64,000 bases of DNA from the IMG/VR virus record IMGVR_UViG_3300042691_048368, positions 1 through 64,000 of that record; one strand, written 5' to 3'. Positions 1-64,000 of the stretch are shown piece by piece (position 1 is the first letter of the stretch; each line of letters opens with the position of its first letter). The translations under genes were made by a program, and so were the position numbers. Source of the stretch: a virus. The notes under the pieces are model-generated. The model was given only the letters and a program-made list of their open reading frames with translations, made no database searches and had not been told where the DNA came from.

Positions 1-1429
1 TTCTAATGTAACTTCTACCCTTACCAGTATTCAATCTATTGAATATTTCCTGAGCACCAAGTGGTCTAGCATTTTCAAACTTCAGAGAAATTTTAATTGT
101 TGATGGTAAATCATTGAAAGCCAATACCTTACCTAACTCCAAATCAACTGATTTGAGTAACATATCACCAGAAGAGAAAACTGGTTTTTTTGGATTACCG
201 ATAGTTATATGCCAAGGTGTTGATGGGCTACCAGTCAATGCATTTGTAATACCCATCAATCTTACTTTGTATTTACCTATAATAGCTGAAAATGATTTCT
301 TCGTAAATGTGAATGCTTTATTCAAAGGTTCTGTGAAATCGCTTTCTTTCAACTCACCATTCCCAGGTGGACTTACTAGCGCTCTGATAATTTTTTGAGC
401 AAATTCTTTAACTGCTTCAAATATCGATAAGACAATCTTTTTCAATGCATTAAAGATTGCACTAAAATTACCACTAACCAAATTTTGTATAAGTTTATTG
501 GTACCCCTAGCAAAAGCACTACCCATTTGGAAAGCCGCATCCGAAGTTCCAAACGTCAACGCATTTTGTATTATATCTAGATAAACTAAACTAGGATCAA
601 CCCCATTTATGAACTTTTGTTCATACTCAACCACCATACTAACTTCGACAGTAGTAGCCAAACCACTTTCTGCTTGGTCTTTACCAACTGTCTTTCTTCT
701 CTTTGCTTCCCTTATTAGGTTTGGATTACCTAGTGGCAATTGATATGGATTATTCAACAATCCCAGTTTTTCCATGATAACTCTTTGAAGTGGTTCACTG
801 AAGCCTGGAAATGGTAAAAGATTCAAACCTGCAGCAGCAAAATCACCCATATTAGCCATACCTTTTTGATCACTTGACATTTGTAAGTCTTTACCCATGT
901 CATTCAATACATCCGTATAACTAGCGTCAGCTTCAACCCAAACTTCATTATAACTGATATTGAAGAAATTATCCTGACTTTCTGGTATCCAGGATACCAA
1001 AGTAGCCATCGGACTCGAACTTACTGCATGTAAATCATTACCAACTGGTCCAGGAAATCTTCTAGCTACTATGAGTCTGTTGTTTGGATATACCCCTAGA
1101 TTCTTCAGATAAGCAAAATCAGCATAGTCCAATCTCATTGCGTGGTTTCCAGCTTCCCTTGTATACTTTATTATACTATCTATAGATAAATCATAAATAT
1201 TATCATTGTGTATGTCTTTTTGTTTTTTGATTTCCAAGACATTACCATTTTTATCGACACCACCTTTTGTGGGGTGTGGTGAAAATACACTATGATTGAA
1301 TAATGATTTTACCTTTTTACCGGCTTTCAATTTCCCATCAACTGTACCACCATCTATTATTTTATAATTGGGTCCTCTACCCGGTGAGGTTTTAGATGTA
1401 TTATGTGCCAATCCAAGTGGAGATGCCAT
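1..1429 (-). CDS. Conserved jumbo-phage structural protein, possibly baseplate/tail-tube initiator; 3'-truncated by the window edge
   Basis: Absent from the ORF track because it runs off the edge. Manual translation from ATG 1429: MASPLGLAHNTSK...YLKNLGVYPNNRLIVARRF...PSTPWHITIGNPKKPVFSSGDMLLKSVDLELG...FNDLPSTIKISLKFENARPLG. AAATATATA motif upstream. Function is inference. Confidence 0.6.
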   Translation of the reverse strand, partial: MASPLGLAHNTSKTSPGRGPNYKIIDGGTVDGKLKAGKKVKSLFNHSVFSPHPTKGGVDKNGNVLEIKKQKDIHNDNIYDLSIDSIIKYTREAGNHAMRLDYADFAYLKNLGVYPNNRLIVARRFPGPVGNDLHAVSSSPMATLVSWIPESQDNFFNISYNEVWVEADASYTDVLNDMGKDLQMSSDQKGMANMGDFAAAGLNLLPFPGFSEPLQRVIMEKLGLLNNPYQLPLGNPNLIREAKRRKTVGKDQAESGLATTVEVSMVVEYEQKFINGVDPSLVYLDIIQNALTFGTSDAAFQMGSAFARGTNKLIQNLVSGNFSAIFNALKKIVLSIFEAVKEFAQKIIRALVSPPGNGELKESDFTEPLNKAFTFTKKSFSAIIGKYKVRLMGITNALTGSPSTPWHITIGNPKKPVFSSGDMLLKSVDLELGKVLAFNDLPSTIKISLKFENARPLGAQEIFNRLNTGKGRSYIR

Positions 1430-1462
1430 TGCAAAAGATTATTTTTCTTATATATTTAAGAA

Positions 1463-1903
1463 TTAATAATCTCTAATTATTTGGCTATTTGTAAACTTGG
1501 TTAGATTACCCAATACATCATCTAGTAATACATTATCTTTTCTAAAATCATTGAAAAAAATAAGGATATTAAAATTATTACTATCTCCCAATAATTTTTT
1601 AATATTCAAAAGTTTTTCTATAGAAAATTCATGCTCAAAATCTGGTACATAATAAATGTCTTTATCCTTTTCTATTGCTAATTGAATTTTCTGATTTACT
1701 AATATCTTAAGATATGTTCTGTCTTTATCGTAGTTTAATTCCTCTTCTTCTAATATTTTCTTAATGTCGACTATATACTTATTTTTAATACGATTAACCT
1801 TGACATACTTATCAAGCTTTTTTCTAGTCTTTACATATACACAATAGAACTCCATATAGAAGAATATTTCCATATTTATTCTATTTTGTTGTTTTCCTTC
1901 CAT
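1463..1903 (-). CDS. Hypothetical protein (true start may be an internal Met, e.g. 1855)
   Basis: 146-aa ORF, co-oriented with the downstream gene. Confidence 0.6.
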   Translation of the reverse strand: MEGKQQNRINMEIFFYMEFYCVYVKTRKKLDKYVKVNRIKNKYIVDIKKILEEEELNYDKDRTYLKILVNQKIQLAIEKDKDIYYVPDFEHEFSIEKLLNIKKLLGDSNNFNILIFFNDFRKDNVLLDDVLGNLTKFTNSQIIRDY

Positions 1904-1947
1904 TTCAGAATAATATAATGAAATAAAAATTGAATATATAATTTATT

Positions 1948-3411
1948 ATGAAGATAACTAGATTTCAAAACTGGAGCAAAATAAACGAGGAAGCATCACC
2001 TAGACTTCCAAAAAACGTTGATTATTGGAAAAAAAGAGGGAAAATCGGGAAGGATGTAGCTCTTTACACCCATGATGATATGGATGGTATATTCAGTGCT
2101 ATAGAAGTAAAAAAATATTTACTCAATGCTGGATTCAAAATTGTAAAATACGGTATATTGAACTACTCAGAAGGTTGGAAATATACATCATTAGATCCCA
2201 AACTAATAAATGTCGTTGTAGATTTTGCAAATATGCCTGGTGATGAAAGGGATGAAATGATCGATTTTTATCTTGACCATCATGGTGTCTTCAGTGAAGA
2301 GGAGATAAAAAAATACATGAAATCTCCTGTTCAAAAAAAGAAAACAGGATCTGCCTATGAGGCTATCTGTCAATCACTTGGTGTGCCTCAAGACTCTTTG
2401 ACTGTTTCAGTGATAGACATGATTGATTCTGCTAAATATCAACACTACGGAGTTTCTTGGCAAAGACTACTCGATTTCAATCTCTCAGATATAAAGAAAT
2501 CAGACAAAGCAAGACTTGAGTTTGCGGCAGCTTTCAATCAATTTTTGAAAAGATCTGATACTAAAACAATAATAGGTGTAATTGATAACTGTAATGACGC
2601 ATCTATCTTTGCTATCTATAATGCTATGAAAACTCTTTATCCAGAACATAATGTTGGTAGATATGGAGATCCAAAACAATTCATTGATGATTCATCTTGG
2701 AGATTAGGTGAGATGGGTAGAAGAGTAAGAGGTAGAGGTGAAAAGAAAGTTTATGACACACAAGAAGATTTCCTATCAGCTTTTCAAAGAAATGGTTTAA
2801 TACAACTTGATGGATATCAAATAATAGGTGATTTAGCATTTATTCCAACTGGCACGTGGGCAAATGCATTGAGAGCTAGATCAATCATAGAAAAAGAACT
2901 TTCAGAAGGTAAAATATCGAAAGAGCCGAAATTTATTCTTCTACAATATGGAGGCACACTGCAAGTTTGTTCTTATAAACCAATGGATGAATATGGTGAT
3001 GATTTACCAAAACTAAAATCAGGAGAGGCCGTGACAGATTTGGGAGCTTATATGACTAAATTATTGAAAAATTTTCAAGAACATTTAGGTTACCACAATC
3101 CTGACACATCCTTGGGCCAAGATGAGATTACGGTTTCCGGCGGACATGGAGGCATAGGATCAATTTCGAATATCTTCGGTGAATGTGACAAGGAACCATA
3201 TGTTGGTCAAAGATTTGTAGATATGTTCAAGAATAAAATAATAACAGATTTATCTGGTGTTTCTTTCAATCTTAACATAAAATGGTCCGAACCAAAAGAA
3301 TTTAAGAGTAAGGATCCAGAAATGGACAACAAAGTTATTAGTGCTGAGGATGTAACGAAAATTGGACGTAGCGGTAAGATACTAAGATTTGATGGTTTGA
3401 AAGAAGATTAA
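1948..3411 (+). CDS. DHH-family phosphoesterase with capsid-targeting-like N-terminus
   Basis: Motifs HDDMDG, VVDFA, LDHH and C-terminal SGGHGG; N-terminus MKITRFQNWSKINEE. Confidence 0.8.
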   Translation: MKITRFQNWSKINEEASPRLPKNVDYWKKRGKIGKDVALYTHDDMDGIFSAIEVKKYLLNAGFKIVKYGILNYSEGWKYTSLDPKLINVVVDFANMPGDERDEMIDFYLDHHGVFSEEEIKKYMKSPVQKKKTGSAYEAICQSLGVPQDSLTVSVIDMIDSAKYQHYGVSWQRLLDFNLSDIKKSDKARLEFAAAFNQFLKRSDTKTIIGVIDNCNDASIFAIYNAMKTLYPEHNVGRYGDPKQFIDDSSWRLGEMGRRVRGRGEKKVYDTQEDFLSAFQRNGLIQLDGYQIIGDLAFIPTGTWANALRARSIIEKELSEGKISKEPKFILLQYGGTLQVCSYKPMDEYGDDLPKLKSGEAVTDLGAYMTKLLKNFQEHLGYHNPDTSLGQDEITVSGGHGGIGSISNIFGECDKEPYVGQRFVDMFKNKIITDLSGVSFNLNIKWSEPKEFKSKDPEMDNKVISAEDVTKIGRSGKILRFDGLKED

Positions 3412-4797
3412 TTACTTCTTGAACGACTTCAAAACACCCTTATCCTTTTTCCTATCGTATTGATCATCATCAAACTTTGTATCAAAGAAGTTATCAGTTT
3501 CGGAAACAATTTTAGTTTCCGAACTTATGTTAGCGTAAGGACCTAATTTTCCACTTCTAAACACACCACCTATCATATCACAATTCAAATATCCACCCAT
3601 AAAGAAACAATCTTTTAGTTGGGTAGCTTCTACCTCACAGTTAAGAATTTTAGTACCAACTATTTCACAACCGTGGATTCTAGATTTAATGATTTGACAA
3701 TTATCGACTTCAGAATTAACGAAGTGACAATTTTCAAAGATACCATTCGTTACTATACAATTTATAAAATCAAACCCTGAGACATTTTGAGAAGTCTTCA
3801 GATTAGCATCGATTATTTCAATTTTTTGTGTTGAGGTAACAAAGTTGATTATACAATCCTCCAACTTTTCGGTAGAGTCAACTAATTTGTGAAGCTTGGG
3901 AAATATTCTATCGTAATATGCGTTTACTATATCATAGGAATATTGTTGGTCAATCTGTAGTGTCACAGTTGGGAAATCAACTATGAAGTTATCATACTTT
4001 GAAAAATTTTTAAAGTTGTTTATATTTTCTTCCAAATATTTTTCCAACTGCTCAATATCTTCATCATTAAATGTAGCTTCTATTGATTTATACACATCTA
4101 ATATGAATCTATCGAAGAAGTAAGTAATTTGACCTATATTTTTCTCGTAATCTTTTCCCCCAATATATCTGAATTCCAATCTTTGAGATTCTTTTGGATT
4201 ATTAATATGTAAGAAGTTTACACCATAGTATTTATCATCGGGTAGTCTTAGAGTATTCTTTACAACATCGATTGGTACACTATTGTAGTCATATTCTTTG
4301 AATGGTATCATTTTCTTTATGGATTTAGCGTAAACATTTCCTTTCCTTGATGGATAGGAACTGTATATCTCATCCTCATCAACCATCAGAATTAATTTCA
4401 AAACATTCAAATCATTCAAGTTTCTATTTTCATCAGCAAATGATATATTAAAGTGTATAGATGATTTTTCATTTGTGTATCCATACATTTGAATGAATTT
4501 TAATATTTTAACCATATAATACTTCGCCTCAAAGTACTCTAATGGTCCAGTTATCATCTCGACCATGTTTGCACCCCCTGACAAGTCTGGCTCAATTTTG
4601 AAATTCTGAGAATCTGGCTTAAAATCGGTATGATATTTTCTAAAACCCCAAACTTTTACAGGTGCTAAATATTGATTCAACAATTCTAAAGTTTTGTAGA
4701 AAGATAGATCTTTCATATAAAATTCAAATTCAAGACCACACTTGGACTTCTTAAGAATTTCCGAATCATTTAAAAACTTTTCTGAATATTTCCTCAT
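3412..4797 (-). CDS. Putative amidoligase (COOH-NH2 ligase, Amidoligase_2-like) with C-terminal beta-helix-like repeats
   Basis: GLEFEF, IEPDLS, VEMITGP, SIHFNIS, KYYGVNF, RLEFRYIGG; C-terminal repeats such as FENCHFVNSEVDNCQI. Confidence 0.75.
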   Translation of the reverse strand: MRKYSEKFLNDSEILKKSKCGLEFEFYMKDLSFYKTLELLNQYLAPVKVWGFRKYHTDFKPDSQNFKIEPDLSGGANMVEMITGPLEYFEAKYYMVKILKFIQMYGYTNEKSSIHFNISFADENRNLNDLNVLKLILMVDEDEIYSSYPSRKGNVYAKSIKKMIPFKEYDYNSVPIDVVKNTLRLPDDKYYGVNFLHINNPKESQRLEFRYIGGKDYEKNIGQITYFFDRFILDVYKSIEATFNDEDIEQLEKYLEENINNFKNFSKYDNFIVDFPTVTLQIDQQYSYDIVNAYYDRIFPKLHKLVDSTEKLEDCIINFVTSTQKIEIIDANLKTSQNVSGFDFINCIVTNGIFENCHFVNSEVDNCQIIKSRIHGCEIVGTKILNCEVEATQLKDCFFMGGYLNCDMIGGVFRSGKLGPYANISSETKIVSETDNFFDTKFDDDQYDRKKDKGVLKSFKK

Positions 4798-5135
4798 TAT
4801 TTAAATTGGGTATTATCTTGTAAATGTTTCCTCAAAAAGGTTTGTAACTTTGGACATTTATTTTCAACATCATTTTTCATTTGATTAAAACCGGATATAG
4901 TAGTGGGATTGTCAAAAATATTTTTTATTGCCATAATTTCCAAATCCGTGACAGTGTTCGAATTTTTGTATTTATTAGAAGTTTTGTAAAGTTCCAAATA
5001 CTCATCTATTAGTTTTTCCTCACATTTTAAAGTACCATTTAAATAAAGTGGTATTATATATGAAGCATATCTTTTTAAAATACTTGGGTCAGGTATAAAT
5101 CTTTTAGATTCTACAACTTTTGTGAATTTTTCCAT
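4797..5135 (-). CDS. Hypothetical protein (late, CTS-like N-terminus)
   Basis: 112 aa; TAATATATA at 5157-5165; 1-nt stop/start overlap with the amidoligase gene. Confidence 0.7.
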   Translation of the reverse strand: MEKFTKVVESKRFIPDPSILKRYASYIIPLYLNGTLKCEEKLIDEYLELYKTSNKYKNSNTVTDLEIMAIKNIFDNPTTISGFNQMKNDVENKCPKLQTFLRKHLQDNTQFK

Positions 5136-5175
5136 GATAAAAATTTATTTATAGAGTATATATTATTTTCATTTA

Positions 5176-5207
5176 TTTGGAAATAAAAATGAAATTGTAT
5201 ATTTTTG
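5176..5207 (+). promoter_or_regulatory. Bacteroidota housekeeping-sigma (-33/-7) promoter, putative early
   Basis: TTTG(5176-79)-N20-TATTTTTG(5200-07), 4 nt before ATG 5212. Confidence 0.7.
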
Positions 5208-5211
5208 TGTC

Positions 5212-6093
5212 ATGATAATCAAATCGGAAATAATCCAAAATAATTTAGATAAATTAGAGCAAGCAAAGAAAGATTTTTCACTTTTGAATGATTATGCATC
5301 GACTGATGACAATTCGATTCTGAGGGGTCTGTGGGAAGAAGGACGTGCTTATGGATTCATATCCTATATGAACTTCATTGATTTCATCAGACACACCAAA
5401 AAACTCAATCAAGAGGTTTTTTATAAGAATAAAATAAAAATACCAAACTTCAAAGAAGTCTTGATTGCAAATGCACCAGATCCTACTGTAAAAAAGATTT
5501 TGAAATCAAAGGGTAAAGTTTCTTTTACAAAGTTCATAAATTCTACAAAATGGGATCTTTATTCGGGCAATCGTAGAAGAAGAGGTGGTGTAAGATATAG
5601 TGATAATTTTGTCGCATCAGCTGCTATTATTGCTAACTTTTGTATTCAAAATGAAATTGAAGTAGAAGATTATTCTAGAATTTCTGATTATTATAGAACT
5701 AACCTATCGGATTTAGATCCTAGTTTGAAAAAGGAACTAGAACTCACAAAGAATATGATTGACTATATGGTCGAAAGTTTGTCTGAATCTAATTACGACT
5801 TCAGAAGATTGAATGTTGAACATCTAAGTAAATTTATAACCGAAGAATTAAAAAAGAAGTTAGTTTCGATTGAAAAAGGTGAGTCGGTAAAGTTGATAGA
5901 AGATACTGATTACTATGGCGCCTTGACACTAGGAAAAGTCTATGAAGTTGTGGACAAAGAAATTTCTTCGGGAAGACTACAAGTAATTATCAAAAATGAT
6001 CTTGATATATCAAGATCATATCCATATAGATTATTTGAGACTGTAAGTAATCTGAGAAATTCAGTCCTAGATGATCTTTTATATGATAGTTAA
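5212..6093 (+). CDS. Hypothetical early protein with C-terminal SH3-like beta domain
   Basis: 293 aa; C-terminal KGESVKLIE...LTLGKVYEV...IIKND; ends LRNSVLDDLL. Confidence 0.7.
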   Translation: MIIKSEIIQNNLDKLEQAKKDFSLLNDYASTDDNSILRGLWEEGRAYGFISYMNFIDFIRHTKKLNQEVFYKNKIKIPNFKEVLIANAPDPTVKKILKSKGKVSFTKFINSTKWDLYSGNRRRRGGVRYSDNFVASAAIIANFCIQNEIEVEDYSRISDYYRTNLSDLDPSLKKELELTKNMIDYMVESLSESNYDFRRLNVEHLSKFITEELKKKLVSIEKGESVKLIEDTDYYGALTLGKVYEVVDKEISSGRLQVIIKNDLDISRSYPYRLFETVSNLRNSVLDDLLYDS

Positions 6094-6843
6094 ACTGGTC
6101 AATGGTTGAGTTTCTAAAAAAAGATAATCTACACACATTGACTTTGTTTGGGTATAGGTTTCACTCAAAGTTTTCAAATCATTTATTTCTAGGTTCTTAT
6201 TTATAATAAGAGTTAAACAATCATAAGAACCAAAATACATTGTGGATTCTTTTTGGTCTGGATTTATATAAACACTCAAATGGTTATATCTTCCGAAGTA
6301 ATGTATAATCTTTTTCTGTTCGGATTCATTTATTATGAAGTTTTCATTCTTATAAAACAAATATTTGAGATTATTTGGTATGATTACCCAGGAATTATTA
6401 TTTGATATCTGATCTATTTTATTCAGTATATCTTTTGTTTTGATCGGACTTAATATTTTCTTAAAAAAATTCCTTTTAGACAAATTTATCTCATGTCTGA
6501 TTGTATTTTTGAATTTAGCGAATTCTTTCGAAAAAATATTATTCGTATTTCTAGCTATACACTCACAAAGAGGAGAATTTTCAGTTATTGTCTGATCATC
6601 AAGATCAGAAATTATGAGATTAAGATTTAATTTTTCATTCGACTTTATTAAAAGTCTAGTACATTTTAATTTGTAATCAATATTTTCAGTTATGTGTCTT
6701 AATGAATCCGAGTCTTTAATAGTTTTGGAAATCTCAATTGTCCCATTTGAATCATCGACCAAGATAGTCTGAATGATTCTGTCTAGACACAGTAAATCTG
6801 TAATTTGACTTACTAGAGAGTAAGATTTATCTACTAATTCCAT
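6079..6843 (-). CDS. Possible degenerate gp23/gp24-like capsid protein paralog
   Basis: NNSWVIIPNN...HYFGRYNHLSVYINP...MYFG recalls the C-terminal pattern of T4-type major capsid proteins. Confidence 0.4.
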   Translation of the reverse strand: MELVDKSYSLVSQITDLLCLDRIIQTILVDDSNGTIEISKTIKDSDSLRHITENIDYKLKCTRLLIKSNEKLNLNLIISDLDDQTITENSPLCECIARNTNNIFSKEFAKFKNTIRHEINLSKRNFFKKILSPIKTKDILNKIDQISNNNSWVIIPNNLKYLFYKNENFIINESEQKKIIHYFGRYNHLSVYINPDQKESTMYFGSYDCLTLIINKNLEINDLKTLSETYTQTKSMCVDYLFLETQPLTSLTII

Positions 6844-7441
6844 CTTCTTTGAAACTTAATTCTTTGTATCTTTTAGAGAATTTTTCAGATATTAATGTTA
6901 ACTGATTTTTCGAATAATTTAAATACTTAAAATTAGATTTCATTTTATTTGCCGTTTCTGCCATCAATAAAGCTTCCTCACTAGTAGCTGATTTCTTAAC
7001 TAAACTTTCCAAAAATTGTGGGAATCTTTCATCGTCACCATAGGTATCAAGTAATACCTTGATTCTGTTGATTTGTTTCTTATTCTGATTGAATTTGTTA
7101 TTTTCTTGTACTAATGAATTCAACTCATTAATTTTATTATCAACCACTTGCCAATCTCTTGTATCACCTTTTAATGATTCTAAAGTTTTGATTTGATCTT
7201 GTATTGATTTATCATTCATAAAATCTATGAGAGCTTCTATAAATAATTCTTTGCCACCAATTTTTACAGTGTTTTCAAGTATATTTCTTCTAGCTGATCC
7301 ATAGAATCTTAAAATCAAGTGCTCATCTATCATTCTGCTGATACTTGCTTTGAATGCATCCAATTGTAATTTATCTTTGTCTGTCACAATTTTTGGCAAA
7401 TCACCAACTTTTGATCCAGAAATATTACTAAATTTATCCAT
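6827..7441 (-). CDS. Hypothetical protein (start revised to MDKFSNI at 7441)
   Basis: The track start 7486 lies inside a terminator hairpin; TAATATATA at 7464-7472 precedes ATG 7441. Confidence 0.7.
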   Translation of the reverse strand: MDKFSNISGSKVGDLPKIVTDKDKLQLDAFKASISRMIDEHLILRFYGSARRNILENTVKIGGKELFIEALIDFMNDKSIQDQIKTLESLKGDTRDWQVVDNKINELNSLVQENNKFNQNKKQINRIKVLLDTYGDDERFPQFLESLVKKSATSEEALLMAETANKMKSNFKYLNYSKNQLTLISEKFSKRYKELSFKEDGISR

Positions 7442-7471
7442 TTTATTTTGAAAAGATTTAACATATATATT

Positions 7472-7506
7472 AAAAAAAATCTCCACATTTTAAAAGTGGA
7501 GATTTT
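7472..7506 (-). terminator. Rho-independent terminator after the Hc1-like gene
   Basis: AAAATCTCCAC-N9-GTGGAGATTTT stem followed by a T-run on the minus strand. Confidence 0.75.
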
Positions 7507-7509
7507 GAA

Positions 7510-7740
7510 TCAAAGATTTTGTTTATATGATTGGACATCGTTTCTTATTTCTTCCGAAGTCCTTCTTATAAGTTGCATAATCTTTCTAATACGTACACCA
7601 GCTGTTTTGTTTCCTTTGACAAAAAATTTTTCGAAGTCTTCTGAAAGTTTAACTTTTTTCCCATCAACTTCTACATCCTGTGTCATTATTTTCAATAAAT
7701 TATCATATTTATCTAAATATTCAACATTTTGTTTTTCCAT
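7510..7740 (-). CDS. Histone H1-like Hc1-family DNA-binding protein
   Basis: EKFFVKGNKTAGVRIRKIMQ matches the KGNKxAGxRxRK signature; ATG at 7740. Confidence 0.75.
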   Translation of the reverse strand: MEKQNVEYLDKYDNLLKIMTQDVEVDGKKVKLSEDFEKFFVKGNKTAGVRIRKIMQLIRRTSEEIRNDVQSYKQNL

Positions 7741-7790
7741 TTTCAAAAAATATTTTTACATATATATTGAAATTTCGGAACGCCTTTTAA

Positions 7791-8921
7791 TTATTCGATA
7801 TTGAAGTGACTCCTAAGTAGTTCATCTGCTGTATCTTTCGACTTAGCAATATACTTAGAACTTCCACCAGCTCTTATTATGCCAAGAGATCCCATCATTT
7901 TGAAAGCTGAAACCAAATCCTTATTTAAAAAAACAAGACCATTTACTTTACATATCTCTTGGATGGTTTTCATGCTTGGTAACTTATCATTTATTTTAGT
8001 GTCTTTGTTATAAAGTATATTTAAGAGTTGATTATAATTATACCATTTCTGGTAATTCTCATCTTTTTCTATTTTTTCTTTAAAATCACTGTAGGACCTA
8101 TATTTATAATACTCATTAAAATAAACACCGAAAAGAATTACAAGTTCAATTATGGTCGAAATCATAACAAAAAAGAATGAGTTATCTTTATTTTCTGTCT
8201 TTTTTTCATCACCTTTCAATTCTTCTGATTTCTTAAAAGATACAATTTTTCTTTCAGTCCTTTGTTGTATAGTATCAATTTCGGATTTCAATGTATTTTT
8301 TTCAATATTTAGGTCTTTTATTTGATTTCTAAGATCTTTTATTCTAGTTTTTCCTTGTCTAGTCAAGTCTGCTGAATTTTGCAATTCGGTTTGTTCTTGA
8401 TCTTTATCATCAATCTTTTTATCCAACGATTCTATTTTTGATTTCAAAGTGGAAACTTCAGTCTTTTCGATTGTTCTCAAACTATCTTCGAAAGATTTAA
8501 CATTACTTTCAACTTTAGATTCAATCTCTTTAGATTTCGTAGAGAACTCTTGAGCTCCTTTTATAGAAGAATAAAATGATATGGAAACAATCACCAAGCT
8601 AACTATCATCAGTGGTAATACGTCACTTTTAAATACGGTCTTGTATTTAATCTGTTGTAAAGAAAACTTATCAAATATTTCTCTTTTGAGTAACTCAAGA
8701 CCACTCAATAAAATTATCGATGATATAGAAACTAAAATTGGATTATCAATAATAGCGCCCGTTAATATCTTGGAAACTAAAAAGTAAGCAAGAAAGATAG
8801 ATGATATATGCCCAAAAATAGACAAAAAGAACATTACTTTGTTTATGTTCGCAAAACTTTTACTGAAGTCTTGTTCCTTTATAGACTCCTCCAACTTTTT
8901 AAATTCACTTAATTTCATCAT
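7791..8921 (-). CDS. Membrane protein with three N-terminal TM helices, a coiled coil and a further TM helix
   Basis: Hydrophobic segments plus a long K/E heptad region. Confidence 0.7.
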   Translation of the reverse strand: MMKLSEFKKLEESIKEQDFSKSFANINKVMFFLSIFGHISSIFLAYFLVSKILTGAIIDNPILVSISSIILLSGLELLKREIFDKFSLQQIKYKTVFKSDVLPLMIVSLVIVSISFYSSIKGAQEFSTKSKEIESKVESNVKSFEDSLRTIEKTEVSTLKSKIESLDKKIDDKDQEQTELQNSADLTRQGKTRIKDLRNQIKDLNIEKNTLKSEIDTIQQRTERKIVSFKKSEELKGDEKKTENKDNSFFFVMISTIIELVILFGVYFNEYYKYRSYSDFKEKIEKDENYQKWYNYNQLLNILYNKDTKINDKLPSMKTIQEICKVNGLVFLNKDLVSAFKMMGSLGIIRAGGSSKYIAKSKDTADELLRSHFNIE

Positions 8922-9237
8922 CCAAAATTATTTTTCCTTTGAACCTTTCTTTCCAACTCAAGTTTTTATTGATAAGTGTATTATATTTTTGTTCGAGTAT
9001 GAATTTTTGGTTCTGTATATTGTTTATTTCACAATTATAATAGTCTTTTTGTTTACTCATTTCCTCAAGAGTATTTTCCATTCTTTCTTTATAATGAATG
9101 ATACTACAAGAGGATATTCTGTAAAAGTTTCTGAATTTTATCAAAAGAAATTTCAACTCATCGAGATTTAGTCCTTCATTAAAATCTGAAGTCATCAAAA
9201 AATCTAGTATTTCATTTTCCGATAAATCATTAACCAT
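8905..9237 (-). CDS. Hypothetical coiled-coil protein
   Basis: 110 aa; TAATATATA at 9244-9252. Confidence 0.65.
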   Translation of the reverse strand: MVNDLSENEILDFLMTSDFNEGLNLDELKFLLIKFRNFYRISSCSIIHYKERMENTLEEMSKQKDYYNCEINNIQNQKFILEQKYNTLINKNLSWKERFKGKIILDDEIK

Positions 9238-9255
9238 TTCTATTATATATTATTT

Positions 9256-10335
9256 TTACACAAAACCAATATCAGACTTAACTTCAATAAGATTTTTCTT
9301 TTTCAAGACATCTATCAGTCTCATATTTGATTTGGTTTTAGTCTTTCTTCCAAGATGGTTTGAAAGGTCTTTTATTTTTTTGATTTCTAGACTCTTCACA
9401 TCGATTATGTCTAACAAATTATTAGATTCCAATAATATATGGTCAACTTGATTAATATCGTCAACATTCAATATTACTAAAATATGAGCCTTGAGATTAT
9501 CTGAATCAAGACCATCAACAATTTGTAATAAATTATTTGTAAATATGTTAGATTTTGAATAAATCTCACTGAAAAATAATTCCGAATCATCTAATATCAA
9601 TAAACAATCATTATTACTCTTCAAATAGTTTCTGAAGTCTGGATTATTTATTGTAGTTTCAAATAAACTACATGGTATAAAAATAGATTTTTTATCGATA
9701 TTTTTTACGATTTCATGAACCAATGAACTTTTTCCAACTCCTCTTTCTCCATGAATTACGGTCAAACCTTTATTGAACTTTTTGATATTTTTTTCAAGTT
9801 TTGACTTTTTCTTTAATGTTTCATCATTATAATATAGATCAAAATTATCAGAATCTATTTCAATAAAGGGTGTTGGTGTTATTTCAAAACCAGAAGTTCC
9901 TACACTAAGAATGTAACTATTAATGTCACTATTTGAAATATCGTCATCTATTTTATCGGATATTTGTAACAACTCTTGGTATAAGATGTCAAGTTCATTA
10001 CTAAAAGCTTCTTTGTGAAACAAATGAATTTCATTTATTAGACTGTCTTCTTGTTCAATATCATACTCAGTGTAGGAAATGAAAATATCGTCATTATATT
10101 GTCCAATAGATCTTCTATTGACAATTGAATCATTTTCAAGTGGGAAAATTTCAGTAAATGTATTAATGGTCTTTATATCAAATTTCAAAAGAAAATTTTG
10201 AAAATCAATAGACTTGAAACTTGTTAATACAGAAGTTTTGTTCGGTCTTTTATCGAAAAGATTCCAGCAAAATAAAAAATCATTTAACTGATTGTCTTCC
10301 TTGTTAATGTTTAGATTAAGAAAAGATTTTTTCAT
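9256..10335 (-). CDS. AAA+ ATPase
   Basis: Walker A GERGVGKS, Walker B LLILDDSE, NLLQIVDG. Confidence 0.8.
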   Translation of the reverse strand: MKKSFLNLNINKEDNQLNDFLFCWNLFDKRPNKTSVLTSFKSIDFQNFLLKFDIKTINTFTEIFPLENDSIVNRRSIGQYNDDIFISYTEYDIEQEDSLINEIHLFHKEAFSNELDILYQELLQISDKIDDDISNSDINSYILSVGTSGFEITPTPFIEIDSDNFDLYYNDETLKKKSKLEKNIKKFNKGLTVIHGERGVGKSSLVHEIVKNIDKKSIFIPCSLFETTINNPDFRNYLKSNNDCLLILDDSELFFSEIYSKSNIFTNNLLQIVDGLDSDNLKAHILVILNVDDINQVDHILLESNNLLDIIDVKSLEIKKIKDLSNHLGRKTKTKSNMRLIDVLKKKNLIEVKSDIGFV

Positions 10336-10376
10336 ATTAATGATTTATATATAGTGTACATAACAATGTTTTTGAA

Positions 10377-10541
10377 ATGACGAAAAGGGAGAAAGAATCA
10401 ATAATTGTATTGAGCAAATACTTAGCTATTTGTAAAGATGATACTAAAAAGTTCTCAACAATAAGAAATTATTTACATCATAGAATTTCAAAAATTTTCG
10501 AAATGAGAATGATCGAAAATATTATTGTTTCTAAATCCTAG
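10377..10541 (+). CDS. Small hypothetical protein, 54 aa (below the track cut-off)
   Basis: MTKREKESIIVLSKYLAICKDD...IIVSKS*; fills the gap, TATATATA upstream, overlaps the convergent gene like other pairs here. Confidence 0.5.
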   Translation: MTKREKESIIVLSKYLAICKDDTKKFSTIRNYLHHRISKIFEMRMIENIIVSKS

Positions 10542-10782
10542 GTCCTTCTACACCAATAGTGGACGGATCGGTTATCGGCATACCCATAGTTGGAATAACA
10601 GGATCAGGTAAATTCAACTTCTCAGGTGTATTATTGAAAAGTCCTTTTTCTTTTTCTTCTTGAATCAATTTCATGATAAACTCTTTTTGAGCTTTTTCCA
10701 TTTTTTTTCTTTCTTGATTCAAGATGTTATTCCTTTTAGCGACTCTTTTTTTATGCTCTTTTTTTGTTCTTACTTTTGCCAT
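10531..10782 (-). CDS. Small basic hypothetical protein
   Basis: 83 aa, K/R-rich N-terminus. Confidence 0.65.
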   Translation of the reverse strand: MAKVRTKKEHKKRVAKRNNILNQERKKMEKAQKEFIMKLIQEEKEKGLFNNTPEKLNLPDPVIPTMGMPITDPSTIGVEGPRI

Positions 10783-10811
10783 AATTGAAAATATTTGACC
10801 TTTATATTTTT

Positions 10812-13800
10812 TTAAATATTAAAGTTGAAAGTGTACTGAAGATCTGAATTATTTTCAATCCATTTTTCCATTTCTTGTTGATTCAAATCTCTCAAGTCTC
10901 TTCCATCAGAAGTTTTTATAAAATAAACAAATTTAAAAGAGTCTTCATTACCTTTGTCATTTAATGAGGGATTGAATGCTATTCCTTCGGTTGATGCACT
11001 TGGACCCGTATTTATATCTATTGGATTTAAATTTAACAATTTAGCAATATCTTTCGGACTCAAATCAGCATTGGTATCTTTACATATATTCAAATATGGT
11101 GGTTTCAATACAATCCATTTACCTGTTTCTGGTTCAATTAGACCTAACACCGCCCATACAAAATCAATAAAAGTATTTATAACTGCCTCAATGAAGCATA
11201 ATATAGCATTCAATATCATGATAGGTAATGGAAATTTGAGGAACGTGATAGCTTTGAATTCTTTGTAAGAATAAGTTGGCCAAGTGGTCCAAGGTAGTTT
11301 TATAATTTCATTTAAATCAAATGTCATAAATGAAAATGGATTCGGTAAATCAGGAGCACCTGGAATTTTTGGTGGGTTAGGAAAAGCTAAGACCGGTAAC
11401 CATTCTGTGAAAAATTTTTGTATATCGAAAAGTATACCAGCCATTGAAAACATACTGTTAGGACTTATTGGACTGAAAAAATCCAAAATCCATTTGAAAC
11501 TTACAAAATCTATTATCTTACCTGGTAAACTAAATGGATTAGCTAAACTTTTGAAAAAATTCATTATGTAGGTTATTATACCGAATATAACTTTTAGTGG
11601 TAACATAACTAAATTAAGAATAAAATCAAATATTGGTTGTGTGGAAAAATTCTTACGCAATTTCCTTAAATTTTCAATTTTACCTTTCACAAACCCATTT
11701 TTAGGATCAATACGAAGCGCGTCTTCTAATTTACCTAAAGCTTTACCAAGTGACGTATCGTCTCCTTGTTCCTCCAATTTTATTGCCTCTCTTACTAAGT
11801 CATTTACTTGATCACTAAGGTAAAAATATTCATACAAAACATCTTCCTTGAAAGTACCAGTAGAATATACTGTAGATGTTTCTTCGATACTTGGAATTCC
11901 ACCAGCCTCAGCAGGTATTACGTTTTTGAATGTAAGTACCGGTGTAAAGTTCGCATTATATAAGGATGCTTCTTTAATATCTTTACTCATATTATCACTC
12001 ATATTACCTAATAAATCAGGCAGTTTTCTTTGAGATCCACTCTTAGTCCTATTCAAACCAAAAATTAATTTGAATGGTGGTTTTGGATCTGGTGAAATCA
12101 AACTTCCAAGATTTGTTTCAATTCCGAAAACTAAACTTGGTAGATTTTTTAACAGTGGGGCATCTCCAAACAAGTTGATTGTCGCTGATCCATCTAACAC
12201 AAATCTACCTTGTCCTTTATCGGAAATAAAAACATAGTTTTTCAGAAGAGAGGTATTCAGATATAATTTGAGCTCATCCTTTATGTCTTGTTTCTTTTCC
12301 GGATCTCCTTGAGCATTTTTCAAATCCTCGGCGTACTTCTTGACTTTTCTCAGTTGATCTAAAAAGGGTTTAGAGAAAAAACCGAACTTTGGAACATCTG
12401 TGCCGAAATCATCACCCAACTTTGCTATGATGATATCTGAAATAGCTTGTGGGGGATTTTTGATCAGATTTATGAATGTCGTGATAGCTGGTATCAGTTT
12501 TGCAGCAATCTTTATTACGATTCTCACAAATTTCTTAATAATACCAACCAAACAAATTGGTATAGCCTCAATTGAGCAACATAAATAAATTCCTCCTCCA
12601 CCTCCGCCACTTCTTTGACCATTTCCACCTTTAGCTTTCAAATCATTTTCTTCATTGACTGATATCAAAACATTTTTATTTTTGGTTTTTAATACCGCCT
12701 CCACTATATAATATGTTTGTATATCATCTTCTGTTCTTGGATATCTATAGATTTGTTCTACTGTTTGATTTCTGGATTCACCTGGCTCTGAACTTATTAT
12801 TGGGCTACCATAAGGTTCTTTTCCAATGGGTCCACTACCATATAATTGTTGGTTTCTAATATTTGCTTGTGGTCCAAGACCTGTTATAATTTTGGGTATA
12901 TTTTGCCCACCATCTGTATCAAGTATTCTTATCAAGTTTGGCTTAGCTTCTCTAGAAGCCAATGTGACTTGACCGCTTTCAACATTCAAATCGACAGTAG
13001 TAATTTGCCCCTCACTAGGGATGAATTGCGATAAATTAGGTGTTTTTAAAATTCCATAAAAATTACCATTTTGATTTATTAATACTTTTTCATTTTTGAA
13101 GTTTATCTGAAACAAAATCATCGTTCCACCCTGTTGAGGTCTTACCGCACCACCAATAGTGCCTTGTAAAAATTCTCTGTAGAAAGGTGAATAATTGACT
13201 ATATTTGATGATGAATCATCTATCCAAGCAGCAGTTGCACCTGATCCCTTATATTCAAAAGTCAATTTATATGTATCACCATTGGGTTTGAAATAAGCTC
13301 TTTTATTCGTCTCATAATTCCAATAATTAGTTAGATTTGTTGAAATTTCCGCATCAGCGATCCTAATCGGAAATTGAGAGTTTGATAAGACATAACCACT
13401 ATCTCCAGATCTTGGATCTTCGACAATGATAGCTCTATCCACACCATCCTTTCTAATATAATCAAGTGTCAGAGAGGTCTGATTCATATTGAAAAAATTA
13501 CCTTCTGATGTGTATATTATATAATTAATTCTTTTTTGATTTAAGAGTCTGACTGAATAACTCTTTTTTATAAATCTAAGTATTTTTGCTTTTCTTTCCC
13601 TTTCACCTACATTTTCAAGGAATGTTATGTCGAATGTTATATCACATTTGATTATTTTCATATCATATTCAGATTCTATATCATACCAAACATTACCGAT
13701 TTTCTTAGCTTTGAAAGCAAAAGCTATGTTTCTGAATTTTTCCGTATTTATGAGGTTGGTTGTATTAGTCCTAGAAACACTCATAAAATTATTGCTTATT

Positions 13801-15182
13801 AGACCCTCTAATTGCATTGGTATCATACCAGCCTGACTAAGATCGGAAAATTTAGATTCTAAATCCTTTCTTGCCTCTTGTCTTGAATCCTTCACCGTAC
13901 CATCTTCATCGGTGTAGGTAGAAGCGGTATTACCAAAAGCTTTTTGCAATCTAATATCTGTGTATTCCATGTAATAGTTTTTATAATATTGGAATAAACT
14001 TTGAGTTTTTTCTGAATTGTAAGCTACTGCCAATTGTCCTTCTTTCAGAAACTTTCGAGAACCCTCTATATCTATGGTTGGGCCGTTACCTTCATATCTT
14101 AAAATTTCCCAACCGGCCGATTCATCAATCCAAATTGTATTGGGGTCATCCTCCGGTGGTCCACCAACCCTACTTGCCACTATGATTCCAAATAACTTTT
14201 TCACATACAAATAATCAAAACTTTCACCCGGTTTGATTTGTGGCCAAGGTCCACCAGCAACATATTTGTCAACTAGCCAAGGTAATCTTTCTTGTACTTG
14301 ACTATACCATAATGGTTCGTAATCTTGATTATACACTCCCAAAACAATAGTCTGGTTTTTTTCAGGTTCTTCATCCTCTTCTATTGCAGTAGACTCATCA
14401 TCTACAATCGGATTGAATTCCTCAAATAAATCAACATATTTGTAAGTATATTCAACACTTGGATCAAACTCCTCTGTTGAATAAACTGTTGAAATTGTAA
14501 TAGCTATATACTTACCTGTATATGGACTTGTGGACTCCTCAGCCGTAGACTGACTTGCGATATTTTCTGGTGAAAATTTATTATCGGACATTTTATTTTT
14601 CGGTGCAGGTTTTTTTCCAATTTTTCCCAAACTGTTCATACCAGCACCTGCACCACCAGTGCCATCTTTTTTGAAACCCTTCTGAGTGCCCTGAAAACCC
14701 AAAGCTCTGCGATTACCTCTTGGTTTTTTCGATGGACCACCGAAACCCAAAACATGAGCTACAATGTCTTCTAATTCGACAAATAGTCCAATAACAATTT
14801 TTGCGATTTCTATATATGGCTTTTGAGTTTCAAAAATTGATTGAAGCAGCGCCCTCTCAAAAGCATCGAGTCCTCCCAAATTCAAAGCGGATTTATCTAT
14901 CTTTACTTCGGTCGGTGGAGTCAGTTTTCCATTAACAAAAAATTGATCCGGATTGGATCCTAAATTAGCACCACTGACTTTTGAAAATTCTCTGAGCTCA
15001 CTCTTTTTTTTGAGTTTGGGAAGATTCTTTTGCATCATTCTCTGTTGAATCTTTTTACAAATTCCAACATTTCCATCTACAACTTTCAAAATGAAAGGAA
15101 CATTTGGAACAAATAAGATAGGCAATTCGTTCGGTTCTGTGCTTGTAAAACTAGGATATGGGGGTATAGAAAACGCAATCAT
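10812..15182 (-). CDS. Large hypothetical protein, probably virion structural
   Basis: 1456 aa; late motif at 15187-15195; internal repeat STVYST..F...V.Y.Y.Y; amphipathic/hydrophobic C-terminal helices. Confidence 0.7.
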   Translation of the reverse strand: MIAFSIPPYPSFTSTEPNELPILFVPNVPFILKVVDGNVGICKKIQQRMMQKNLPKLKKKSELREFSKVSGANLGSNPDQFFVNGKLTPPTEVKIDKSALNLGGLDAFERALLQSIFETQKPYIEIAKIVIGLFVELEDIVAHVLGFGGPSKKPRGNRRALGFQGTQKGFKKDGTGGAGAGMNSLGKIGKKPAPKNKMSDNKFSPENIASQSTAEESTSPYTGKYIAITISTVYSTEEFDPSVEYTYKYVDLFEEFNPIVDDESTAIEEDEEPEKNQTIVLGVYNQDYEPLWYSQVQERLPWLVDKYVAGGPWPQIKPGESFDYLYVKKLFGIIVASRVGGPPEDDPNTIWIDESAGWEILRYEGNGPTIDIEGSRKFLKEGQLAVAYNSEKTQSLFQYYKNYYMEYTDIRLQKAFGNTASTYTDEDGTVKDSRQEARKDLESKFSDLSQAGMIPMQLEGLISNNFMSVSRTNTTNLINTEKFRNIAFAFKAKKIGNVWYDIESEYDMKIIKCDITFDITFLENVGERERKAKILRFIKKSYSVRLLNQKRINYIIYTSEGNFFNMNQTSLTLDYIRKDGVDRAIIVEDPRSGDSGYVLSNSQFPIRIADAEISTNLTNYWNYETNKRAYFKPNGDTYKLTFEYKGSGATAAWIDDSSSNIVNYSPFYREFLQGTIGGAVRPQQGGTMILFQINFKNEKVLINQNGNFYGILKTPNLSQFIPSEGQITTVDLNVESGQVTLASREAKPNLIRILDTDGGQNIPKIITGLGPQANIRNQQLYGSGPIGKEPYGSPIISSEPGESRNQTVEQIYRYPRTEDDIQTYYIVEAVLKTKNKNVLISVNEENDLKAKGGNGQRSGGGGGGIYLCCSIEAIPICLVGIIKKFVRIVIKIAAKLIPAITTFINLIKNPPQAISDIIIAKLGDDFGTDVPKFGFFSKPFLDQLRKVKKYAEDLKNAQGDPEKKQDIKDELKLYLNTSLLKNYVFISDKGQGRFVLDGSATINLFGDAPLLKNLPSLVFGIETNLGSLISPDPKPPFKLIFGLNRTKSGSQRKLPDLLGNMSDNMSKDIKEASLYNANFTPVLTFKNVIPAEAGGIPSIEETSTVYSTGTFKEDVLYEYFYLSDQVNDLVREAIKLEEQGDDTSLGKALGKLEDALRIDPKNGFVKGKIENLRKLRKNFSTQPIFDFILNLVMLPLKVIFGIITYIMNFFKSLANPFSLPGKIIDFVSFKWILDFFSPISPNSMFSMAGILFDIQKFFTEWLPVLAFPNPPKIPGAPDLPNPFSFMTFDLNEIIKLPWTTWPTYSYKEFKAITFLKFPLPIMILNAILCFIEAVINTFIDFVWAVLGLIEPETGKWIVLKPPYLNICKDTNADLSPKDIAKLLNLNPIDINTGPSASTEGIAFNPSLNDKGNEDSFKFVYFIKTSDGRDLRDLNQQEMEKWIENNSDLQYTFNFNI

Positions 15183-15206
15183 AAATTATATATTATGACA
15201 CATGAC

Positions 15207-15524
15207 TTACATCCTCTGGCTCCAAATAGATTTTGGTTTATTAACTTGAACGCCCGTTTTCCAAAGTCCAAGTCTTAATTTTGAGTCATTATTAAACTCA
15301 CCTCTCAATCTTCCACACTGTTTATCCGTCAAATAAATGTGAAACATCTCCGCATACATATTATCATCAACTGGATTCAAAAAGTATTCGCTATTCGATT
15401 CAAATTCATCCAAATCTTGTATTATGCCAGATCCCCACCCATGGGTTTTTTTTAATATTTTGATTATTCTATCATAATCATATGAATCTTCAAACATTTC
15501 AAAGAATTTCTTGATCCTCATCAT
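15207..15524 (-). CDS. Hypothetical protein with CTS-like N-terminus
   Basis: MRIKKFFEMFED. Confidence 0.65.
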   Translation of the reverse strand: MMRIKKFFEMFEDSYDYDRIIKILKKTHGWGSGIIQDLDEFESNSEYFLNPVDDNMYAEMFHIYLTDKQCGRLRGEFNNDSKLRLGLWKTGVQVNKPKSIWSQRM

Positions 15525-16938
15525 CGGTGTTCGATCTCATTTTGTTCATAATAATCATATTGAAATTGTCAACTGGTTCGAAGTTATATTTAGCATTCAA
15601 TTTGCCCGACATTTCGCCACCACTGAATTTTATATCAATATTACAATTAATAAGAGGTTCATCGTCAAGTTCCATTCTCAGTTTTATTGAAAAGTCATTT
15701 TTTTCTTCTTCTTCATTATCAACAATCAATCTTACATGATAATCAAATTTGATATTTATATCATCATAGAAATCTCTGAAAAACTTTCTTGATGGTACTT
15801 GGTGAAAATCCTTTCCTTTCTTTCCTAAAAAATAAGTTGGTCTTTCTAAACAACCTAATTTTTCCACGAAAGTTTTAATCAATTTCATTTTTACATTGCC
15901 ATCCGCTTTTTTGAATCCATCATCTAATTTTGTAATTTCATCTTTACTATTCGTTAATAAGGAATCTGTAATTAAATGTTCCAATATTTTTGAATTTAGT
16001 AGATAAATTTTAACCTCCATCCACTCATTGAATACTTTTTCAACGTCCAAAAAGCATTGATCTTTATTTTTCCATATTTCACTCATCAAGTCTGAAAATT
16101 TCAAGATATTCTTATCAAATTGTTTGATGTGTTCACCAATATTTTTGAATCTCATATCTCTGTGTTTCAAGTCAAAATATTCAAAATAACCTAGTGTGTC
16201 AATTCTTTCTGGTTCTATAAACTTTTCTATGTGAATTTGAATTGGTTTATTAGCATTTTCATAAATTATTTTAACCCAACTTTGTGTTAATTTATCCCAC
16301 TTTTTGATATACTCCTCATTGTACAAATTTTCTATACCCTTTCCGATAAAATCATCGGCAAATGTATTGAATGATGAAGATTTGGATGTGGATAAAGTTT
16401 TATTTACAAAAATACTGAACTGAGCACCTGATTTCAATTCAATAACTAAATCTTCCCCGTGGTCTTTGTCTTTATTCGGACCAATCCAATAAACTTTTGA
16501 TATAAGGTCTTCTGACAATTTTTCTTCGACCAAAATTTTATCGATAATATTACGAGCTGTGATTCTCGCATCGACCAATTTATTCCAATCTTGTTCGATG
16601 TCAAATTTAACTTCTTCAAAATATCCATTTATTTTTGAATGTTCGGTATCTTCAACACATACGTTATTTTCAAACTTACCCAATTGTAATCTATTTTTCG
16701 CTATTAATAGATTTTTTAAATCCGTAAGAAAAACATTTGAATTTTCTGTATACCTACCTTTCAAACCTCGGTCAAGAAGATTATCTAGAAATTCATTATT
16801 CAATAATATCATACCTACACAAATTTCTGTTATTAAATTTTTTGGCTTATAAATAGTCTTTTCTAAATCATTCTGTGCTTGAACTTTGAATTGGTTTTGT
16901 GCTTCCAAAAAAAGTTCGTAACCTCTTAACCATCTCAT
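15499..16938 (-). CDS. Hypothetical protein with CTS-like N-terminus
   Basis: 479 aa; MRWLRGYELFLE. Confidence 0.7.
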   Translation of the reverse strand: MRWLRGYELFLEAQNQFKVQAQNDLEKTIYKPKNLITEICVGMILLNNEFLDNLLDRGLKGRYTENSNVFLTDLKNLLIAKNRLQLGKFENNVCVEDTEHSKINGYFEEVKFDIEQDWNKLVDARITARNIIDKILVEEKLSEDLISKVYWIGPNKDKDHGEDLVIELKSGAQFSIFVNKTLSTSKSSSFNTFADDFIGKGIENLYNEEYIKKWDKLTQSWVKIIYENANKPIQIHIEKFIEPERIDTLGYFEYFDLKHRDMRFKNIGEHIKQFDKNILKFSDLMSEIWKNKDQCFLDVEKVFNEWMEVKIYLLNSKILEHLITDSLLTNSKDEITKLDDGFKKADGNVKMKLIKTFVEKLGCLERPTYFLGKKGKDFHQVPSRKFFRDFYDDINIKFDYHVRLIVDNEEEEKNDFSIKLRMELDDEPLINCNIDIKFSGGEMSGKLNAKYNFEPVDNFNMIIMNKMRSNTDDEDQEIL

Positions 16939-16953
16939 TATTATTATCAGAGT

Positions 16954-16975
16954 ATTTTAATATATATATTAAAAT
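16954..16975. promoter_or_regulatory. Perfect 22-bp palindrome forming a bidirectional late-type promoter
   Basis: ATTTTAATATATATATTAAAAT contains TAATATATA on both strands, between divergent genes starting at 16938 and 16994. Confidence 0.65.
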
Positions 16976-16993
16976 CAATCAATCATTTTATAA

Positions 16994-17626
16994 ATGAGGT
17001 TCATCAAAGATTTCAAAAGGTACCAAGAATCATTAAGAATAGAATTTGGTTATATAGATATAGATATAAATGAGTCATTGGGCTTATTATACGATAACGT
17101 TTTAAAATCCATAGGGGCGGAAGAAATTGATATGTTCGATACATTCCATCTACCCAAAGATGATTTTGCAGATAAAATGAATTTGGATCTATTGACTGCA
17201 AGTACAGAATTTATAAACTCATTATCAAGTATAGGTTTAAAAAATTCGAATGTTACAAATAGTGATGATTTTGAAACTTTTTTCAAAAGACCTTGTAGAT
17301 TCATGATGATTTATCGTATAGAGGCAAATGAACTTGAAAACCCCTCATATATTATATTCCAACCTTGGAGTGATTTGTTAAATAAGTGGGAAGATTGCAA
17401 ATTGTATAAAGTAAATGGAGATATAAAGAATTTTTATGATAAACTCTCATCCAAAGTCATTGAGGTTGAGGATGGTGGTGAAAAATTCATATATCAAACT
17501 TCAAACGGCAACGAATGGAATTTACAAAATTTGGACAAAGCAAATGACACGTATTTGAAATATTTCAGAACTGAAGATTTCGAGAAATTACTCAAAGATA
17601 GAAAAGTTTCTATCAACATAATTTAA
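16994..17626 (+). CDS. Hypothetical protein with CTS-like N-terminus
   Basis: 210 aa; MRFIKDFKRYQES...INES. Confidence 0.7.
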   Translation: MRFIKDFKRYQESLRIEFGYIDIDINESLGLLYDNVLKSIGAEEIDMFDTFHLPKDDFADKMNLDLLTASTEFINSLSSIGLKNSNVTNSDDFETFFKRPCRFMMIYRIEANELENPSYIIFQPWSDLLNKWEDCKLYKVNGDIKNFYDKLSSKVIEVEDGGEKFIYQTSNGNEWNLQNLDKANDTYLKYFRTEDFEKLLKDRKVSINII

Positions 17627-18207
17627 ATTATTTGAGCTTTGATAAAATCAAATACTATTTGATATCTTTGTTCAATATCAGACTCATTGAACCATTTCCA
17701 AGTATAAGTCGTCTCTAAAAAATTGTTTTTTGATTTTAACTTATCAATTTCTTTTTTTATATTTTCAAATTCATACTGATCTATATCAAAGGGAATTTTC
17801 AATTTATCACAAATTGATATTATCGGTAGTAATTCATTATTCTCATATGCTTTTGTGGCTTCCAGATAAATTTCGTTCAAAGAGCTGTCATTTTTTTTGT
17901 CTGGATGAGTAGCTTTAGCAATAACTCTGTATAAGTTTTTAACTTTTGGATTTTTTGGTGGATCTATGACATCATCTACTTCGAATTTGTTCATTTTCAA
18001 CTGTTCAGAAGTTTGATCATTGATCAAATTTACCGATTTTGTAAATACTTCTTCCAATTCTATATTAGTTTCTAGAAAATACTTTACCTCTTTTTTAAAT
18101 TCAAAATCAATCTCTCTTAACATTTCTGATTTATATTTGAACTCCGATTCAAGGTAATCTAACTCTTTTATAAGTTTAATAACCTCTAATTTTCTTAAAT
18201 TTTCCAC
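17623..18207 (-). CDS. J-domain (DnaJ-like) co-chaperone; start revised to GTG 18207
   Basis: LYRVIAKATHPDK (HPD motif)...EATKAYE; AATATATATT at 18211-18220; the longer track ORF overlaps the divergent gene. Confidence 0.7.
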   Translation of the reverse strand: MENLRKLEVIKLIKELDYLESEFKYKSEMLREIDFEFKKEVKYFLETNIELEEVFTKSVNLINDQTSEQLKMNKFEVDDVIDPPKNPKVKNLYRVIAKATHPDKKNDSSLNEIYLEATKAYENNELLPIISICDKLKIPFDIDQYEFENIKKEIDKLKSKNNFLETTYTWKWFNESDIEQRYQIVFDFIKAQII

Positions 18208-18262
18208 CTGAATATATATTCTAACTGTCTGTTTTTGGTCTAAGGAAAATAATATATATTGA

Positions 18263-18829
18263 ATGATTAACGAAAATATTTCTTTGGAGGAACTTTTTGA
18301 ATTGAGATCAAAATTGATCTTAAAAGGAGAAAATGTTGATATAATAACTGAGAAAATTATGGAGATGGAATCGGAATACGTATCGTATATTTTGGAAGAC
18401 ACCGCGAGTGGGGGACCTTCTGGTGCGGCTGGCGCTTCAACTGTAGGTTATGGTGGTGGGGGTGTAGCATACGCAGATGCTTCAATAGGTGGTATGGGTT
18501 GGGTAGTTTCTCCACAACCATCAATTTTCACTGGTGTTACAACCGAACCCGGTTACTCAATGGGTGGTGGAAAAGTTGGATCAGGTGATATAAGTGTTCC
18601 ATATAATCCGGGTGGTAGAAAAAAAGTGTTCCAAAAAGTTCCAGTTGATAACAGAAAGGGTACTAATAAAAGGAGAAAAAATAAGATGATACAAGGTTTG
18701 AAAAATATTTTTTCTCAGAAACAAGATTACACAGCTGGTCAAGGTCAACCAAAACCCTCGAAGGTTATGAACTTTGATAATTTTTCGAAAGCTAGTATAA
18801 ATAAACCAACTAAAGTAAAAGATATTTAA
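18263..18829 (+). CDS. Gly-rich hypothetical late protein
   Basis: 188 aa; TAATATATA at 18250-18258; YILE followed by a Gly-rich segment. Confidence 0.7.
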   Translation: MINENISLEELFELRSKLILKGENVDIITEKIMEMESEYVSYILEDTASGGPSGAAGASTVGYGGGGVAYADASIGGMGWVVSPQPSIFTGVTTEPGYSMGGGKVGSGDISVPYNPGGRKKVFQKVPVDNRKGTNKRRKNKMIQGLKNIFSQKQDYTAGQGQPKPSKVMNFDNFSKASINKPTKVKDI

Positions 18830-18862
18830 ACTTTACATAATTTTTTTTAAATAAAAAATGTT

Positions 18863-19396
18863 ATGTCAGTTGATAAAAAAGAAAAAATTATTATATTGGG
18901 CCAAACCGGTTCCGGTAAAGATTTTCTTAGGAAAGAATTAGTAAAACTTGGATTGAAATATTCACCAAAATTTACCACAAGACCTAAGAGAGAATCTGAA
19001 ACAAATGGTGTAGAATACGATTTTATTGATTATAATTTATATATCGATTTGCATAAAAATGGAAAAATAAAGACATCTCAATCATTTATTATAAATGATG
19101 TAAATTGGTATTATGGGATTACAAATGAAAATTGGAATAACAATCAGATTTTCATAATGACCCCCTTTGAACTCGAACAAATTGATGAGGAGGAACTCAA
19201 AGGTTGTTTTGTTGTATATCTTAACATTGATTTGGAAACTAGAAGAGAGAGAGTAACAAGTCGTGACGATAAAAATGATTCTATCGAAAGAAGGTTAAAA
19301 GCTGATCTAAATGACTTTGATGGATTCAAAAAATACGATTTGTGTATAACTGATCCGGAATTTGAAGCTGATTGGATTTATGATTTGATGTATTAA
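18863..19396 (+). CDS. gmk: Guanylate kinase-like protein
   Basis: GQTGSGKD, TTRPKRESETNGVEYDFI, WYYG, SIERRL. Confidence 0.85.
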   Translation: MSVDKKEKIIILGQTGSGKDFLRKELVKLGLKYSPKFTTRPKRESETNGVEYDFIDYNLYIDLHKNGKIKTSQSFIINDVNWYYGITNENWNNNQIFIMTPFELEQIDEEELKGCFVVYLNIDLETRRERVTSRDDKNDSIERRLKADLNDFDGFKKYDLCITDPEFEADWIYDLMY

Positions 19397-20109
19397 TTTT
19401 CGGTAATACCATCCATAGTTAGTCCTTTCAATTGGCCATTAATAGAATCACATATCGGACCAGAACTTGTAATTGTTTTGGCAAGTACTGATAACATAAT
19501 ATTCAATATCGAGTAAACTTTGAGAAGATTTTTTTCAGTGGAATAAAATTCACTATTACAAATTCCCTCCAATAAATCTATAGTGAATGATATTGCATCA
19601 TTATTTTTCACCTTCATCTTTTCGATAATAACCTTTGGAATACCAATATTTATCATTTCTTTTTCATAGTCATAAATGGTGGAGTTTATAAGTGATAATA
19701 TGCTTGTCCACAATTCAGAATGATCCATCTCTTCAAACTTTTTTGACGTTACCCAAGTGTGAAGGTTATTACGGTATTTTTGTAAATATATGGTTAAATA
19801 TTTTCTGAAAACAATTGTCCTATAATCAGATGAAAACTGAATAGTGGGTACCTGTGAATATATTAAAAAATCTAAATAGTTGAATATATCATGATTTATA
19901 ACATCTGATTCTTTTATTGTGGACATTTGTGGCAGTCCTTGTACTCGAATTTTGAGTAAATGATCTACCAATTTATAGAATAACTTTGATATAACAGATG
20001 GTATACCAAAAGTTTTTTCAATAATCCAATAAATAAAGGTCAAAAGTGAAATTATAACACCACCCAACCCAAATTCTCCGATACCATCTAGTATATTAAA
20101 AAAATCCAT
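19393..20109 (-). CDS. Single-TM membrane protein, holin-like topology (tentative)
   Basis: N-terminal TM helix GLGGVIISLLTFIYWII plus a soluble domain; late motif upstream. Confidence 0.45.
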   Translation of the reverse strand: MDFFNILDGIGEFGLGGVIISLLTFIYWIIEKTFGIPSVISKLFYKLVDHLLKIRVQGLPQMSTIKESDVINHDIFNYLDFLIYSQVPTIQFSSDYRTIVFRKYLTIYLQKYRNNLHTWVTSKKFEEMDHSELWTSILSLINSTIYDYEKEMINIGIPKVIIEKMKVKNNDAISFTIDLLEGICNSEFYSTEKNLLKVYSILNIMLSVLAKTITSSGPICDSINGQLKGLTMDGITEN

Positions 20110-20215
20110 ATTTTGTCTTTAAATTGTTTAATTATATATATTTAGACGATATAATAGTATTTGAATAAGGTATCGTTTTTTTTAATATATAAAAACGACA
20201 AAATATATTCTAATA

Positions 20216-21931
20216 ATGAATTTAACAGAGATCTCCTTTGCTAAAGTAAAAACCGAAATAGAGAATTTCTTAAAAACTGAATACTCCAAATCGAGTATTG
20301 TATTTTCGAATGCTAGTCCATTTGGGCAAGTATTATCTGTACTCGAAAATCTTTATCAACTTTCCATCCTTTACATGAAGAATTCAATTAAGCAATTTGA
20401 CATGTTGGACCCATTAGCTGTAAATGCAAGAGCTATAAGAAATGCAGCTATCTTTGCTGGTCACATACCAGCTAGAGCTGTGAGTGCGACAGGTACTTTG
20501 AAATTCAGTATCAAAACCTCAGTCGATATAGCTAAGGAGGTACCTGGTTCGAGAGTCACGTTCCTAAACCGTATTAGTATGAAAAATAAGACTAATGGTT
20601 TGGAGTATGCAATAAATCTTGGTACAGATCAAGTTACTTATCAAGTTAGTTCATCTACTCAGTTTTTCGTATCGATAATACAAGGAAAATGGGAAAGTAA
20701 GAATTTCACTTCTTCAGGTGAACAAAACCAGACATTCCAAGTTAAAATAAGAGGTAAGAAAGAAGTTGAAAATTTTAACTATGAAGTTTTAGTAAATGGT
20801 GACTATTGGACAATAAAAAAACATTTGTATGACTTATTACCAGATGAGAATGCCTGTGTAATCAGAACTGGTTTCGAGGGTGGTATCGATGTGATTTTCG
20901 GCAATTCTGGTTTTGGCGCTATACCACAAATCGGATCATTAATCGAAATAAAATATTTGGTTAGTGATGGGTCAAATGGTTCCATATTTAGAAGAACACA
21001 AAATGATTGGACTTTTATTGATCAACCTCTAGATGGTAATGGTAATTCATTGGATGTTTCGAATATTTTCGACATAGCTATTTATAATGATATAAATTTT
21101 GGATCTGATTCTGAAAATTTACAGTTTACAAAAAATGTTCTACCTATAGTAAGTAACAATTTTGTTTTAGGTTTACCTCAACAATATGCTTATCAAATAA
21201 AGAAACTTGGTGTATTTTCACACGTAAATGCTTATGAAAGGTTTGGCACAATATATGTTGTTGCAACTCCGAATATAAAATTATTTAAAAGTCAAAATTC
21301 CAATTACTTCGAAATTAATATTTCAGCTTTTGATTTAGATGATTATGAGAAATCAAAAATTGACAGATACATAAGAACCGGTGGAAATATTCAACTTACT
21401 AGAAAGTATAAAATTACTTCACCAGTGCTTTCATACTACGTGATGAACGTATTTATAATAACTTATTCGGATGCGAAGGATGACAATGTAGACTCTCAAA
21501 TATATGAAAAAATTTCAGAGTATTTCCTTAATCTAAATCGTATAGATAGAATTCCAAAGAGTGATATGGTCCAAACATTATCATCTATAGGTGATATACA
21601 TTCGGTCGATGTGTCTTTCATATCAAGAAAAAATGAAGAATATCATAAAAATGCTATGATGGAAGATTCAAATCGTAGAAATACTTATGCTTCGAAAGAA
21701 GCGAATCAGATATCCAGACCTCTACCAACATATAACCCAAATACCACATTAGGTTTGGATAGCATATTAGGAGATATATTATTTGAACCAAGTGAAATTC
21801 CGATAATTCGTGGAGGTTGGTTTGATAGAAGTAGTTTTTATTATTCAGATGATTTGAAAGATAATGGATTGAAATCTGTTAACATTATAAGGAAGGGTAC
21901 TGTAGACTCTTCTAGAAGACAAAAATTATAA
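20216..21931 (+). CDS. Baseplate wedge subunit, T4 gp6-like
   Basis: N-terminal F..VK.EI.NFL, RAVSATGTLKF, IIQG, VLVNG..W, DVIFGNSGFG.IP..G..I.IKYL.SDG..G. Confidence 0.8.
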   Translation: MNLTEISFAKVKTEIENFLKTEYSKSSIVFSNASPFGQVLSVLENLYQLSILYMKNSIKQFDMLDPLAVNARAIRNAAIFAGHIPARAVSATGTLKFSIKTSVDIAKEVPGSRVTFLNRISMKNKTNGLEYAINLGTDQVTYQVSSSTQFFVSIIQGKWESKNFTSSGEQNQTFQVKIRGKKEVENFNYEVLVNGDYWTIKKHLYDLLPDENACVIRTGFEGGIDVIFGNSGFGAIPQIGSLIEIKYLVSDGSNGSIFRRTQNDWTFIDQPLDGNGNSLDVSNIFDIAIYNDINFGSDSENLQFTKNVLPIVSNNFVLGLPQQYAYQIKKLGVFSHVNAYERFGTIYVVATPNIKLFKSQNSNYFEINISAFDLDDYEKSKIDRYIRTGGNIQLTRKYKITSPVLSYYVMNVFIITYSDAKDDNVDSQIYEKISEYFLNLNRIDRIPKSDMVQTLSSIGDIHSVDVSFISRKNEEYHKNAMMEDSNRRNTYASKEANQISRPLPTYNPNTTLGLDSILGDILFEPSEIPIIRGGWFDRSSFYYSDDLKDNGLKSVNIIRKGTVDSSRRQKL

Positions 21932-21935
21932 GAGT

Positions 21936-22190
21936 ATGTATTTTGAAGAACAACATATACCAGAACTTTTTTTCTTGAAGCATAGACATGATTCGGAGGA
22001 AGACTTCGTCGACTATGAAAAAATGATACTTGATAAAACACTTACTCCATTTATATACAACAATGATCGAATGAACAATTTTCTGAAATTATTACAAAGA
22101 CCGATTGCGATTTTATTTGATAATGTGAATATCATCAAAAATTTCAAAAATTTTATGGTAGATAAATATTACTACAAACACAAAAGTTAA
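21936..22190 (+). CDS. Hypothetical protein, probably baseplate-associated
   Basis: 84 aa directly after the gp6-like gene. Confidence 0.6.
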   Translation: MYFEEQHIPELFFLKHRHDSEEDFVDYEKMILDKTLTPFIYNNDRMNNFLKLLQRPIAILFDNVNIIKNFKNFMVDKYYYKHKS

Positions 22191-22237
22191 AAAAACACTA
22201 TAAGTATTTAATATATAAATTAATAAATTATTTTGAT

Positions 22238-22876
22238 ATGATCAAGAAGAACGAAGAATCAAGTGGTGAGGAAAGGAAACTTTTTTCATTCAAAAAGTTT
22301 TCCGACTTAGGTAAAGGAAAAGAAAATGAATTGGAATCAGATGATCCAGCTTCTATACCAGCTAGACCTTTTGCTGATACCGACATGCCACAAGGACCAA
22401 ATGTTCATAAAGAAAAAACCAAAAAGGAAAAATTTATGGACACTAGTCACATGAAACCAAAGAAGACGGATTCTGACGACTCAAAACTTGAATCAAAGGA
22501 TGTTACATTTTTTGGTAAAATTGCTAAACTTCCAAAGGGTGTAAAAGCTTCTAAAGGTTATAATTTTTTAGAAAATATAAAAGTTTCGAAAAGTTCGATT
22601 TGGTATCTACTTGTTGAAAAACAAGATAACGAACTACAAATGGTAAAATACAATCACAAGAAAGGAGTTGATTTGTCAAAATTCGTAAAGGAGTTGAAAA
22701 CTTACTACATTTCAAAGAATTCTTCAAATAGTAAAATTTGTAATCTGATCGAAAACATTACGATTGACGGAAATGATAAATATTCTTGGATTAAGAATAT
22801 ACCAATGATAGAAGTTGAAGGTAAAAAGCTAGTGACTAAGATTACCGAAGACTTAATAAAATTATTAAGTAAGTAA
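22238..22876 (+). CDS. Hypothetical late protein
   Basis: 212 aa; TAATATATA at 22209-22217; KLFSFKKF motif. Confidence 0.7.
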   Translation: MIKKNEESSGEERKLFSFKKFSDLGKGKENELESDDPASIPARPFADTDMPQGPNVHKEKTKKEKFMDTSHMKPKKTDSDDSKLESKDVTFFGKIAKLPKGVKASKGYNFLENIKVSKSSIWYLLVEKQDNELQMVKYNHKKGVDLSKFVKELKTYYISKNSSNSKICNLIENITIDGNDKYSWIKNIPMIEVEGKKLVTKITEDLIKLLSK

Positions 22877-23070
22877 TGCCAAATTTAAGAATATTCGGTT
22901 CAGCGATTCATGACACTGCACTCGTAATGATTGTGACTTCATCACTATCTTCAATATTTTATTATGTGACAAGAGGGTACATTGAGAGAAATGAAGCAAA
23001 CATGAGCCTATTATTTGGTTTAGTTTGTTCCGGAATTTATTGGTATACTCAGTATAAGATTAAGAAATAA
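22876..23070 (+). CDS. Small two-TM membrane protein
   Basis: 64 aa, two hydrophobic helices, TAATG coupling to the upstream gene. Confidence 0.6.
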   Translation: MPNLRIFGSAIHDTALVMIVTSSLSSIFYYVTRGYIERNEANMSLLFGLVCSGIYWYTQYKIKK

Positions 23071-23617
23071 TCTTCTTCAAAACAAAATCTGGTCTTTTTC
23101 TCATATCGATAGTAGTTAGATCGATGTGAGCAATATTTTCTAATTCTAGATAAGATTTTATCCATCTATCTAATTTTTGAATTTCATTTTTATTCTGATA
23201 CCTTATACCATCCTCTACATTATCAAGAATTGGTGGTAAGTAAAAAACATAATCCCATTGATTTATGGATTTCAGTATTTCTTTTTGTAAGTGATTTATT
23301 ACTGCAATATCCTTTTGTGAAAGATTTGAATCATATAAGTTTCTAAAATAGAAATAATTCAAAATACCAGAAGAGTCACAGATTATGTAGTCTTTAGATC
23401 CAACAAACATTCTTTCTTTGTTCAACTGTTTATAAAATATAACAAGTTGATCTACGGGAGTGTTTGGAATTCCATATTCGGCTATATAATCTGTTGCTAC
23501 TTCTGGTACAAAAATTGAATTTTTACCCAACTTTTTTAGTTCAGTATGAACGTCTGTTGCTAATGTAGACTTACCACTACTCGGTGCCCCAATAAAAGTG
23601 ATTAGTTTACTTTCCAT
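23060..23617 (-). CDS. NadR/Ttd14-like P-loop kinase (AAA_28-like)
   Basis: GAPSSGKST, FVPEVA, IICDS, EDGIRYQ. Confidence 0.75.
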   Translation of the reverse strand: MESKLITFIGAPSSGKSTLATDVHTELKKLGKNSIFVPEVATDYIAEYGIPNTPVDQLVIFYKQLNKERMFVGSKDYIICDSSGILNYFYFRNLYDSNLSQKDIAVINHLQKEILKSINQWDYVFYLPPILDNVEDGIRYQNKNEIQKLDRWIKSYLELENIAHIDLTTIDMRKRPDFVLKKIIS

Positions 23618-23619
23618 TT

Positions 23620-24777
23620 TTATTGAAAAAACTGAGCGTTCGAATTGATCTTCATAACATCCTCTTGTGTGAAATACTGAGGTGTCTTTTGAATTTGTGC
23701 TAGTAGATCTCGGTAGGTTGCAGCTCCCTCATCTTTACGTCCAGTGTAGAAACAAGCTGCAGCATGTACTTCCAAGAATCTCCAAACATATAGAGACTCA
23801 TCTACGAAAAGAAGTCTAGTTGGGTAAGGGTTTTTTCCATGAAGACTTTCTTTCGCAAACTTGGTGTAGATGTATGCATTGTGCCATTCACCATTACTAA
23901 GGTAATAATCAATAATTGCTTTGATTGGTTCAGCTCTGAGTGGGTCCATAGCATAAGCTTTGAGAAACTCTTGATGCACTTTATACCAAGGTTCTTCGAG
24001 AACCTTCATAATGGTTCCAACTCTGAATTGGGAATAAAATCTTTCTTCTTCATAACCATCACTTCTACCAATTCTTTCTTTGTAGTATTTAAGTGACCTC
24101 CTTAATCTTTCATCATTTTCTACTTTATTATCTGGTATAGAAGCTGAATCATGATAGGATTGTGCAGTATAGAAAACCCATCTAGCATTTCTATCTTTAT
24201 TATCAATATAATCTTCAAGAATCATTGAATGTTTCTTGTACTTATCTGGAATGTTACCTTTCCAAGAACCACCATCCATTTGTACCCTCACCGTAATACC
24301 TTCCATAAGACCAGATGAAATACCTTGGTCATCACAAACGATAAATTCATGAACAGGACCATACCATCTGAAATTCTTATTAGTATTCCAACACTCGTTT
24401 CTTGTATATTTCATATTACCGATATAGGTATTGAACATATAAAGATCTTTATCGAGTTTATGTTTATCAAAAGATGGATCAACATCAATAGTCTCGTCTG
24501 CATCAAGCCAAAAAGCGTAATCAGATTTATCCTTGACCATTTGCATAGCGTAATTTCTGCAATTTTCAAAATTGTCAAACGCTTTTTCATAAACAAAACA
24601 AGGAATATTATTATTTTCTCCCCATTTCTTTATGATTTCTTGGGTACCATCAGTTGAACCAGTGTCAACAAATACTGCACAATCAATTATTGATTTTATA
24701 GAGTTCAACATACGTTCTATAACATGTGCTTCGTTTTTAACGATTTGTGAAATTGCTAGTCTATATTGTTTTTTCAT
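23620..24777 (-). CDS. GT2 glycosyltransferase with C-terminal TPR-like helices (SunS/flagellin-GT-like)
   Basis: IVKNEA, VDTGSTDGT, CRNYA, WLDADE, WYGPVHE, FYTAQSY. Confidence 0.85.
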   Translation of the reverse strand: MKKQYRLAISQIVKNEAHVIERMLNSIKSIIDCAVFVDTGSTDGTQEIIKKWGENNNIPCFVYEKAFDNFENCRNYAMQMVKDKSDYAFWLDADETIDVDPSFDKHKLDKDLYMFNTYIGNMKYTRNECWNTNKNFRWYGPVHEFIVCDDQGISSGLMEGITVRVQMDGGSWKGNIPDKYKKHSMILEDYIDNKDRNARWVFYTAQSYHDSASIPDNKVENDERLRRSLKYYKERIGRSDGYEEERFYSQFRVGTIMKVLEEPWYKVHQEFLKAYAMDPLRAEPIKAIIDYYLSNGEWHNAYIYTKFAKESLHGKNPYPTRLLFVDESLYVWRFLEVHAAACFYTGRKDEGAATYRDLLAQIQKTPQYFTQEDVMKINSNAQFFQ

Positions 24778-24797
24778 TAAAAATAAATAGTTTTTTT

Positions 24798-24825
24798 ATT
24801 ATATAAGTTGTTTTTATCAAAGTTC
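24798..24825 (-). promoter_or_regulatory. Putative middle-class promoter
   Basis: GAAC-N18-TATAAT upstream of the GT2 gene. Confidence 0.55.
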
Positions 24826-24827
24826 TT

Positions 24828-25133
24828 TCAAACTGGTGATAAGAAAATTCTAATATTGGATGGATCTGAATTTATACTAACATCAATTACAGGTATTTTA
24901 TAAAAATTACCATTGTCAGTATATTCTTCTTCTGTAATCATATATCTGGAGATTAATCCCGAATTTCTGTAAGATTGCAGAATAGAATGAAAATCATTGA
25001 AATAACCAGGTTGCATTACTCCGGCTGATAAAAGATTTTTTTCGAAAATTGTCTGTAATTCATTTTTCAAAGGTAGTAAACCTTTGGGTACCATTTTATT
25101 ACGGTTTGATATATGTTCAAGAAGTCTTCTCAT
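24828..25133 (-). CDS. Hypothetical protein
   Basis: 101 aa, coupled to the upstream gene. Confidence 0.6.
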   Translation of the reverse strand: MRRLLEHISNRNKMVPKGLLPLKNELQTIFEKNLLSAGVMQPGYFNDFHSILQSYRNSGLISRYMITEEEYTDNGNFYKIPVIDVSINSDPSNIRIFLSPV

Positions 25134-25669
25134 TGTTCTAAAATTAATCTTTCTTTATCTAAGTTTCTATTGATAGCTTTATCTGAGGAAAATTTTTCAC
25201 CGTATCTTGCTTTTAACTTTTCTATGTTAGTGTCCAAAATATTTTGGATGTTAATGTCATTATGATGACAAAATACACACATGGTTCCAAAAAGATTTTC
25301 CGTCATTTTGGAAAAATCATTTATGCTGATATCCTTATTGTAATAAATCTTTTTCTTAAGATAATCCAATAACGTACAAGATTGTTTTAATGCTTGGACA
25401 ATCAAGGCTTGATTTTTAATTTGAGTAAACTCTTTTTCGAATTGTGTGATCTCAAGTCCAATATTCAATTCTCTATCTAATAAAGCTATATACCAGAAAA
25501 CATCTGCTACTTCTTCTTTTTTATTTACTTCATCATTCCAAGAAAGTAATTCTTCAAGTTCTGTAAGCACTCCTATTACACCATGTAATAGATTCTCCAC
25601 TTGTTTTCCACAGTGAAACTCGGTGGATAGAGTTTTTTCTGAGAGTTGTTTATATTCATTCCATTCCAT
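25130..25669 (-). CDS. MazG-like nucleotide pyrophosphohydrolase
   Basis: LLHGVIGVLTELEEL, EEVADVFWY, NIEKLKARYG. Confidence 0.8.
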   Translation of the reverse strand: MEWNEYKQLSEKTLSTEFHCGKQVENLLHGVIGVLTELEELLSWNDEVNKKEEVADVFWYIALLDRELNIGLEITQFEKEFTQIKNQALIVQALKQSCTLLDYLKKKIYYNKDISINDFSKMTENLFGTMCVFCHHNDINIQNILDTNIEKLKARYGEKFSSDKAINRNLDKERLILEQ

Positions 25670-25735
25670 ATCATTTATATGGTAATTTTTATTTGTGTTT
25701 TAAAAAATAAATATATAAAAAAAATATAAAATAGA

Positions 25736-26776
25736 ATGAAAGTCGTAAAATATTCGGAATATTCAAAAATTAATGAGGAATTTGTTTTGAGTGCTATAAA
25801 AGGTGCGCTTGGTAAATTGTTTGGATTTTTCGCAAATGCTTTCAAAGATTTGGGTGCTGATTTTAAATCTATGTTCAAAGAGGATGACCCTTCCACTATA
25901 AAAGACATAGTAATGAAAAATGTTGACCAAGCTGTTGATGGTGCTCAAAAGGAAATCACCAATCTAAAAAGTGATGGTGATGTATTGGGTATAGTGGATA
26001 ATATGGTGACTCAATTAGTTGAACTTGGTAATAACATTACTAAAGATGTTGAGGGTGCTTTAGGTAAGGAAAAATCAAAACCTGTTGAGGAAATCTCAAA
26101 AGCGTTACTACTTGGAAATAAAGAAGTGGATTGGGTTGGTATAGTTGGTGCATTGGATCCAGCGGCAGGAATTTTGAAAAAAGACATAAATTTTGCATAC
26201 TCGAAGAAGAAATTCGTTGAGTCAGTAAACAAGGGTAAAGATTTGAATCAGAAAAAAACCTTGGCTTCAAAGTTTCTTGATGATTTTCAAAAAACAATAA
26301 GGGCTGAATTAGAAAAAGCAGTGACCGATGAAGAGATAAAAACTCTTTATGATAAAATGAAGGGTGGAGACGCTGGTACTGATTTGGAATTGAAGGAAGG
26401 TGATATGGTTGTGTATCTCCTCAAAGGAAAGAAAAAAGAGGAATTTGATGAAAAGAAAAAACCTGAAGAACAAAAAGATGTAGTTGGTGTAAAGAAAATC
26501 GAAAAAATAGATGGTGATAAAATAACATTTCTAGATAAAGACGGTAAACCTACAATTTTAAAAACAAAAGCTGAAATACTAAAGAAGGTTGAAGTTGAAA
26601 TGGGCCAAAACGCAAAGAAGGTTGCAGACTCACTTGGAAAAATCAAACAAGACGAGGAAAAAATGGGTAAAGTTGCTACTTTCGCTGAATTTATTCAAGA
26701 TGATAAAAATAAAGACAAACTAGCTGAAATAGAAAAAATACTTTCTGGTGGTGAACAGCCAGCCGCACAAGCATAA
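25736..26776 (+). CDS. K/E-rich hypothetical protein with CTS-like N-terminus
   Basis: 346 aa; MKVVKYSEYSKINEE. Confidence 0.75.
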   Translation: MKVVKYSEYSKINEEFVLSAIKGALGKLFGFFANAFKDLGADFKSMFKEDDPSTIKDIVMKNVDQAVDGAQKEITNLKSDGDVLGIVDNMVTQLVELGNNITKDVEGALGKEKSKPVEEISKALLLGNKEVDWVGIVGALDPAAGILKKDINFAYSKKKFVESVNKGKDLNQKKTLASKFLDDFQKTIRAELEKAVTDEEIKTLYDKMKGGDAGTDLELKEGDMVVYLLKGKKKEEFDEKKKPEEQKDVVGVKKIEKIDGDKITFLDKDGKPTILKTKAEILKKVEVEMGQNAKKVADSLGKIKQDEEKMGKVATFAEFIQDDKNKDKLAEIEKILSGGEQPAAQA

Positions 26777-27498
26777 TGAATTATAGGAAAGAAATTGATA
26801 AGATCTATAGGAAATTAGAGTCATTTGCCCAAAGAGGTGATGATGCAATAATGGATTTCAGAGAGTATATTGACCAAATTGTAGAATACGGTCTATACGG
26901 TATATTTATTGATGTTATGGATTTGAAATATTTCATAGACGTGAGAAAATATGCATCTGTAGAATTGATGAAAAAGGATGTTTTCGAAAAAATAAAGTTT
27001 CAGACTATGTCCAAGTTCAATAAGAACCTAAAAAGTTTGTACGATTCTAAAGGTGTGTTCACTAATGGTAGAAAATATTATGATAGTCAAACATCAAAAT
27101 TTTTGGGGGAAATTATAGAGATAGAGAATTATAGTAATAACAATTATGTTTATTACGACACAAGACTGAATAATCGTTTAAACCAATCTGAAGATTTGAA
27201 TCTTTCTATTTTAGTCGGAGTTTCATCTTCTCTATATAATGCAATCTCTAGATACGCACCCGATTCAAATAGAGTTGTGACATATGGTACCAATTCTCAA
27301 GTGGTTTATGGTGGTTTTATATATGATTGTATCAAAGAATATACCTGGACTTATGGGAGTCCAATTACACCTACTTATTCTGAGTACTGGACATTTTCTA
27401 ATGTCCCTACATACTCTGTATTTAGTGTTACAGGTTCGACTAAGACTTTATTAGACAAGTATGAGGAAGCAATTGATATAATCAAAAGTGTGAATTAA
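26776..27498 (+). CDS. Hypothetical protein, possibly structural
   Basis: 240 aa; C-terminal VVYGGFIYDC...YW module resembles small carbohydrate-binding-like repeats also seen in the 2625-aa protein. Confidence 0.65.
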   Translation: MNYRKEIDKIYRKLESFAQRGDDAIMDFREYIDQIVEYGLYGIFIDVMDLKYFIDVRKYASVELMKKDVFEKIKFQTMSKFNKNLKSLYDSKGVFTNGRKYYDSQTSKFLGEIIEIENYSNNNYVYYDTRLNNRLNQSEDLNLSILVGVSSSLYNAISRYAPDSNRVVTYGTNSQVVYGGFIYDCIKEYTWTYGSPITPTYSEYWTFSNVPTYSVFSVTGSTKTLLDKYEEAIDIIKSVN

Positions 27499-28213
27499 GG
27501 TAATCTCTTAACTTATCTCTATAATCAATATATCTATGTAATTCTGGATCTCCCTCCGGTCCTATGTAAAGAATATAACCCATCTTTACGTCCAAACCAA
27601 CTTCTTCCAAAATAAGTGCATATAAGGAAATTTGAATGGAATATTCAGTTAGTTTACATTCATCTTCAGTTTCAAAGGGGCTCAATAACTTTTTATTGTA
27701 AGCACTTGTTGTGTCGAATTTTTTATTAGTTTTCCAATCTACAATAACAAGTTGATCTTTGTATGTAAACAAAGCGTCGAAAGTTCCAGCGAGTTTCCAT
27801 TTAGTTGAAAATACTTTCTGTTCGAATTTTACAGGTACTAGTTTAGTAAGTTTTTCATAATAAATTTTATGAAACTTATCCAATCTATCTATGATTTCAA
27901 AATCTCTAGGTATAGGTTGATAAACACCTTTGAAAAAGTTTTCAATCCATGCATGAGTAGCGTGTCCGATTTCGTTAGCTCGATCATTTAACTTTTTCCA
28001 TTCTTCTAAAACTTTATCTTGATCTTGTCCAGTTTTCTCAGCAGTAACCTTTGACCACTTATCCGAATCAAATTCCTCCTTGAACCTTTTGATAAAAGTA
28101 GTGACCGATTCATAATTTTTTCCATCATAGTAATATTTATGGTATTTTTCTTTGAACTCGAATAGAGTATTTTCATCAAAGAATTTTAACTTTTCTAGGA
28201 TTAAATCAGTCAT
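27482..28213 (-). CDS. PD-(D/E)XK exonuclease (Cas4/lambda-exo-like superfamily)
   Basis: SVTTFI, GHATHAWIE, EQKVFS, LAGTFDAL, IVDWKTNK, QISLY. Confidence 0.85.
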   Translation of the reverse strand: MTDLILEKLKFFDENTLFEFKEKYHKYYYDGKNYESVTTFIKRFKEEFDSDKWSKVTAEKTGQDQDKVLEEWKKLNDRANEIGHATHAWIENFFKGVYQPIPRDFEIIDRLDKFHKIYYEKLTKLVPVKFEQKVFSTKWKLAGTFDALFTYKDQLVIVDWKTNKKFDTTSAYNKKLLSPFETEDECKLTEYSIQISLYALILEEVGLDVKMGYILYIGPEGDPELHRYIDYRDKLRDYLNSHF

Positions 28214-28246
28214 AATATATTATTATCAAATTAACAAACAATGTTT

Positions 28247-28465
28247 TTAAATAACTTTGAAGAAGCTCCAAGAACAAGGTACTCGACCTTCTTTAACAGT
28301 TATTATTTCACTAACTCGTTCTGCGTCAACAATTTCTCCTTCGATTATCTTTTCAAAATTTGAATCTTTGTGAAATCCTAATTCCAAATAATTAACATCG
28401 GTGTAATAATGGTGACCAACAAAACTATCACCCCTTTTTACTACTTTTATTTTACAAATTTCCAT
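28247..28465 (-). CDS. Hypothetical protein
   Basis: 72 aa in the same minus-strand run. Confidence 0.55.
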   Translation of the reverse strand: MEICKIKVVKRGDSFVGHHYYTDVNYLELGFHKDSNFEKIIEGEIVDAERVSEIITVKEGRVPCSWSFFKVI

Positions 28466-28466
28466 G

Positions 28467-29684
28467 TCAAAAAGGTGTTAAATCTTCTTCAACTTGCTCG
28501 TCATCCAACGGGATGTAAAACATATTCGGTGAATTTATGTGTTCTTGTTGCGACTTTTTCTTACGTAATGATTCTAATAAAATATTATTGTTGAGGTCAT
28601 TGTCTTTGAAGATCCAATCATTCAGTGTAGGATCATACTGAGCATCATCCCTAAGAATGAAAGTGTCAAAGACATCAGAGTGTATACATAAATTCGAGTG
28701 AACGCGCATATCGAGGTAATTTAGATAAAGGGTCTCACTGAATTGGTAGTACAGTTTAGTTTTTTCACACAAAGTTAGATGATCCGAATCATAAGTAGAA
28801 CCATCGGCAGATGATAATGTCCTTATATTCGTATTAATCTGTGGTTTGTGGTTAGATATTTTACCCGACTTAAAATCTAAAAATTTGAATGTATCCATAT
28901 AAGGATAGTAATCGAATTTGAAATTATTAAGATCGAAATTTATTTCCTTATAAATTGTTTTTCCTTTGGACTCGAAAAACAAACTGTTGTTCCACTTTTG
29001 TTCTTTCTTATAAATAAACCCGTTTTCATCTGCCCATTTTTTAAAGTGGAACTGATAAGTTTCATCATCAATGGTATAAATTCTGTCCATTATCTTTTCA
29101 CCATTAATAGACCACAAGAGTGCTCGGCCAATCAACATATGATTATCTGTTAAAAGTACGAGTAAAGAAATTTTGTCTTTATTATCAGTATAAAGGCGCA
29201 GATAATCTTGACATTGATCATATTTCATGCAAGAATTACCAAGTGATCCAGACTCTGAGAGATAAGATTCATAGTGATAATAATGATAAATATTATCGCC
29301 ATTTACGACTTTGAAATTTGAATTAATTTTTGTCTGTACATTTTTAAAGAGCTGTGAGAAATTTTCTACTTCCCTTGGGTGGATGTTTCGGAAAAGTTTC
29401 GAAATGAATGCGCCGGGTTTGATGTGGAACCTTTTTGGAGAAGTCCACAAATCCTCTCCATTTTGCAAAAGATTTTCTATTCTTTCTTGAGTTAAATATG
29501 AAATCTTTGTTCTGTCTGATTGGGAAATAGAAATATAGTTGATGTGATTATCAACTAGGTTTTCTATTGAGTGTCTCTGTTTCAATAGAAGTCTAGCGAT
29601 TTCGGAATTATCCTTGATTTGTTCGAGGATGTAATCTAATTCTAATGATGTAATAATATCGGAGGTTTTTCTTGTATACGCCAT
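28467..29684 (-). CDS. Conserved phage protein of the SCM/GRALLW/MDRIY type; paralog A (early promoter)
   Basis: GSLGNSCMKY, IGRALLW, IMDRIY, YPYMDT; clear similarity to 30868..32004. Confidence 0.75.
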   Translation of the reverse strand: MAYTRKTSDIITSLELDYILEQIKDNSEIARLLLKQRHSIENLVDNHINYISISQSDRTKISYLTQERIENLLQNGEDLWTSPKRFHIKPGAFISKLFRNIHPREVENFSQLFKNVQTKINSNFKVVNGDNIYHYYHYESYLSESGSLGNSCMKYDQCQDYLRLYTDNKDKISLLVLLTDNHMLIGRALLWSINGEKIMDRIYTIDDETYQFHFKKWADENGFIYKKEQKWNNSLFFESKGKTIYKEINFDLNNFKFDYYPYMDTFKFLDFKSGKISNHKPQINTNIRTLSSADGSTYDSDHLTLCEKTKLYYQFSETLYLNYLDMRVHSNLCIHSDVFDTFILRDDAQYDPTLNDWIFKDNDLNNNILLESLRKKKSQQEHINSPNMFYIPLDDEQVEEDLTPF

Positions 29685-29691
29685 AAGTTCA

Positions 29692-29723
29692 CAAAGGTAA
29701 AATTTTAATCTAACATATCCAAA
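29692..29723 (-). promoter_or_regulatory. Bacteroidota -33/-7 promoter, putative early
   Basis: TTTG-N20-TACCTTTG, 7 nt before ATG 29684. Confidence 0.75.
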
Positions 29724-30580
29724 AGTTGTGAAAGTTTATCTTCACGAATGAAGCACTGTGTGATTTGGAGAATTTTTTCAGTTTCCTTTCGAACAACATA
29801 TGAATCTTGATTGCGAAAAACATTCATATAAGCTTGAAATACCTTGAATGCATCTATGGAAAAATCATTGTACGATTCAATATTTAGTTTATCACTTGGG
29901 GTCATGAGTACATTAATTTGTGCTTTTGTAAAATCCTTGGAATGGTTCCAACGAAGGACGTTCTTTAGTGCATCAAACTTATTGTGATTTACTTTCTGGT
30001 CCTTATCAATGATAACATTACGAACTTGTGAAATCATTACTCGCTCCCCTACAAGTGATTTGATAGACTCAATTTGCTCATCAAAAGTCTCCACATCTAT
30101 ATTTTGAGCGGCAACTTCTGCTTTATCGGAAATACCTTTGATGTGTTTAGTGATAAGTGAAAAGTTTTTGATATTACTAACTAAATATGTACCATTATCA
30201 GCTTGATAAAGACCAAGATTCATACTGAGTCTACGAGACTTATCTGAAGAATTGAGTATGAAGAAAGCTTTGAAATACTTGATGCCAGCAATTTCAACTT
30301 CATCGGAGAGGAGAATGAGTTCTTGAATACCACCTCGAATGCGGAGATTTGAATAAGTAATATTGAAATTTGATTCAATATAATCGATTTTGGACTTCAT
30401 AAAAGACCGAATATCAAAAATCTCATAACGATTAGATACCAGTGTAGTGTTGATAACCCTACCGAAGTATTTGGTAACTACTTGGGATCCACTTTGACTG
30501 ATGTCAATTGCTTCGACACGACGAAAAAGGTCTGATTTGTTGTATTTTTGGTAACCGCGAGATAGTAGAAATGTTGACAT
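29705..30580 (-). CDS. DUF932/DUF945-like protein (early)
   Basis: VSNRY, FILNSSDKSRRLSMNLGLY resembles the LxNSHDG...GxFR core; ends IREDKLSQLL. Confidence 0.55.
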   Translation of the reverse strand: MSTFLLSRGYQKYNKSDLFRRVEAIDISQSGSQVVTKYFGRVINTTLVSNRYEIFDIRSFMKSKIDYIESNFNITYSNLRIRGGIQELILLSDEVEIAGIKYFKAFFILNSSDKSRRLSMNLGLYQADNGTYLVSNIKNFSLITKHIKGISDKAEVAAQNIDVETFDEQIESIKSLVGERVMISQVRNVIIDKDQKVNHNKFDALKNVLRWNHSKDFTKAQINVLMTPSDKLNIESYNDFSIDAFKVFQAYMNVFRNQDSYVVRKETEKILQITQCFIREDKLSQLLDMLD

Positions 30581-30602
30581 ATTGTATTTGATTTTGATAA
30601 TA

Positions 30603-30634
30603 CAAAGATAGTGGAAAGATTTATATAAAACAAA
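30603..30634 (-). promoter_or_regulatory. Bacteroidota -33/-7 promoter, putative early
   Basis: TTTG-N20-TATCTTTG upstream of ATG 30580. Confidence 0.75.
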
Positions 30635-30662
30635 AAAAGTCTGAAATTTCTCTCAGACTTTT
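30632..30662 (-). terminator. Rho-independent terminator ending the putative ncRNA
   Basis: AAAAGTCTGA-N9-TCAGACTTTTTTT on the minus strand. Confidence 0.75.
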
Positions 30663-30816
30663 GGGGGTCATCAGAACATATGAGGAATAACGGTTTTTAC
30701 CTCAACCTTACCGTTCTCACAAGCATGATGTGAGATCTATTGCCAGGGTCAGACAGTCTGTGCTATTTTTAGCCCGTAAGTTTCCGAGAACTATTTTTAC
30801 ACCATTTTCTTATGAC
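30632..30816 (-). ncRNA. Putative structured non-coding RNA (150-185 nt, 6S-like architecture)
   Basis: ORF-free, GC-enriched, own promoter and terminator; 5' GTCATAAGAAAAT pairs with 3' ATGTTCTGATGAC; inner stem CTTACGGGC/GCTTGTGAG. Confidence 0.55.
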
Positions 30817-30820
30817 GGTG

Positions 30821-30848
30821 ATTATATTTGGTAAATTTGATCAAGTTT
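30821..30848 (-). promoter_or_regulatory. Putative middle-class promoter driving the ncRNA
   Basis: AAAC-N18-TATAAT, 4 nt before the closing stem. Confidence 0.6.
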
Positions 30849-30867
30849 TATATTAATATATAAATCT

Positions 30868-32004
30868 ATGTTAAATAATTTTAATGGGTTCATTCTAGAG
30901 AAACAAGTAGTATCTTTATTATTGGAGAATGATTTAAACGCGTCACCTGAGTTTCTTGCAAGATTGAAAAAGATAAGAGATAGGAGTAAAGTAGCTCAAA
31001 TACTCTACGATTTATTCAGTGCAGAATACTATATTGTAAAAGATTTGCCTCAGAACTGGATTGATGTGACAAATGAGCCAGAAATGATTTCATTTTTATC
31101 TGATAGTAGAGCTAAAAGAACTCCGATGCAATGGGATGAAGATAGTTCAAAATATTATGATGTTTCTGGCAGAGGTCAAATAAAAGTTGGTAGGTTTGCA
31201 CAAGCTTTATTAAATGATCCAGATGTGATTGAAGATTTAGATTTATCCTTTGTTGAAAACTATATTCAAGGACTAACACCAAAAGATTTCGAAGATTTTG
31301 TAAACTTGTACAAATCTGAATTTGTAGTAGTTTCTAATGAGTTTAAATTGGTAAAGGGTGATGAAATCCCTTACTATTATGATTTTATGAACTATGCATA
31401 TCCCGACAAGGGACACTTGGGTGCATCTTGTATGAGGTATACACATTGTCAAAGATACTTCAGTATCTACAAAAAAAACCCAGAGGTGTGTCAATTATTG
31501 GCGTATGTAAATCAAGAAAATAAAGTTTTGGGTAGGGCACTTGTCTGGAAACTAGATAAGAAAGTTGATGGGTGTCCAGCAGAATATTTTATGGACAGAG
31601 TTTATTGTGCAAATGATAGTGATATGATAAAGTTCAAAAATTACGCTAAAGAGAAGGGTTGGGTTATGAAAAACAAAAATGCATCTGATGCGTATGAGGC
31701 TTTATTCTTCAACTACAATGATAAAGTCATTTTATCACACATTAGTGTTCAATTGAAAGAATCAAATTTTGCATTTTACCCTTTCATAGACACTCTGTCT
31801 TTATTGAACGAAACAAACGGTAAGTTACATAATGTTTTAGGGAAAAATTGTATTGAACTTACTTCGACAGATGGAGATTTTTACACGCCCGATACGAACA
31901 AAAGTAGGAGGGAAAATCTGAAAGAAATGCTAAACGAAATACTCAATGATAATAATTATTTGGGTTATAGAGACCTTATAGAAACTGCATTATCAAATCT
32001 TTAA
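30868..32004 (+). CDS. Conserved phage protein of the SCM/GRALVW/MDRVY type; paralog B (late, CTS-like N-terminus)
   Basis: GHLGASCMRY, LGRALVW, FMDRVY, YPFIDT; MLNNFNGFILE; TAATATATA at 30854-30862. Confidence 0.75.
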   Translation: MLNNFNGFILEKQVVSLLLENDLNASPEFLARLKKIRDRSKVAQILYDLFSAEYYIVKDLPQNWIDVTNEPEMISFLSDSRAKRTPMQWDEDSSKYYDVSGRGQIKVGRFAQALLNDPDVIEDLDLSFVENYIQGLTPKDFEDFVNLYKSEFVVVSNEFKLVKGDEIPYYYDFMNYAYPDKGHLGASCMRYTHCQRYFSIYKKNPEVCQLLAYVNQENKVLGRALVWKLDKKVDGCPAEYFMDRVYCANDSDMIKFKNYAKEKGWVMKNKNASDAYEALFFNYNDKVILSHISVQLKESNFAFYPFIDTLSLLNETNGKLHNVLGKNCIELTSTDGDFYTPDTNKSRRENLKEMLNEILNDNNYLGYRDLIETALSNL

Positions 32005-32496
32005 TTAACCACCTAAATAATTCATAAGTTCAATTATATTTTTAATCGTATAACCTAAACTTTCTAAATTTTTTGAACAGTTTCTTAAGAATTCGATGTA
32101 ATTGTCTATAAGTAGGATTGTTCTATCATTTTCCGCTAGATGAGCATCTATCAAAGTAGATTTTTCACCAGCATTTGTTTTCAGTCCTATTCCAAGAGCG
32201 TAAAATACAAACTTATCTTGTCTGATCTTTTTAACTTTTACTTCCTCTTTTGACCTTTTATTTAAAAAAAAGGAAATTTGTTCATTTATCATTTGTCGAT
32301 AACTCAAAGCTATAGATTGGCATTCAAAAACTTTCGATGAATTATCTATAGTCAATCTATTTTTGATGACCTCAAAAAGTGGTTCTAAATTCTTATTCCA
32401 TTCCTCACGTTTTTGGTTGAAAAACTCTTCTAACTTATCATTGGTATCTTTTGTCTTATTGATCCTTTCAAGTTCTTCTGGTGGGTAAAGGTTCAT
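32005..32496 (-). CDS. uvsY: UvsY-like recombination mediator
   Basis: Helical 163 aa; C-terminal IEFL...KNLESLGYTIKNIIELMNYLGG resembles the T4 UvsY end. Confidence 0.55.
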   Translation of the reverse strand: MNLYPPEELERINKTKDTNDKLEEFFNQKREEWNKNLEPLFEVIKNRLTIDNSSKVFECQSIALSYRQMINEQISFFLNKRSKEEVKVKKIRQDKFVFYALGIGLKTNAGEKSTLIDAHLAENDRTILLIDNYIEFLRNCSKNLESLGYTIKNIIELMNYLGG

Positions 32497-32543
32497 AAAA
32501 ATAGGGTTTTTTATTTATATATACTTCAAATAGGTAAGTTATC

Positions 32544-33266
32544 ATGAAAATAAAAACTCTTTTCATTAGTGACATACATCTTGGAAATCCAAATTCTCAA
32601 GCTGATAAATTGTTAAGAATTTTAAAAGAGTATGATTTTGAAAATCTTTTCATAATTGGTGACTTCATCGATATGACTTATCTCAAAAGAAAGTTTTATT
32701 GGGATCAAAATCATTCGACTGTTATACAGAAGATCTTGAGACTATCAAGAAAGGGTTGTAAGGTGACTTACATTTTGGGAAATCATGACTATTATATAAG
32801 AAGTGTAATTGAAGAAGGAAATATACATTTCGGAGAAATCCTAATTTGTGATGATTATGTTTATCAAACTAAAGGTGGTGAAAAAATCTACCTTACACAT
32901 GGTGACTGTTTTGATGGTTTTGTGAGAATAAGTCCGTGGTTATATTGGTTGGGGGATGTTTCATATGAGTTGTCAATAAAAATAAACAAAATATACAATT
33001 GGTTCAGGAGATTATTCAAATTAGAATACTGGTCCTTTTCAGCTTACATGAAAACAAAAGTAAAAAGTGCAATTAGTTTCTTGTCTGAGTATAGGAAGAT
33101 TTCTGAAGTCAAAATCAAGGAAATGAACTGTGACTCAATAATGATTGGTCATACTCATAATCCTGAAATAAGTAATAATTATTATAACACTGGCGATTTT
33201 TGCGAAAGTTGTTCTTATATCATTGAGGATCTTGATGGTAATATAAAATTATTATATGTGAAGTGA
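32544..33266 (+). CDS. plcP: PlcP-like metallophosphoesterase (phospholipase C; LpxH superfamily)
   Basis: FISDIHLG, GDFID, YWDQNHSTVIQKILRLSRKG, GNHD (His, not the Arg of LpxH GNRD), HGDCFD, WLGD.SY, YWSFS, GHTH, NTGDFCESC. Confidence 0.7.
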   Translation: MKIKTLFISDIHLGNPNSQADKLLRILKEYDFENLFIIGDFIDMTYLKRKFYWDQNHSTVIQKILRLSRKGCKVTYILGNHDYYIRSVIEEGNIHFGEILICDDYVYQTKGGEKIYLTHGDCFDGFVRISPWLYWLGDVSYELSIKINKIYNWFRRLFKLEYWSFSAYMKTKVKSAISFLSEYRKISEVKIKEMNCDSIMIGHTHNPEISNNYYNTGDFCESCSYIIEDLDGNIKLLYVK

Positions 33267-34219
33267 AAATATTATATGGTATTCAGTCAACAGGAAACGG
33301 TCATATATCAAGATCAGCAAAAATAGTAAATAAACTTATTAGAAAAGGTTTCATGGTGGATATCCTTTTCTCTGGTAAAAATTCACAATTGGCATTTCCA
33401 TTTCCTATAAAATATAATTTCACCGGTCTGACATTTCATTATGACGGTAGTGGTAATATTTCCTATTGGAAAACATTTAAGGACATACACATCATACAAT
33501 TCTTAAATGATATTAAACTAGACCTTACATCTTATGACTTGGTAATTTCAGATTTTGAGCCAATCACTGCCTGGGCGTCAAAGTTACAAAAAAGGAAATG
33601 TGTAGGTATAAGTAACCAATGTTCTTACATTTCAAATAAAGTACCTAGACCTGAAAAAAAAGATTTTCTTGGTGAATCAATACTCAAATGGATGGCTCCT
33701 GTGTCAAATCCAATTGGATTACATTTTGAAAAATATGACGATTTTATATACACTCCGATTATAAAAGAATCCTTGATGAAAATATCAACAAGTGATAAAG
33801 GTCATTATGTGATTTATTTGCCAACTTTTGAACTCGAAAATGTGTTAAGTCAGGTATATAAAATAAAAACGGTTAGGTTTGACATCTTCACTCACATAAA
33901 AAAACCTCATTGGATTGGTAAATGTCATGTTTTACCAATAAAAAAAGATTTATTTGATGAAAGTATAAGGACTTGTCACGGTGTAATAAGTACAGGAGGG
34001 TTTCAAACTTCAGTTGAATCCTTATACTTAGGTAAAAAATTGATGGTCATACCAACAAAAGGTCAATATGAGCAGTTATGTAATGCTGAATCATTATCCA
34101 AAATGGGATGTGATGTGGGTTTATTAACCGATATACCAAAATTTATAGATGGGGGTAAAAACATTAAAATCGAATGGGATGACCCGTCTGATGAAATTAT
34201 TAAAAGATTGTTGAATTAG
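33263..34219 (+). CDS. GT-B glycosyltransferase, MJ1255/VC2487-like (GT28-related)
   Basis: MKILYGIQSTGNGHISRS, LVISDFEPITAW, STGGFQTSVESLYLGKK, PTKGQYEQLCNA; GTGA overlap with the plcP-like gene. Confidence 0.85.
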   Translation: MKILYGIQSTGNGHISRSAKIVNKLIRKGFMVDILFSGKNSQLAFPFPIKYNFTGLTFHYDGSGNISYWKTFKDIHIIQFLNDIKLDLTSYDLVISDFEPITAWASKLQKRKCVGISNQCSYISNKVPRPEKKDFLGESILKWMAPVSNPIGLHFEKYDDFIYTPIIKESLMKISTSDKGHYVIYLPTFELENVLSQVYKIKTVRFDIFTHIKKPHWIGKCHVLPIKKDLFDESIRTCHGVISTGGFQTSVESLYLGKKLMVIPTKGQYEQLCNAESLSKMGCDVGLLTDIPKFIDGGKNIKIEWDDPSDEIIKRLLN

Positions 34220-35118
34220 ATTTTTTTATCAAACAAGAAAACATCGAATATATTATTGCCTTTTACTCTTTTTATTTTTTTCAAAGTTTCACCGGCTATT
34301 GAATCCATGACTTTGAAAACCCCAAGATTCGTACCTTTTTCATCAATTACTTTAACAGTATTGCCCGCTTGACCAAGTGCTCCAAGAATCGCAAAGTATT
34401 TATTACCATAAATGCTTTTCAGGAAAGACATTCTAACATTTGCTATGTCTTTCATATTATTCACGTAAGGATTGTCAAGTGGGTTATTCAAATCAATTTT
34501 AGTATCAGTAGTTTTGACTCTAATTGTAGCAAATTGTCTAGTTTCTTCACCAAGAGAAATATCTTCTTTATTTTGTATCTCTTGCGCTTTTAGAAGAGCT
34601 TGTTGATTCTTTCTTATTTCATTAAAATCAGCTCTAGCAATGATTCCACCTCTCATTCCTTTATCATTCATATTGTAACCTTGAGGTGGAAGTCTGTAGA
34701 AAGATCCAGTGAACGTGATTGACAAAACTCGATCAAGTCTAAACATTCTCCAAATTTTATTTATGTGTCTGTTGGCCGATACAGACCAACCGTTAAGGTG
34801 ATATCCTCTAACTAATTCTTTACCTTTTTGTGAACGTCCCAAAACCATAGGATAAATAACTCTTTCGTGTCCAGCAAAATGTTTATCCTTTGCACCTTTA
34901 TAGTTTATGAGGAATACCATACCATATTTAATGGCTTTGATTAGAATTTCTTCTGTTGGTTTTATAGGTTCATTAATTGGTATATCAGCAATCTTGGTTG
35001 CTTTTTTTATGTTAAATCTTGGTACATAAGTATTATCTTCTTTGAGTTCATATTTTTCTTTTATAACAAACTCAACTGGCTTTGTATTGTAATATTGCCT
35101 ATACTCACTTAGTGTCAT
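34216..35118 (-). CDS. WYL-like domain protein
   Basis: INYKG...ERVIYPMVLG...VRGYHL...WRMFRLDRVLSI. Confidence 0.7.
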   Translation of the reverse strand: MTLSEYRQYYNTKPVEFVIKEKYELKEDNTYVPRFNIKKATKIADIPINEPIKPTEEILIKAIKYGMVFLINYKGAKDKHFAGHERVIYPMVLGRSQKGKELVRGYHLNGWSVSANRHINKIWRMFRLDRVLSITFTGSFYRLPPQGYNMNDKGMRGGIIARADFNEIRKNQQALLKAQEIQNKEDISLGEETRQFATIRVKTTDTKIDLNNPLDNPYVNNMKDIANVRMSFLKSIYGNKYFAILGALGQAGNTVKVIDEKGTNLGVFKVMDSIAGETLKKIKRVKGNNIFDVFLFDKKI

Positions 35119-35136
35119 AATCTATATATAAAAAGT

Positions 35137-35165
35137 AAAAAGTCAGACACATTTGTATCTGACTT
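35137..35165 (-). terminator. Rho-independent terminator after the lipoprotein gene
   Basis: AAGTCAGATAC-AAAT-GTGTCTGACTTTTT. Confidence 0.7.
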
Positions 35166-35233
35166 CAAGAGGTCGACCGATTAGGTCAAATTCCACCAAC
35201 TTGTTATGTAGAGGTAACAAGTAACCTTTATTC

Positions 35234-35422
35234 TTAGTGTGCAGCTGAGTCAACTTTAACACTGTCTGCGCAACAAGCTTTAGTTGTGTCACAAGCAGTA
35301 GAATCACAAGAAGTTGAATCCTTAACTACCGCAGTAGAATCTGTAGCAGTTCCTTCTTCAGAAGAAGAACCACATGAAACTAGGAAAGAAACAACTGCAA
35401 ACATCAAAAATAGTTTTTTCAT
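35234..35422 (-). CDS. Small lipoprotein rich in Bacteroidota O-glycosylation sequons
   Basis: Signal II MKKLFLMFAVVSFLVS-C; DST x3, DTT, DSV, DSA. Confidence 0.8.
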   Translation of the reverse strand: MKKLFLMFAVVSFLVSCGSSSEEGTATDSTAVVKDSTSCDSTACDTTKACCADSVKVDSAAH

Positions 35423-35548
35423 AATTTTTTTATTTTTTTAATTTTTTATACTTTTCTATATATGCAAAATGAAAACAAAGGTTTTGGGAAGAGTAGATTT
35501 TTTATGATGAAATTTTTAATTGGTTTCTTTTTTAATATATATAGATGT

Positions 35549-36259
35549 ATGAAAAAGATTTCGAATAGAAAAGAGGCTAACACTTATTATAAAATTGTGA
35601 ATGATGCTATAGATAAATTTTCTAATGAAACTAAATCTACACCGTCGGAGATCCATAGATATTTATCTCGCAATGGAAAAAGTTTTCTCAAAAGACTTGA
35701 AATAAATGATATAGAAGGAATAGACAGTGTGTTGAATGATGTTTTGGTACACAGAAAAAATATAGCTGAAGATAATATCATGTCTTTTGAGAATTTCAAT
35801 ACATTAAATGAAAATATTTTGACGTTATCCCCTCCGACCGTAGAACATGAAAAGGTTTTGGCAGATTATTTCAATACAAGTTTGGGTCATATAGATTTAC
35901 TCGATCCTTCTGTACATTTGTACAGTATTAGTGACTTTGGTGATAAAATATTTGCTATAATTATTCATGAATCTGAAATCGATGTGATTCGAAAAGAGAT
36001 GTGTAACAATATAAAGTCCGAAATACTTTCTAAGACAATTAGTATTTCTGAATGTAAAGGGGTGTCAATTAATCCTATCAAATTTTGGGTTGATGATTTT
36101 TCTCAGTCAGATTTGATTGATGATTATATATCTTCTAAGGTGACTGACTCACATTTGTTCGAGTTCTTTATAGGTGGTCTATCCACTACAAACTCATATG
36201 ACTTATCAGACTTGTCCTCTAAGGGTAAGATCGGGGAGTACTACCTTTGGTCTAAGTAA
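35549..36259 (+). CDS. Hypothetical late protein (start revised to 35549)
   Basis: TAATATATA at 35533-35541 precedes MKKISNRK; internal IMSFENFNTLNE. Confidence 0.7.
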   Translation: MKKISNRKEANTYYKIVNDAIDKFSNETKSTPSEIHRYLSRNGKSFLKRLEINDIEGIDSVLNDVLVHRKNIAEDNIMSFENFNTLNENILTLSPPTVEHEKVLADYFNTSLGHIDLLDPSVHLYSISDFGDKIFAIIIHESEIDVIRKEMCNNIKSEILSKTISISECKGVSINPIKFWVDDFSQSDLIDDYISSKVTDSHLFEFFIGGLSTTNSYDLSDLSSKGKIGEYYLWSK

Positions 36260-36343
36260 ATCCTACTAATTTATGTAACATCATGATATAGATACTATAT
36301 TTGGAGTCTTCACTTTTAATATATATGTAAAATCTTATCTAAT

Positions 36344-37369
36344 ATGCAAGAGTATGGGTTGAGTGGTTCGGGTACATATGCCGTGTCATTTCTAAATGTT
36401 GATGACATGATGGCGGTATTACCGAACAATAATGTAAATCAAATTTCTGCTAGAAATCTAAGGGACGTAATTTATACTCTTTGGGTAAATGGTGGGGGTG
36501 CTGGTGGTTCTTTTTCTTATACACAAGGGTTCCCATTGGATAGAACATCTATCGAGGTAGGCGGTGTCCCGAAGGGTACTAACTTTGTCAATGTCCCTCT
36601 ACAAGTTGTTTTAGATACTTTATTTTTCAAACAAAGTGATAACACTGTATCGATACAAGGTACCGGAGAATTCGAGTATGGTTTTTCAAATCCAAGGGTC
36701 AATCTGACCGTTAAATTGAATCAAAATAATGATAATTTGATAAACTTTGCTGAGATTAGACGTTCTAGTGAGAATGCACGTATTCCAACTTGGCCTCTAT
36801 TGGGCACTACTTTGGAACCAATTCCTAATCTTCCGACAGCAGTCAATACCGTAGCCCAAACTCCTTATAACAATGAAGAAGTTCACAGAAATAACAAAAC
36901 TACTTGGACTTTGACTGCTAGGGATATTAATAATAAAACTTACACTGCTAAAACAGATGCTACATGGTTTTTGAGGAGATTTTGGGGTTCTATTGATTTA
37001 TCAAGTTTTGGTCTCACTTTCAATATATTCTCCGCAACACCAGCTCAACTCACAGCAATAATAAATGCTTTAGCTGATATACCAGTAAGGACACCTGGTG
37101 TCGAACCTTTGAATTCCTCTAGTTCTCAGTCTCAACTTTTCAAAGTAGATTTTGTAGTACCTGGTCTAAGACATATTTGGTTTGCTTGGCCTAGTACAGA
37201 CTACACAAATGGAGTACCTTCTCAATTTCAAGATGCCAATAGAAATGAAGCTAATATTTTCAGAAGAGTGATAACAAGAAATTTCGAAAATCAATATGGT
37301 TATGTTACCAGTTATGATTTTTGGGTTGTAAATTACCCACAAGGATCTACAACTGTTTATGTTTTATAA
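36344..37369 (+). CDS. Putative virion structural (fibre/whisker-associated) protein
   Basis: Beta-rich; NQISARNLRD; VGGVPKGTNF...LDTLFF module shared with 40272..42011. Confidence 0.6.
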   Translation: MQEYGLSGSGTYAVSFLNVDDMMAVLPNNNVNQISARNLRDVIYTLWVNGGGAGGSFSYTQGFPLDRTSIEVGGVPKGTNFVNVPLQVVLDTLFFKQSDNTVSIQGTGEFEYGFSNPRVNLTVKLNQNNDNLINFAEIRRSSENARIPTWPLLGTTLEPIPNLPTAVNTVAQTPYNNEEVHRNNKTTWTLTARDINNKTYTAKTDATWFLRRFWGSIDLSSFGLTFNIFSATPAQLTAIINALADIPVRTPGVEPLNSSSSQSQLFKVDFVVPGLRHIWFAWPSTDYTNGVPSQFQDANRNEANIFRRVITRNFENQYGYVTSYDFWVVNYPQGSTTVYVL

Positions 37370-37389
37370 AATAAAAAATGATATAAGAA

Positions 37390-40236
37390 ATGCCTACAAA
37401 GAATCAAGGAACGTTAGTACTAGGTACAGTAAAAACCCAATATCAAGAACAATTATTTCCTGTAGCAGAAAATAATGATTTAAAAGGTGGTATACACGGT
37501 ATTACTAATAGTGTTCGTGGAAGTCTCATCGAAGGTTTTGGTACTATAAACGAACTACGTAGGGCTTGGGGTATGATGGTGTATGTTTATGATGAGAACA
37601 GGTTATACCAATTACAACCAGTTGCAAGTGGTGCTATCTCGAATGACAACAACTTTGTACCATTGCAAGTAGGACAAAAATCTACAACAGAATGGATCGA
37701 TTCTGTTATTGGGATTGCAGTGGATGCAACAGATATCAGTACAAAAGTTAATGGAGATAGGTACTTAGTAAGTCAGAATCCATCTGGTGCTGATTTTAGT
37801 GGTAAGATGAACCAAATAGCTGTTTGGAACTCTGTTAAAAATATTACTGGTGGTTGGGATACAACTGAACCAACAAATGGTACGACACTAAGAGTCGACA
37901 CTGACCCATATGCTACTTATGTCTTTTTAGGAACTAGTAGTACTGCTGGTAAATGGTATAGAGAAGTACAGAATGCAGTTAGGTATATAGAACCAACTTC
38001 GAATAATGGTAGAACATTTAGTTTTATTAGTAATAGTCAGACTCCAATATCACCAGTGATGGGTTATACATCGTCTGTTTACTATGCGTCTTTTGGAACT
38101 GCAAATTCGGGTACAGTCTCTTTATCTATAGATGGAAACTTTTATGTTCCCATCAAAAAAGTCGCTAATGGGTTATTGACTGAACTTGTTGCAAATGATT
38201 TTGAAGCAGATATACGATATCAACTCACATATGACAGAGGTGTTTTTCAAATAAATCTTCCCTCCTCAGGTTCAGGTGTTATAGGTGACGCGGAAGACGC
38301 CGCTGGATATTCTGATGGTCTGTTTACTGATTTCACAACTAGTACTCCAGTCGGTACTGCGGTTGATAGATTCAATGAGATTCTGAAATTTTTGGTACCC
38401 TCACCAGCACCGGATCTCAGTTCATGGGGTGTTCTGTCAGCAAACTTGACCAATTTCGTATCAGGAAAAATATCCTATCAATTCACTGACGAACCAGGTA
38501 TAGATGGTGGTTTAGTTTCTACTACTTTTTCTGATATAGATGGTACTCCAGCTTCTGGTACTGGAATCACTAGAGGAGGTTTATTCGAAAAGAGTAATCC
38601 GACTAGACGTTTGGGCGTCAAACCTTTCAATGATGTAGATGTGAGTGGTATACTAAACATAGGTGTCAATGGACATCCGTCCCAACCATCGCCAGCTTAT
38701 GCGACTTACTCTTTCGGTAATGGTATAACTGGTAGTGTAGTTTTATATGTGAATGATGTAGCTGTATCTAGTGTTGATTTAGGAGCTAATTTGGGGTCGG
38801 TTAACACAACATCAACTAACACTACCTCTGGACTTATATTATCAGCAGCGACTGCTTCGAAGTTTTCAACTGGTGTTCCATTCGAAAATTTCTGGTATAG
38901 AACGGGTACATTCTTAGTCAAGTATAATGATGCTAACATGAAAAGAGGTTTCAACTTCATACAGGTCAAACATTTGTTACCTACGTCTACTTTAAGTTTG
39001 GCTAAGATTGAGTTTCTTACTGATTCGTCCACGTCCGCAACTGACCTGAAAACTCCATCTCCTAGTGCATGGGTAACAACCAATAAGAAATTCCTTTCTG
39101 GTATCCAATATTTATCCACTGGAACTACATTTCAACACAATCAACAAGCGGATAATATCTACAAAAATACTTATTATCCAGGTGATGACGCTGGTACTTT
39201 TACAGATGAAACCCAAATATCAAATAGTCCTATTTATAATAACGCTAGTCCAACAGATAACACTTCTTATCAGACCAATTCACCAGTAACATCTGGCGTT
39301 TTGCAAAAAATATTTGATCCAGATGGTGATTTTCAATCATTGTCAACTCCGAATGGTGTTAATAGTTCATTTGTATTTACAAAAAAATTTATTGTCAAAA
39401 CACCGGCTCGAAAGATAGGTACATCGACAACTACTTTTGTTTCTGCAAAACGTACAGTACAAGCTACTGTCAAAAACAACCCATTGACAGTACCTGGTTG
39501 GTTTATTGATACATATCCAATCAGTAGTGGGGATAGAGTTGAAAATTTTGATGATGAAGATAGGAGACTTGTATTGGGTGACTATAATACTGTTGTTAGT
39601 TTTCCTACCTCTGCACCATATTCGAATTGGAGTTCATCTACAAGTATCAGAACTTCAAATGATTTACAAATTGCCGATGGTAGGTTATTTTACCCACATT
39701 ATAATTTCACATCAGCAGGAGATGCAAATACTAATCCAAACTTCAATTTGGGCATAACCCGTAACTATTTGAATTGTAAGGCTTCTACCTCTGGTACATC
39801 AAAGGGTGCCGGTACAAGGGCTTATATAAGAGCTTTTTATGTTGGTAACGTTCCAACAGATAAAATCAGAGTGACAATGAACTGGGTAAACACCAACTTT
39901 GTAAAAGCTACGACCACTTTGACTGGTGGTAATAACCAAAACTGTACTCTAGAATTCAAGATCCCTTATAACACAAGTACACCATTTCCATCTGGTACAA
40001 GTATTGGTGGAGCTGCTACTGGTTGGTTAGACGCTTATGTCCCTTTTTTACCAGACCAATTCCAAAATGGTGATGGTTGTTTAGAAGGAACGAGACCCAC
40101 AACTAGTGGTAATGTTTGGAAAATATATTTCGGTACAAGGACTACTGCTTTTTCAAATGGGTGGGTATTGATGAGGTTTACAGCGGGTTCTGAATGGACT
40201 GGATATTTATCGGACATAAACGTTACTCTGACTTAA
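37390..40236 (+). CDS. Putative tail fibre/structural protein
   Basis: 948 aa, S/T/G-rich; RRAWGMMVYV; DUF2793-like NGDRYLV...QIAVW; DGLFTDFT.STPVGTAVDRFNEIL. Confidence 0.65.
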   Translation: MPTKNQGTLVLGTVKTQYQEQLFPVAENNDLKGGIHGITNSVRGSLIEGFGTINELRRAWGMMVYVYDENRLYQLQPVASGAISNDNNFVPLQVGQKSTTEWIDSVIGIAVDATDISTKVNGDRYLVSQNPSGADFSGKMNQIAVWNSVKNITGGWDTTEPTNGTTLRVDTDPYATYVFLGTSSTAGKWYREVQNAVRYIEPTSNNGRTFSFISNSQTPISPVMGYTSSVYYASFGTANSGTVSLSIDGNFYVPIKKVANGLLTELVANDFEADIRYQLTYDRGVFQINLPSSGSGVIGDAEDAAGYSDGLFTDFTTSTPVGTAVDRFNEILKFLVPSPAPDLSSWGVLSANLTNFVSGKISYQFTDEPGIDGGLVSTTFSDIDGTPASGTGITRGGLFEKSNPTRRLGVKPFNDVDVSGILNIGVNGHPSQPSPAYATYSFGNGITGSVVLYVNDVAVSSVDLGANLGSVNTTSTNTTSGLILSAATASKFSTGVPFENFWYRTGTFLVKYNDANMKRGFNFIQVKHLLPTSTLSLAKIEFLTDSSTSATDLKTPSPSAWVTTNKKFLSGIQYLSTGTTFQHNQQADNIYKNTYYPGDDAGTFTDETQISNSPIYNNASPTDNTSYQTNSPVTSGVLQKIFDPDGDFQSLSTPNGVNSSFVFTKKFIVKTPARKIGTSTTTFVSAKRTVQATVKNNPLTVPGWFIDTYPISSGDRVENFDDEDRRLVLGDYNTVVSFPTSAPYSNWSSSTSIRTSNDLQIADGRLFYPHYNFTSAGDANTNPNFNLGITRNYLNCKASTSGTSKGAGTRAYIRAFYVGNVPTDKIRVTMNWVNTNFVKATTTLTGGNNQNCTLEFKIPYNTSTPFPSGTSIGGAATGWLDAYVPFLPDQFQNGDGCLEGTRPTTSGNVWKIYFGTRTTAFSNGWVLMRFTAGSEWTGYLSDINVTLT

Positions 40237-40271
40237 TAAAAAAAATATATAATAAAAATCGATTGTAAAAA

Positions 40272-42011
40272 ATGGCCATAGATTCAAGTGTACAGGGTAA
40301 GATAGCCTTTAAAAATCTTGCTGGTAAATCCCAAACAACAGACAACTTAGAGTTAAATGGAGAAGCTTATGGTATAAGTTTCGAAGTTCAGGCGAAAGAT
40401 GTAACAATCGATAGAATTAGTTCAACATCTTCAATTACTATTCAAAATGGTTTGGCGATAAGGGTGAGAGCGGATCTTGTACAAGAGGCAAGTGCTGGTA
40501 CGAAAGGTTACTTAGCTAAATGGCCATCAACTCTTACCGGTAATATATTGTTACAACCACCTGGTGGTGATCCAAATAATGGATTACAACCTTTCGAGTA
40601 CGGTAAAGGCTCTTTAAAAGATGTGAAAGCAGGTGACCGTATAACAAATTTGATTTCTAACTCAATATCGGGCGACTACAGAGCGATTCTAAGAGGATCT
40701 GGGTTAGATGAGATACCCCCTCTCGATGCAGGTGATTGGCTTTTTCAATATAACTCTGGTATATTATATGTTGATAAACCTACTAGCATTAGTTACACAC
40801 CTACATACATAGATGTTTATTATTATATTGGTACAAGACTGACTGACTTTAGTACAAAAACTCAAACCAATATAAGAATCTCAGCAACTGGATCCGATAG
40901 TTATTTTGCAACCTATAGTTCTCCATCTATTGACGCTTATCAGTCTAATTATATATTTTTAGTAGATTTTTTTGGTTATAATACAGGGGCTACTGTTACA
41001 CTTAATATTAATTCCATAGGGACATTATCAGTTTATAAACCTTCATCATCTGGTCCTATGCCATTGACAAATGGTGATATCATTGGTGCTACCGGAGGTA
41101 CTGGTGGTCCAATTTACTATTTGACTTATAATCAAGGGGGTAAATATTTTGAATTCTTCTACACAAACCCTGTAGCAATGAGTGGTAACTTTACAAATCC
41201 AGTATCTACCAATTATAATGTTGGTGGTATACAGAGTGGGTATTCATTTAACGATGTGAAGATAGTTGATATGTTGAAAGATATATTCTATCCTGAATCT
41301 ATGGGAAGAATAGGTACTTTTAGTATGACCTCAGAAGGGGTACAGGTTTCGAAATCTTATGAAATAGGACAAACAATAAGTGGTGGTTTGTATTATACAT
41401 TCAGTTGGGTTTTTGATAATCAGGGTGATTTGAAAGATAAGACTTTGAGAATCGAAGATGTGACACCCGTCACACAAACTCAAACATATTGGCAACCACC
41501 ATCTGCAACTCCATTTACACAAAGTACAGGATTGACTGGTCCGATGGGATTTTTCTTTGCGAATTCAATCAAAAGTAATGTACCAGCTAAGAGGGTCTTC
41601 AGATTATCAGTTGAGAGGTCAAATGGTACAAGAGTACACAAGGACTACGAAATTGATTGGATGTGGAGGGTTTACCATGGTTCGTCTACATTTTCTACTC
41701 TGACGGCTAGTCAAGTAAGGGATTTGTCAAACAAAACTCTCTCAAAACAGTCAAGTGGTACTTGGAGTCTACCTGGTGATGGTTTCAAATATATTGCATT
41801 TCCTGAAGATAGTGATTATAATTTTCAAAATATTACTTATAAGAATCTTCCTCTCGCTATGGCTGGAACAAACAGTGGGTATAGTTATAGTTTTGCTGAT
41901 TTAAATTATTTATTTGTCACTGTGAGTAATGCATTTGGTTTGGAAAAACAATATAAGATATATAGAACAAAAAATGAAATTAACGCAACTTTTTCAGTAA
42001 ATATAAGTTAA
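40272..42011 (+). CDS. Putative virion structural protein
   Basis: 579 aa; DWLFQYNSGILY; NTGATVTLNINSIG; VGGIQSG...LKDIFYP. Confidence 0.6.
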   Translation: MAIDSSVQGKIAFKNLAGKSQTTDNLELNGEAYGISFEVQAKDVTIDRISSTSSITIQNGLAIRVRADLVQEASAGTKGYLAKWPSTLTGNILLQPPGGDPNNGLQPFEYGKGSLKDVKAGDRITNLISNSISGDYRAILRGSGLDEIPPLDAGDWLFQYNSGILYVDKPTSISYTPTYIDVYYYIGTRLTDFSTKTQTNIRISATGSDSYFATYSSPSIDAYQSNYIFLVDFFGYNTGATVTLNINSIGTLSVYKPSSSGPMPLTNGDIIGATGGTGGPIYYLTYNQGGKYFEFFYTNPVAMSGNFTNPVSTNYNVGGIQSGYSFNDVKIVDMLKDIFYPESMGRIGTFSMTSEGVQVSKSYEIGQTISGGLYYTFSWVFDNQGDLKDKTLRIEDVTPVTQTQTYWQPPSATPFTQSTGLTGPMGFFFANSIKSNVPAKRVFRLSVERSNGTRVHKDYEIDWMWRVYHGSSTFSTLTASQVRDLSNKTLSKQSSGTWSLPGDGFKYIAFPEDSDYNFQNITYKNLPLAMAGTNSGYSYSFADLNYLFVTVSNAFGLEKQYKIYRTKNEINATFSVNIS

Positions 42012-42015
42012 AAGT

Positions 42016-42723
42016 ATGGAGAATATACCGTTTTCGGGATTGATAACCCCAATAAATTTATCAGACAAGTATCCTGTAATAGACCCAATATATGGAGTTG
42101 ATGGATTCAGAAATTTATCCACCACTCAGAGTATGTATGATATACCTTTGGAAAAAAGGAGAGCTGGTATGGTGGTTGGTGTAGCCGATACTTCTAATAC
42201 AAATGTTTACTATTACAAACTAAAACCCCAAAATAATGGTGTCACTTGGTCTGTTGGTGATTCTACAAATTGGGATAGTTTTCTTATGTCTGCTACAGCT
42301 GCAATTCCTGTAAAACATACTATCATAAATGAAACACTTGAGGTACCTTCAAATTATATGTACGTTGTATATAAAGATTTACTAATAGGAGCAACTGGTG
42401 TTTTGAATAATTATGGTAGGGTGGTAATTATAAATGGTAATTTGGTCACACAAAGTAATGGAGTTTTGAACAACTTATCGGGTGGTGAGTATATTACTGC
42501 TAGTTTTTATGTACAAAAAGTTGTCAAAACATTTTCTAGTATATCTAATAACGGTATAACTGTGTCGCACAATTTGGGGACAACTGATTTCACTTACACC
42601 GTCAGAGATGGTTATAATTTTGTCTATGCTAATGTAGAATTAGCCTCAAGTGATCCGGCAAATAAAGTGGTAGTAACGTGTGCGACGTCAATCAATTATT
42701 TGACTATGACTTTTGTTGGTTAA
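42016..42723 (+). CDS. Putative virion structural protein
   Basis: IPLEKRRAGMVV module similar to the 37390 N-terminus; C-terminal VSHNLGT. Confidence 0.6.
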   Translation: MENIPFSGLITPINLSDKYPVIDPIYGVDGFRNLSTTQSMYDIPLEKRRAGMVVGVADTSNTNVYYYKLKPQNNGVTWSVGDSTNWDSFLMSATAAIPVKHTIINETLEVPSNYMYVVYKDLLIGATGVLNNYGRVVIINGNLVTQSNGVLNNLSGGEYITASFYVQKVVKTFSSISNNGITVSHNLGTTDFTYTVRDGYNFVYANVELASSDPANKVVVTCATSINYLTMTFVG

Positions 42724-42795
42724 TTTTTTGAAAATTTTGGACTTAAGGTAAAACAATCCATATAATATATAATTTCAAAAAAAAATTATATATTT

Positions 42796-43734
42796 ATGTC
42801 TAAACAAGAAGAGTCAAACTTATCTGAGGAAGATTACCTCAGAAAACATTTAGAAAGTTTAGAAAAACCAAAACAAACAAACTTCGAAGAACCAAAAGTT
42901 AAGGTTAGCGTTGATACTTCTCGTGCTTCGGATCTTCACTATTTCGCATTCGATGTAAAGGAATTTCCCTGTGGTATGTTCTACCCAGATGGTTCTACAA
43001 TTCAAGTGAGAGCTGCCCAAGTAAAAGAAATTCAAGCTTACTCAATGGTCGATGATAATAATTTTTATGATATCGTCGAAAAAATGAATGACATGCTTTC
43101 TTCTTGTGTTCGAATAAAATACCTTGACGGCACTATTGGTTCCTACCTAGAGATCAAAGATCCAGATAGATACTTCCTCATTTTCTTAATACGTGAGTTA
43201 ACCTTTCAGAAAGGTACTTCTCTTACCACAACTGCGGTTTGTGAATGTGGAAATGAAGTTTCAATCGAACTAAGAAGGGATAATTTTAAACTGTTCGAAC
43301 AGAGTGAACGTCTTTTGAGTTTTTTCGATCCTATCACGTTGTCTTTTAGATTTGAGGTTAAAAATGGTCGTGTATTCAATTTAGCGCCACCATCGATCGG
43401 TTTACAGAAATCTTTTACCGAATACATCATAAAAGAGAATCAAGAGAAGAAAAAACCAAACCTTTCTTTCTTAAAGATTATTCCATTCCTTTTGTATGAT
43501 CGTACTTCGATTACAATTGAAGGGATTAAATCTAAGTTAGAAGAGTACCAAAAGATGGATGATGTTTCATTTCAGTTTTTGAATGCTGCTGTTGAAAAAA
43601 TGACTTTTGGTATTGAAAAGTTAAGGAAGCAGTGTGAGTGTGGTCTAGAGAGCCACACTGATATGATATTTCCCGACGGACCGTCAGCTATTTTCGTTGT
43701 TCATGACGCCTTTGAACAGTTTATTAAAGAATAA
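42796..43734 (+). CDS. Baseplate hub assembly protein, T4 gp26-like
   Basis: PCGMFY...IQVRA..VKE, DRYFLIFLIRELTF, two CECG zinc knuckles. Confidence 0.7.
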   Translation: MSKQEESNLSEEDYLRKHLESLEKPKQTNFEEPKVKVSVDTSRASDLHYFAFDVKEFPCGMFYPDGSTIQVRAAQVKEIQAYSMVDDNNFYDIVEKMNDMLSSCVRIKYLDGTIGSYLEIKDPDRYFLIFLIRELTFQKGTSLTTTAVCECGNEVSIELRRDNFKLFEQSERLLSFFDPITLSFRFEVKNGRVFNLAPPSIGLQKSFTEYIIKENQEKKKPNLSFLKIIPFLLYDRTSITIEGIKSKLEEYQKMDDVSFQFLNAAVEKMTFGIEKLRKQCECGLESHTDMIFPDGPSAIFVVHDAFEQFIKE

Positions 43735-43945
43735 ACTTTTACTTCAAAAAAATTACCATTTGCAAGAGTTTGCTATAGATTCCTGGCCTTTTTGGATGTT
43801 GGAAGAAAATATCAAAATAGTCAATGAATTAACTGAAGAAGAGGATAAACAAAGGAAGAAAGAAGAAGGGTCCCAAAAAATGCCAAACTTCAACCCATCC
43901 TCAATAATGAATAATATGTCCTCAATGGCTAATAAGTTTAAATAA
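43697..43945 (+). CDS. gp51-like hub assembly protein (ATG 43703, or frameshift fusion to the upstream gene)
   Basis: IDSWPFWMLEENI resembles the IENMxPWERxxY pattern; overlaps the gp26-like 3' end. Confidence 0.55.
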   Translation: MFMTPLNSLLKNKLLLQKNYHLQEFAIDSWPFWMLEENIKIVNELTEEEDKQRKKEEGSQKMPNFNPSSIMNNMSSMANKFK

Positions 43946-43975
43946 AAAAAAACCACCTTTTGGTGGTTTTTTTTT
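43944..43975. terminator. Bidirectional Rho-independent terminator
   Basis: A9-CCACC-TTTT-GGTGG-T9 between convergent genes. Confidence 0.85.
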
Positions 43976-43991
43976 ATTTAGGAGAATAAGA

Positions 43992-44609
43992 TTAGTATCC
44001 TGCGATGAGTGGTGGGGTGATTGTGAATGAACCATCGATATATTCATCAACCCAGTAGTCAGCTACGAATTTAGCTTCTACGTTATTAAGAATCTCTGTT
44101 GATGACCAGTCTAGTGAATAACCTTGTAGACCAGTGATTTGACAGTTTTGGAAAGTAACCCTTCTTAAAACAACACCTTTTTTATCATGTTGATTCACAA
44201 TTACCGTTCCAATGATATCAGATTTATAGTTCACGGTACCATTTTGAGAGTTCCAAACTACATCATACCAAGCTTTCAAAGTATTCCAAGTAATCATATT
44301 ACCCTTATCGTTCACGTTAACATTGTGTTTGATTGTGAATTCGATATGGGTTTTTTCTGGCATACCCATGTAAGCTCTGGTTGAATACTTGAACCTCTGA
44401 TCTTTAACACCAATATCTGGAGTAAGATTCAAATCAACAGACGATGCTTGTTGAAGTTGCATAATTGGATCTCTACCCTGTGCTTGGAGGATAGTAGGGA
44501 AAATGAAAGTAATCTCAAACAGGTTAAGATATACTACCTCATCTGGTTTTGTACCGGGACCCCCTGGTGAACCTGTCATCAAGAGTTGTGTAAAATGTGG
44601 TAATGGCAT
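43992..44609 (-). CDS. Tail tube protein, T4 gp19-like
   Basis: NLFEITF, LKAWYDVVWNSQNG...YKSD, VNQHDKKG...TFQNC, LDWSS, FVADYW. Confidence 0.8.
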   Translation of the reverse strand: MPLPHFTQLLMTGSPGGPGTKPDEVVYLNLFEITFIFPTILQAQGRDPIMQLQQASSVDLNLTPDIGVKDQRFKYSTRAYMGMPEKTHIEFTIKHNVNVNDKGNMITWNTLKAWYDVVWNSQNGTVNYKSDIIGTVIVNQHDKKGVVLRRVTFQNCQITGLQGYSLDWSSTEILNNVEAKFVADYWVDEYIDGSFTITPPLIAGY

Positions 44610-44731
44610 AGAATTTTAAATTATTTTTTATAATATTATATATTTTGTCAATAATCTTTCTAGTCATTTTTTAATATAAATAGGTTTAGAAAATTGCCAT
44701 TTCCACTTTTAGTATGTGATATATATTAAAT

Positions 44732-45562
44732 ATGAAGTGCAACTATAGATATTGTGGTAGAGAAATAAACTTCGGTAGACCAGATAGAAAGTTTTGTAAT
44801 AAAAACTGTAAAATAAAAGAAAATAATTTAATTAAAGAATTAAAATCACTGGATAACAAATCTATTAAGACTAAAGATTTTATAGAAAAATCAAAAGAAA
44901 TACATAATAATAAATATGGATATGAATTATCGATATATGTTAATTGTAGAACAAAAATTAAAATAATATGTCCGATACACGGTGTGTTCGAGCAAACCCC
45001 AAGTAATCATTTATATAATAAACAAGGATGTGATAAATGTGCTAGAGATGAACATAAACTTACTAAGCTATCTGATTCCAGAATAGATAATCTTAAAAGA
45101 GTCCATAATAATAAATATCTATATAATGATACATCCATTAATGAGGGATTTATAAATATAACTTGTCCAGATCATGGCGTCTTCACACAATATTTATATT
45201 TTCACGAATATGGACATGGATGTTCACAATGTAATTCCTATTCTAGAGGAGAAAATTACATAAAAAGATACCTTGACAAAAGAGGAATAAGATACCACAG
45301 GAATTTTATATTTGAGAATTGTAAAAATAAGAAAGGATTAAGATTTGATTTCTATCTATACAATGAAAATACTATTATTGAGTATCATGGAGAGCATCAT
45401 TTTATTGAAAATAAATATTTTGGAAATGCAAATCTAGAATATGTTAGAAAAAATGATGAAATCAAAAAAGAATATTGTTTATTGAACTCAATAAGACTAG
45501 TAAGGATACCATATTATGATTACAATAATATTGAGAGTATATTAAATAGTGTCATAGTTTAA
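44732..45562 (+). mobile_element. Free-standing putative homing endonuclease (zinc-ribbon repeats plus Vsr/DUF559-like nuclease)
   Basis: Two H.NKY.Y...I.CP.HG.F.Q....H...GC..C repeats; SRGE..I; RFDFYL...IEYHGEHH; very AT-rich. Confidence 0.7.
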
Positions 45563-45586
45563 AAAAAAATCATTTTTACCCGATTT

Positions 45587-45614
45587 GAACTATGATCAAC
45601 TAAGTTTATATAAT
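45587..45614 (+). promoter_or_regulatory. Putative middle-class promoter
   Basis: GAAC-N18-TATAAT directly before the gp47-like gene. Confidence 0.55.
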
Positions 45615-45615
45615 A

Positions 45616-46743
45616 GTGATGTCAAAAATTCTAATTATTGGTGATACCCACTTAGGTCTTGGTTACCCGAATTCGATTGATAAATGGTTTAAAGTACACA
45701 GGGAATATTTTGAAGAATTTTTAATTCCTTTAGTTCGGAAAGAAATGACCGAAGATGATATTATAATCCACTGTGGAGATTTATTTGACAATCGGTCAGT
45801 GGTTCCGATTAATATACTCAATTACGCACAAGATCTCCTCGAAAAACTATCTTCTATATGTCCGGTGCATATACTAATTGGTAATCATGATTTGTACACT
45901 AAAGCCTCTAATGATGTGAATACTGTCAAATTATATAAGTATATACCAAACATTACCGTTTACGAAAAGCCTACCAAAATTGATTTTTGTGGAAAGTCAA
46001 TATTGATGTTACCTTGGGTTGAGAAAAAACAAGACCAAATTGACATACTAAAAAGATTTTCTGGTTGTGATTATCTTTTCTGTCATTCGGATTTGAACGG
46101 TGCAAAAATGCATTTGACCTCTGTTGCACATAAAAATCAAGATAAAATAGATGTGGAAGATTTTTCAGGTTACAAAAATGTATATTCTGGTCATATACAC
46201 ATCTTGCAAGTCACAAAAAATTTCACTTTTGTCGGTAATAATTTTGAAATGGATCGAAATGACATTAACAATCAAAAGGGAATTTTTATCTTAGATACTT
46301 TGGTTGACGAGGAGAGATTCATTCCTAATAATATTTCACCGAGATACAAAAAGATATACATAAGAACTCAAGAGGATATTGATCAATTAGAAAACACTTC
46401 GACAAAAGATTATATTGATCTTTTCATATCAAATTCATTGTTGATAAACAATAGGAAATTAAGAAGAAAGTTAGAGTTAATGTTGGAATCCGGTAACTTT
46501 GCTTCAGTTGACTACATCGATGATTTAGTTTTGGAAAAAAATGAAGAAACTAAATCTGTGATTGAAGAAATTACTGAAGAAGAATTAAACAATGGTGTGG
46601 TTCCATCTATTCAATTAGAATATACTGATTTAATTAGACAATACATTAATACTCAGAAATATGAAAGTGAGAAGATCAAAAATGGCGTCTTACAAGAGTT
46701 TAATGAAATTGCTAGAATATATGATGAGGGTTATTTAGAATAG
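45616..46743 (+). CDS. Recombination endonuclease subunit, T4 gp47/Mre11/SbcD-like
   Basis: GDTHLG, GDLFDNR, GNHD, LPWV, FCH, SGHIH. Confidence 0.9.
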   Translation: MMSKILIIGDTHLGLGYPNSIDKWFKVHREYFEEFLIPLVRKEMTEDDIIIHCGDLFDNRSVVPINILNYAQDLLEKLSSICPVHILIGNHDLYTKASNDVNTVKLYKYIPNITVYEKPTKIDFCGKSILMLPWVEKKQDQIDILKRFSGCDYLFCHSDLNGAKMHLTSVAHKNQDKIDVEDFSGYKNVYSGHIHILQVTKNFTFVGNNFEMDRNDINNQKGIFILDTLVDEERFIPNNISPRYKKIYIRTQEDIDQLENTSTKDYIDLFISNSLLINNRKLRRKLELMLESGNFASVDYIDDLVLEKNEETKSVIEEITEEELNNGVVPSIQLEYTDLIRQYINTQKYESEKIKNGVLQEFNEIARIYDEGYLE

Positions 46744-47033
46744 TTTGGTTTTCTTCCACTACCTTTAGATCCGGTACTCTCTGCTTTTCTTTTCCTAGCA
46801 ACCGCTGCTTTCTTTTGTTTCGCCGACATCTTAGCGGCAACCCTTACTTTTCTGCATTTGGGATATCCACCTTTACTTGTGTCAGACCTTCCGCATGGTG
46901 GATGAGACCCATCTTTATTTGTCTTGGAAATATCAACCCATTTTTCTTTGAACCATTTATCGAGTCCACCATGAGAACCCTTATATGATTTTTCCTCATG
47001 GATGAAATCTTCAAATAATAGTAGATGTTCCAT
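46731..47033 (-). CDS. Small basic protein with CTS-like N-terminus
   Basis: GLDKWFKEKWVDI...CGR...YPKCR; MEHLLLFEDFIHEE. Confidence 0.75.
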   Translation of the reverse strand: MEHLLLFEDFIHEEKSYKGSHGGLDKWFKEKWVDISKTNKDGSHPPCGRSDTSKGGYPKCRKVRVAAKMSAKQKKAAVARKRKAESTGSKGSGRKPNYSK

Positions 47034-47251
47034 TATCTTTTCTTAGACTTTTTAACTTTTGACTTTCTCCAAGTGCCACCTTTTTTCTTATATCTTTTTG
47101 CAGCAGCTCCATTAGCATAAGCTGATGGATAAACGTCATAGGTATTTTTTGCCCAAGCTTTACAGGAAGCCCATAAAGATGGGTTATTTGGCACGTTTTT
47201 CTCAACTACAAGTGATTCTTTAAAATCTTCGAAAGGTAATAAATGATTCAT
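47033..47251 (-). CDS. Small basic protein with CTS-like N-terminus
   Basis: PNNPSLW...YPSAYANG...YKKKGGTW; MNHLLPFEDFKESLVVE. Confidence 0.75.
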   Translation of the reverse strand: MNHLLPFEDFKESLVVEKNVPNNPSLWASCKAWAKNTYDVYPSAYANGAAAKRYKKKGGTWRKSKVKKSKKR

Positions 47252-47261
47252 AACATATATA

Positions 47262-47528
47262 TTATTTTATTTTAGTAACTTTTAATACTAAATCACCAGT
47301 GCCCTTTATTAGTCTGTGGTAGACCCCTTTAGGTACAAATATTTTTTCATCTATTTTTTTGGGTAATTCGTTATCAATTTGAAAGGTCCAATCTGTTGGA
47401 TGAGTTGGTTCTATTATTCTGTCCTCTCTGTCACGATGCCAATGTAAGTTTCCATTATCTACATTTTCATGGAATGTTCTTAAATAAGTCAAGTCATTCA
47501 ATTTGGATTCTTCAAATGGTAAAATCAT
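47262..47528 (-). CDS. Small cupin-like protein (start revised to 47528)
   Basis: LHWHRDREDR...WTFQIDNELP...IFVPKGVYHRLIKG. Confidence 0.7.
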   Translation of the reverse strand: MILPFEESKLNDLTYLRTFHENVDNGNLHWHRDREDRIIEPTHPTDWTFQIDNELPKKIDEKIFVPKGVYHRLIKGTGDLVLKVTKIK

Positions 47529-47535
47529 AAATAAA

Positions 47536-48114
47536 TCACCAGAAACCTGGATATGTTTTTCCTCCCCAAAGATTTGCATATCTATTAGCCCTACAAGCCC
47601 AGTAACCTGGTTTGGTCTTATCCTTTTTCAAATGGCACTGATGTCTTGCAGCAAAAGCTTTTCTAGCTTTAGGATCAGAAACCTTTGCACTCAGACCACC
47701 TTTAGCATCACCAAAGTTTACTACTTTAACTTTTTTTGTCTTGGGATTAATCACATAAACTTTGTATTTTTTTGGACCCGAGCTTCTCATAGGTTTGCCT
47801 ATTGGAACTTTTTTTCCATGATATTCGGCTTCGTTCAAATCTTCGACTTCTTCTAATGGTAAGTCCAAAGGTACCATTTCACCTTCGTATTCTGCAAATT
47901 TACCAATATCAGTTGTTTCAAATAAAATTTTATCTATTCCCGATAATTCTACTTTATTAGTATCAAACAAAATTCTAGCTTCCTTTATTAGATCATAGAA
48001 CGAATTGGAACCAGGTCTGAACACATTTTCCAAAACGGGAAGGTTGTTATCGACATGATATTTTAGATTCTCACTGATTGGATGAAAATTATCGAATAGA
48101 TTAATATATTTCAT
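47536..48114 (-). CDS. Basic protein with CTS-like N-terminus and conserved C-terminal domain
   Basis: YKVYV.NPKT.KV..VNFGD...ARKAFAARHQC...GYWACR; MKYINLFDNFHPISE; internal LNE. Confidence 0.75.
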   Translation of the reverse strand: MKYINLFDNFHPISENLKYHVDNNLPVLENVFRPGSNSFYDLIKEARILFDTNKVELSGIDKILFETTDIGKFAEYEGEMVPLDLPLEEVEDLNEAEYHGKKVPIGKPMRSSGPKKYKVYVINPKTKKVKVVNFGDAKGGLSAKVSDPKARKAFAARHQCHLKKDKTKPGYWACRANRYANLWGGKTYPGFW

Positions 48115-48204
48115 TGGAGTATGTTTTTTATTGTAGATATATATTATTTATTTTAGTATTAAAACTCTTCTTTTAATATATACATAAAATACGACAGTCT
48201 TTTA

Positions 48205-51200
48205 ATGCAATCACTTATATTTTTCAACAAAGAAGGGGACAATTTAAATTTTAGATACAACGAGGATGATGAAAGGTGGGAAGGTGATATGATTTTCCAC
48301 GCTAATAGTGATGACACTTTTAAGACAGCTGGTCTTTATATGTTTGAAAGAATACCTTCTTTTGAATATGAAAAACCTGGTGACCTTTTTTTACAGAAAT
48401 TCCAATTATTTAATGAATATAGATTCAACATAACGGGTTGTTCTTACTTCAATCGACCCGTTACAAGAGTTGAATTGCCAAATAATGATCAATTATTTTT
48501 CTCAAAATGGATTTACGGGAACAATTTTGAGAAAATGTTTCCAATAGGAACTCAAATAATGTTCGATAAAAAATACTTGGAATTTACAAATATAAATCAA
48601 TCATACACTGTAGTTAAAACGAAGAAAAATGGCATAATGATTATGTCAAATCTTGACAATAGAAGTTTCAACAGTAAATATGGTTCGGTAATTGAGGGGA
48701 CTGCGTCACTTGAAGGCATTTCAGTAAGTGGAGTTAATTCTATCGGAGTTTACAACTACATCGACGATCAATACAAAGATAATTTATCTTCTTGGTCTGA
48801 GCCAGATTTTTATGATAAGTATTATAATGGTAAAGTTTTGAACCTTTTTGGAACTGAACGAAACGATGGTATTTATACGGTGAGAAATTATTTGCTCAAT
48901 GATAAAGTTTATAAAAGATATGAGTTGGACGCTAAATCACTTACACAAAGTTATGATTTATTAATTGATATTTTATTAAAAACGGAATTGCCGACAGTTT
49001 ACACTGGAGGATTATATCTGACTGCGAGTAGGATTTATTTCACGGATGGTGTACCAAAGATTCTAAAGCCAGGTGTAGAATTTCACTTACCAAATGCTTC
49101 TATAAATACAAATTCATTAAAGATCCTAGATGTTGTCAAATTCGAAGGTATCAACAAATTAACTTATTTTGCTACCCAATCACAAGTTCTTTACGGAAAT
49201 TCTCTCTATGAATGTGTTTTGTCTCATTATTGGACAGCGACCTCATCAATTCTACCAGATAATAAAACTTATTGGGATGCTCCCACGTATTTATCAGTCA
49301 GCGGCATTTCGGATTATGAAGTTTTTCAATCTGCTGAAGTGCAGTTGACAAAAAATAGATTCACATATTCTTTTTCGTTTACACAAAGCATGCCTGTGAC
49401 GTTAGCGTCATCTGTGGAAAAATATAAAGAAGATTTTAAGTTTTTCTTATTGGATTATTATTTCGAGAACAAAAAACTTCATTTGGATCTTTTATATCCT
49501 AGTAATTATGTGGATGCTAAGATACTATTATCGTTAGATGGTGTTAATTATGAAAATAGAGCGGTCACAAAAAATATCTATGAACAGAATGTTGAAATAG
49601 AGGAGGTTTTATTGCCAGAGATCACTGAGAATATTTGTGAGAATTTTTCATACAATATAGTTTTTACAGATATAGATGAATTTGGAATAAGATTGACCAT
49701 TAATGGACAAGTATATTATCAAGAAGTTGAATTTATTTATGATTCTTTGAATGTTAATATGGAAAGAACCATAGATAAAACCCTTAGAAATTGGCTTACA
49801 ACTTGGTACATCGAATTATCGATGACAGGTATATATCCAAAATTGAAGTTTACCGGTAAAGATTATTCCTTCTACCTGAACACTATACAGCTAACAACTG
49901 AATATCCGAATGTTGAACTCACTTTTAGTGTTGAGGTTGGAACTACAGCAGACTTTTATCTCCAAAGAGCTCAAATTGTTTTTAATAATATTGGTTCTTA
50001 CTTTGTAGTCACAATCAATGATCGAAATTATGGTCAAAAATCGAGTTACTTTTCAAATGGTAAAGTTGATTTTGCCAGTTCTTTGAATGAGTGGGTAGAA
50101 ACATATGGTGATATATTAGAAGGTTATGGAATTTATGCTAAATCCGTACTATCGATGTTGACCTTTGACGTGAAGGAAATAGATACAAGATTTGAAGTTT
50201 CTGTAAATACCGGAGTATTCAGTCTACCTGGTAACGAAACATATTTCATAAAAAATCTCTTCAGAGGTCACTTAGGAGCATTTTTAACTTCAAATGAAAT
50301 AATATTGTCCGGACCTTCATATTCATTCGAGGATGAAAATTTTGCGACAGGACAACTTGTTGCTATTAATAACAGTAGCAGGCCTTGGAATAATCAAGAA
50401 TATAATATCGAATACTTAGGTCCGAAAGATCTTGTTTTGAGTTATCAGGGACCATTTTGGCCCACTACAGATCCATTGTGTAATATAGCACCATTTATAA
50501 CTATAGCTTTGAGTAATGGTTTTGGCGCTACAGGTTGTACACCCGCAGTATTGGCGAAACCCAATAATGGGGAATTTGGTCTTTTAGATTTTTCAGATGC
50601 TTTCAGTATTAGGTTTGGGGCTACCAATAGTTATGTGATTAACAAAAACTTCCCAATTAATGACGAGGCCAAATTTGTTGACTTGATATATCTAGGTTTG
50701 GTAAACAAGATCTATGTATTTGGTGAAAGGCTGACAGTGATAGATTCTGTGAGTGGTAGGGTCGAAACGGAAGTTAAGTTGCCTAATTTCACATCGGGCA
50801 TATCAATGACTTTCAACCCATATAATAATTATTTATATTGTCTCTCTACAGATAAAATATACCTTATAGATCCTCTATTTCCTAAATTGGATCATATTAT
50901 AAATCTTTCTCTGCCTGGTAAAAAATGTGTTGTGAATCCGAATAATGGTGATGTATATGTTGCATATAATTCAACAAAATTCGACATTTGGTATGATAAT
51001 AACTTCACATCAACACCATCAAAGTCCTATCCATCGGTACCTACAAATAAAAGATATTATAATTTTATTTATAATGCGTCTGAGAAGGACATTTATGTGT
51101 GTTCTGATGATGAGCTTTTGAGATTCGATGGTTCATCTCGTAATTTACAAGCCTCTATTTCGGTACCTGGTCTGAAAAATAATTTTTTATACGAACCAAT

Positions 51201-54200
51201 AAGGTCGTCAATATATCTATTTGACACCACAAGGATTTTAAATTTGAACGGCGGTGTAGTAACCCCATTGAATGCTCCAAATATTACAATATCTCCCTGG
51301 TTAGCTTCACCATCTGGTATAACAAACTCAACATTAAGAGATGTACATTTTGGATCTACTGCTTCTGGTTTTGTAGTTGGAGATAAAGGTTTGGTATTGA
51401 AAACAACTAGCGCTGGAGAAAACTGGGGTACACAATCAAGTGAAATAACAGAGAATTTAAGATCTGTATATTCCACAACATATAGCACTGTTTGGGCAGT
51501 TGGTGAGAAAAATAGGGTCATAAGATCACTAAATGGAGGATTGAATTGGCAGACCATCCTTGGACCCGCTGGACCTAATACGACGCTGAATAGTGTTAGA
51601 GTAATACAAAATAATTTAGTTTTAATTTGTTCGGATGATAGTAGGTTACACTTATGGAATGGCTCAGCATACCAAAACGTACCACTTAGTCAGAAACCAA
51701 AAGCTATTTGGGCCAATGATAATGGTAGTGTGTGTTTCATAGTAGGTGAAAATGGGTTGATTGTAAAATATAATGCTCAACTACTTACCCAATCGGTTCA
51801 AACAACCAAATCTAAATTATTATCTGCCCATTTCAAGGTTTCTGCAACATCAAATGTGATGGTAGTCGGAGGTGAGAATGGGTCACTATTATTTACAAGT
51901 AATGGCACTGATTGGTATACGAATTTTACTGGACTTACTACATCATCGATTAATTCAATTTATTTTGTACCCAATACAAATATAGGTTGGTTAGTTGGTG
52001 GAGATGGAATGATAAGGAAGACAACAAATAATGCTGTAACTTGGTCTAGACAAACATCACCAACTACAAATAATTTGAATTCTGTGAATTTTGCAACTTC
52101 TACATTTGGTATTGCGGTTGGAAATAATGGATCGATTTTGTTTACAGAAGATGGATCAGGTTGGAATGCTCATACAAATTTAACATCTCAAAACTGGACC
52201 ACATATAAATTAAACAGTGTTTATGTCTCAAATCCGCAAGTAAAAAATATAGTTGGTGACCTAGGTACCATTCTACGATCCGATGCAACAAGATTCAGAA
52301 GAGTGAGAATCGTATCTGTTATTGGTGTATTTGCGACACAATCTTATGGTTTATCTAATTTCATAGCAAATCAAACCTCTGCTGACACCAACGTTTGGGG
52401 AGGTGGAACTGGTGCTGTTTTCAATTTGTCTATTTCTTCGAGTGGTATCGTCACCATAAACTCATATGTAAATCGAGGTGTGAATTACGTTGGTGGGAAT
52501 AAGATTACTGTTAGTGGATTCAATCCTTCTTTTCCAAATGATTATATAGAATTCAACGTTGCTAGTACAATTACTGAATACTATACTGTACCTACCCCAT
52601 CTGGTATTGCTGCAAATGAGAATTTACTTGCAGTCCACTTCAGTTCGAATTATGGTTATGCTATAAGTGATTTTGGTAAAATTATAAGAACAGCTGATAC
52701 TGGACAAAGTTGGCAATTGATAATTACTCCAACTAATAGTAAATTATCTTCTGTATTCTTTATTAGTGTAACAATCGGTTGGGTAGGTGGAACCAATGGT
52801 AGGATTTGGAAAACGGTTGATTTTGGTAATAGTTGGGGATTACCAGTGACTGTTTCAACCTCTACAGGAGATATAACTTCGATATCTTTCAAAGATACAT
52901 CGAATGGTATTTGTTGTGATAGCAATGGTAGATTTTTCACTACTATAAATGGTGGTAGCAGCTGGTCACCTGTGGAGTTCAACTTTACTGATGTAAATTT
53001 CGTGAATGACACAACTGGATGGATTGTCGGTAATAACGGTATAATGTTAAAAACAACAGATGGTGGTAACAAATGGGATTATGTCTATACGGGTTTATCT
53101 GCAAGTTTGACATCTGTTGATTTTGCAGACACTACGGTTGGTTATCTTGTGGGTGAGAATGGAATAATTAGGAAATCAGAACAATCCGGTATAAATAATA
53201 GTTGGATCAGGCAAGATAAAGGATCAAGAAATTTCAATTCCATTTACATGTTAGACTCGAATGTTGGGTTTGTAGTTGGTGATAGTGGTGCTCTATATAA
53301 ATCAGAGATAGACCCACCATTTGTAAGAAACCTATTATTCAATAATTTAAAAAATGAAATAGTTTTGTCCACACCAGAGGGTATATCAGTTTTTGACTTG
53401 GAAGGGAACCAATTAGCCTTTGGTGAAACACCGGAATATGGTCCATTAGCTTTGAATCAATATGATGGTGACATATATCTTGCTTCTCAAAATACCCAAC
53501 AATTATTTGTGGTTGATACTGATAACTATAAAATAAAACATTCCGAAACATTTTTTGAAGGATCGATCAAAGAGGTTTTATATAATCCTGACCGACAGAG
53601 TATTTTTGCAATTATTCCCAATGATATAATCCAAATACAATCACTCGTTGAGGTACAAGTTATTTTAGCAACTAGTTTACAACAAAATACTTTATCAACT
53701 ATTGAAGTTGGAGAAAATAATTATGGCACATTAGATCCTAATTACCAAAAACATCCAGATATTTGGCTTAAAACAAGAGAATACATTAGAAGACCAAGGG
53801 AAAACTACAATGATGAACCTTTTGCGGATTTAATATTCAAATGGGAAGACGACCAAATACCTGAAATATTTTTATACGATTTTTCTGGAGAACAATTGCC
53901 AGTGGGTGGAATTTATGATTATACTGGAGAAAGACCTTTGCCAATAGTATCTTTGAATCGTAAGCCTAATACAAAACTTACCAGAGTAGCTTTACCGGAG
54001 TTCCAACAAACAATATTTGATGAGTTGACTTATACATTGGATCATGTTGATTCAGTGGTAGATTTTACTAATAAGCCAACACCTATTGAAGTTTTTATTG
54101 GCATGAATGGAACTAATGAGGGTGTTTTATCTTCTAGATTAAATCTTTATAAAAGAGAATCTATAAAGTTCACGGTTTATGCAAATGCTACAAATAGTGA

Positions 54201-56082
54201 TGTCTTATCATTCTCGATGGGAGTAAATGATGAAGATGGTCTATACGGTATGATTGCGTTTGATTTGAATTCCAAAACAAATTTCCGACAAGATGATGAT
54301 GGTGTCACAAGGGGTTTGAAACCCGGTCAGTTATTAAAAATAACAATAAAAGACGATAGTAATCAGAAAAACAAATATATTTCACTAAACAGTGGAATAA
54401 CTGTTAAGATACTTAAAGTTTTTACAAAATATTTGGTTGTGACGTTTATAGATAGGTATTTTACAAATGAGTTTACTCAAGTCGATGATTATCCAACAAA
54501 TGGTTCAACTACATACTTGACGGTTAGTTTTGAAGTAGTAGATAAATTGATAGGTACTTTTGAGATAAAGTCACAAACTGAAATAGAAGATGTGAGATTT
54601 AAAATTGAGTTAGCTAACTCTGGTCATTTGGTAGATCCATATGACACTTTTATTTTCAAGACATATGATATCAATGAACAAGGTATAGATTGGAATTTCC
54701 TAAACAAAAAGAGAAAAGAAATGCTCTTAGTCAGGGATCAGATTTTTCCTTATATTGGATCTTATAAAGCTATTATAAACTCAATAAATTTCTTCGGGTA
54801 CAATGATTTAGAATTATACGAATACTATAGAAATATCAATATAAGTTCACCCGACTTTTATAAATTGTTCAAAGTAGAAATACCTGACATCTTTGATAAC
54901 TCAGTTGAGGGATGGAAAGAAAACGATTTTATAAAACACACTTTGCCGAACCCGAATTTCGAAGAGACAAATTTATTCAACTTAACATATCGTATAACTG
55001 ACAAAGAAGGTACGAATGTTCTGTTGTATTCATTAGCCGAAGTAATTATGAAACTGCAAGGTTTGAAAATGTGGTTGGAAAGAAAAGTAATTCCGATAAC
55101 TCATAGAATATTAGATATTACAGGAAGAGCTGACTTTGTTGGAGTTGATACAATACAACATAGAAATTATGATACACGTATAGTAAACATAAAACAATCC
55201 TTTTCCCCTATAGATTTCAGTTTGAATGAGGCATATTTGATGCCAATCAATAGTGGATCCACTGTTTATACATGTCAAGTCGATTTTTATATGTCACTTG
55301 GTTTGACACAATCTGAAGTACCGGACTATTTCACTGTTAGAATAAAGACTTACAAAACTTATAAAGAATGGGATCCGTTTTTCACTTACAAATTGGGAGA
55401 TAGAGTAACATACTACGACAAAATATATGAATCTGTCATAGAGAGTAATAAACTAAAAAACCCTTTAAAATATAGTGGAATTTCTTCTTGGAATGGAAAT
55501 GTTAATTATCTATTAGGCCAATTTGTTGAATATAAAAGAGAAATTTATCAATATATCGGTACTCAATCATCATTCACTATTTTTGGAACAGTTTCTACAG
55601 TAAGTCCCTTCTTGGATTTGCAGAATAGAAAATCTTTCTCAAGTTGGTTCTATATGACTGAGTGGCGTTTGACAGATTTAGTACCTGTGCAAAATCTTTT
55701 AGAATATCGTTTAGTCGCTACATATAGTTTGGAAGATAATAAACCAAAAATTGGTGAAAGAAAAAAACCTATAAAGGCTGGTCATTCTTACAATTTTACG
55801 ATTGATGCTAATATTGATCCTTTCATTTATATAGAAGTGAGTTCCGATAATGGTTACGGTCAAACTTATACAACCAAAAAAACTTATGAGATAAGAGGAC
55901 TGAATGATCTTTCTGCTAATAAAACAGAGGGTGATCCGATAGGACCATTTGTACCTGTCAAGACACATAAGACATTAGTGGGCCTAGCTAGTTTACCACC
56001 TGATGAAAGGATTGGTGCACCAGGAGGTGGTCCAGAACCTGGTGGCCCTGATAGACCGGGGGGTAGTGGTGGTGGTGGTTAA
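48205..56082 (+). CDS. Giant baseplate wedge (gp7-like) protein with inserted beta-propeller domains
   Basis: 2625 aa; C-terminal YIGSYKAIINSINFFGY..L..YEYY wedge-type motif; many Ycf48/BNR-like repeats G..VG..G.I.KTTDGG..W; TAATATATA at 48174-48182. Confidence 0.65.
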   Translation: MQSLIFFNKEGDNLNFRYNEDDERWEGDMIFHANSDDTFKTAGLYMFERIPSFEYEKPGDLFLQKFQLFNEYRFNITGCSYFNRPVTRVELPNNDQLFFSKWIYGNNFEKMFPIGTQIMFDKKYLEFTNINQSYTVVKTKKNGIMIMSNLDNRSFNSKYGSVIEGTASLEGISVSGVNSIGVYNYIDDQYKDNLSSWSEPDFYDKYYNGKVLNLFGTERNDGIYTVRNYLLNDKVYKRYELDAKSLTQSYDLLIDILLKTELPTVYTGGLYLTASRIYFTDGVPKILKPGVEFHLPNASINTNSLKILDVVKFEGINKLTYFATQSQVLYGNSLYECVLSHYWTATSSILPDNKTYWDAPTYLSVSGISDYEVFQSAEVQLTKNRFTYSFSFTQSMPVTLASSVEKYKEDFKFFLLDYYFENKKLHLDLLYPSNYVDAKILLSLDGVNYENRAVTKNIYEQNVEIEEVLLPEITENICENFSYNIVFTDIDEFGIRLTINGQVYYQEVEFIYDSLNVNMERTIDKTLRNWLTTWYIELSMTGIYPKLKFTGKDYSFYLNTIQLTTEYPNVELTFSVEVGTTADFYLQRAQIVFNNIGSYFVVTINDRNYGQKSSYFSNGKVDFASSLNEWVETYGDILEGYGIYAKSVLSMLTFDVKEIDTRFEVSVNTGVFSLPGNETYFIKNLFRGHLGAFLTSNEIILSGPSYSFEDENFATGQLVAINNSSRPWNNQEYNIEYLGPKDLVLSYQGPFWPTTDPLCNIAPFITIALSNGFGATGCTPAVLAKPNNGEFGLLDFSDAFSIRFGATNSYVINKNFPINDEAKFVDLIYLGLVNKIYVFGERLTVIDSVSGRVETEVKLPNFTSGISMTFNPYNNYLYCLSTDKIYLIDPLFPKLDHIINLSLPGKKCVVNPNNGDVYVAYNSTKFDIWYDNNFTSTPSKSYPSVPTNKRYYNFIYNASEKDIYVCSDDELLRFDGSSRNLQASISVPGLKNNFLYEPIRSSIYLFDTTRILNLNGGVVTPLNAPNITISPWLASPSGITNSTLRDVHFGSTASGFVVGDKGLVLKTTSAGENWGTQSSEITENLRSVYSTTYSTVWAVGEKNRVIRSLNGGLNWQTILGPAGPNTTLNSVRVIQNNLVLICSDDSRLHLWNGSAYQNVPLSQKPKAIWANDNGSVCFIVGENGLIVKYNAQLLTQSVQTTKSKLLSAHFKVSATSNVMVVGGENGSLLFTSNGTDWYTNFTGLTTSSINSIYFVPNTNIGWLVGGDGMIRKTTNNAVTWSRQTSPTTNNLNSVNFATSTFGIAVGNNGSILFTEDGSGWNAHTNLTSQNWTTYKLNSVYVSNPQVKNIVGDLGTILRSDATRFRRVRIVSVIGVFATQSYGLSNFIANQTSADTNVWGGGTGAVFNLSISSSGIVTINSYVNRGVNYVGGNKITVSGFNPSFPNDYIEFNVASTITEYYTVPTPSGIAANENLLAVHFSSNYGYAISDFGKIIRTADTGQSWQLIITPTNSKLSSVFFISVTIGWVGGTNGRIWKTVDFGNSWGLPVTVSTSTGDITSISFKDTSNGICCDSNGRFFTTINGGSSWSPVEFNFTDVNFVNDTTGWIVGNNGIMLKTTDGGNKWDYVYTGLSASLTSVDFADTTVGYLVGENGIIRKSEQSGINNSWIRQDKGSRNFNSIYMLDSNVGFVVGDSGALYKSEIDPPFVRNLLFNNLKNEIVLSTPEGISVFDLEGNQLAFGETPEYGPLALNQYDGDIYLASQNTQQLFVVDTDNYKIKHSETFFEGSIKEVLYNPDRQSIFAIIPNDIIQIQSLVEVQVILATSLQQNTLSTIEVGENNYGTLDPNYQKHPDIWLKTREYIRRPRENYNDEPFADLIFKWEDDQIPEIFLYDFSGEQLPVGGIYDYTGERPLPIVSLNRKPNTKLTRVALPEFQQTIFDELTYTLDHVDSVVDFTNKPTPIEVFIGMNGTNEGVLSSRLNLYKRESIKFTVYANATNSDVLSFSMGVNDEDGLYGMIAFDLNSKTNFRQDDDGVTRGLKPGQLLKITIKDDSNQKNKYISLNSGITVKILKVFTKYLVVTFIDRYFTNEFTQVDDYPTNGSTTYLTVSFEVVDKLIGTFEIKSQTEIEDVRFKIELANSGHLVDPYDTFIFKTYDINEQGIDWNFLNKKRKEMLLVRDQIFPYIGSYKAIINSINFFGYNDLELYEYYRNINISSPDFYKLFKVEIPDIFDNSVEGWKENDFIKHTLPNPNFEETNLFNLTYRITDKEGTNVLLYSLAEVIMKLQGLKMWLERKVIPITHRILDITGRADFVGVDTIQHRNYDTRIVNIKQSFSPIDFSLNEAYLMPINSGSTVYTCQVDFYMSLGLTQSEVPDYFTVRIKTYKTYKEWDPFFTYKLGDRVTYYDKIYESVIESNKLKNPLKYSGISSWNGNVNYLLGQFVEYKREIYQYIGTQSSFTIFGTVSTVSPFLDLQNRKSFSSWFYMTEWRLTDLVPVQNLLEYRLVATYSLEDNKPKIGERKKPIKAGHSYNFTIDANIDPFIYIEVSSDNGYGQTYTTKKTYEIRGLNDLSANKTEGDPIGPFVPVKTHKTLVGLASLPPDERIGAPGGGPEPGGPDRPGGSGGGG

Positions 56083-56112
56083 AAAAAAACCGTCGAGGAC
56101 GGTTTTTTTTTT
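56081..56112. terminator. Bidirectional Rho-independent terminator
   Basis: A9-CCGTC-GAG-GACGG-T10 between convergent genes. Confidence 0.85.
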
Positions 56113-56114
56113 AT

Positions 56115-56741
56115 TTAGATATTTACACCAGCTTCGTCGAAACTTGCGACCCAATCTTGAATTGCCTTTGATAAACTTTTAGCATGTGTGTCATAGTATG
56201 AAACAATCTTGGAAATCTCACCAATTCTAAGTAGAATGTCGGCAAATGTCATAGTATCCTTTCCGAGCCCTACCACTTTATGTTTAGCAATTAAGTGATA
56301 GATATAAGTAGTTTCAGTCGCATCGGCTAGATACCCTTTGAGATCTGAGGTTTCTGGTGAACCTTCTTCTTCCCATTTACCTAACAATTTTACTAATTCG
56401 ATTGCAAAAAACACTGTGTTTGCATCATACTCTAGTTTGTTATTTAATAAGTCTAAGAGTAATGTGTGTTGGTCCTTATTCAGATAGATCGTATAAACAA
56501 CTTCTTTGAACTCAGAGATAAAGCTTTTCCATAGATTTTTTGCATCCTCGTATAGTTTATCTTTTTCTTCTTCGCTGCAATATTTACCATCATTGTTTTT
56601 CATGTAATTTTCAATTTCAATGATCTTGCTGTCAAGACTAAGTTCGTGCATAAATGGCATTAGTCTGTACTCAACGCTATCATTTTGAATTGAAAGTTGT
56701 GGTTTTATTACATGATTTTCTAAATGCTGTTTGTTTTCCAT
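56115..56741 (-). CDS. Hypothetical helical protein
   Basis: 208-aa ORF. Confidence 0.7.
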   Translation of the reverse strand: MENKQHLENHVIKPQLSIQNDSVEYRLMPFMHELSLDSKIIEIENYMKNNDGKYCSEEEKDKLYEDAKNLWKSFISEFKEVVYTIYLNKDQHTLLLDLLNNKLEYDANTVFFAIELVKLLGKWEEEGSPETSDLKGYLADATETTYIYHLIAKHKVVGLGKDTMTFADILLRIGEISKIVSYYDTHAKSLSKAIQDWVASFDEAGVNI

Positions 56742-56762
56742 ATATTTAAAATTATTTTTTTA

Positions 56763-57188
56763 TTATAAAAGAAAGTCCTCTTGGGCATCTTCTTTTTGTT
56801 GATTGTACAATTCCTCAACTTTATTAGCTTTTGCAATCTTTTCTATTCCGTACTTATTTATGAGACTTGAAAAGGTAGTCAAATCGGGTTTAACCATTTT
56901 TATTTTTCCAGTGTCCATATTTACAGAAATTTTATCAATTTCTTGCTCGAATAAAATTTGAATTGATTCTGGGTCAAATACAGACATCAAATCTTCATTT
57001 ATTTGTACTAATAACTCTTTTTCCAAAATGAAAGAAAACTGATCAGGCATTTTGGAAATTTTGATAAGGTTTTTTTGTGATTCGCACCCAACAAATTCGA
57101 AACCTACATTGAATGGAAATGATTTCCTATTGAAAGTGGTCTTGAATGTGCTTATACTATCGTCCGAAAGTTTGTAAAATTTACTCAT
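56763..57188 (-). CDS. Phage metallopeptidase-like protein lacking HExxH
   Basis: LFEQEIDKI...KPDLTTFSSLINKYG matches the family layout (LxxHELxH...xxDxxxFxxIxxxYG) without the His ligands. Confidence 0.5.
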   Translation of the reverse strand: MSKFYKLSDDSISTFKTTFNRKSFPFNVGFEFVGCESQKNLIKISKMPDQFSFILEKELLVQINEDLMSVFDPESIQILFEQEIDKISVNMDTGKIKMVKPDLTTFSSLINKYGIEKIAKANKVEELYNQQKEDAQEDFLL

Positions 57189-57193
57189 ATTGT

Positions 57194-57220
57194 ATTATAT
57201 TTTGTTTTGGTATAAGGTTT
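57194..57220 (-). promoter_or_regulatory. Putative middle-class promoter
   Basis: AAAC-N17-TATAAT, 5 nt before ATG 57188. Confidence 0.55.
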
Positions 57221-57654
57221 CAGATTACTGATAATGTAATTATTGATAATATTGTAAGTATTAATATTACAGGTGTCCAAAAATAAATAAGTCTATTTGC
57301 TAGACGTTTGGTATTCATCAATGAATAACCGAAAACTAAGAGATAACTATATTTGTCAACCTTTTCCATATCATATAACATATATAGTTCTGTCAAACCA
57401 TTTGCATTTAGGAACTGAGATAATTGAGATGTATATTCTTGTATATAAGTTTTGCTCATTGTATTAATATCAGATCTTCTGAAATTGTATGGTTCTTCAA
57501 AAATTTGTTCAGGTATATTCAGTACGGTGTATAGTCTGTATATACTATCGATTCTGATATTATATTGTATTTTAAGATCTGTTTCGATATTCAAAATCTT
57601 ATTTCGAAATACAAAAAAAAGAATAATGCGTCTGAAAAAATTAGTTTTCATCAA
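57220..57654 (-). CDS. Hypothetical protein with C-terminal TM helix
   Basis: 144 aa; AAAC-N17-TATAAT upstream. Confidence 0.65.
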   Translation of the reverse strand: MMKTNFFRRIILFFVFRNKILNIETDLKIQYNIRIDSIYRLYTVLNIPEQIFEEPYNFRRSDINTMSKTYIQEYTSQLSQFLNANGLTELYMLYDMEKVDKYSYLLVFGYSLMNTKRLANRLIYFWTPVILILTILSIITLSVI

Positions 57655-57682
57655 ATAATTATATTTGAATCAAAAAAAAAGT

Positions 57683-60600
57683 TTAGTCGTCAATTAGACT
57701 TGATTTTTCTTTCTTTTTAGCATTAAGATATTCTTGTAGAGAAACCTTGCCATCTTTAGATCCACCAACTATGACACCAGCTATTGACCCGACGATTGAG
57801 TTGAGTGCTTTGATTGCCTCAGTCAAATTCTTCATTGTATCTTCTGGTGTCTGTTTCGGAGTGGTGGCAGTTGGAGTTTTTACTGCAGCAGTCGTAGTTG
57901 GTTTGGTGCCTGGTTTAACTTCTGCTGGTTTTGTAGGTTTAGCTTCCATTGCAGCTGGTGCTGATGATTGGGTATCTTTCATCACATCTACAAATATCTT
58001 AGCTTTACTCTCTAAGGATGTCATCATTGACTCGAATTGAGCGGAATCCATAAGAGATAACATTACTATAGAACCAGAAAGATTTTTTAACATAGTCATT
58101 CTCTCCATATCAACCGCTCCTAATTGTCCATTAAGATTTGTTAATGCTTGTGATAGTCTATCATATGCTTTAGCTAATTCAACCATCGAATCAGCCATAT
58201 CGCTCACCGAATCATAATCAGCATCAGCTTCTTCAAGTGATTTTGTTATGTTGATGTATGATGTAGTACTATCAGCTAAGTTTTTGAAATATTTTGGGTC
58301 TAATATTTTATCGAATTTACCTCTAGCTAATTTTTGTGAAACAATTACTAATGAGTCTGCTATGGCACTGACACCTGATTTGAATTTATCTTCGCCACCA
58401 GATAATAAACCTTCATTTTGTTGAATGTAATTAAGTCCTGGTAGTACAGCATTTATTGCAGTGCTGAAACCTTGTGACCATTCCAATTTTGGTACTTTTC
58501 TTAAATCGAAAGGTACCTTATTCTCATTAAATTTGGTCGCAAGTTGAATTATACCATCGGCTAATTGATTAACTTTATCAGTTGTGGACGTTGAAAGAAA
58601 GGAAAATAAACCATCCCCTTTGAATGTATTCAGCATCTGTGAGAATGATACAAGATTAACTCTCAAAGAATCCATCCAAGCTTTTGGAATTACTTTACTG
58701 AAGTTTCCTCTAGCTATAATGTGTGATACATTTTTAAGATTTGTAGCCAATTCTATCATTTTCTCAAGTTTGTCCTCATCAACTTTGTAGGCTTCCATTA
58801 CTTTTGTGATGCTCAAAAACGTCGAAATGTTAATCTTAGTGTTAGCCATGTAATTTGCTGGGATGTCCTTGTAATTACCTGTCGACAATTTATTACTTAT
58901 AGAAACTAGTGTGTCGGTAGCTTTGGACAATTTATAGAAGTCGCCATCTTCATCCATATCGATGTCGGCTTCATCTAGTTGTTGAAGTATCAATGTAAAT
59001 TCATTGAAGGTGAGTTTCACATTCTGTCCCCATTTAGGATCGATTATTGTTGTGAAATTCCCCCCACTTATAGTTCTACCAGCTTCAGCAATAGCTTGTG
59101 ATATCGCTCTCATATTAGTCACAGTGGTTTCGGCACCATCTGTAAACCAACCACTTTGTTCACTGATATATTTCAATGCTGGTATAAATGCTTGGAACGT
59201 GTCATTGACTGCCTGTCCCCATGCTTTTTTAGGAACTTTATTCAAATCATACGAAACACCCTCTCCCCCAAGAGCTTTTGCGGCTTCAGCAAGACCCATA
59301 CCTATAGACTGAATTGCTAACTTGTATGTTTCTGGTTTGATTGGTCCACTAAACCAACCCGAATCAGCATTGAGAACTTGGAAAACACCAGTAAAGGCTT
59401 GTAATGCTGTTGACACGCCTTCTGCCCAAGCTTTAGTCGGACCTTTCTTGTAATCTTCGGTGCCCCTACCAAGCTCTGTAGCTGCTGTGACTATACCTTG
59501 ACTTATAGAAACTATTGCATTTTTAAAGTCATCTACACTCACACCACTTTTCCAAACACCTTGATTATCGACCAAAATTTTGTATATAGGTGCAAATCCA
59601 CCAAGGGCTAGTGATACACCCTCTGACCATTCTTTACTAGGTCCTTTCTTATACTCTTGTTCTCCCTTAGCTAATTCTGTGGCGGCGGATTTTATACCTT
59701 GTGAGATTGTTACAATAGCAGTGGCAAATTGTTCGGGTGTGACACCGCTTCTAAAGAATTCGATACCAGCATTATCTAGTAACATCTTATAGACTTGTCC
59801 AAATGCACCTATAGCTAGAGATACTCCTTGTGACCATTTGAAATCTGGTCCACCTTTGAAATTCCCTTTACTCAGATAAAAGGCTGCTGTGTTAATCGAT
59901 TTGGAGATAGTTACGATAGCTTCTCCAAACTCTTTTGGTCCAACTCCACCACCGAACAAGTCAAATATTGCATTAGCGAGAAGCATTTTGTATACCTGTC
60001 CAAATGCACCAAGTGCAATCGCAACTGAAGAAGCCCACTGTTTAGTAGGTCCACCCGTGAAATTTCCTTTTGATAATTTATTAGCTGCTTCTACTATTGA
60101 ATCGGAGATCATCAATATTGACTCAGAAAATGCTTTTGGTCCAATATCTGCTCCTCCAAATAAGGACATAACAGAATTTGCTACCAACATCTTATAAATG
60201 TCACTAAATGCAGCTAGTGATAGAGCAACACCACTAGCCCATTGTACAGTGGGCCCATTGCCATATTTACCTTTAGATAATATTTCAGATGCCAAGACAA
60301 CAGTCTCAGCCACTCCTAATACCGCAGCAGCACCGAGTGCTAAAGCTGCGGCACCTAGTCCAAAGGATCCTGCAATAATTGCACCAAGTGTACCCATGCC
60401 CGTTGCAAATCCAGTCAACGCAAGTCCAACACCTTTCGTCCATTCTATTGATGGATAATTAGTATATTTACCAACCGATAGTATTTTGTCTGTAGCCACT
60501 ACAACTGCTGCGACAGCTAATAATGCGACACCTCCTACTATGACTAATGGTAACATTGGTCCTAATAATACAGCAGCTAAACCAAATGGCACCATAGCGG

Positions 60601-63600
60601 CGGCTGTCTGTAAAGTCCACTGATATGGTACTGGTTTGGTATAATCACCTTTGTTTAGTATCATACTAACCGCCATAACGGTTCCTGCTATAGCTATTAT
60701 TGCAACTAATCCTGCTAAAATTGCTAGGGCACCAACACCAGAGCTTGCTATAGTACCTAACAGTACGGCTGCTATACCAAAAGGTATCATGGCGGCAGCT
60801 GCTCCTAAAGTCCAGGCAAAACTTGGGTATTTGTTGTATTCGCCCATATTTAGTAAAAGAGATGAGACGTATATAGTAGCTGCAATTGCGATAATTGCGA
60901 TTCCCCCCTTTATTGCTTGTGCAACTGATAAGCCTACTTTATCAAGTAGGTATATTGCAAAACCAAAAGATACCATAGATAGTGCAGCATTGATCAACCA
61001 AGTGAATGATGGGTATTTATCGTAAGTACCCTTACTCAATATTAAAGAAGTTGCAAGAATTGCTGCTGATATGACAACAAGAGAAATAGCACCTTTCAAT
61101 ACTTTTGTTGGTGTCATTTTTAGTTTATCAAGTGCAAAAATTGCGTAACCAAATCCAACCATTGCGATTCCCGCAAAGAAAATCCAAGTAATAGATGGAT
61201 ATTTATCATACTTGCCAATTGACAAAATTAGAGATGTGGCAACAACTGCAGCCGATATTATTACCAAATTGATTGCCCCATCTATCATTGTTTTCTTATT
61301 GAACTTCGAAAGTCTATTGAAAACAAAACTCATTCCAACTCCTATCAGACCAAGTACTATCGATATACCAACAGCATTGACCAATTTACTGAATGGTACT
61401 ATTTTGATTTCCGACAAAATATAGGAGCTTAACATTATTGTCAATGCCATTGCTACCAATATTATTGGGACTAGAGCCATCTTGGCGGGACTTACATTTG
61501 ATATACCTTTAGTTATGTAAGGTATAGCAAATGATATAGGTATAAACACAATTGCTATCAATACAGCGGTCAGTGCTTGGAATAATCCTATCGGTTTTAC
61601 ACCAGCAAGAAGGAATGATGATCCCAAAATTGCCGCTGAAACTGCTATTAGAAGTATGGGTAGTATCACGGATGCTAAGATCGCTTTTCCTTTACTGATC
61701 CCTTCCATACCTTTCAGTAGTTTACCTAGACCATAACCTATTACTGCAAATACACCAGCTATAAAAACAGATGTAATAAGTTGGAATAAACCAACTGGTT
61801 TTACACCAGCTAATAGGAATGATGAACCTAAAATAGCTGCTGAAATTGCAACCAAGACTAATGGTAGTAGTGGTATCATTGCTATACTTTTCACACCCAA
61901 CTTACCTAAGCCACTCAATAAACCACCTAAACCATAGGAGACTGCTGAAAACATTGCAGCAATTAGTATCGAAGTTATCATTTGGAATAAACCAACTGGT
62001 CTTACCATTCCGAGTATCTGTGATGACGCGGCGATTGCTAAAGAAATACCTACCATTATGAAAGGTAAAAGAGGTACCATTAAAAGTCCTTTACCACTAA
62101 TCTTACTTATACCAATCAACATTTTACCGAGACCATATGACAATACGGTAAACATACCTGCAATCAATATGGCGGTAATCATTTGTAATACTCCGACCGG
62201 TCTTACCGCTGCTAAAATAAATGATGATAACATTACTGCGAGTGATATACCAACCAATACTGCGGTGAGTCCAGCTGCCCTTCCTGGTGTCAAATTTTTA
62301 GCTTCAGCTAATTTAGTGAAAGCAATTGCGAGTACCGATATAGCAATACCGAGACCTAGCACAGAAGCGAAATTAACATTTCCTACTATTTTAAGTGCTA
62401 GACCAATTGCTAGTACGCCAGCCGCTATCAATATTATTATCTTGAGACCAGACTGTATCTTTTGTGTCTCTTTCGGATCACCAGCTTTTCCAAATATTCC
62501 ACCATCTTTATCAGACTTAGCTTGTGATTCAATAGTCCTAGGTTTTGGTTTTTTGTACTTAACTTCTACTTCAACTGGTTTAGGTTGTGGTAGTATTGGG
62601 GGTTTTGGTCTACCAAATTTTAAACCTATTTCAGGCATTTTTGGTAAAGATGGAAACTTAGGTAGTTTCGGTTTCAAAAATTCCAAATTTATGTTTGGCA
62701 TCTTTGGTAAAGATGGGAACTTTGGAAGTTTTGGTTTTTGTATTGATAAAGATAAATCCGGTAGTTTTGGTAACTTTGGTAACTTTGGAAGTTTCGGAGT
62801 TGTAAAACCAAGATCTATTTTCGGAAATCTTGGTAATTTTGGCATTTGGGGCAATTTAGAGACTGCAAAATCAATACTCGATTTTATTTTTGGTACAGTA
62901 GGTAATTTTGGTAACTTAGATACCGTAAAATCGATACTTGATTTAATATTTGGTACATTTGGTAATTTTGGCAGTTTTGATACGGTAAAGTCAATAGTTG
63001 ATTTGAGACTCTTTACCGTCGGTAACTTTGGTAATTTAGATACGGCAAACTCAATACTCGACTTCAAATTCTTCACCGTCGGTAATTTTGGCAGTTTTGA
63101 TACGGCAAAGTCAATAGTTGATTTGAGACTTTTTACCGTCGGTAATTTCGGAAGCTTCGATACTGCGAAATCAATACTTGACTTTAAATTCTTTACCGTC
63201 GGTAATTTTGGTAATTTGGATATGGCAAAGTCAATACTCGATTTCAAATTCTTCACCGTCGGTAACTTTGGTAATTTGGTTACGGCAAAGTCAATAGTTG
63301 ATTTGAGACTCTTTACTGTCGGTAATTTTGGCAGTTTTGATACGGCAAAGTCAATAGTTGATTTGAGACTCTTTACTGTCGGTAATTTCGGAAGCTTCGA
63401 TACTACGAAATCAATACTTGACTTTAAATTCTTTACCGTCGGTAATTTCGGAAGCTTCGATACTACGAAATCAATACTTGATTTCAATCTAGGTACCGAT
63501 GGGAATTTTGGAAATTTGCCAATTATAAACTCAACAGTTGATTTTATATTTGGTATTGTTGGAAGCTTAGGAATTTTCGAAAAAGATAGATCGATACTTT

Positions 63601-64000
63601 GTTTTAGTTTTCCAAGTGTTGGAAATTTTGGAAGTTTGGAAAATACTAAATCTATCGATATTGGGTTGATAGTGGGTAACTTGGGAATGGTTGGTATTTT
63701 ACTAAAGACAATACTCAAAATAATTGGTTTTGGTATTGGTAACATCAGTGGATCCAGTTTACCATATCTAAGTGGTATTATCAAAGTCCTCGGTTTCGGT
63801 AATTTAGACAATTGATCGGTTGTTACTAATTGGGTTTCTGTGTTTGAAATAGATTTTTGAATATCCAAAAGCTGCTTAGTTGATGAGGAAAGTAATTTCT
63901 TTACTGTAAGTTCTATCTGATTTATTTTTTTAGAAAATTCTACTGAACTGTTATCCTTAGTTGGTTTCTTTGCAGTTTTTTGACTTTCCTCTATAGATTC
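57683..64000 (-). CDS. Tape-measure-like giant repeat protein; 5'-truncated (frame open to the window end)
   Basis: More than 2100 aa; Ala/Gly/Ile-rich helical repeats with periodic Trp; 44 further sense codons upstream of the track's TTG start. Confidence 0.65.
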   Translation of the reverse strand, partial: ESIEESQKTAKKPTKDNSSVEFSKKINQIELTVKKLLSSSTKQLLDIQKSISNTETQLVTTDQLSKLPKPRTLIIPLRYGKLDPLMLPIPKPIILSIVFSKIPTIPKLPTINPISIDLVFSKLPKFPTLGKLKQSIDLSFSKIPKLPTIPNIKSTVEFIIGKFPKFPSVPRLKSSIDFVVSKLPKLPTVKNLKSSIDFVVSKLPKLPTVKSLKSTIDFAVSKLPKLPTVKSLKSTIDFAVTKLPKLPTVKNLKSSIDFAISKLPKLPTVKNLKSSIDFAVSKLPKLPTVKSLKSTIDFAVSKLPKLPTVKNLKSSIEFAVSKLPKLPTVKSLKSTIDFTVSKLPKLPNVPNIKSSIDFTVSKLPKLPTVPKIKSSIDFAVSKLPQMPKLPRFPKIDLGFTTPKLPKLPKLPKLPDLSLSIQKPKLPKFPSLPKMPNINLEFLKPKLPKFPSLPKMPEIGLKFGRPKPPILPQPKPVEVEVKYKKPKPRTIESQAKSDKDGGIFGKAGDPKETQKIQSGLKIIILIAAGVLAIGLALKIVGNVNFASVLGLGIAISVLAIAFTKLAEAKNLTPGRAAGLTAVLVGISLAVMLSSFILAAVRPVGVLQMITAILIAGMFTVLSYGLGKMLIGISKISGKGLLMVPLLPFIMVGISLAIAASSQILGMVRPVGLFQMITSILIAAMFSAVSYGLGGLLSGLGKLGVKSIAMIPLLPLVLVAISAAILGSSFLLAGVKPVGLFQLITSVFIAGVFAVIGYGLGKLLKGMEGISKGKAILASVILPILLIAVSAAILGSSFLLAGVKPIGLFQALTAVLIAIVFIPISFAIPYITKGISNVSPAKMALVPIILVAMALTIMLSSYILSEIKIVPFSKLVNAVGISIVLGLIGVGMSFVFNRLSKFNKKTMIDGAINLVIISAAVVATSLILSIGKYDKYPSITWIFFAGIAMVGFGYAIFALDKLKMTPTKVLKGAISLVVISAAILATSLILSKGTYDKYPSFTWLINAALSMVSFGFAIYLLDKVGLSVAQAIKGGIAIIAIAATIYVSSLLLNMGEYNKYPSFAWTLGAAAAMIPFGIAAVLLGTIASSGVGALAILAGLVAIIAIAGTVMAVSMILNKGDYTKPVPYQWTLQTAAAMVPFGLAAVLLGPMLPLVIVGGVALLAVAAVVVATDKILSVGKYTNYPSIEWTKGVGLALTGFATGMGTLGAIIAGSFGLGAAALALGAAAVLGVAETVVLASEILSKGKYGNGPTVQWASGVALSLAAFSDIYKMLVANSVMSLFGGADIGPKAFSESILMISDSIVEAANKLSKGNFTGGPTKQWASSVAIALGAFGQVYKMLLANAIFDLFGGGVGPKEFGEAIVTISKSINTAAFYLSKGNFKGGPDFKWSQGVSLAIGAFGQVYKMLLDNAGIEFFRSGVTPEQFATAIVTISQGIKSAATELAKGEQEYKKGPSKEWSEGVSLALGGFAPIYKILVDNQGVWKSGVSVDDFKNAIVSISQGIVTAATELGRGTEDYKKGPTKAWAEGVSTALQAFTGVFQVLNADSGWFSGPIKPETYKLAIQSIGMGLAEAAKALGGEGVSYDLNKVPKKAWGQAVNDTFQAFIPALKYISEQSGWFTDGAETTVTNMRAISQAIAEAGRTISGGNFTTIIDPKWGQNVKLTFNEFTLILQQLDEADIDMDEDGDFYKLSKATDTLVSISNKLSTGNYKDIPANYMANTKINISTFLSITKVMEAYKVDEDKLEKMIELATNLKNVSHIIARGNFSKVIPKAWMDSLRVNLVSFSQMLNTFKGDGLFSFLSTSTTDKVNQLADGIIQLATKFNENKVPFDLRKVPKLEWSQGFSTAINAVLPGLNYIQQNEGLLSGGEDKFKSGVSAIADSLVIVSQKLARGKFDKILDPKYFKNLADSTTSYINITKSLEEADADYDSVSDMADSMVELAKAYDRLSQALTNLNGQLGAVDMERMTMLKNLSGSIVMLSLMDSAQFESMMTSLESKAKIFVDVMKDTQSSAPAAMEAKPTKPAEVKPGTKPTTTAAVKTPTATTPKQTPEDTMKNLTEAIKALNSIVGSIAGVIVGGSKDGKVSLQEYLNAKKKEKSSLIDD
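62851..63540. repeat. 60-bp coding tandem repeat (about 11 units; 20 aa, KLPKLPTVK[N/S]LKS[S/T]IDF[A/V/T]VS)
   Basis: Successive 60-nt lines are near-identical, with degenerate copies on both flanks. Confidence 0.95.

Follow-up and report, generated by a model that had tools for sequence, protein, structure and literature searches.

The internal head proteins of phage T4 carry a capsid-targeting sequence (CTS), MKTYQEFIAE, which is removed by the prohead protease gp21 after (I/L)xE. Within this leader, Tyr4 and Phe7 carry the targeting function, and Ile8 and Glu10 the processing function (PMC9026906). The T-even loci that encode internal proteins (IPs) are hypervariable, with over 30 variants of these proteins (Repoila 1994; Comeau 2007; both cited in PMC2839356), and an arms-race role has been proposed for them. 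The phiKZ-like giant phages (phiKZ, 201phi2-1 and SPN3US) carry tens of MDa of diverse packed proteins, which are targeted by N-terminal propeptides that the prohead protease trims after Glu (PMC5694885); in SPN3US, the ejection proteins amount to over 40 MDa (PMC7411985).

We examined a 64-kb stretch of DNA (the window) that forms the start of a 95-kb contig from an uncultured giant phage whose closest relatives are the 'Mahaphage' genomes of 460–735 kb. Many unrelated late proteins of the contig and of these relatives begin with a tag of about 11 residues, the core of which, [LI]-K-x-[YF]-x-x-F, is followed 1–6 residues on by hydrophobic-x-Glu. This tag resembles the T4 CTS, as found on IPI, IPII and IPIII and in the short propeptides of Alt and gp24, in being an N-terminal leader of 10–19 residues that starts M-K and has an aromatic pair with i,i+3 spacing (residues 4 and 7 in T4), followed by a hydrophobic-x-Glu processing site. 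In both cases the leader is carried by otherwise unrelated, fast-evolving proteins of phages with gp20/gp21/gp23-type head genes. The megaphage consensus is, however, 1–3 residues longer, (MKH)LKxYKIFES rather than MKTYQEFIAE, and the position of its Glu is variable. About 130 genes per genome are tagged, genome-wide, compared with 3–4 in two small loci of T4, and the candidate cargo is mostly acidic, whereas T4 internal proteins are basic. In addition, the megaphage protease and scaffold form one polypeptide.

As in the T-even IP loci, a conserved regulatory element and a leader stand ahead of interchangeable, rapidly turning-over genes, but the T-even shuffling takes place in two loci with early-type promoters, whereas the megaphage cassette has the late ATATATA motif and occurs genome-wide. 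The propeptides of phiKZ-like phages, although likewise N-terminal and trimmed after Glu, are mostly 80–160 residues long, have no common short consensus and are cleaved at (S/A/G)xE, and about 8–19 processed proteins are known there as against more than 100 candidates in megaphages. Candidate leaders of huge phages (MNRYDIALGKKPPP, MNWYK, MEMxIALAA and MKRYI) differ in sequence from the megaphage tag.

Enrichment of the tag at gene starts

Counts were made over the 92 ATG-initiated ORFs of the whole 95-kb contig. Seven N-termini carry an aromatic pair at index 6,9, compared with 1.0 expected from internal Met controls, and eight score at least 9 with a profile built from relatives only, compared with 0.30 expected. 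Eleven of the 92 lie above the 99th percentile of the null, seven of them inside the window, and in a six-frame scan over every ATG the matches are nearly confined to real gene starts. An earlier note on this DNA had defined the leader as F/Y-x-x-F/Y/W with a nearby [ILV]-x-E. The i,i+3 spacing of the aromatics holds, but the definition needs the preceding [LI]-K-x, and hydrophobic-x-E in place of [ILV]-x-E.

In LR756502, a complete relative, 132 of 913 N-termini (~14%) match the profile, compared with 6 of 3394 internal Met sites (~0.2%) and 51 of 167,435 internal positions; in a megaphage-type genome the system is larger than the 'about a dozen' proteins first proposed. Of these 913 N-termini, 95 have aromatics at index 6 and 9 (9.6 expected). 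At the DNA level, four megaphage genomes contain 69, 59, 48 and 24 occurrences of the MK[HY]xK pattern, and reversed-pattern controls give 1–4. LR756504 has 48 tags, and LR756501 uses a variant shortened by two residues, MIKK[FY]xxF (47/498).

Tagged genes in the window

Four window members are each supported at p≤0.002: 15499–16938 (−), 30868–32004 (+), 46731–47033 (−) and 47033–47251 (−). The 479-aa product of 15499–16938 begins MRWLRGYELFLE followed by AQ (core profile score 11.8, p=0.0008). Almost all of its 1134 homologues begin MKW[LI][RK]xYx[LR]F[LK]E[AS]; this conserved family has the tag, with Y6, F9 and E11 as its best-conserved positions, then a variable, indel-rich linker and then the body. 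In an AF2 model, residues 1–28 (tag and linker, pLDDT<50) are predicted with low confidence as an extension detached from the rest, within which residues 7–16 make a short separate helix, and a PDB fold search with this protein gave no match. Behind it in the operon lies 15207–15524 (−), whose 105-aa product, read from the second Met, starts MRIKKFFEMFE followed by D; it has aromatics at index 6,9 together with E7 and E10, and only a moderate profile score. The same variant, MRIKRFFELFD, is found in a relative on an unrelated 176-aa protein. Divergent from 15499–16938 is 16994–17626 (+), encoding 210 aa that begin MRFIKDFKRYQE followed by S (core profile 7.1, p=0.006; full profile 9.1, p=0.002) and that gave no match in Pfam or PHROG. 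The two divergent genes have in common a palindromic, late-promoter-like core, ATATATATAT, at 16960–16969.

The 378-aa product of 30868–32004 carries a short-form tag, MLNNFNGFILE followed by K (score 10.4, p=0.0018), and ATATATA lies at 30856–30862, 5 nt upstream of its ATG. Since residue 8 onward of an untagged paralogue, 28467–29684 (−), aligns to residue 21 of this protein, the tag is an add-on of about 13 aa. Two adjacent genes, 46731–47033 (100 aa, MEHLLLFEDFIHE followed by E; score 11.8, p=0.0008) and 47033–47251 (72 aa, MNHLLPFEDFKE followed by S; score 11.9, p=0.0008), weakly match the C-terminal and N-terminal halves, respectively, of the DUF5872 profile, and ATATATA is present at 47256–47262, ahead of the latter. 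For 47536–48114 (−), a 192-aa protein that begins MKYINLFDNFHPISE followed by N and matches phrog_7595 in its C-terminal part, the profile gives only a low score (0.7, p=0.09), low-information positions being penalised; its membership rests on a reading of the key positions (M-K-Y-I..F..F), with all five high-information positions (K1, Y2, I3, F6 and F9) present.

The tag of 25736–26776 (+; 346 aa, MKVVKYSEYSKINE followed by E) is degenerate, with a score of its own of 4.0 (p=0.025), and its orthologue in LR756502 (34% identity) begins with the canonical MKHLRNFDKFKK (MKHLRNFDKF). It has a sub-variant, (5,8)+SKINEE, in common with the borderline member 1948–3411 (+), a DHH-like phosphoesterase of 487 aa with weak DHH matches in Pfam and PHROG that begins MKITRFQNWSKINE followed by E (score 2.1, p=0.05); no orthologue of the latter was found in LR756502. 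The WYL protein of 34216–35118 (−), MTLSEYRQY, is doubtful: it scores 6.8 (p=0.007), and a 74%-identical orthologue aligns from residue 10 only, with a different N-terminus. Two further candidates are not members. The 'amidoligase' of 3412–4797 (−), MRKYSEKFLNDSE, scores 0.1 (p=0.12), and as its orthologue retains MKKYSEKFLNQSG, with a Glu that is not conserved, this N-terminus is part of the protein body; 4797–5135 (−), MEKFTKVVE, scores −1.9 (p=0.23). Eight or nine of the twelve proteins first listed as sharing the leader are thus retained, and the absence of the tag from recognisable structural and DNA-metabolism proteins was borne out.

Portability and turnover of the tag

When the tag is trimmed from the 132 tagged proteins of LR756502, about 104 BLAST families remain, among which are unrelated Pfam folds (lysozyme, Rnl1 RNA ligase, SET, HNH and PQ-loop). 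Tagged and untagged homologues differ by an N-terminal add-on of 13–20 aa. Both synonymous codons are in use within the tag, Leu being drawn from TTR and CTN and Ser from TCN and AGY, and the tag is under peptide-level selection. Tagged genes are shared less often between megaphages (4/132 vs 72/688, p=0.005), a turnover reminiscent of the hypervariable internal proteins of T-even phages (PMC2839356). The proposal of a portable, T4 CTS-like label on unrelated late proteins stands computationally in that the label is modular, selected as a peptide, retained in five or more megaphage genomes and able, as a profile, to pick out T4 CTS proteins; it fails for 3–4 of the 12 members named.

The ATATATA heptamer also lies upstream of the MCP, portal, protease, sheath and TerL genes, both in the contig and in LR756502. 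The link between leader and late motif that had been suggested was examined with the profile across the proteome, and it holds in LR756502 (80/132 tagged vs 171/781 untagged genes; odds ratio 5.5, p=4e-18) but is not significant in this late-gene-rich contig (9/13 tagged vs 40/79, p=0.25), which counts against a CTS. In LR756502, ATATATA is positioned at −11 to −16 in 54% of tagged and 9% of untagged genes, which implies leaderless or near-leaderless transcripts for the former. Fifty-two of its 132 tagged genes have no motif within 60 nt (distal promoters or positions inside operons), and about 70 genes with a proximal promoter are without a canonical tag.

Correspondence with the T4 CTS and head module

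A profile trained on megaphage tags only was applied to 252 T4 N-termini, the T4 sequences being confirmed in the T4 record. It ranks gp61.1 first, IPIII second (13.1) and IPII third (12.9), with IPI at 8.7; five N-termini score at least 9, compared with 0.44 expected. The uncharacterised gp61.1, together with gp24.2, scores as CTS-like although neither is a known virion protein, so the motif alone is no proof of packaging. The two invariant aromatics of the tag, which hold the most information (3.3 and 3.7 bits), and the Glu that follows correspond to the mapped targeting and processing residues of T4. At the first Glu past the aromatic pair, P3 is hydrophobic in 82% of tags, compared with 38% in the control, and P1′ is small in 60%, compared with 26%.

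The contig encodes a T4-type head module comprising a gp20 portal (Portal_T4, 1e-57), a gp23 capsid protein (Gp23, 4e-28) and a gp21-like protease (PHROG head protease, 2e-30) fused to a repeat scaffold. By BLAST, the protease matches T4 gp21 with E=6e-6, the GE(L/F)xHP motif included. The scaffold part has about 12 repeats of YSEY[LI]AENLDKNI, with [LI]xE sites at twice their expected number, and the fusion is kept in five genomes.

The tag is real: it is specific to N-termini, modular and CTS-matching, and it is found in a phage with a T4-type head module. From these features we consider it probable that the shared N-terminus represents a hugely expanded use of a T4-type capsid-targeting propeptide. 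Late in infection, proteins beginning (M-K-[HY])-[LI]-K-x-[YF]-x-x-F would dock on the prohead scaffolding core through the two aromatics, after which the scaffold-fused gp21-family protease would probably cut off the leader after the nearby hydrophobic-x-Glu. We infer that the mature proteins would be kept alongside the DNA inside the head and then delivered into the next cell. The tag, to which a late promoter 4–9 nt upstream of the ATG is often coupled, would behave as a portable cassette that could make nearly any gene head cargo. Capacity fits this reading: at one copy each, the tagged proteins of LR756502 total only about 2.6 MDa, compared with the more than 40 MDa of SPN3US ejection proteins.

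Several observations count against a CTS. Only some 45% of tags have a canonical [ILV]xE at index ≤16 (control 17%), and the Glu stands 1–3 residues past the second aromatic or even ahead of it (the 'FESF' class). The scaffold repeats give no recognition by the tag profile, and the tag is absent from the related phages Lak-C1 and PTm1 despite similar head genes. With a median pI of 5.15 vs 5.9, the tagged proteins are acidic, a few of them, such as a PQ-loop membrane protein, look ill-suited to the capsid interior, and we know of no precedent for some 130 different cargo species per genome.

Alternative explanations

The tag could instead dock on a partner other than the prohead core, such as a phage chaperone, a modifying enzyme, a lifetime-controlling protease or another virion site (tail or baseplate), its likeness to the T4 CTS being that of convergent short amphipathic helices. 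A peptide-level, N-terminal, modular tag suits any docking system, and the acidic and numerous cargo, two weaker members immediately upstream of the sheath gene (69019–69588 and 69585–72608) and the CTS-like start of gp61.1 are in keeping with such a partner. We nevertheless regard it as rather unlikely, since it does not predict the positional match to T4, the cross-recognition of IPII and IPIII or the hydrophobic-x-E/small context, and no candidate partner gene was found; radical-SAM genes are absent from LR756504 in spite of its 48 tags, and LR756502 and LR745206 have one each. It is improbable that the conserved unit is a DNA or RNA cassette (the late promoter and first ~10 codons) encoding a functionless peptide and kept for leaderless-mRNA expression or as a gene-shuffling recombination handle. 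The start-proximal ATATATA, some bias towards A-ending codons (Ile at index 8 is ATA in 95%), the single palindromic promoter serving divergent tagged genes and the shuffling-prone regulatory elements that flank T-even internal-protein loci (PMC2839356) speak for a cassette. Nucleotide conservation is at odds, however, with the alternation of synonymous and even non-overlapping codon families at conserved residues, with conservative substitutions (Y/F, L/I and K/R), with a variable distance from tag to ATG (index 4,7; 5,8; 6,9), and with both tagged genes remote from a promoter and untagged genes close to one; moreover, a peptide function and a cassette role can coexist.

Descent of all tagged proteins from one ancestor, with the tag as the most strongly conserved stretch of an N-terminal domain that they all share, is highly improbable given the many BLAST families and several unrelated folds, the coexistence of tagged and untagged homologues and the variable length of the tag–body linker. 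A subset in LR756502 (18 by strict and up to ~48 by loose matching) does have a second motif, DILLEL.DDGF, 2–35 residues past the tag, the biggest BLAST cluster has 12–15 members, and E10 co-varies with I/L/V8, in part reflecting subfamilies. A genomic G+C content of about 31% and N-termini enriched in K, I, F, N and E might suggest that the tag reflects chance or base composition at AT-rich gene starts, but its 10- to 100-fold excess relative to controls from internal Met sites, internal positions, reversed patterns and other phages effectively refutes this explanation.

Because the tag on many late proteins matches the T4 head-loading signal, these phages may pre-pack proteins for injection. 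If a capsid-targeting propeptide is indeed what the tag represents, these megaphages would pre-pack a very large and fast-changing set of proteins for delivery into the host.

The contig and its megaphage relatives

The window covers the first 64 kb of the 94,997-bp record (~31% G+C) and includes a baseplate wedge gene along with several giant ORFs of the tail or baseplate. The rest of the contig has genes for a portal of the T4 type (Portal_T4, 1e-57), for a 704-aa head-maturation protease at 89463-91577 (+) (phrog_207, 2e-30; Peptidase_S77 scores 21.8 bits, short of the Pfam cut-off) and, at 91656-93419, for a Gp23-type major capsid protein (4e-28), as well as for a clamp loader, the large terminase and a tail sheath of 1302 aa. 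In tblastn comparisons the capsid protein shares 66-67% identity with its counterparts in LR756502 (642 kb) and LR745206 (635 kb), 36-50% with those of LR756504, LR756501/3 (735 kb) and LR756500 (462 kb), and 28% with those of Lak phages and Tenacibaculum phage PTm1. Because of this similarity to megaphage genomes, the contig is most likely either a piece of a Mahaphage-type megaphage genome or a reduced relative of such a phage. LR745206, LR756504, LR756502 and LR756501/3 are the Mahaphage-type relatives, at 634-735 kb, and the smaller LR756500 falls outside that four. The predicted hosts of Mahaphage genomes are Bacteroidetes (Al-Shayeb et al. 2020; PMC7162821). A DNA similarity search with the tail region gave no match among GenBank phages.

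Our main comparison was with the complete genome LR756502, which has homologues for 67 of the 92 contig ORFs, arranged in rearranged blocks. These blocks map far apart in the relative, at ~94, 136-165, 175-246 and 526-569 kb, as would be expected either of a fragment with rearranged gene order or of a much smaller phage that keeps the structural core.

A short peptide is enriched at protein N-termini

The earlier note listed twelve proteins of the window that appeared to share an N-terminal leader. This tag spans about 11 residues, with the core [LI]-K-x-[YF]-x-x-F followed by hydrophobic-x-Glu. ORFs were taken from the first ATG of the longest ATG-ORF (92 in the contig; 913 in LR756502 with code 11, 92% coding), and because this calling is simple some starts are wrong. 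Several 'internal' tag matches are actually better gene starts, and the Met-preceded ones at 29899 and 28930 of LR756502 are probably mis-called starts.

In LR756502, where the tag consensus is M-K-[HY]-[LI]-K-x-[YF]-[KE]-[IL]-F-E-[SE], aromatic residues spaced i,i+3 fall at index 6 and 9 of 95 N-termini, where internal-Met controls predict 9.6. A profile matched 132 of 913 N-termini, 6 of 3394 internal Met sites and 51 of 167,435 internal positions; the first count is partly circular, the profile having been trained on LR756502 itself. The measures free of this circularity are the aromatic-pair count, the DNA pattern for MK[HY]xK (69 occurrences, against 3 with the reversed pattern) and transfer to other genomes. 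Counts of MK[HY]xK starts in the four megaphage genomes compared are 69, 59, 48 and 24, and controls give 1-4. LR756501 carries the same core in a form two residues shorter, MIKK[FY]xxF(E/I)(S/N)E (47/498 at index 4 and 7), and the window has a short-form tag of its own (MLNNFNGFILE). No enrichment of the tag was seen in Lak-C1 or PTm1.

When applied to the contig, the LR756502-trained profile gave scores of at least 8 for 6 of 92 N-termini and for none of 471 internal Met sites. Because this full-length profile scores short-form and degenerate tags too low, the N-termini were rescored with a core profile anchored on the aromatic pair, by which 8 of them reached at least 9 where 0.30 were expected. 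Eleven of the 92 N-termini lie above the 99th percentile of the null, and a six-frame scan of every ATG in the contig found matches almost only at true gene starts.

Five of the twelve listed proteins clearly carry the tag (genes at 15499, 16994, 30868, 46731 and 47033), and key positions or orthologues support three more: 47536, 15207 (with Met2 taken as its start) and 25736, the orthologue of which opens with MKHLRNFDKF. The DHH protein is a borderline case and the WYL protein doubtful, and the amidoligase-like protein and the one beginning MEKFTKVVE are not members. Further tagged genes lie beyond the window at 64670, 69019, 79079 and 79675. Searches of the listed proteins against PHROG and Pfam returned almost nothing, the only matches being weak ones to DHH, pentapeptide, phrog_7595 and DUF5872, and a PDB sequence search with the DHH protein was uninformative. 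An isochorismatase-like identity considered for 79675-80286 found no support in Pfam or PDB sequence searches. The adjoining small tagged genes 46731-47033 (-) and 47033-47251 (-) give weak matches to DUF5872, the first to its C-terminal half and the second to its N-terminal half, and look like either one gene split in two with each half tagged, or two partial paralogues.

Conservation within an orthologous family is seen for the 479-aa product of 15499-16938 (-), which belongs to a large virus-only family with 1134 metagenomic homologues and an Atlas cluster of 578. Nearly all of 120 inspected homologues begin MKW[LI][RK]xYx[LR]F[LK]E[AS], with Y6, F9 and E11 the most conserved positions of the tag; behind it come a linker rich in indels and then, from about residue 29, the conserved body. 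In a confident AF2 model (pLDDT 83.6), residues 1-28 form a low-confidence extension with a short helix. The model had no Foldseek match among PDB folds at E<=0.001, and VIA-align gave a best Z of only 5.1 (START-like and restriction-endonuclease-like rows), with no convincing PDB fold. The ESM Atlas returned viral hypothetical clusters only.

The tag behaves as an add-on to unrelated, acidic proteins

That the leader is a portable label on unrelated proteins, as the earlier note had it, is borne out in LR756502, where the 132 tagged proteins, trimmed of 14 residues, fall into ~104 BLAST families. Pfam recognizes only ~8 of 129 of them, and their folds are unrelated: phage lysozyme, T4 Rnl1-type RNA ligase, SET, HNH, PQ-loop and CBM. 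Residue 21 of the tagged protein 30868-32004 aligns onto residue 8 of its untagged paralogue 28467-29684, and the tag is therefore an add-on of ~13 residues. Two tagged LR756502 proteins have LR756501 homologues that start exactly at the end of the tag and linker.

Tagged proteins are acidic, with a median pI of 5.15 versus 5.9 and 61% below pI 5.5, and transmembrane segments are rarer among them (4% versus 13%). Only 4 of 132 are shared with 400 kb of LR756501, against 72 of 688 others (p=0.005); by this measure, tagged genes turn over faster between megaphages than other genes do. This turnover resembles that of the hypervariable internal proteins of T-even phages (PMC2839356).

Several LR756502 proteins have additional features. 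At 580926-581384, 544849-545472, 56658-57272 and 95990-96634, the tag is followed by NEE(V/I) and a hydrophobic signal- or lipoprotein-like segment (e.g. ...INWKGVVAGAMSLLATACSN), such that tag removal might unmask an export signal. The arrangement recalls the SPN3US ejection protein gp47, in which propeptide removal exposes a transmembrane N-terminus (PMC5694885). The 304-aa tagged product of 22663-23577 (-) has another complete tag (MKYLKAYKLFES) near residue 124, which looks like a fusion of two tagged genes or an internal start.

Association with a putative late promoter

The motif ATATATA (extended form TAATATATA) lies upstream of the genes for the major capsid protein, portal, protease-scaffold, sheath and large terminase and of the giant tail genes in both the contig and LR756502, and is absent upstream of the clamp loader, an SbcD-like gene and a gp55-like sigma gene. 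From this gene content and the presence of the gp55-like gene, we infer that ATATATA is a late promoter. The co-occurrence of tag and motif that had been noticed in the window holds across LR756502, where the motif is found within 60 nt of 80 of 132 tagged genes and 171 of 781 untagged genes (odds ratio 5.5, p=4e-18). The contig itself, which is rich in late genes, gives no significant association (9/13 versus 40/79, p=0.25); its four motif-less tagged genes lie directly behind motif-led genes. In LR756502 the motif stands 4-9 nt before the ATG in 54% of tagged and 9% of untagged genes, a spacing that implies putatively leaderless late transcripts. One palindromic ATATATATAT core at 16960-16969 separates the divergent tagged genes 15499-16938 (-) and 16994-17626 (+), and looks like a bidirectional late promoter for the two.

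Resemblance to the T4 capsid targeting sequence

The internal proteins of phage T4 are directed into the prohead by a capsid targeting sequence (CTS), a leader of ~10-20 residues that sits at the very N-terminus of otherwise unrelated proteins and ends in a (L/I)-x-E site for gp21. In the T4 record, IPII and IPIII begin MKTYQEFIAE|A and IPI begins MKTFKEFTSTTTPVSTITE|A. The N-terminal 10 residues of IPIII are enough for packaging, with Tyr 4 and Phe 7 serving in targeting and Ile 8 and Glu 10 in processing (Kuhn and Thomas review, PMC9026906). The likeness to this sequence proposed earlier is sustained at the aromatic positions: two aromatics at i,i+3, the counterparts of IPIII residues 4 and 7, are the most informative positions of the tag (3.3 and 3.7 bits), with the Glu close behind.

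A 12-column profile built from 121 tags of LR756502 and LR756501 only was scored on all 252 T4 ORFs. The three highest-scoring N-termini were those of gp61.1 (14.3), IPIII (13.1) and IPII (12.9), with IPI at 8.7, and five reached at least 9 where 0.44 were expected. The same profile gave no excess in PTm1 (1 versus 0.65 expected) or Lak-C1 (3 versus 1.24). The best match, above both IPII and IPIII, is thus gp61.1, a hypothetical 54-aa protein (NC_000866, 18966-19130 (-)) encoded just upstream of the primase gene 61, which starts MKTFKEFIKED and has no known virion role. T4 gp24.2 (MEQYDLYENES), likewise without a known virion role, also scores as CTS-like.

Behind the aromatic pair, the first Glu is preceded by a hydrophobic P3 residue in 82% of tags (38% in controls) and followed by a small P1' residue in 60% (26% in controls). 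The nearby [ILV]xE noted earlier is less regular, its canonical form occurring by index 16 in ~45% of tags versus 17% of controls, with the position of the Glu varying.

IPI-III are small, basic and DNA-associated, whereas the tagged megaphage proteins are acidic. Because Alt and foreign fusions are also packaged in T4 (PMC9026906), basic character is a property of T4's three internal proteins and not of CTS function.

Head machinery

A gp21-family prohead protease, a T4-type portal and a gp23 capsid protein are all present. The N-terminal domain of the protease matches T4 gp21 by BLAST (E=6e-6) over the catalytic-His region, with GIF..V.NRN.R.Y and GE(F/L)xHP, and the contig protease begins MKPILIVE|N, which echoes the LIE-9 site of T4 gp21. 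In the same polypeptide the protease is followed by ~12 tandem 14-residue repeats (YSEY[LI]AENLDKNI), then acidic sequence and a C-terminal domain that is conserved, an architecture found in the contig, LR745206, LR756504, LR756501 and LR756500. The fusion contains 18-30 [LI]xE sites, about twice the number expected, and the repeat region looks like a degradable scaffold of the gp22 type. The N-terminus of the capsid protein is homologous to the T4 gp23 propeptide (KW.P.LE) and has a conserved candidate cleavage site, HSINE|N.

Neither of two proposed ties between tag and scaffold held up. Profile scanning does not favour mimicry of one repeat by the tag (Y-x-E-Y-I-A-E versus Y-x-x-F-I-x-E): the tag profile gave no match to the repeats, and the scaffold is not enriched among internal matches. 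Nor does the tag simply accompany the protease-scaffold fusion: PTm1 has such a fusion and no tag.

Proposed function of the tag

The best-supported reading of these sequence comparisons is that the tag is a T4-type capsid-targeting propeptide. A tagged protein would dock on the scaffold core in an aromatic-dependent manner, the fused protease would trim the leader after hydrophobic-x-Glu, and the trimmed protein would be kept in the head with the DNA and then injected. A search for proteomic data on these uncultured phages found none, and the PTm1 record does not mark which proteins were identified by MS. Head capacity is not an obstacle, because one copy each of the 132 tagged proteins amounts to ~2.6 MDa, while a T4 head holds ~1000 internal-protein molecules and SPN3US more than 40 MDa of ejection proteins (PMC7411985).

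The tag might alternatively be a docking peptide for some other partner, which we consider unlikely; no such partner was found, and a radical-SAM enzyme is excluded in that role because LR756504 is rich in tags and lacks the gene. Quite improbable is a cassette of promoter plus first codons, the peptide itself having no function. Synonymous codons alternate within the tag (CAC/CAT, AAA/AAG and GAA/GAG), its Leu residues come from both TTR and CTN and its Ser residues from both TCN and AGY, and the distance between tag and ATG varies between genomes. The tag is, judging by its codons, selected as a peptide, and this evidence contradicts a cassette alone; an additional role as a cassette in gene shuffling would fit.

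That the tagged proteins descend from one diverged paralogous family is very improbable. Among those of LR756502 one real family does exist, and its members have another motif, DILLEL.DDGF, separated from the tag by a linker of 2-35 residues. Between 11 and 90 kb of that genome about one-third of genes are tagged, many with (I/V)xDILL(E/D)LxDDGF 2-35 residues past the tag; the 95-kb contig has no member of this family. Chance resemblance among N-termini deserves almost no credence.

Returning to capsid targeting, we put forward, tentatively and short of even confidence, the wider proposal that Mahaphage-group megaphages pre-load the products of 10-15% of their genes (more than 100 per genome) by means of an ancient T4-type targeting peptide and inject them with the DNA. 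Lysozyme, RNA-repair, nuclease and methyltransferase proteins, together with mostly unknown acidic effectors, would then form a protein 'first wave' that acts before phage transcription, and a cassette of late promoter plus tag would keep recruiting genes. To our knowledge, a cargo of more than 100 species is without precedent. The T4 CTS, the variability of T-even internal proteins (PMC2839356) and the long propeptides of phiKZ-like giant phages (PMC5694885) are already known; a literature search found no description of MKHLK-type motifs, of a megaphage CTS, of a CTS-like tag in Mahaphage-type genomes or of anything on such a scale.

Huge phages carry hundreds of ORFans, and if one in every seven of their genes carries a mark for the head, much of this dark matter could be read as injected host-takeover or counter-defence proteins. 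With the tag, cargo of the head could be predicted in metagenomic phage genomes by a simple rule of sequence. If the proposal is true, the T4 CTS, until now an oddity of T-even phages and a tool of biotechnology, becomes a deep, conserved feature of gp21/gp23-type heads.

Follow-up and report, generated by a model that had tools for sequence, protein, structure and literature searches.

The DNA window analysed here comprises 64,000 nucleotides, positions 1 to 64,000 of the IMG/VR virus record IMGVR_UViG_3300042691_048368. It contains two genes that the original prediction described as translationally coupled through a GTGA overlap. This is indeed the case: the open reading frames 32544-33266 and 33263-34219 meet at a junction that reads ATGTGAAGTGAAAAT, where the TGA stop codon of the first (33264-33266) overlaps the GTG start codon of the second (33263-33265). 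The features of the locus are as follows.

32516..32523, plus strand: TATATATA, a promoter-like motif 20 nt ahead of the phosphoesterase ATG, within the 47 nt that separate this gene from the divergent UvsY-like gene (from the sequence; putative promoter)
32544..33266, plus strand: PlcP-clade metallophosphoesterase of 240 aa, predicted to be an Mn-dependent phospholipase C and bearing a helical lid of the LpxH type (from Pfam, LpxH models, identity, structure model and trees)
33263..33266, plus strand: GTGA stop/start overlap, translational coupling (from the sequence)
33263..34219, plus strand: MJ1255-like GT-B glycosyltransferase of 318 aa with a GTG start, GT1/GT28 structural group, predicted to glycosylate the lipid product (from Pfam, TIGR00661 and structure model)

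The neighbours of the pair are DNA-metabolism genes (UvsY-like and SbcD-like), and a second glycosyltransferase, of the GT2 type, is encoded elsewhere in the window. The 95-kb record is a fragment of a freshwater phage of roughly 0.5 Mb (0.46-0.56 Mb), as large as had been anticipated, whose host probably belongs to the Bacteroidota. The habitat, across at least 17 studies, is fresh water.

The 240-aa protein carries every metallophosphoesterase motif that had been claimed for it (D10-x-H12, G39-D40, G79-N-H-D82, H119, and G202-H-x-H205), and these motifs are invariant across 86 relatives. Its match to the Pfam Metallophos family scores 53.6 bits against a cut-off of 21.5. Two further segments had been singled out; YWDQNHSTVIQKILRLSRKG occurs exactly as given, and the WLGD...YWSFS segment exists too, but with a different spacing after the Y, where six residues rather than three precede the first N. 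The structure model (pLDDT 92) has a helical lid insertion, with predicted helices at residues 120-193, and the top 22 among the fold matches listed (ranks to 25) are all LpxH. When compared with solved structures, the single sequence retrieved only a weak, unrelated phosphoesterase, whereas a family profile retrieved LpxH. The protein thus combines the elements of a PlcP core: a calcineurin-like phosphoesterase core, all metal motifs, and an LpxH-type helical lid.

Full-length comparison (E about 1e-52) showed the window phosphoesterase to be 38% identical to the only LpxH-like gene on a 3.7-Mb S. meliloti replicon. Identity is again 38% to a P. aeruginosa gene whose end overlaps the start of a family-1 glycosyltransferase gene by 4 bp. 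We take these reference genes to be SMc00171 and PA3219, two characterised PlcPs, an assignment made by organism, uniqueness, and gene neighbourhood rather than by locus tags. The layout of the P. aeruginosa locus is that of plcP-agt1 (PMC8528852). Identity to E. coli LpxH is only 23%, with many gaps. Scored with the NCBIfam models for LpxH, the window protein reaches 50.3 bits against a cut-off of 134 (NF003743) and 34.7 against 190 (TIGR01854), with matches that cover the N-terminal half only, while the two reference PlcPs score 38-55 bits and E. coli LpxH scores 364 and 389. Membership in the LpxH equivalog was rejected on these curated cut-offs.

The comparison with characterised PlcP and LpxH by phylogeny gave the same answer. 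A careful tree (LG+C20, 48 rows) separated LpxH from all PlcP-like rows with support of 100/99 and placed the window protein within a phage clade (100/100) nested among rows that include both reference PlcPs; no grouping with LpxH was seen. A quick tree of 174 rows agrees, leaving the protein outside the LpxH clade and on the PlcP side. Moreover, ten positions conserved in PlcP and absent from LpxH, defined by our own alignment rather than by a published definition, are all present: W53, R86, D124, G137, S164, S166, K170, D218, E221, and E228. Both PlcPs have the same residues there, as do almost all PlcP-like rows; the LpxH rows have others. One proposed marker failed. The GNHD motif, as opposed to GNRD, does not tell PlcP from LpxH, since GNHD also occurs in five LpxH-like proteins of Bacteroidota that cluster with E. 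coli LpxH, and we rejected it as a discriminator. At the level of the clade, the PlcP-like phospholipase C identity is nonetheless borne out by identity, low LpxH scores, trees, and clade residues: judged by its sequence, the first gene encodes a PlcP-clade enzyme and not LpxH. LpxH, the sole solved relative, resembles the window protein in fold, metal ligands, and helical lid, but stands apart in identity (23%), model score (50 bits for the window protein against the cut-off of 134), and clade (100/99), and the window protein, unlike LpxH, has every PlcP-specific residue. Databases label these phage genes LpxH.

The 318-aa product of the second gene matches PF13528 (Glyco_trans_1_3) with 98.7 bits against a cut-off of 25, and PF04101 with 30 bits. 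It had been called an MJ1255-type GT-B enzyme. An MJ1255-like GT-B protein it is, by PF13528; by curated score it is not a member of TIGR00661 (MJ1255/VC2487), on which it reaches 159.4 bits, under the cut-off of 195.9, with residues 2-284 aligned. The best structural matches of its model (pLDDT 93) are YojK, sterol 3-beta-glucosyltransferase, and MurG (Z 21-22.5); the fold places it broadly among GT-B enzymes, several of which, these three included, act on lipophilic acceptors. The P. aeruginosa protein at the Agt1 position matches GT4-type lipid glycosyltransferase models, whereas the window enzyme does not, and BLASTP between the two revealed no similarity (E = 10). We therefore rejected an Agt (GT4) identity for the window glycosyltransferase.

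An alignment-based scan identified 287 viral contigs encoding relatives of the phosphoesterase. Among the 44 close viral loci, defined by at least 57% phosphoesterase identity, an MJ1255-like glycosyltransferase lies within 1.5 kb in 34, in either gene order, and within 150 bp in 31 (6 downstream, 23 upstream on the same strand, and 2 divergent). GT2/GT21 stands in its place at four loci. A survey of the pair in other jumbo phages had been proposed; at these phage loci, a glycosyltransferase of any type lies within 1.5 kb at 38 of the 44. More distant phage relatives have MJ1255-like, GT2, or Agt-type GT4 partners. Five phage fragments lacking an adjacent MJ1255-like gene, four of them 8-17% complete and the fifth 68%, contained none elsewhere either; four of the five have a GT2 partner. 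That this one position is filled by glycosyltransferases of three unrelated families points to a shared lipid acceptor.

The same phosphoesterase/glycosyltransferase pair forms a chromosomal operon in Bacteroidota. Among the 30 best glycosyltransferase loci of Bacteroidota, 25 have a PlcP-like gene directly upstream of a glycosyltransferase gene whose product is 36-45% identical to the window enzyme, and in Parabacteroides distasonis the two genes again share a 4-bp overlap. In a second Bacteroidota glycosyltransferase subfamily, of about 30% identity, none of eight loci checked had a phosphoesterase neighbour, indicating that the linkage is specific to the closer subfamily. Found on dozens of independent phage contigs and on Bacteroidota chromosomes, the pairing is far beyond chance, and, on this conservation of gene neighbourhood, the phosphoesterase is functionally tied to a glycosyltransferase.

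The two enzymes might in principle act on substrates other than lipids, with phage DNA or virion protein as the target of the glycosyltransferase and a nucleotide or nucleotide sugar as that of the phosphoesterase. Phage DNA glucosyltransferases are likewise GT-B enzymes, and the pair sits beside UvsY-like and SbcD-like genes. We nevertheless consider this highly improbable: the pair exists as an operon in many Bacteroidota outside any phage, the lid architecture of the phosphoesterase is a lipid-binding one, and the GT21- and Agt-type partners belong to families of lipid glycosyltransferases (PMC4796936).

Another alternative keeps a lipid-linked substrate but a different one. Here the phosphoesterase would cut some other phosphodiester or pyrophosphate, with UDP-2,3-diacylglucosamine, CDP-diacylglycerol, a polyprenyl-diphosphate sugar, or a phosphosphingolipid among the candidates, and the glycosyltransferase would act on the product, altering lipid A, LPS, or an envelope glycoconjugate. 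The fold that the phosphoesterase shares with LpxH and its database name are compatible with this, as is the fact that MurG, an enzyme of a polyprenyl-linked substrate, ties for best structural match to the glycosyltransferase. Furthermore, two related phages have an Exo_endo_phos gene (PF03372, endonuclease/exonuclease/phosphatase) between their GT2 and phosphoesterase genes, and this family includes sphingomyelinase-type enzymes. However, the protein falls outside the LpxH clade and far under the LpxH cut-offs while carrying the PlcP-clade residues, the glycosyltransferase is not LpxB-like by Pfam, and all five Bacteroidota genomes checked possess a separate, better-scoring LpxH-like gene of their own. 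We regard a substrate of this kind as decidedly unlikely.

We favour instead, with moderate confidence, the reading that this phage carries a copy of PlcP-plus-glycosyltransferase lipid renovation in its Bacteroidota form, which would turn phospholipid into diacylglycerol and then glycolipid with a modest gain of phosphate. The phage thus probably rewrites the host membrane during infection. As family membership suggests, the metal-dependent phosphoesterase would use its aromatic and basic helical lid to dock on the host membrane from the inside and remove the phosphate head group of glycerophospholipids, in such hosts mainly phosphatidylethanolamine, to leave diacylglycerol. The coupled GT-B enzyme, to judge from its fold and conserved pairing, would then transfer a sugar from a nucleotide sugar to the diacylglycerol. 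Enzymes of the GT1/GT28 group are inverting, and the phosphorus-free glycolipid would probably be beta-linked if the phage enzyme inverts as they do. The freed phospho-head group would enter the phosphate pool, and the bilayer would remain intact.

The pair is probably transcribed from a promoter motif that belongs to the phage. Its core, ATATATA, is found at only 26 places in the window and lies within 45 nt upstream of 24 of its 68 genes; AATATATA has 29 matches where 10.9 +/- 3.2 are expected. The ATATATA-type motif upstream of the pair also precedes candidate structural genes, which argues for programmed rather than phosphate-responsive expression. With such a promoter the lipid swap would take place in every infected cell instead of being triggered by phosphate starvation. 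In the 47-nt upstream spacer we recognised by eye no repeat like the Pho box of the E. coli type; for Bacteroidota, we know of no established consensus.

The original prediction offered, as one of two options, that the phage strips phosphate from host membranes to fund its very large genome. The genome is very large, but the rest of this motive fared less well. Neither pstS nor phoH was found in the 95-kb record; in five near-complete relatives (281-511 kb) pstS is absent and phoH lies far from the pair. In Dokdonia, membrane phospholipid accounts for 2.63 million P atoms per cell, and starvation removed about a third of them (PMC4796936, Table S1). A genome of 0.46-0.56 Mb needs about 1 million P atoms, so that host lipid phosphorus covers about 1-3 genome copies; all 2.63 million atoms amount to about 2.5 genomes of 0.5 Mb. 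Host lipid phosphorus cannot fund a large burst, and a phosphate-harvest motive for the pair is weakly supported. Elsewhere in the family, a copy in Mitsuaria lies beside ppk1 and ppx, and Pelagibacter phage Mosig has a PlcP-like copy beside pstS.

The phosphorus yield is small beside a 0.5-Mb genome, the promoter motif is of the phage type, and no phosphate gene lies nearby, all of which would also suit the same lipid chemistry selected for another effect, namely a changed envelope that blocks superinfection via membrane-embedded receptors, stabilises the membrane in a long infection, or sets the timing of lysis. Cells that renovate their lipids reportedly have altered membrane proteins, phage receptors among them, and altered phage attachment (PMC9804370; PMC9938194), and the GT2 gene in the window fits this idea as well. 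We think it unlikely as the selected effect, as exclusion has no direct support and a PlcP-like gene stands beside pstS in other phages; the phage, moreover, lives in fresh water, where phosphorus is commonly limiting. For the preferred renovation of lipids, the benefit would most likely be that a modest amount of phosphate is gained in fresh water poor in phosphorus, perhaps along with changed properties of the envelope.

It is possible, if somewhat doubtful, that a whole clade of 0.3-0.5-Mb freshwater phages reprograms host membrane head groups as a fixed, phage-promoter-driven, and phosphate-independent step of infection, with the PlcP-type lipase retained and its partner (MJ1255-like, GT2/GT21, or Agt) freely exchanged. 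Virus-made glycolipids would then be general in infected Bacteroidota, with roles in phosphorus recycling and envelope control, and part of the glycolipid in natural waters would be of viral origin. When phosphorus is scarce, a major response of bacteria is to replace phospholipids with lipids that lack phosphorus. Auxiliary genes for phosphate uptake are well known in phages; a lipid swap encoded by a virus would make the host membrane one more resource under viral manipulation. The PlcP reading would also correct the routine lpxH (lipid A gene) labels on these phage genes and give the uncharacterised MJ1255-like glycosyltransferases a testable substrate. Three unrelated glycosyltransferase families swapped beside one conserved lipase would be a clean natural experiment that points to a shared lipid acceptor, and since the pair is small, soluble, and easily expressed, the prediction can be checked directly in E. 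coli.

The closest known counterpart is bacterial. A listing from 2016 shows plcP of Bacteroidetes, including Dokdonia MED134, Polaribacter MED152, and Cytophaga hutchinsonii, beside an 'uncharacterised glycosyltransferase' (PMC4796936, Table S2), which we infer, with support from the P. distasonis example, to be of the MJ1255-like type. The two families and their order are those of the window pair. The phosphoesterase copies of the Bacteroidetes operon, however, are only 28-34% identical to the phage enzyme and occupy another part of the PlcP tree; as the Bacteroidota operon copies do not form the sister group of the phage clade, the pair was not simply lifted from a sampled host operon. Dokdonia MED134 plcP is induced under phosphate starvation (PMC4796936), and the lipids reported to rise there are aminolipids, not glycolipids, which counts against the glycolipid step of the preferred reading. 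The original prediction supposed that the phage module might be undescribed. Its bacterial form was already listed; in the literature searched, of which coverage was incomplete and which does not prove novelty, we found no description of PlcP or lpxH as a phage-borne auxiliary gene.

In the PlcP-Agt operons (S. meliloti SMc00171; P. aeruginosa PA3219-PA3218; PlcP-Agt of SAR11 HTCC7211; PlcP of Phaeobacter MED193) the first enzyme belongs to the same clade and has in common with the window phosphoesterase 38% identity, the clade-specific residues, and the lid-bearing fold; in P. aeruginosa the glycosyltransferase gene is coupled by a 4-base overlap, as in the window. Their partner is Agt, a retaining GT4 enzyme, whereas that of the window is the unrelated MJ1255-like GT-B enzyme of the GT1/GT28 structural group. 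The window pair is, moreover, virus-borne and preceded by a phage promoter-like motif, with no Pho box recognised. The pstS and phoH genes of cyanophages and pelagiphages are likewise host-derived metabolic genes carried by phages of nutrient-poor waters; in the present clade, the pair is unclustered with phosphate genes and would act not on uptake but on the membrane lipid.

The two genes lie on one strand and meet a convergent gene.

32544-33266, + strand: phosphoesterase ORF, 240 aa, all calcineurin-type phosphoesterase motifs, Pfam Metallophos
33263-34219, + strand: glycosyltransferase ORF, 318 aa, GTG start, PF13528 and PF04101
34216-35118, other strand: convergent gene, four-base overlap with the 3' end of the glycosyltransferase gene

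The GTGA overlap of the original prediction was confirmed at 33263, where the stop of the first gene meets the GTG start of the second, and every calcineurin-type motif claimed for the first gene was found. Both sequence signatures quoted for the phosphoesterase are also present, although the spacing of one had been slightly misquoted.

Databases label the relatives of this phosphoesterase LpxH, an identity that model scores, trees and clade residues argue against for the window protein. On two NCBI LpxH equivalog models (cut-offs 134 and 190 bits) it scored 50 and 35 bits, with only its N-terminal half matched, as against 364 and 389 bits for the positive control, E. coli LpxH. Like the phage protein, the presumed PlcPs of S. 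meliloti and P. aeruginosa gave 38-55 bits. These references came from chromosomal records wrongly filed among plasmids. The former was chosen as the sole LpxH-like gene of a 3.7-Mb replicon and the latter by its layout, with a family-1 glycosyltransferase gene downstream at a 4-bp overlap, which matches the published PA3219-PA3218 arrangement (PMC8528852). On these genomic features we equate the two with the characterised PlcPs. Against each of them the phage protein shows 38% identity along its entire length (E about 1e-52); against E. coli LpxH the figure is 23%, in a heavily gapped alignment.

Trees of 174 rows and, under a site-heterogeneous model, of a careful 48 rows agreed. Both set E. 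coli LpxH and Bacteroidota LpxH-like proteins across a long branch (100/99) from all PlcP-like proteins, and so placed the window protein on the PlcP side, as had been predicted. It falls within a 100/100 clade made up almost wholly of viral contigs, nested among rows that include both presumed PlcPs. At ten alignment positions that split the two sides, it carries the PlcP state in 10/10. The proposed criterion of GNHD versus GNRD failed, because Bacteroidota LpxH-like proteins also have GNHD. In all five Bacteroidota genomes checked, an LpxH-like gene that scored better coexists with a distinct PlcP-like gene. The predicted architecture is the lid-bearing LpxH fold, common to PlcP, since the top 22 listed fold matches of the AlphaFold model (pLDDT 92; ranks to 25) are all LpxH; a profile of the family likewise aligned to crystal structures of LpxH over the full length (E 2e-17).

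The partner had been called an MJ1255-type GT-B enzyme. The GT-B fold (model pLDDT 93) was borne out and PF13528 was hit, but the TIGR MJ1255/VC2487 model, although aligned over almost its whole length, gave 159 bits, under its cut-off of 196. The best structural matches, tied at Z 21-22.5, were Bacillus YojK, yeast sterol 3-beta-glucosyltransferase, MurG and natural-product GT1 enzymes. The closest protein clusters are Bacteroidota PF13528 families, and our literature search found no characterisation of the MJ1255 family. A second window glycosyltransferase (23620-24777, - strand), of the GT2 family (PHROG beta-1,4-glycosyltransferase, E 4e-26), is unrelated to the paired enzyme.

Relatives of the phosphoesterase occurred on 287 IMG/VR contigs, the best 80 of which were taken for gene context: 44 close loci (phosphoesterase identity at least 57%) and 36 distant ones.

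Glycosyltransferase neighbours in the 44 close viral loci
MJ1255-like within 150 bp, downstream as in the window: 6/44
MJ1255-like within 150 bp, upstream, same strand: 23/44
MJ1255-like within 150 bp, divergent: 2/44
MJ1255-like between 150 bp and 1.5 kb: 3/44
Short GT2/GT21-type enzyme directly upstream: 4/44
Neither type within 1.5 kb: 6/44

The survey thus found the pair in other phages, with an MJ1255-like partner within 1.5 kb in 34 of the 44. Of the six loci in the last row, two end at a contig edge; in another (L027) both types of glycosyltransferase lie some 4.5 kb off. Among the distant loci, 11 had an MJ1255-like partner, seven a GT2 and two an Agt-type GT4. Adjacency has outlasted both a reversed gene order and swaps of the partner for glycosyltransferases of unrelated families, which is strong evidence that the two predicted activities belong to a single pathway and share an intermediate. 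In two of the four GT2/GT21 loci an Exo_endo_phos-family gene stands between the two (viral loci L016:4447-6729 and L049:4416-6720), in the order GT2/GT21-type, Exo_endo_phos, PlcP-like, all overlapping or abutting. This family includes sphingomyelinase-type enzymes, and the three-gene variant could bring phosphosphingolipids into the head-group swap.

The pair has a cellular counterpart. The glycosyltransferase was present in 151 of 301 sampled Bacteroidota genomes. Of its 30 best loci there (36-45% identity), 25 have a PlcP-like gene immediately upstream on the same strand; in Parabacteroides distasonis the pair has a 4-bp overlap. Eight Bacteroidota loci, in as many genomes, checked from a second MJ1255-like subfamily (L140-L147, about 30% identity to the phage enzyme) had no PlcP-like neighbour. 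Published tabulations place plcP beside an 'uncharacterised glycosyltransferase' in about forty Bacteroidetes, including Dokdonia MED134, Polaribacter MED152 and Cytophaga hutchinsonii; in phosphate-starved MED134, plcP was induced and phospholipid fell by a third (PMC4796936). One Bacteroidota chromosome (OZ123195.1; L006:4953-6943) encodes a phosphoesterase that shares 60% identity with the phage enzyme and falls inside the phage clade. Its gene has ordinary cellular neighbours (AcrB, Sua5), and a GT2/GT21 gene converges on it; two further Bacteroidota MAGs, one of them a Kapaibacterium, hold nearly identical copies. This suggests phage-host gene exchange, in one direction or the other.

The parent record (94,997 bases, IMG/VR), whose first 64 kb make up the window, was rated 17% complete by CheckV, which implies a genome of about half a megabase. 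Uncultured phages of 635 and 642 kb match part of the window at 67% DNA identity, and the nearest near-complete relative by phosphoesterase gene is a 464,605-bp virus record (98% complete). Among the products encoded in the window are an SbcD/gp47-like nuclease, a baseplate wedge subunit and, from the gene directly upstream of the phosphoesterase gene, a UvsY-like recombination mediator. Sequencing runs with parts of the region came from fresh water (lake, river, aquaculture; at least 17 studies). From the cellular gene links, a base composition of about 31% G+C and the origin of the glycosyltransferase, we infer a Bacteroidota host. Elsewhere in the window, two paralogues (28467-29684, - strand, 405 aa; 30868-32004, + strand, 378 aa) have common segments including LG.SCM.Y..CQ.Y, GRAL.W and MDR.Y, neither with a Pfam or PHROG match; a 62-aa ORF (35234-35422, - strand) has a lipoprotein-type signal peptide (…FLVSCGSS…) and then a Ser/Thr/Asp/Cys-rich tail.

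Clade membership and the partner-exchange pattern make conversion of phospholipid to diacylglycerol to glycolipid the best-supported prediction; the purpose is less clear. Phosphate recycling, the proposed benefit, agrees with the bacterial role of PlcP, the freshwater habitat and the PlcP-like genes, both annotated UDP-2,3-diacylglucosamine hydrolase, beside divergent pstS in Pelagibacter phage Mosig (L001:3897-5732) and beside ppk1 and ppx in Mitsuaria sp. 7 (L139:2417-5483). Several findings speak against it as the main benefit. Both pstS and phoH are absent from the 94,997-base record; pstS is absent in 5/5 near-complete relatives, whose phoH lies far from the pair. The 47-nt spacer upstream of the phosphoesterase gene, read by eye, shows no repeat like the E. 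coli-type Pho box but does hold an ATATATA-core motif:

32516, 20 nt before the phosphoesterase start codon: promoter-like motif TATATATA

The core occurs only 26 times in the 64-kb window, and 24 of 68 genes, the baseplate wedge gene and large candidate structural genes among them, have it no more than 45 nt upstream (for example at 1933, 20184, 30855, 32516, 36318, 40244 and 48175); AATATATA was found 29 times against 10.9 expected. The element is likely to be a promoter specific to the phage and similar to the T4 late type, and the pair is apparently under phage promoter control. The yield would also be small. A Dokdonia cell has 2.63 million phosphorus atoms in its lipids and loses about 0.9 million of them when starved (PMC4796936 Table S1). 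A genome of 0.46-0.56 Mb takes about one million, so that one to three genome copies would be funded. Finally, starvation raised aminolipids, not glycolipids, in Dokdonia (PMC4796936), and the product of the MJ1255-like type therefore stays a predicted one.

The PlcP pathway is known in bacteria, and its Bacteroidetes arrangement was tabulated in 2016; in the literature searched, with incomplete coverage, we found no description of phage-borne PlcP or of its pairing with a glycosyltransferase in viruses. The pair is best described as a viral version of this pathway in which the partner enzyme is uncharacterised, and its conservation is wide within one huge-phage clade. As in the plcP arrangement of Bacteroidetes, the PlcP-like gene lies upstream of the glycosyltransferase gene, but the window copy is viral. 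With P. aeruginosa PlcP-Agt the pair has in common a 4-bp gene overlap, whereas no similarity could be detected between its glycosyltransferase and the Agt-type GT4 enzyme found there.
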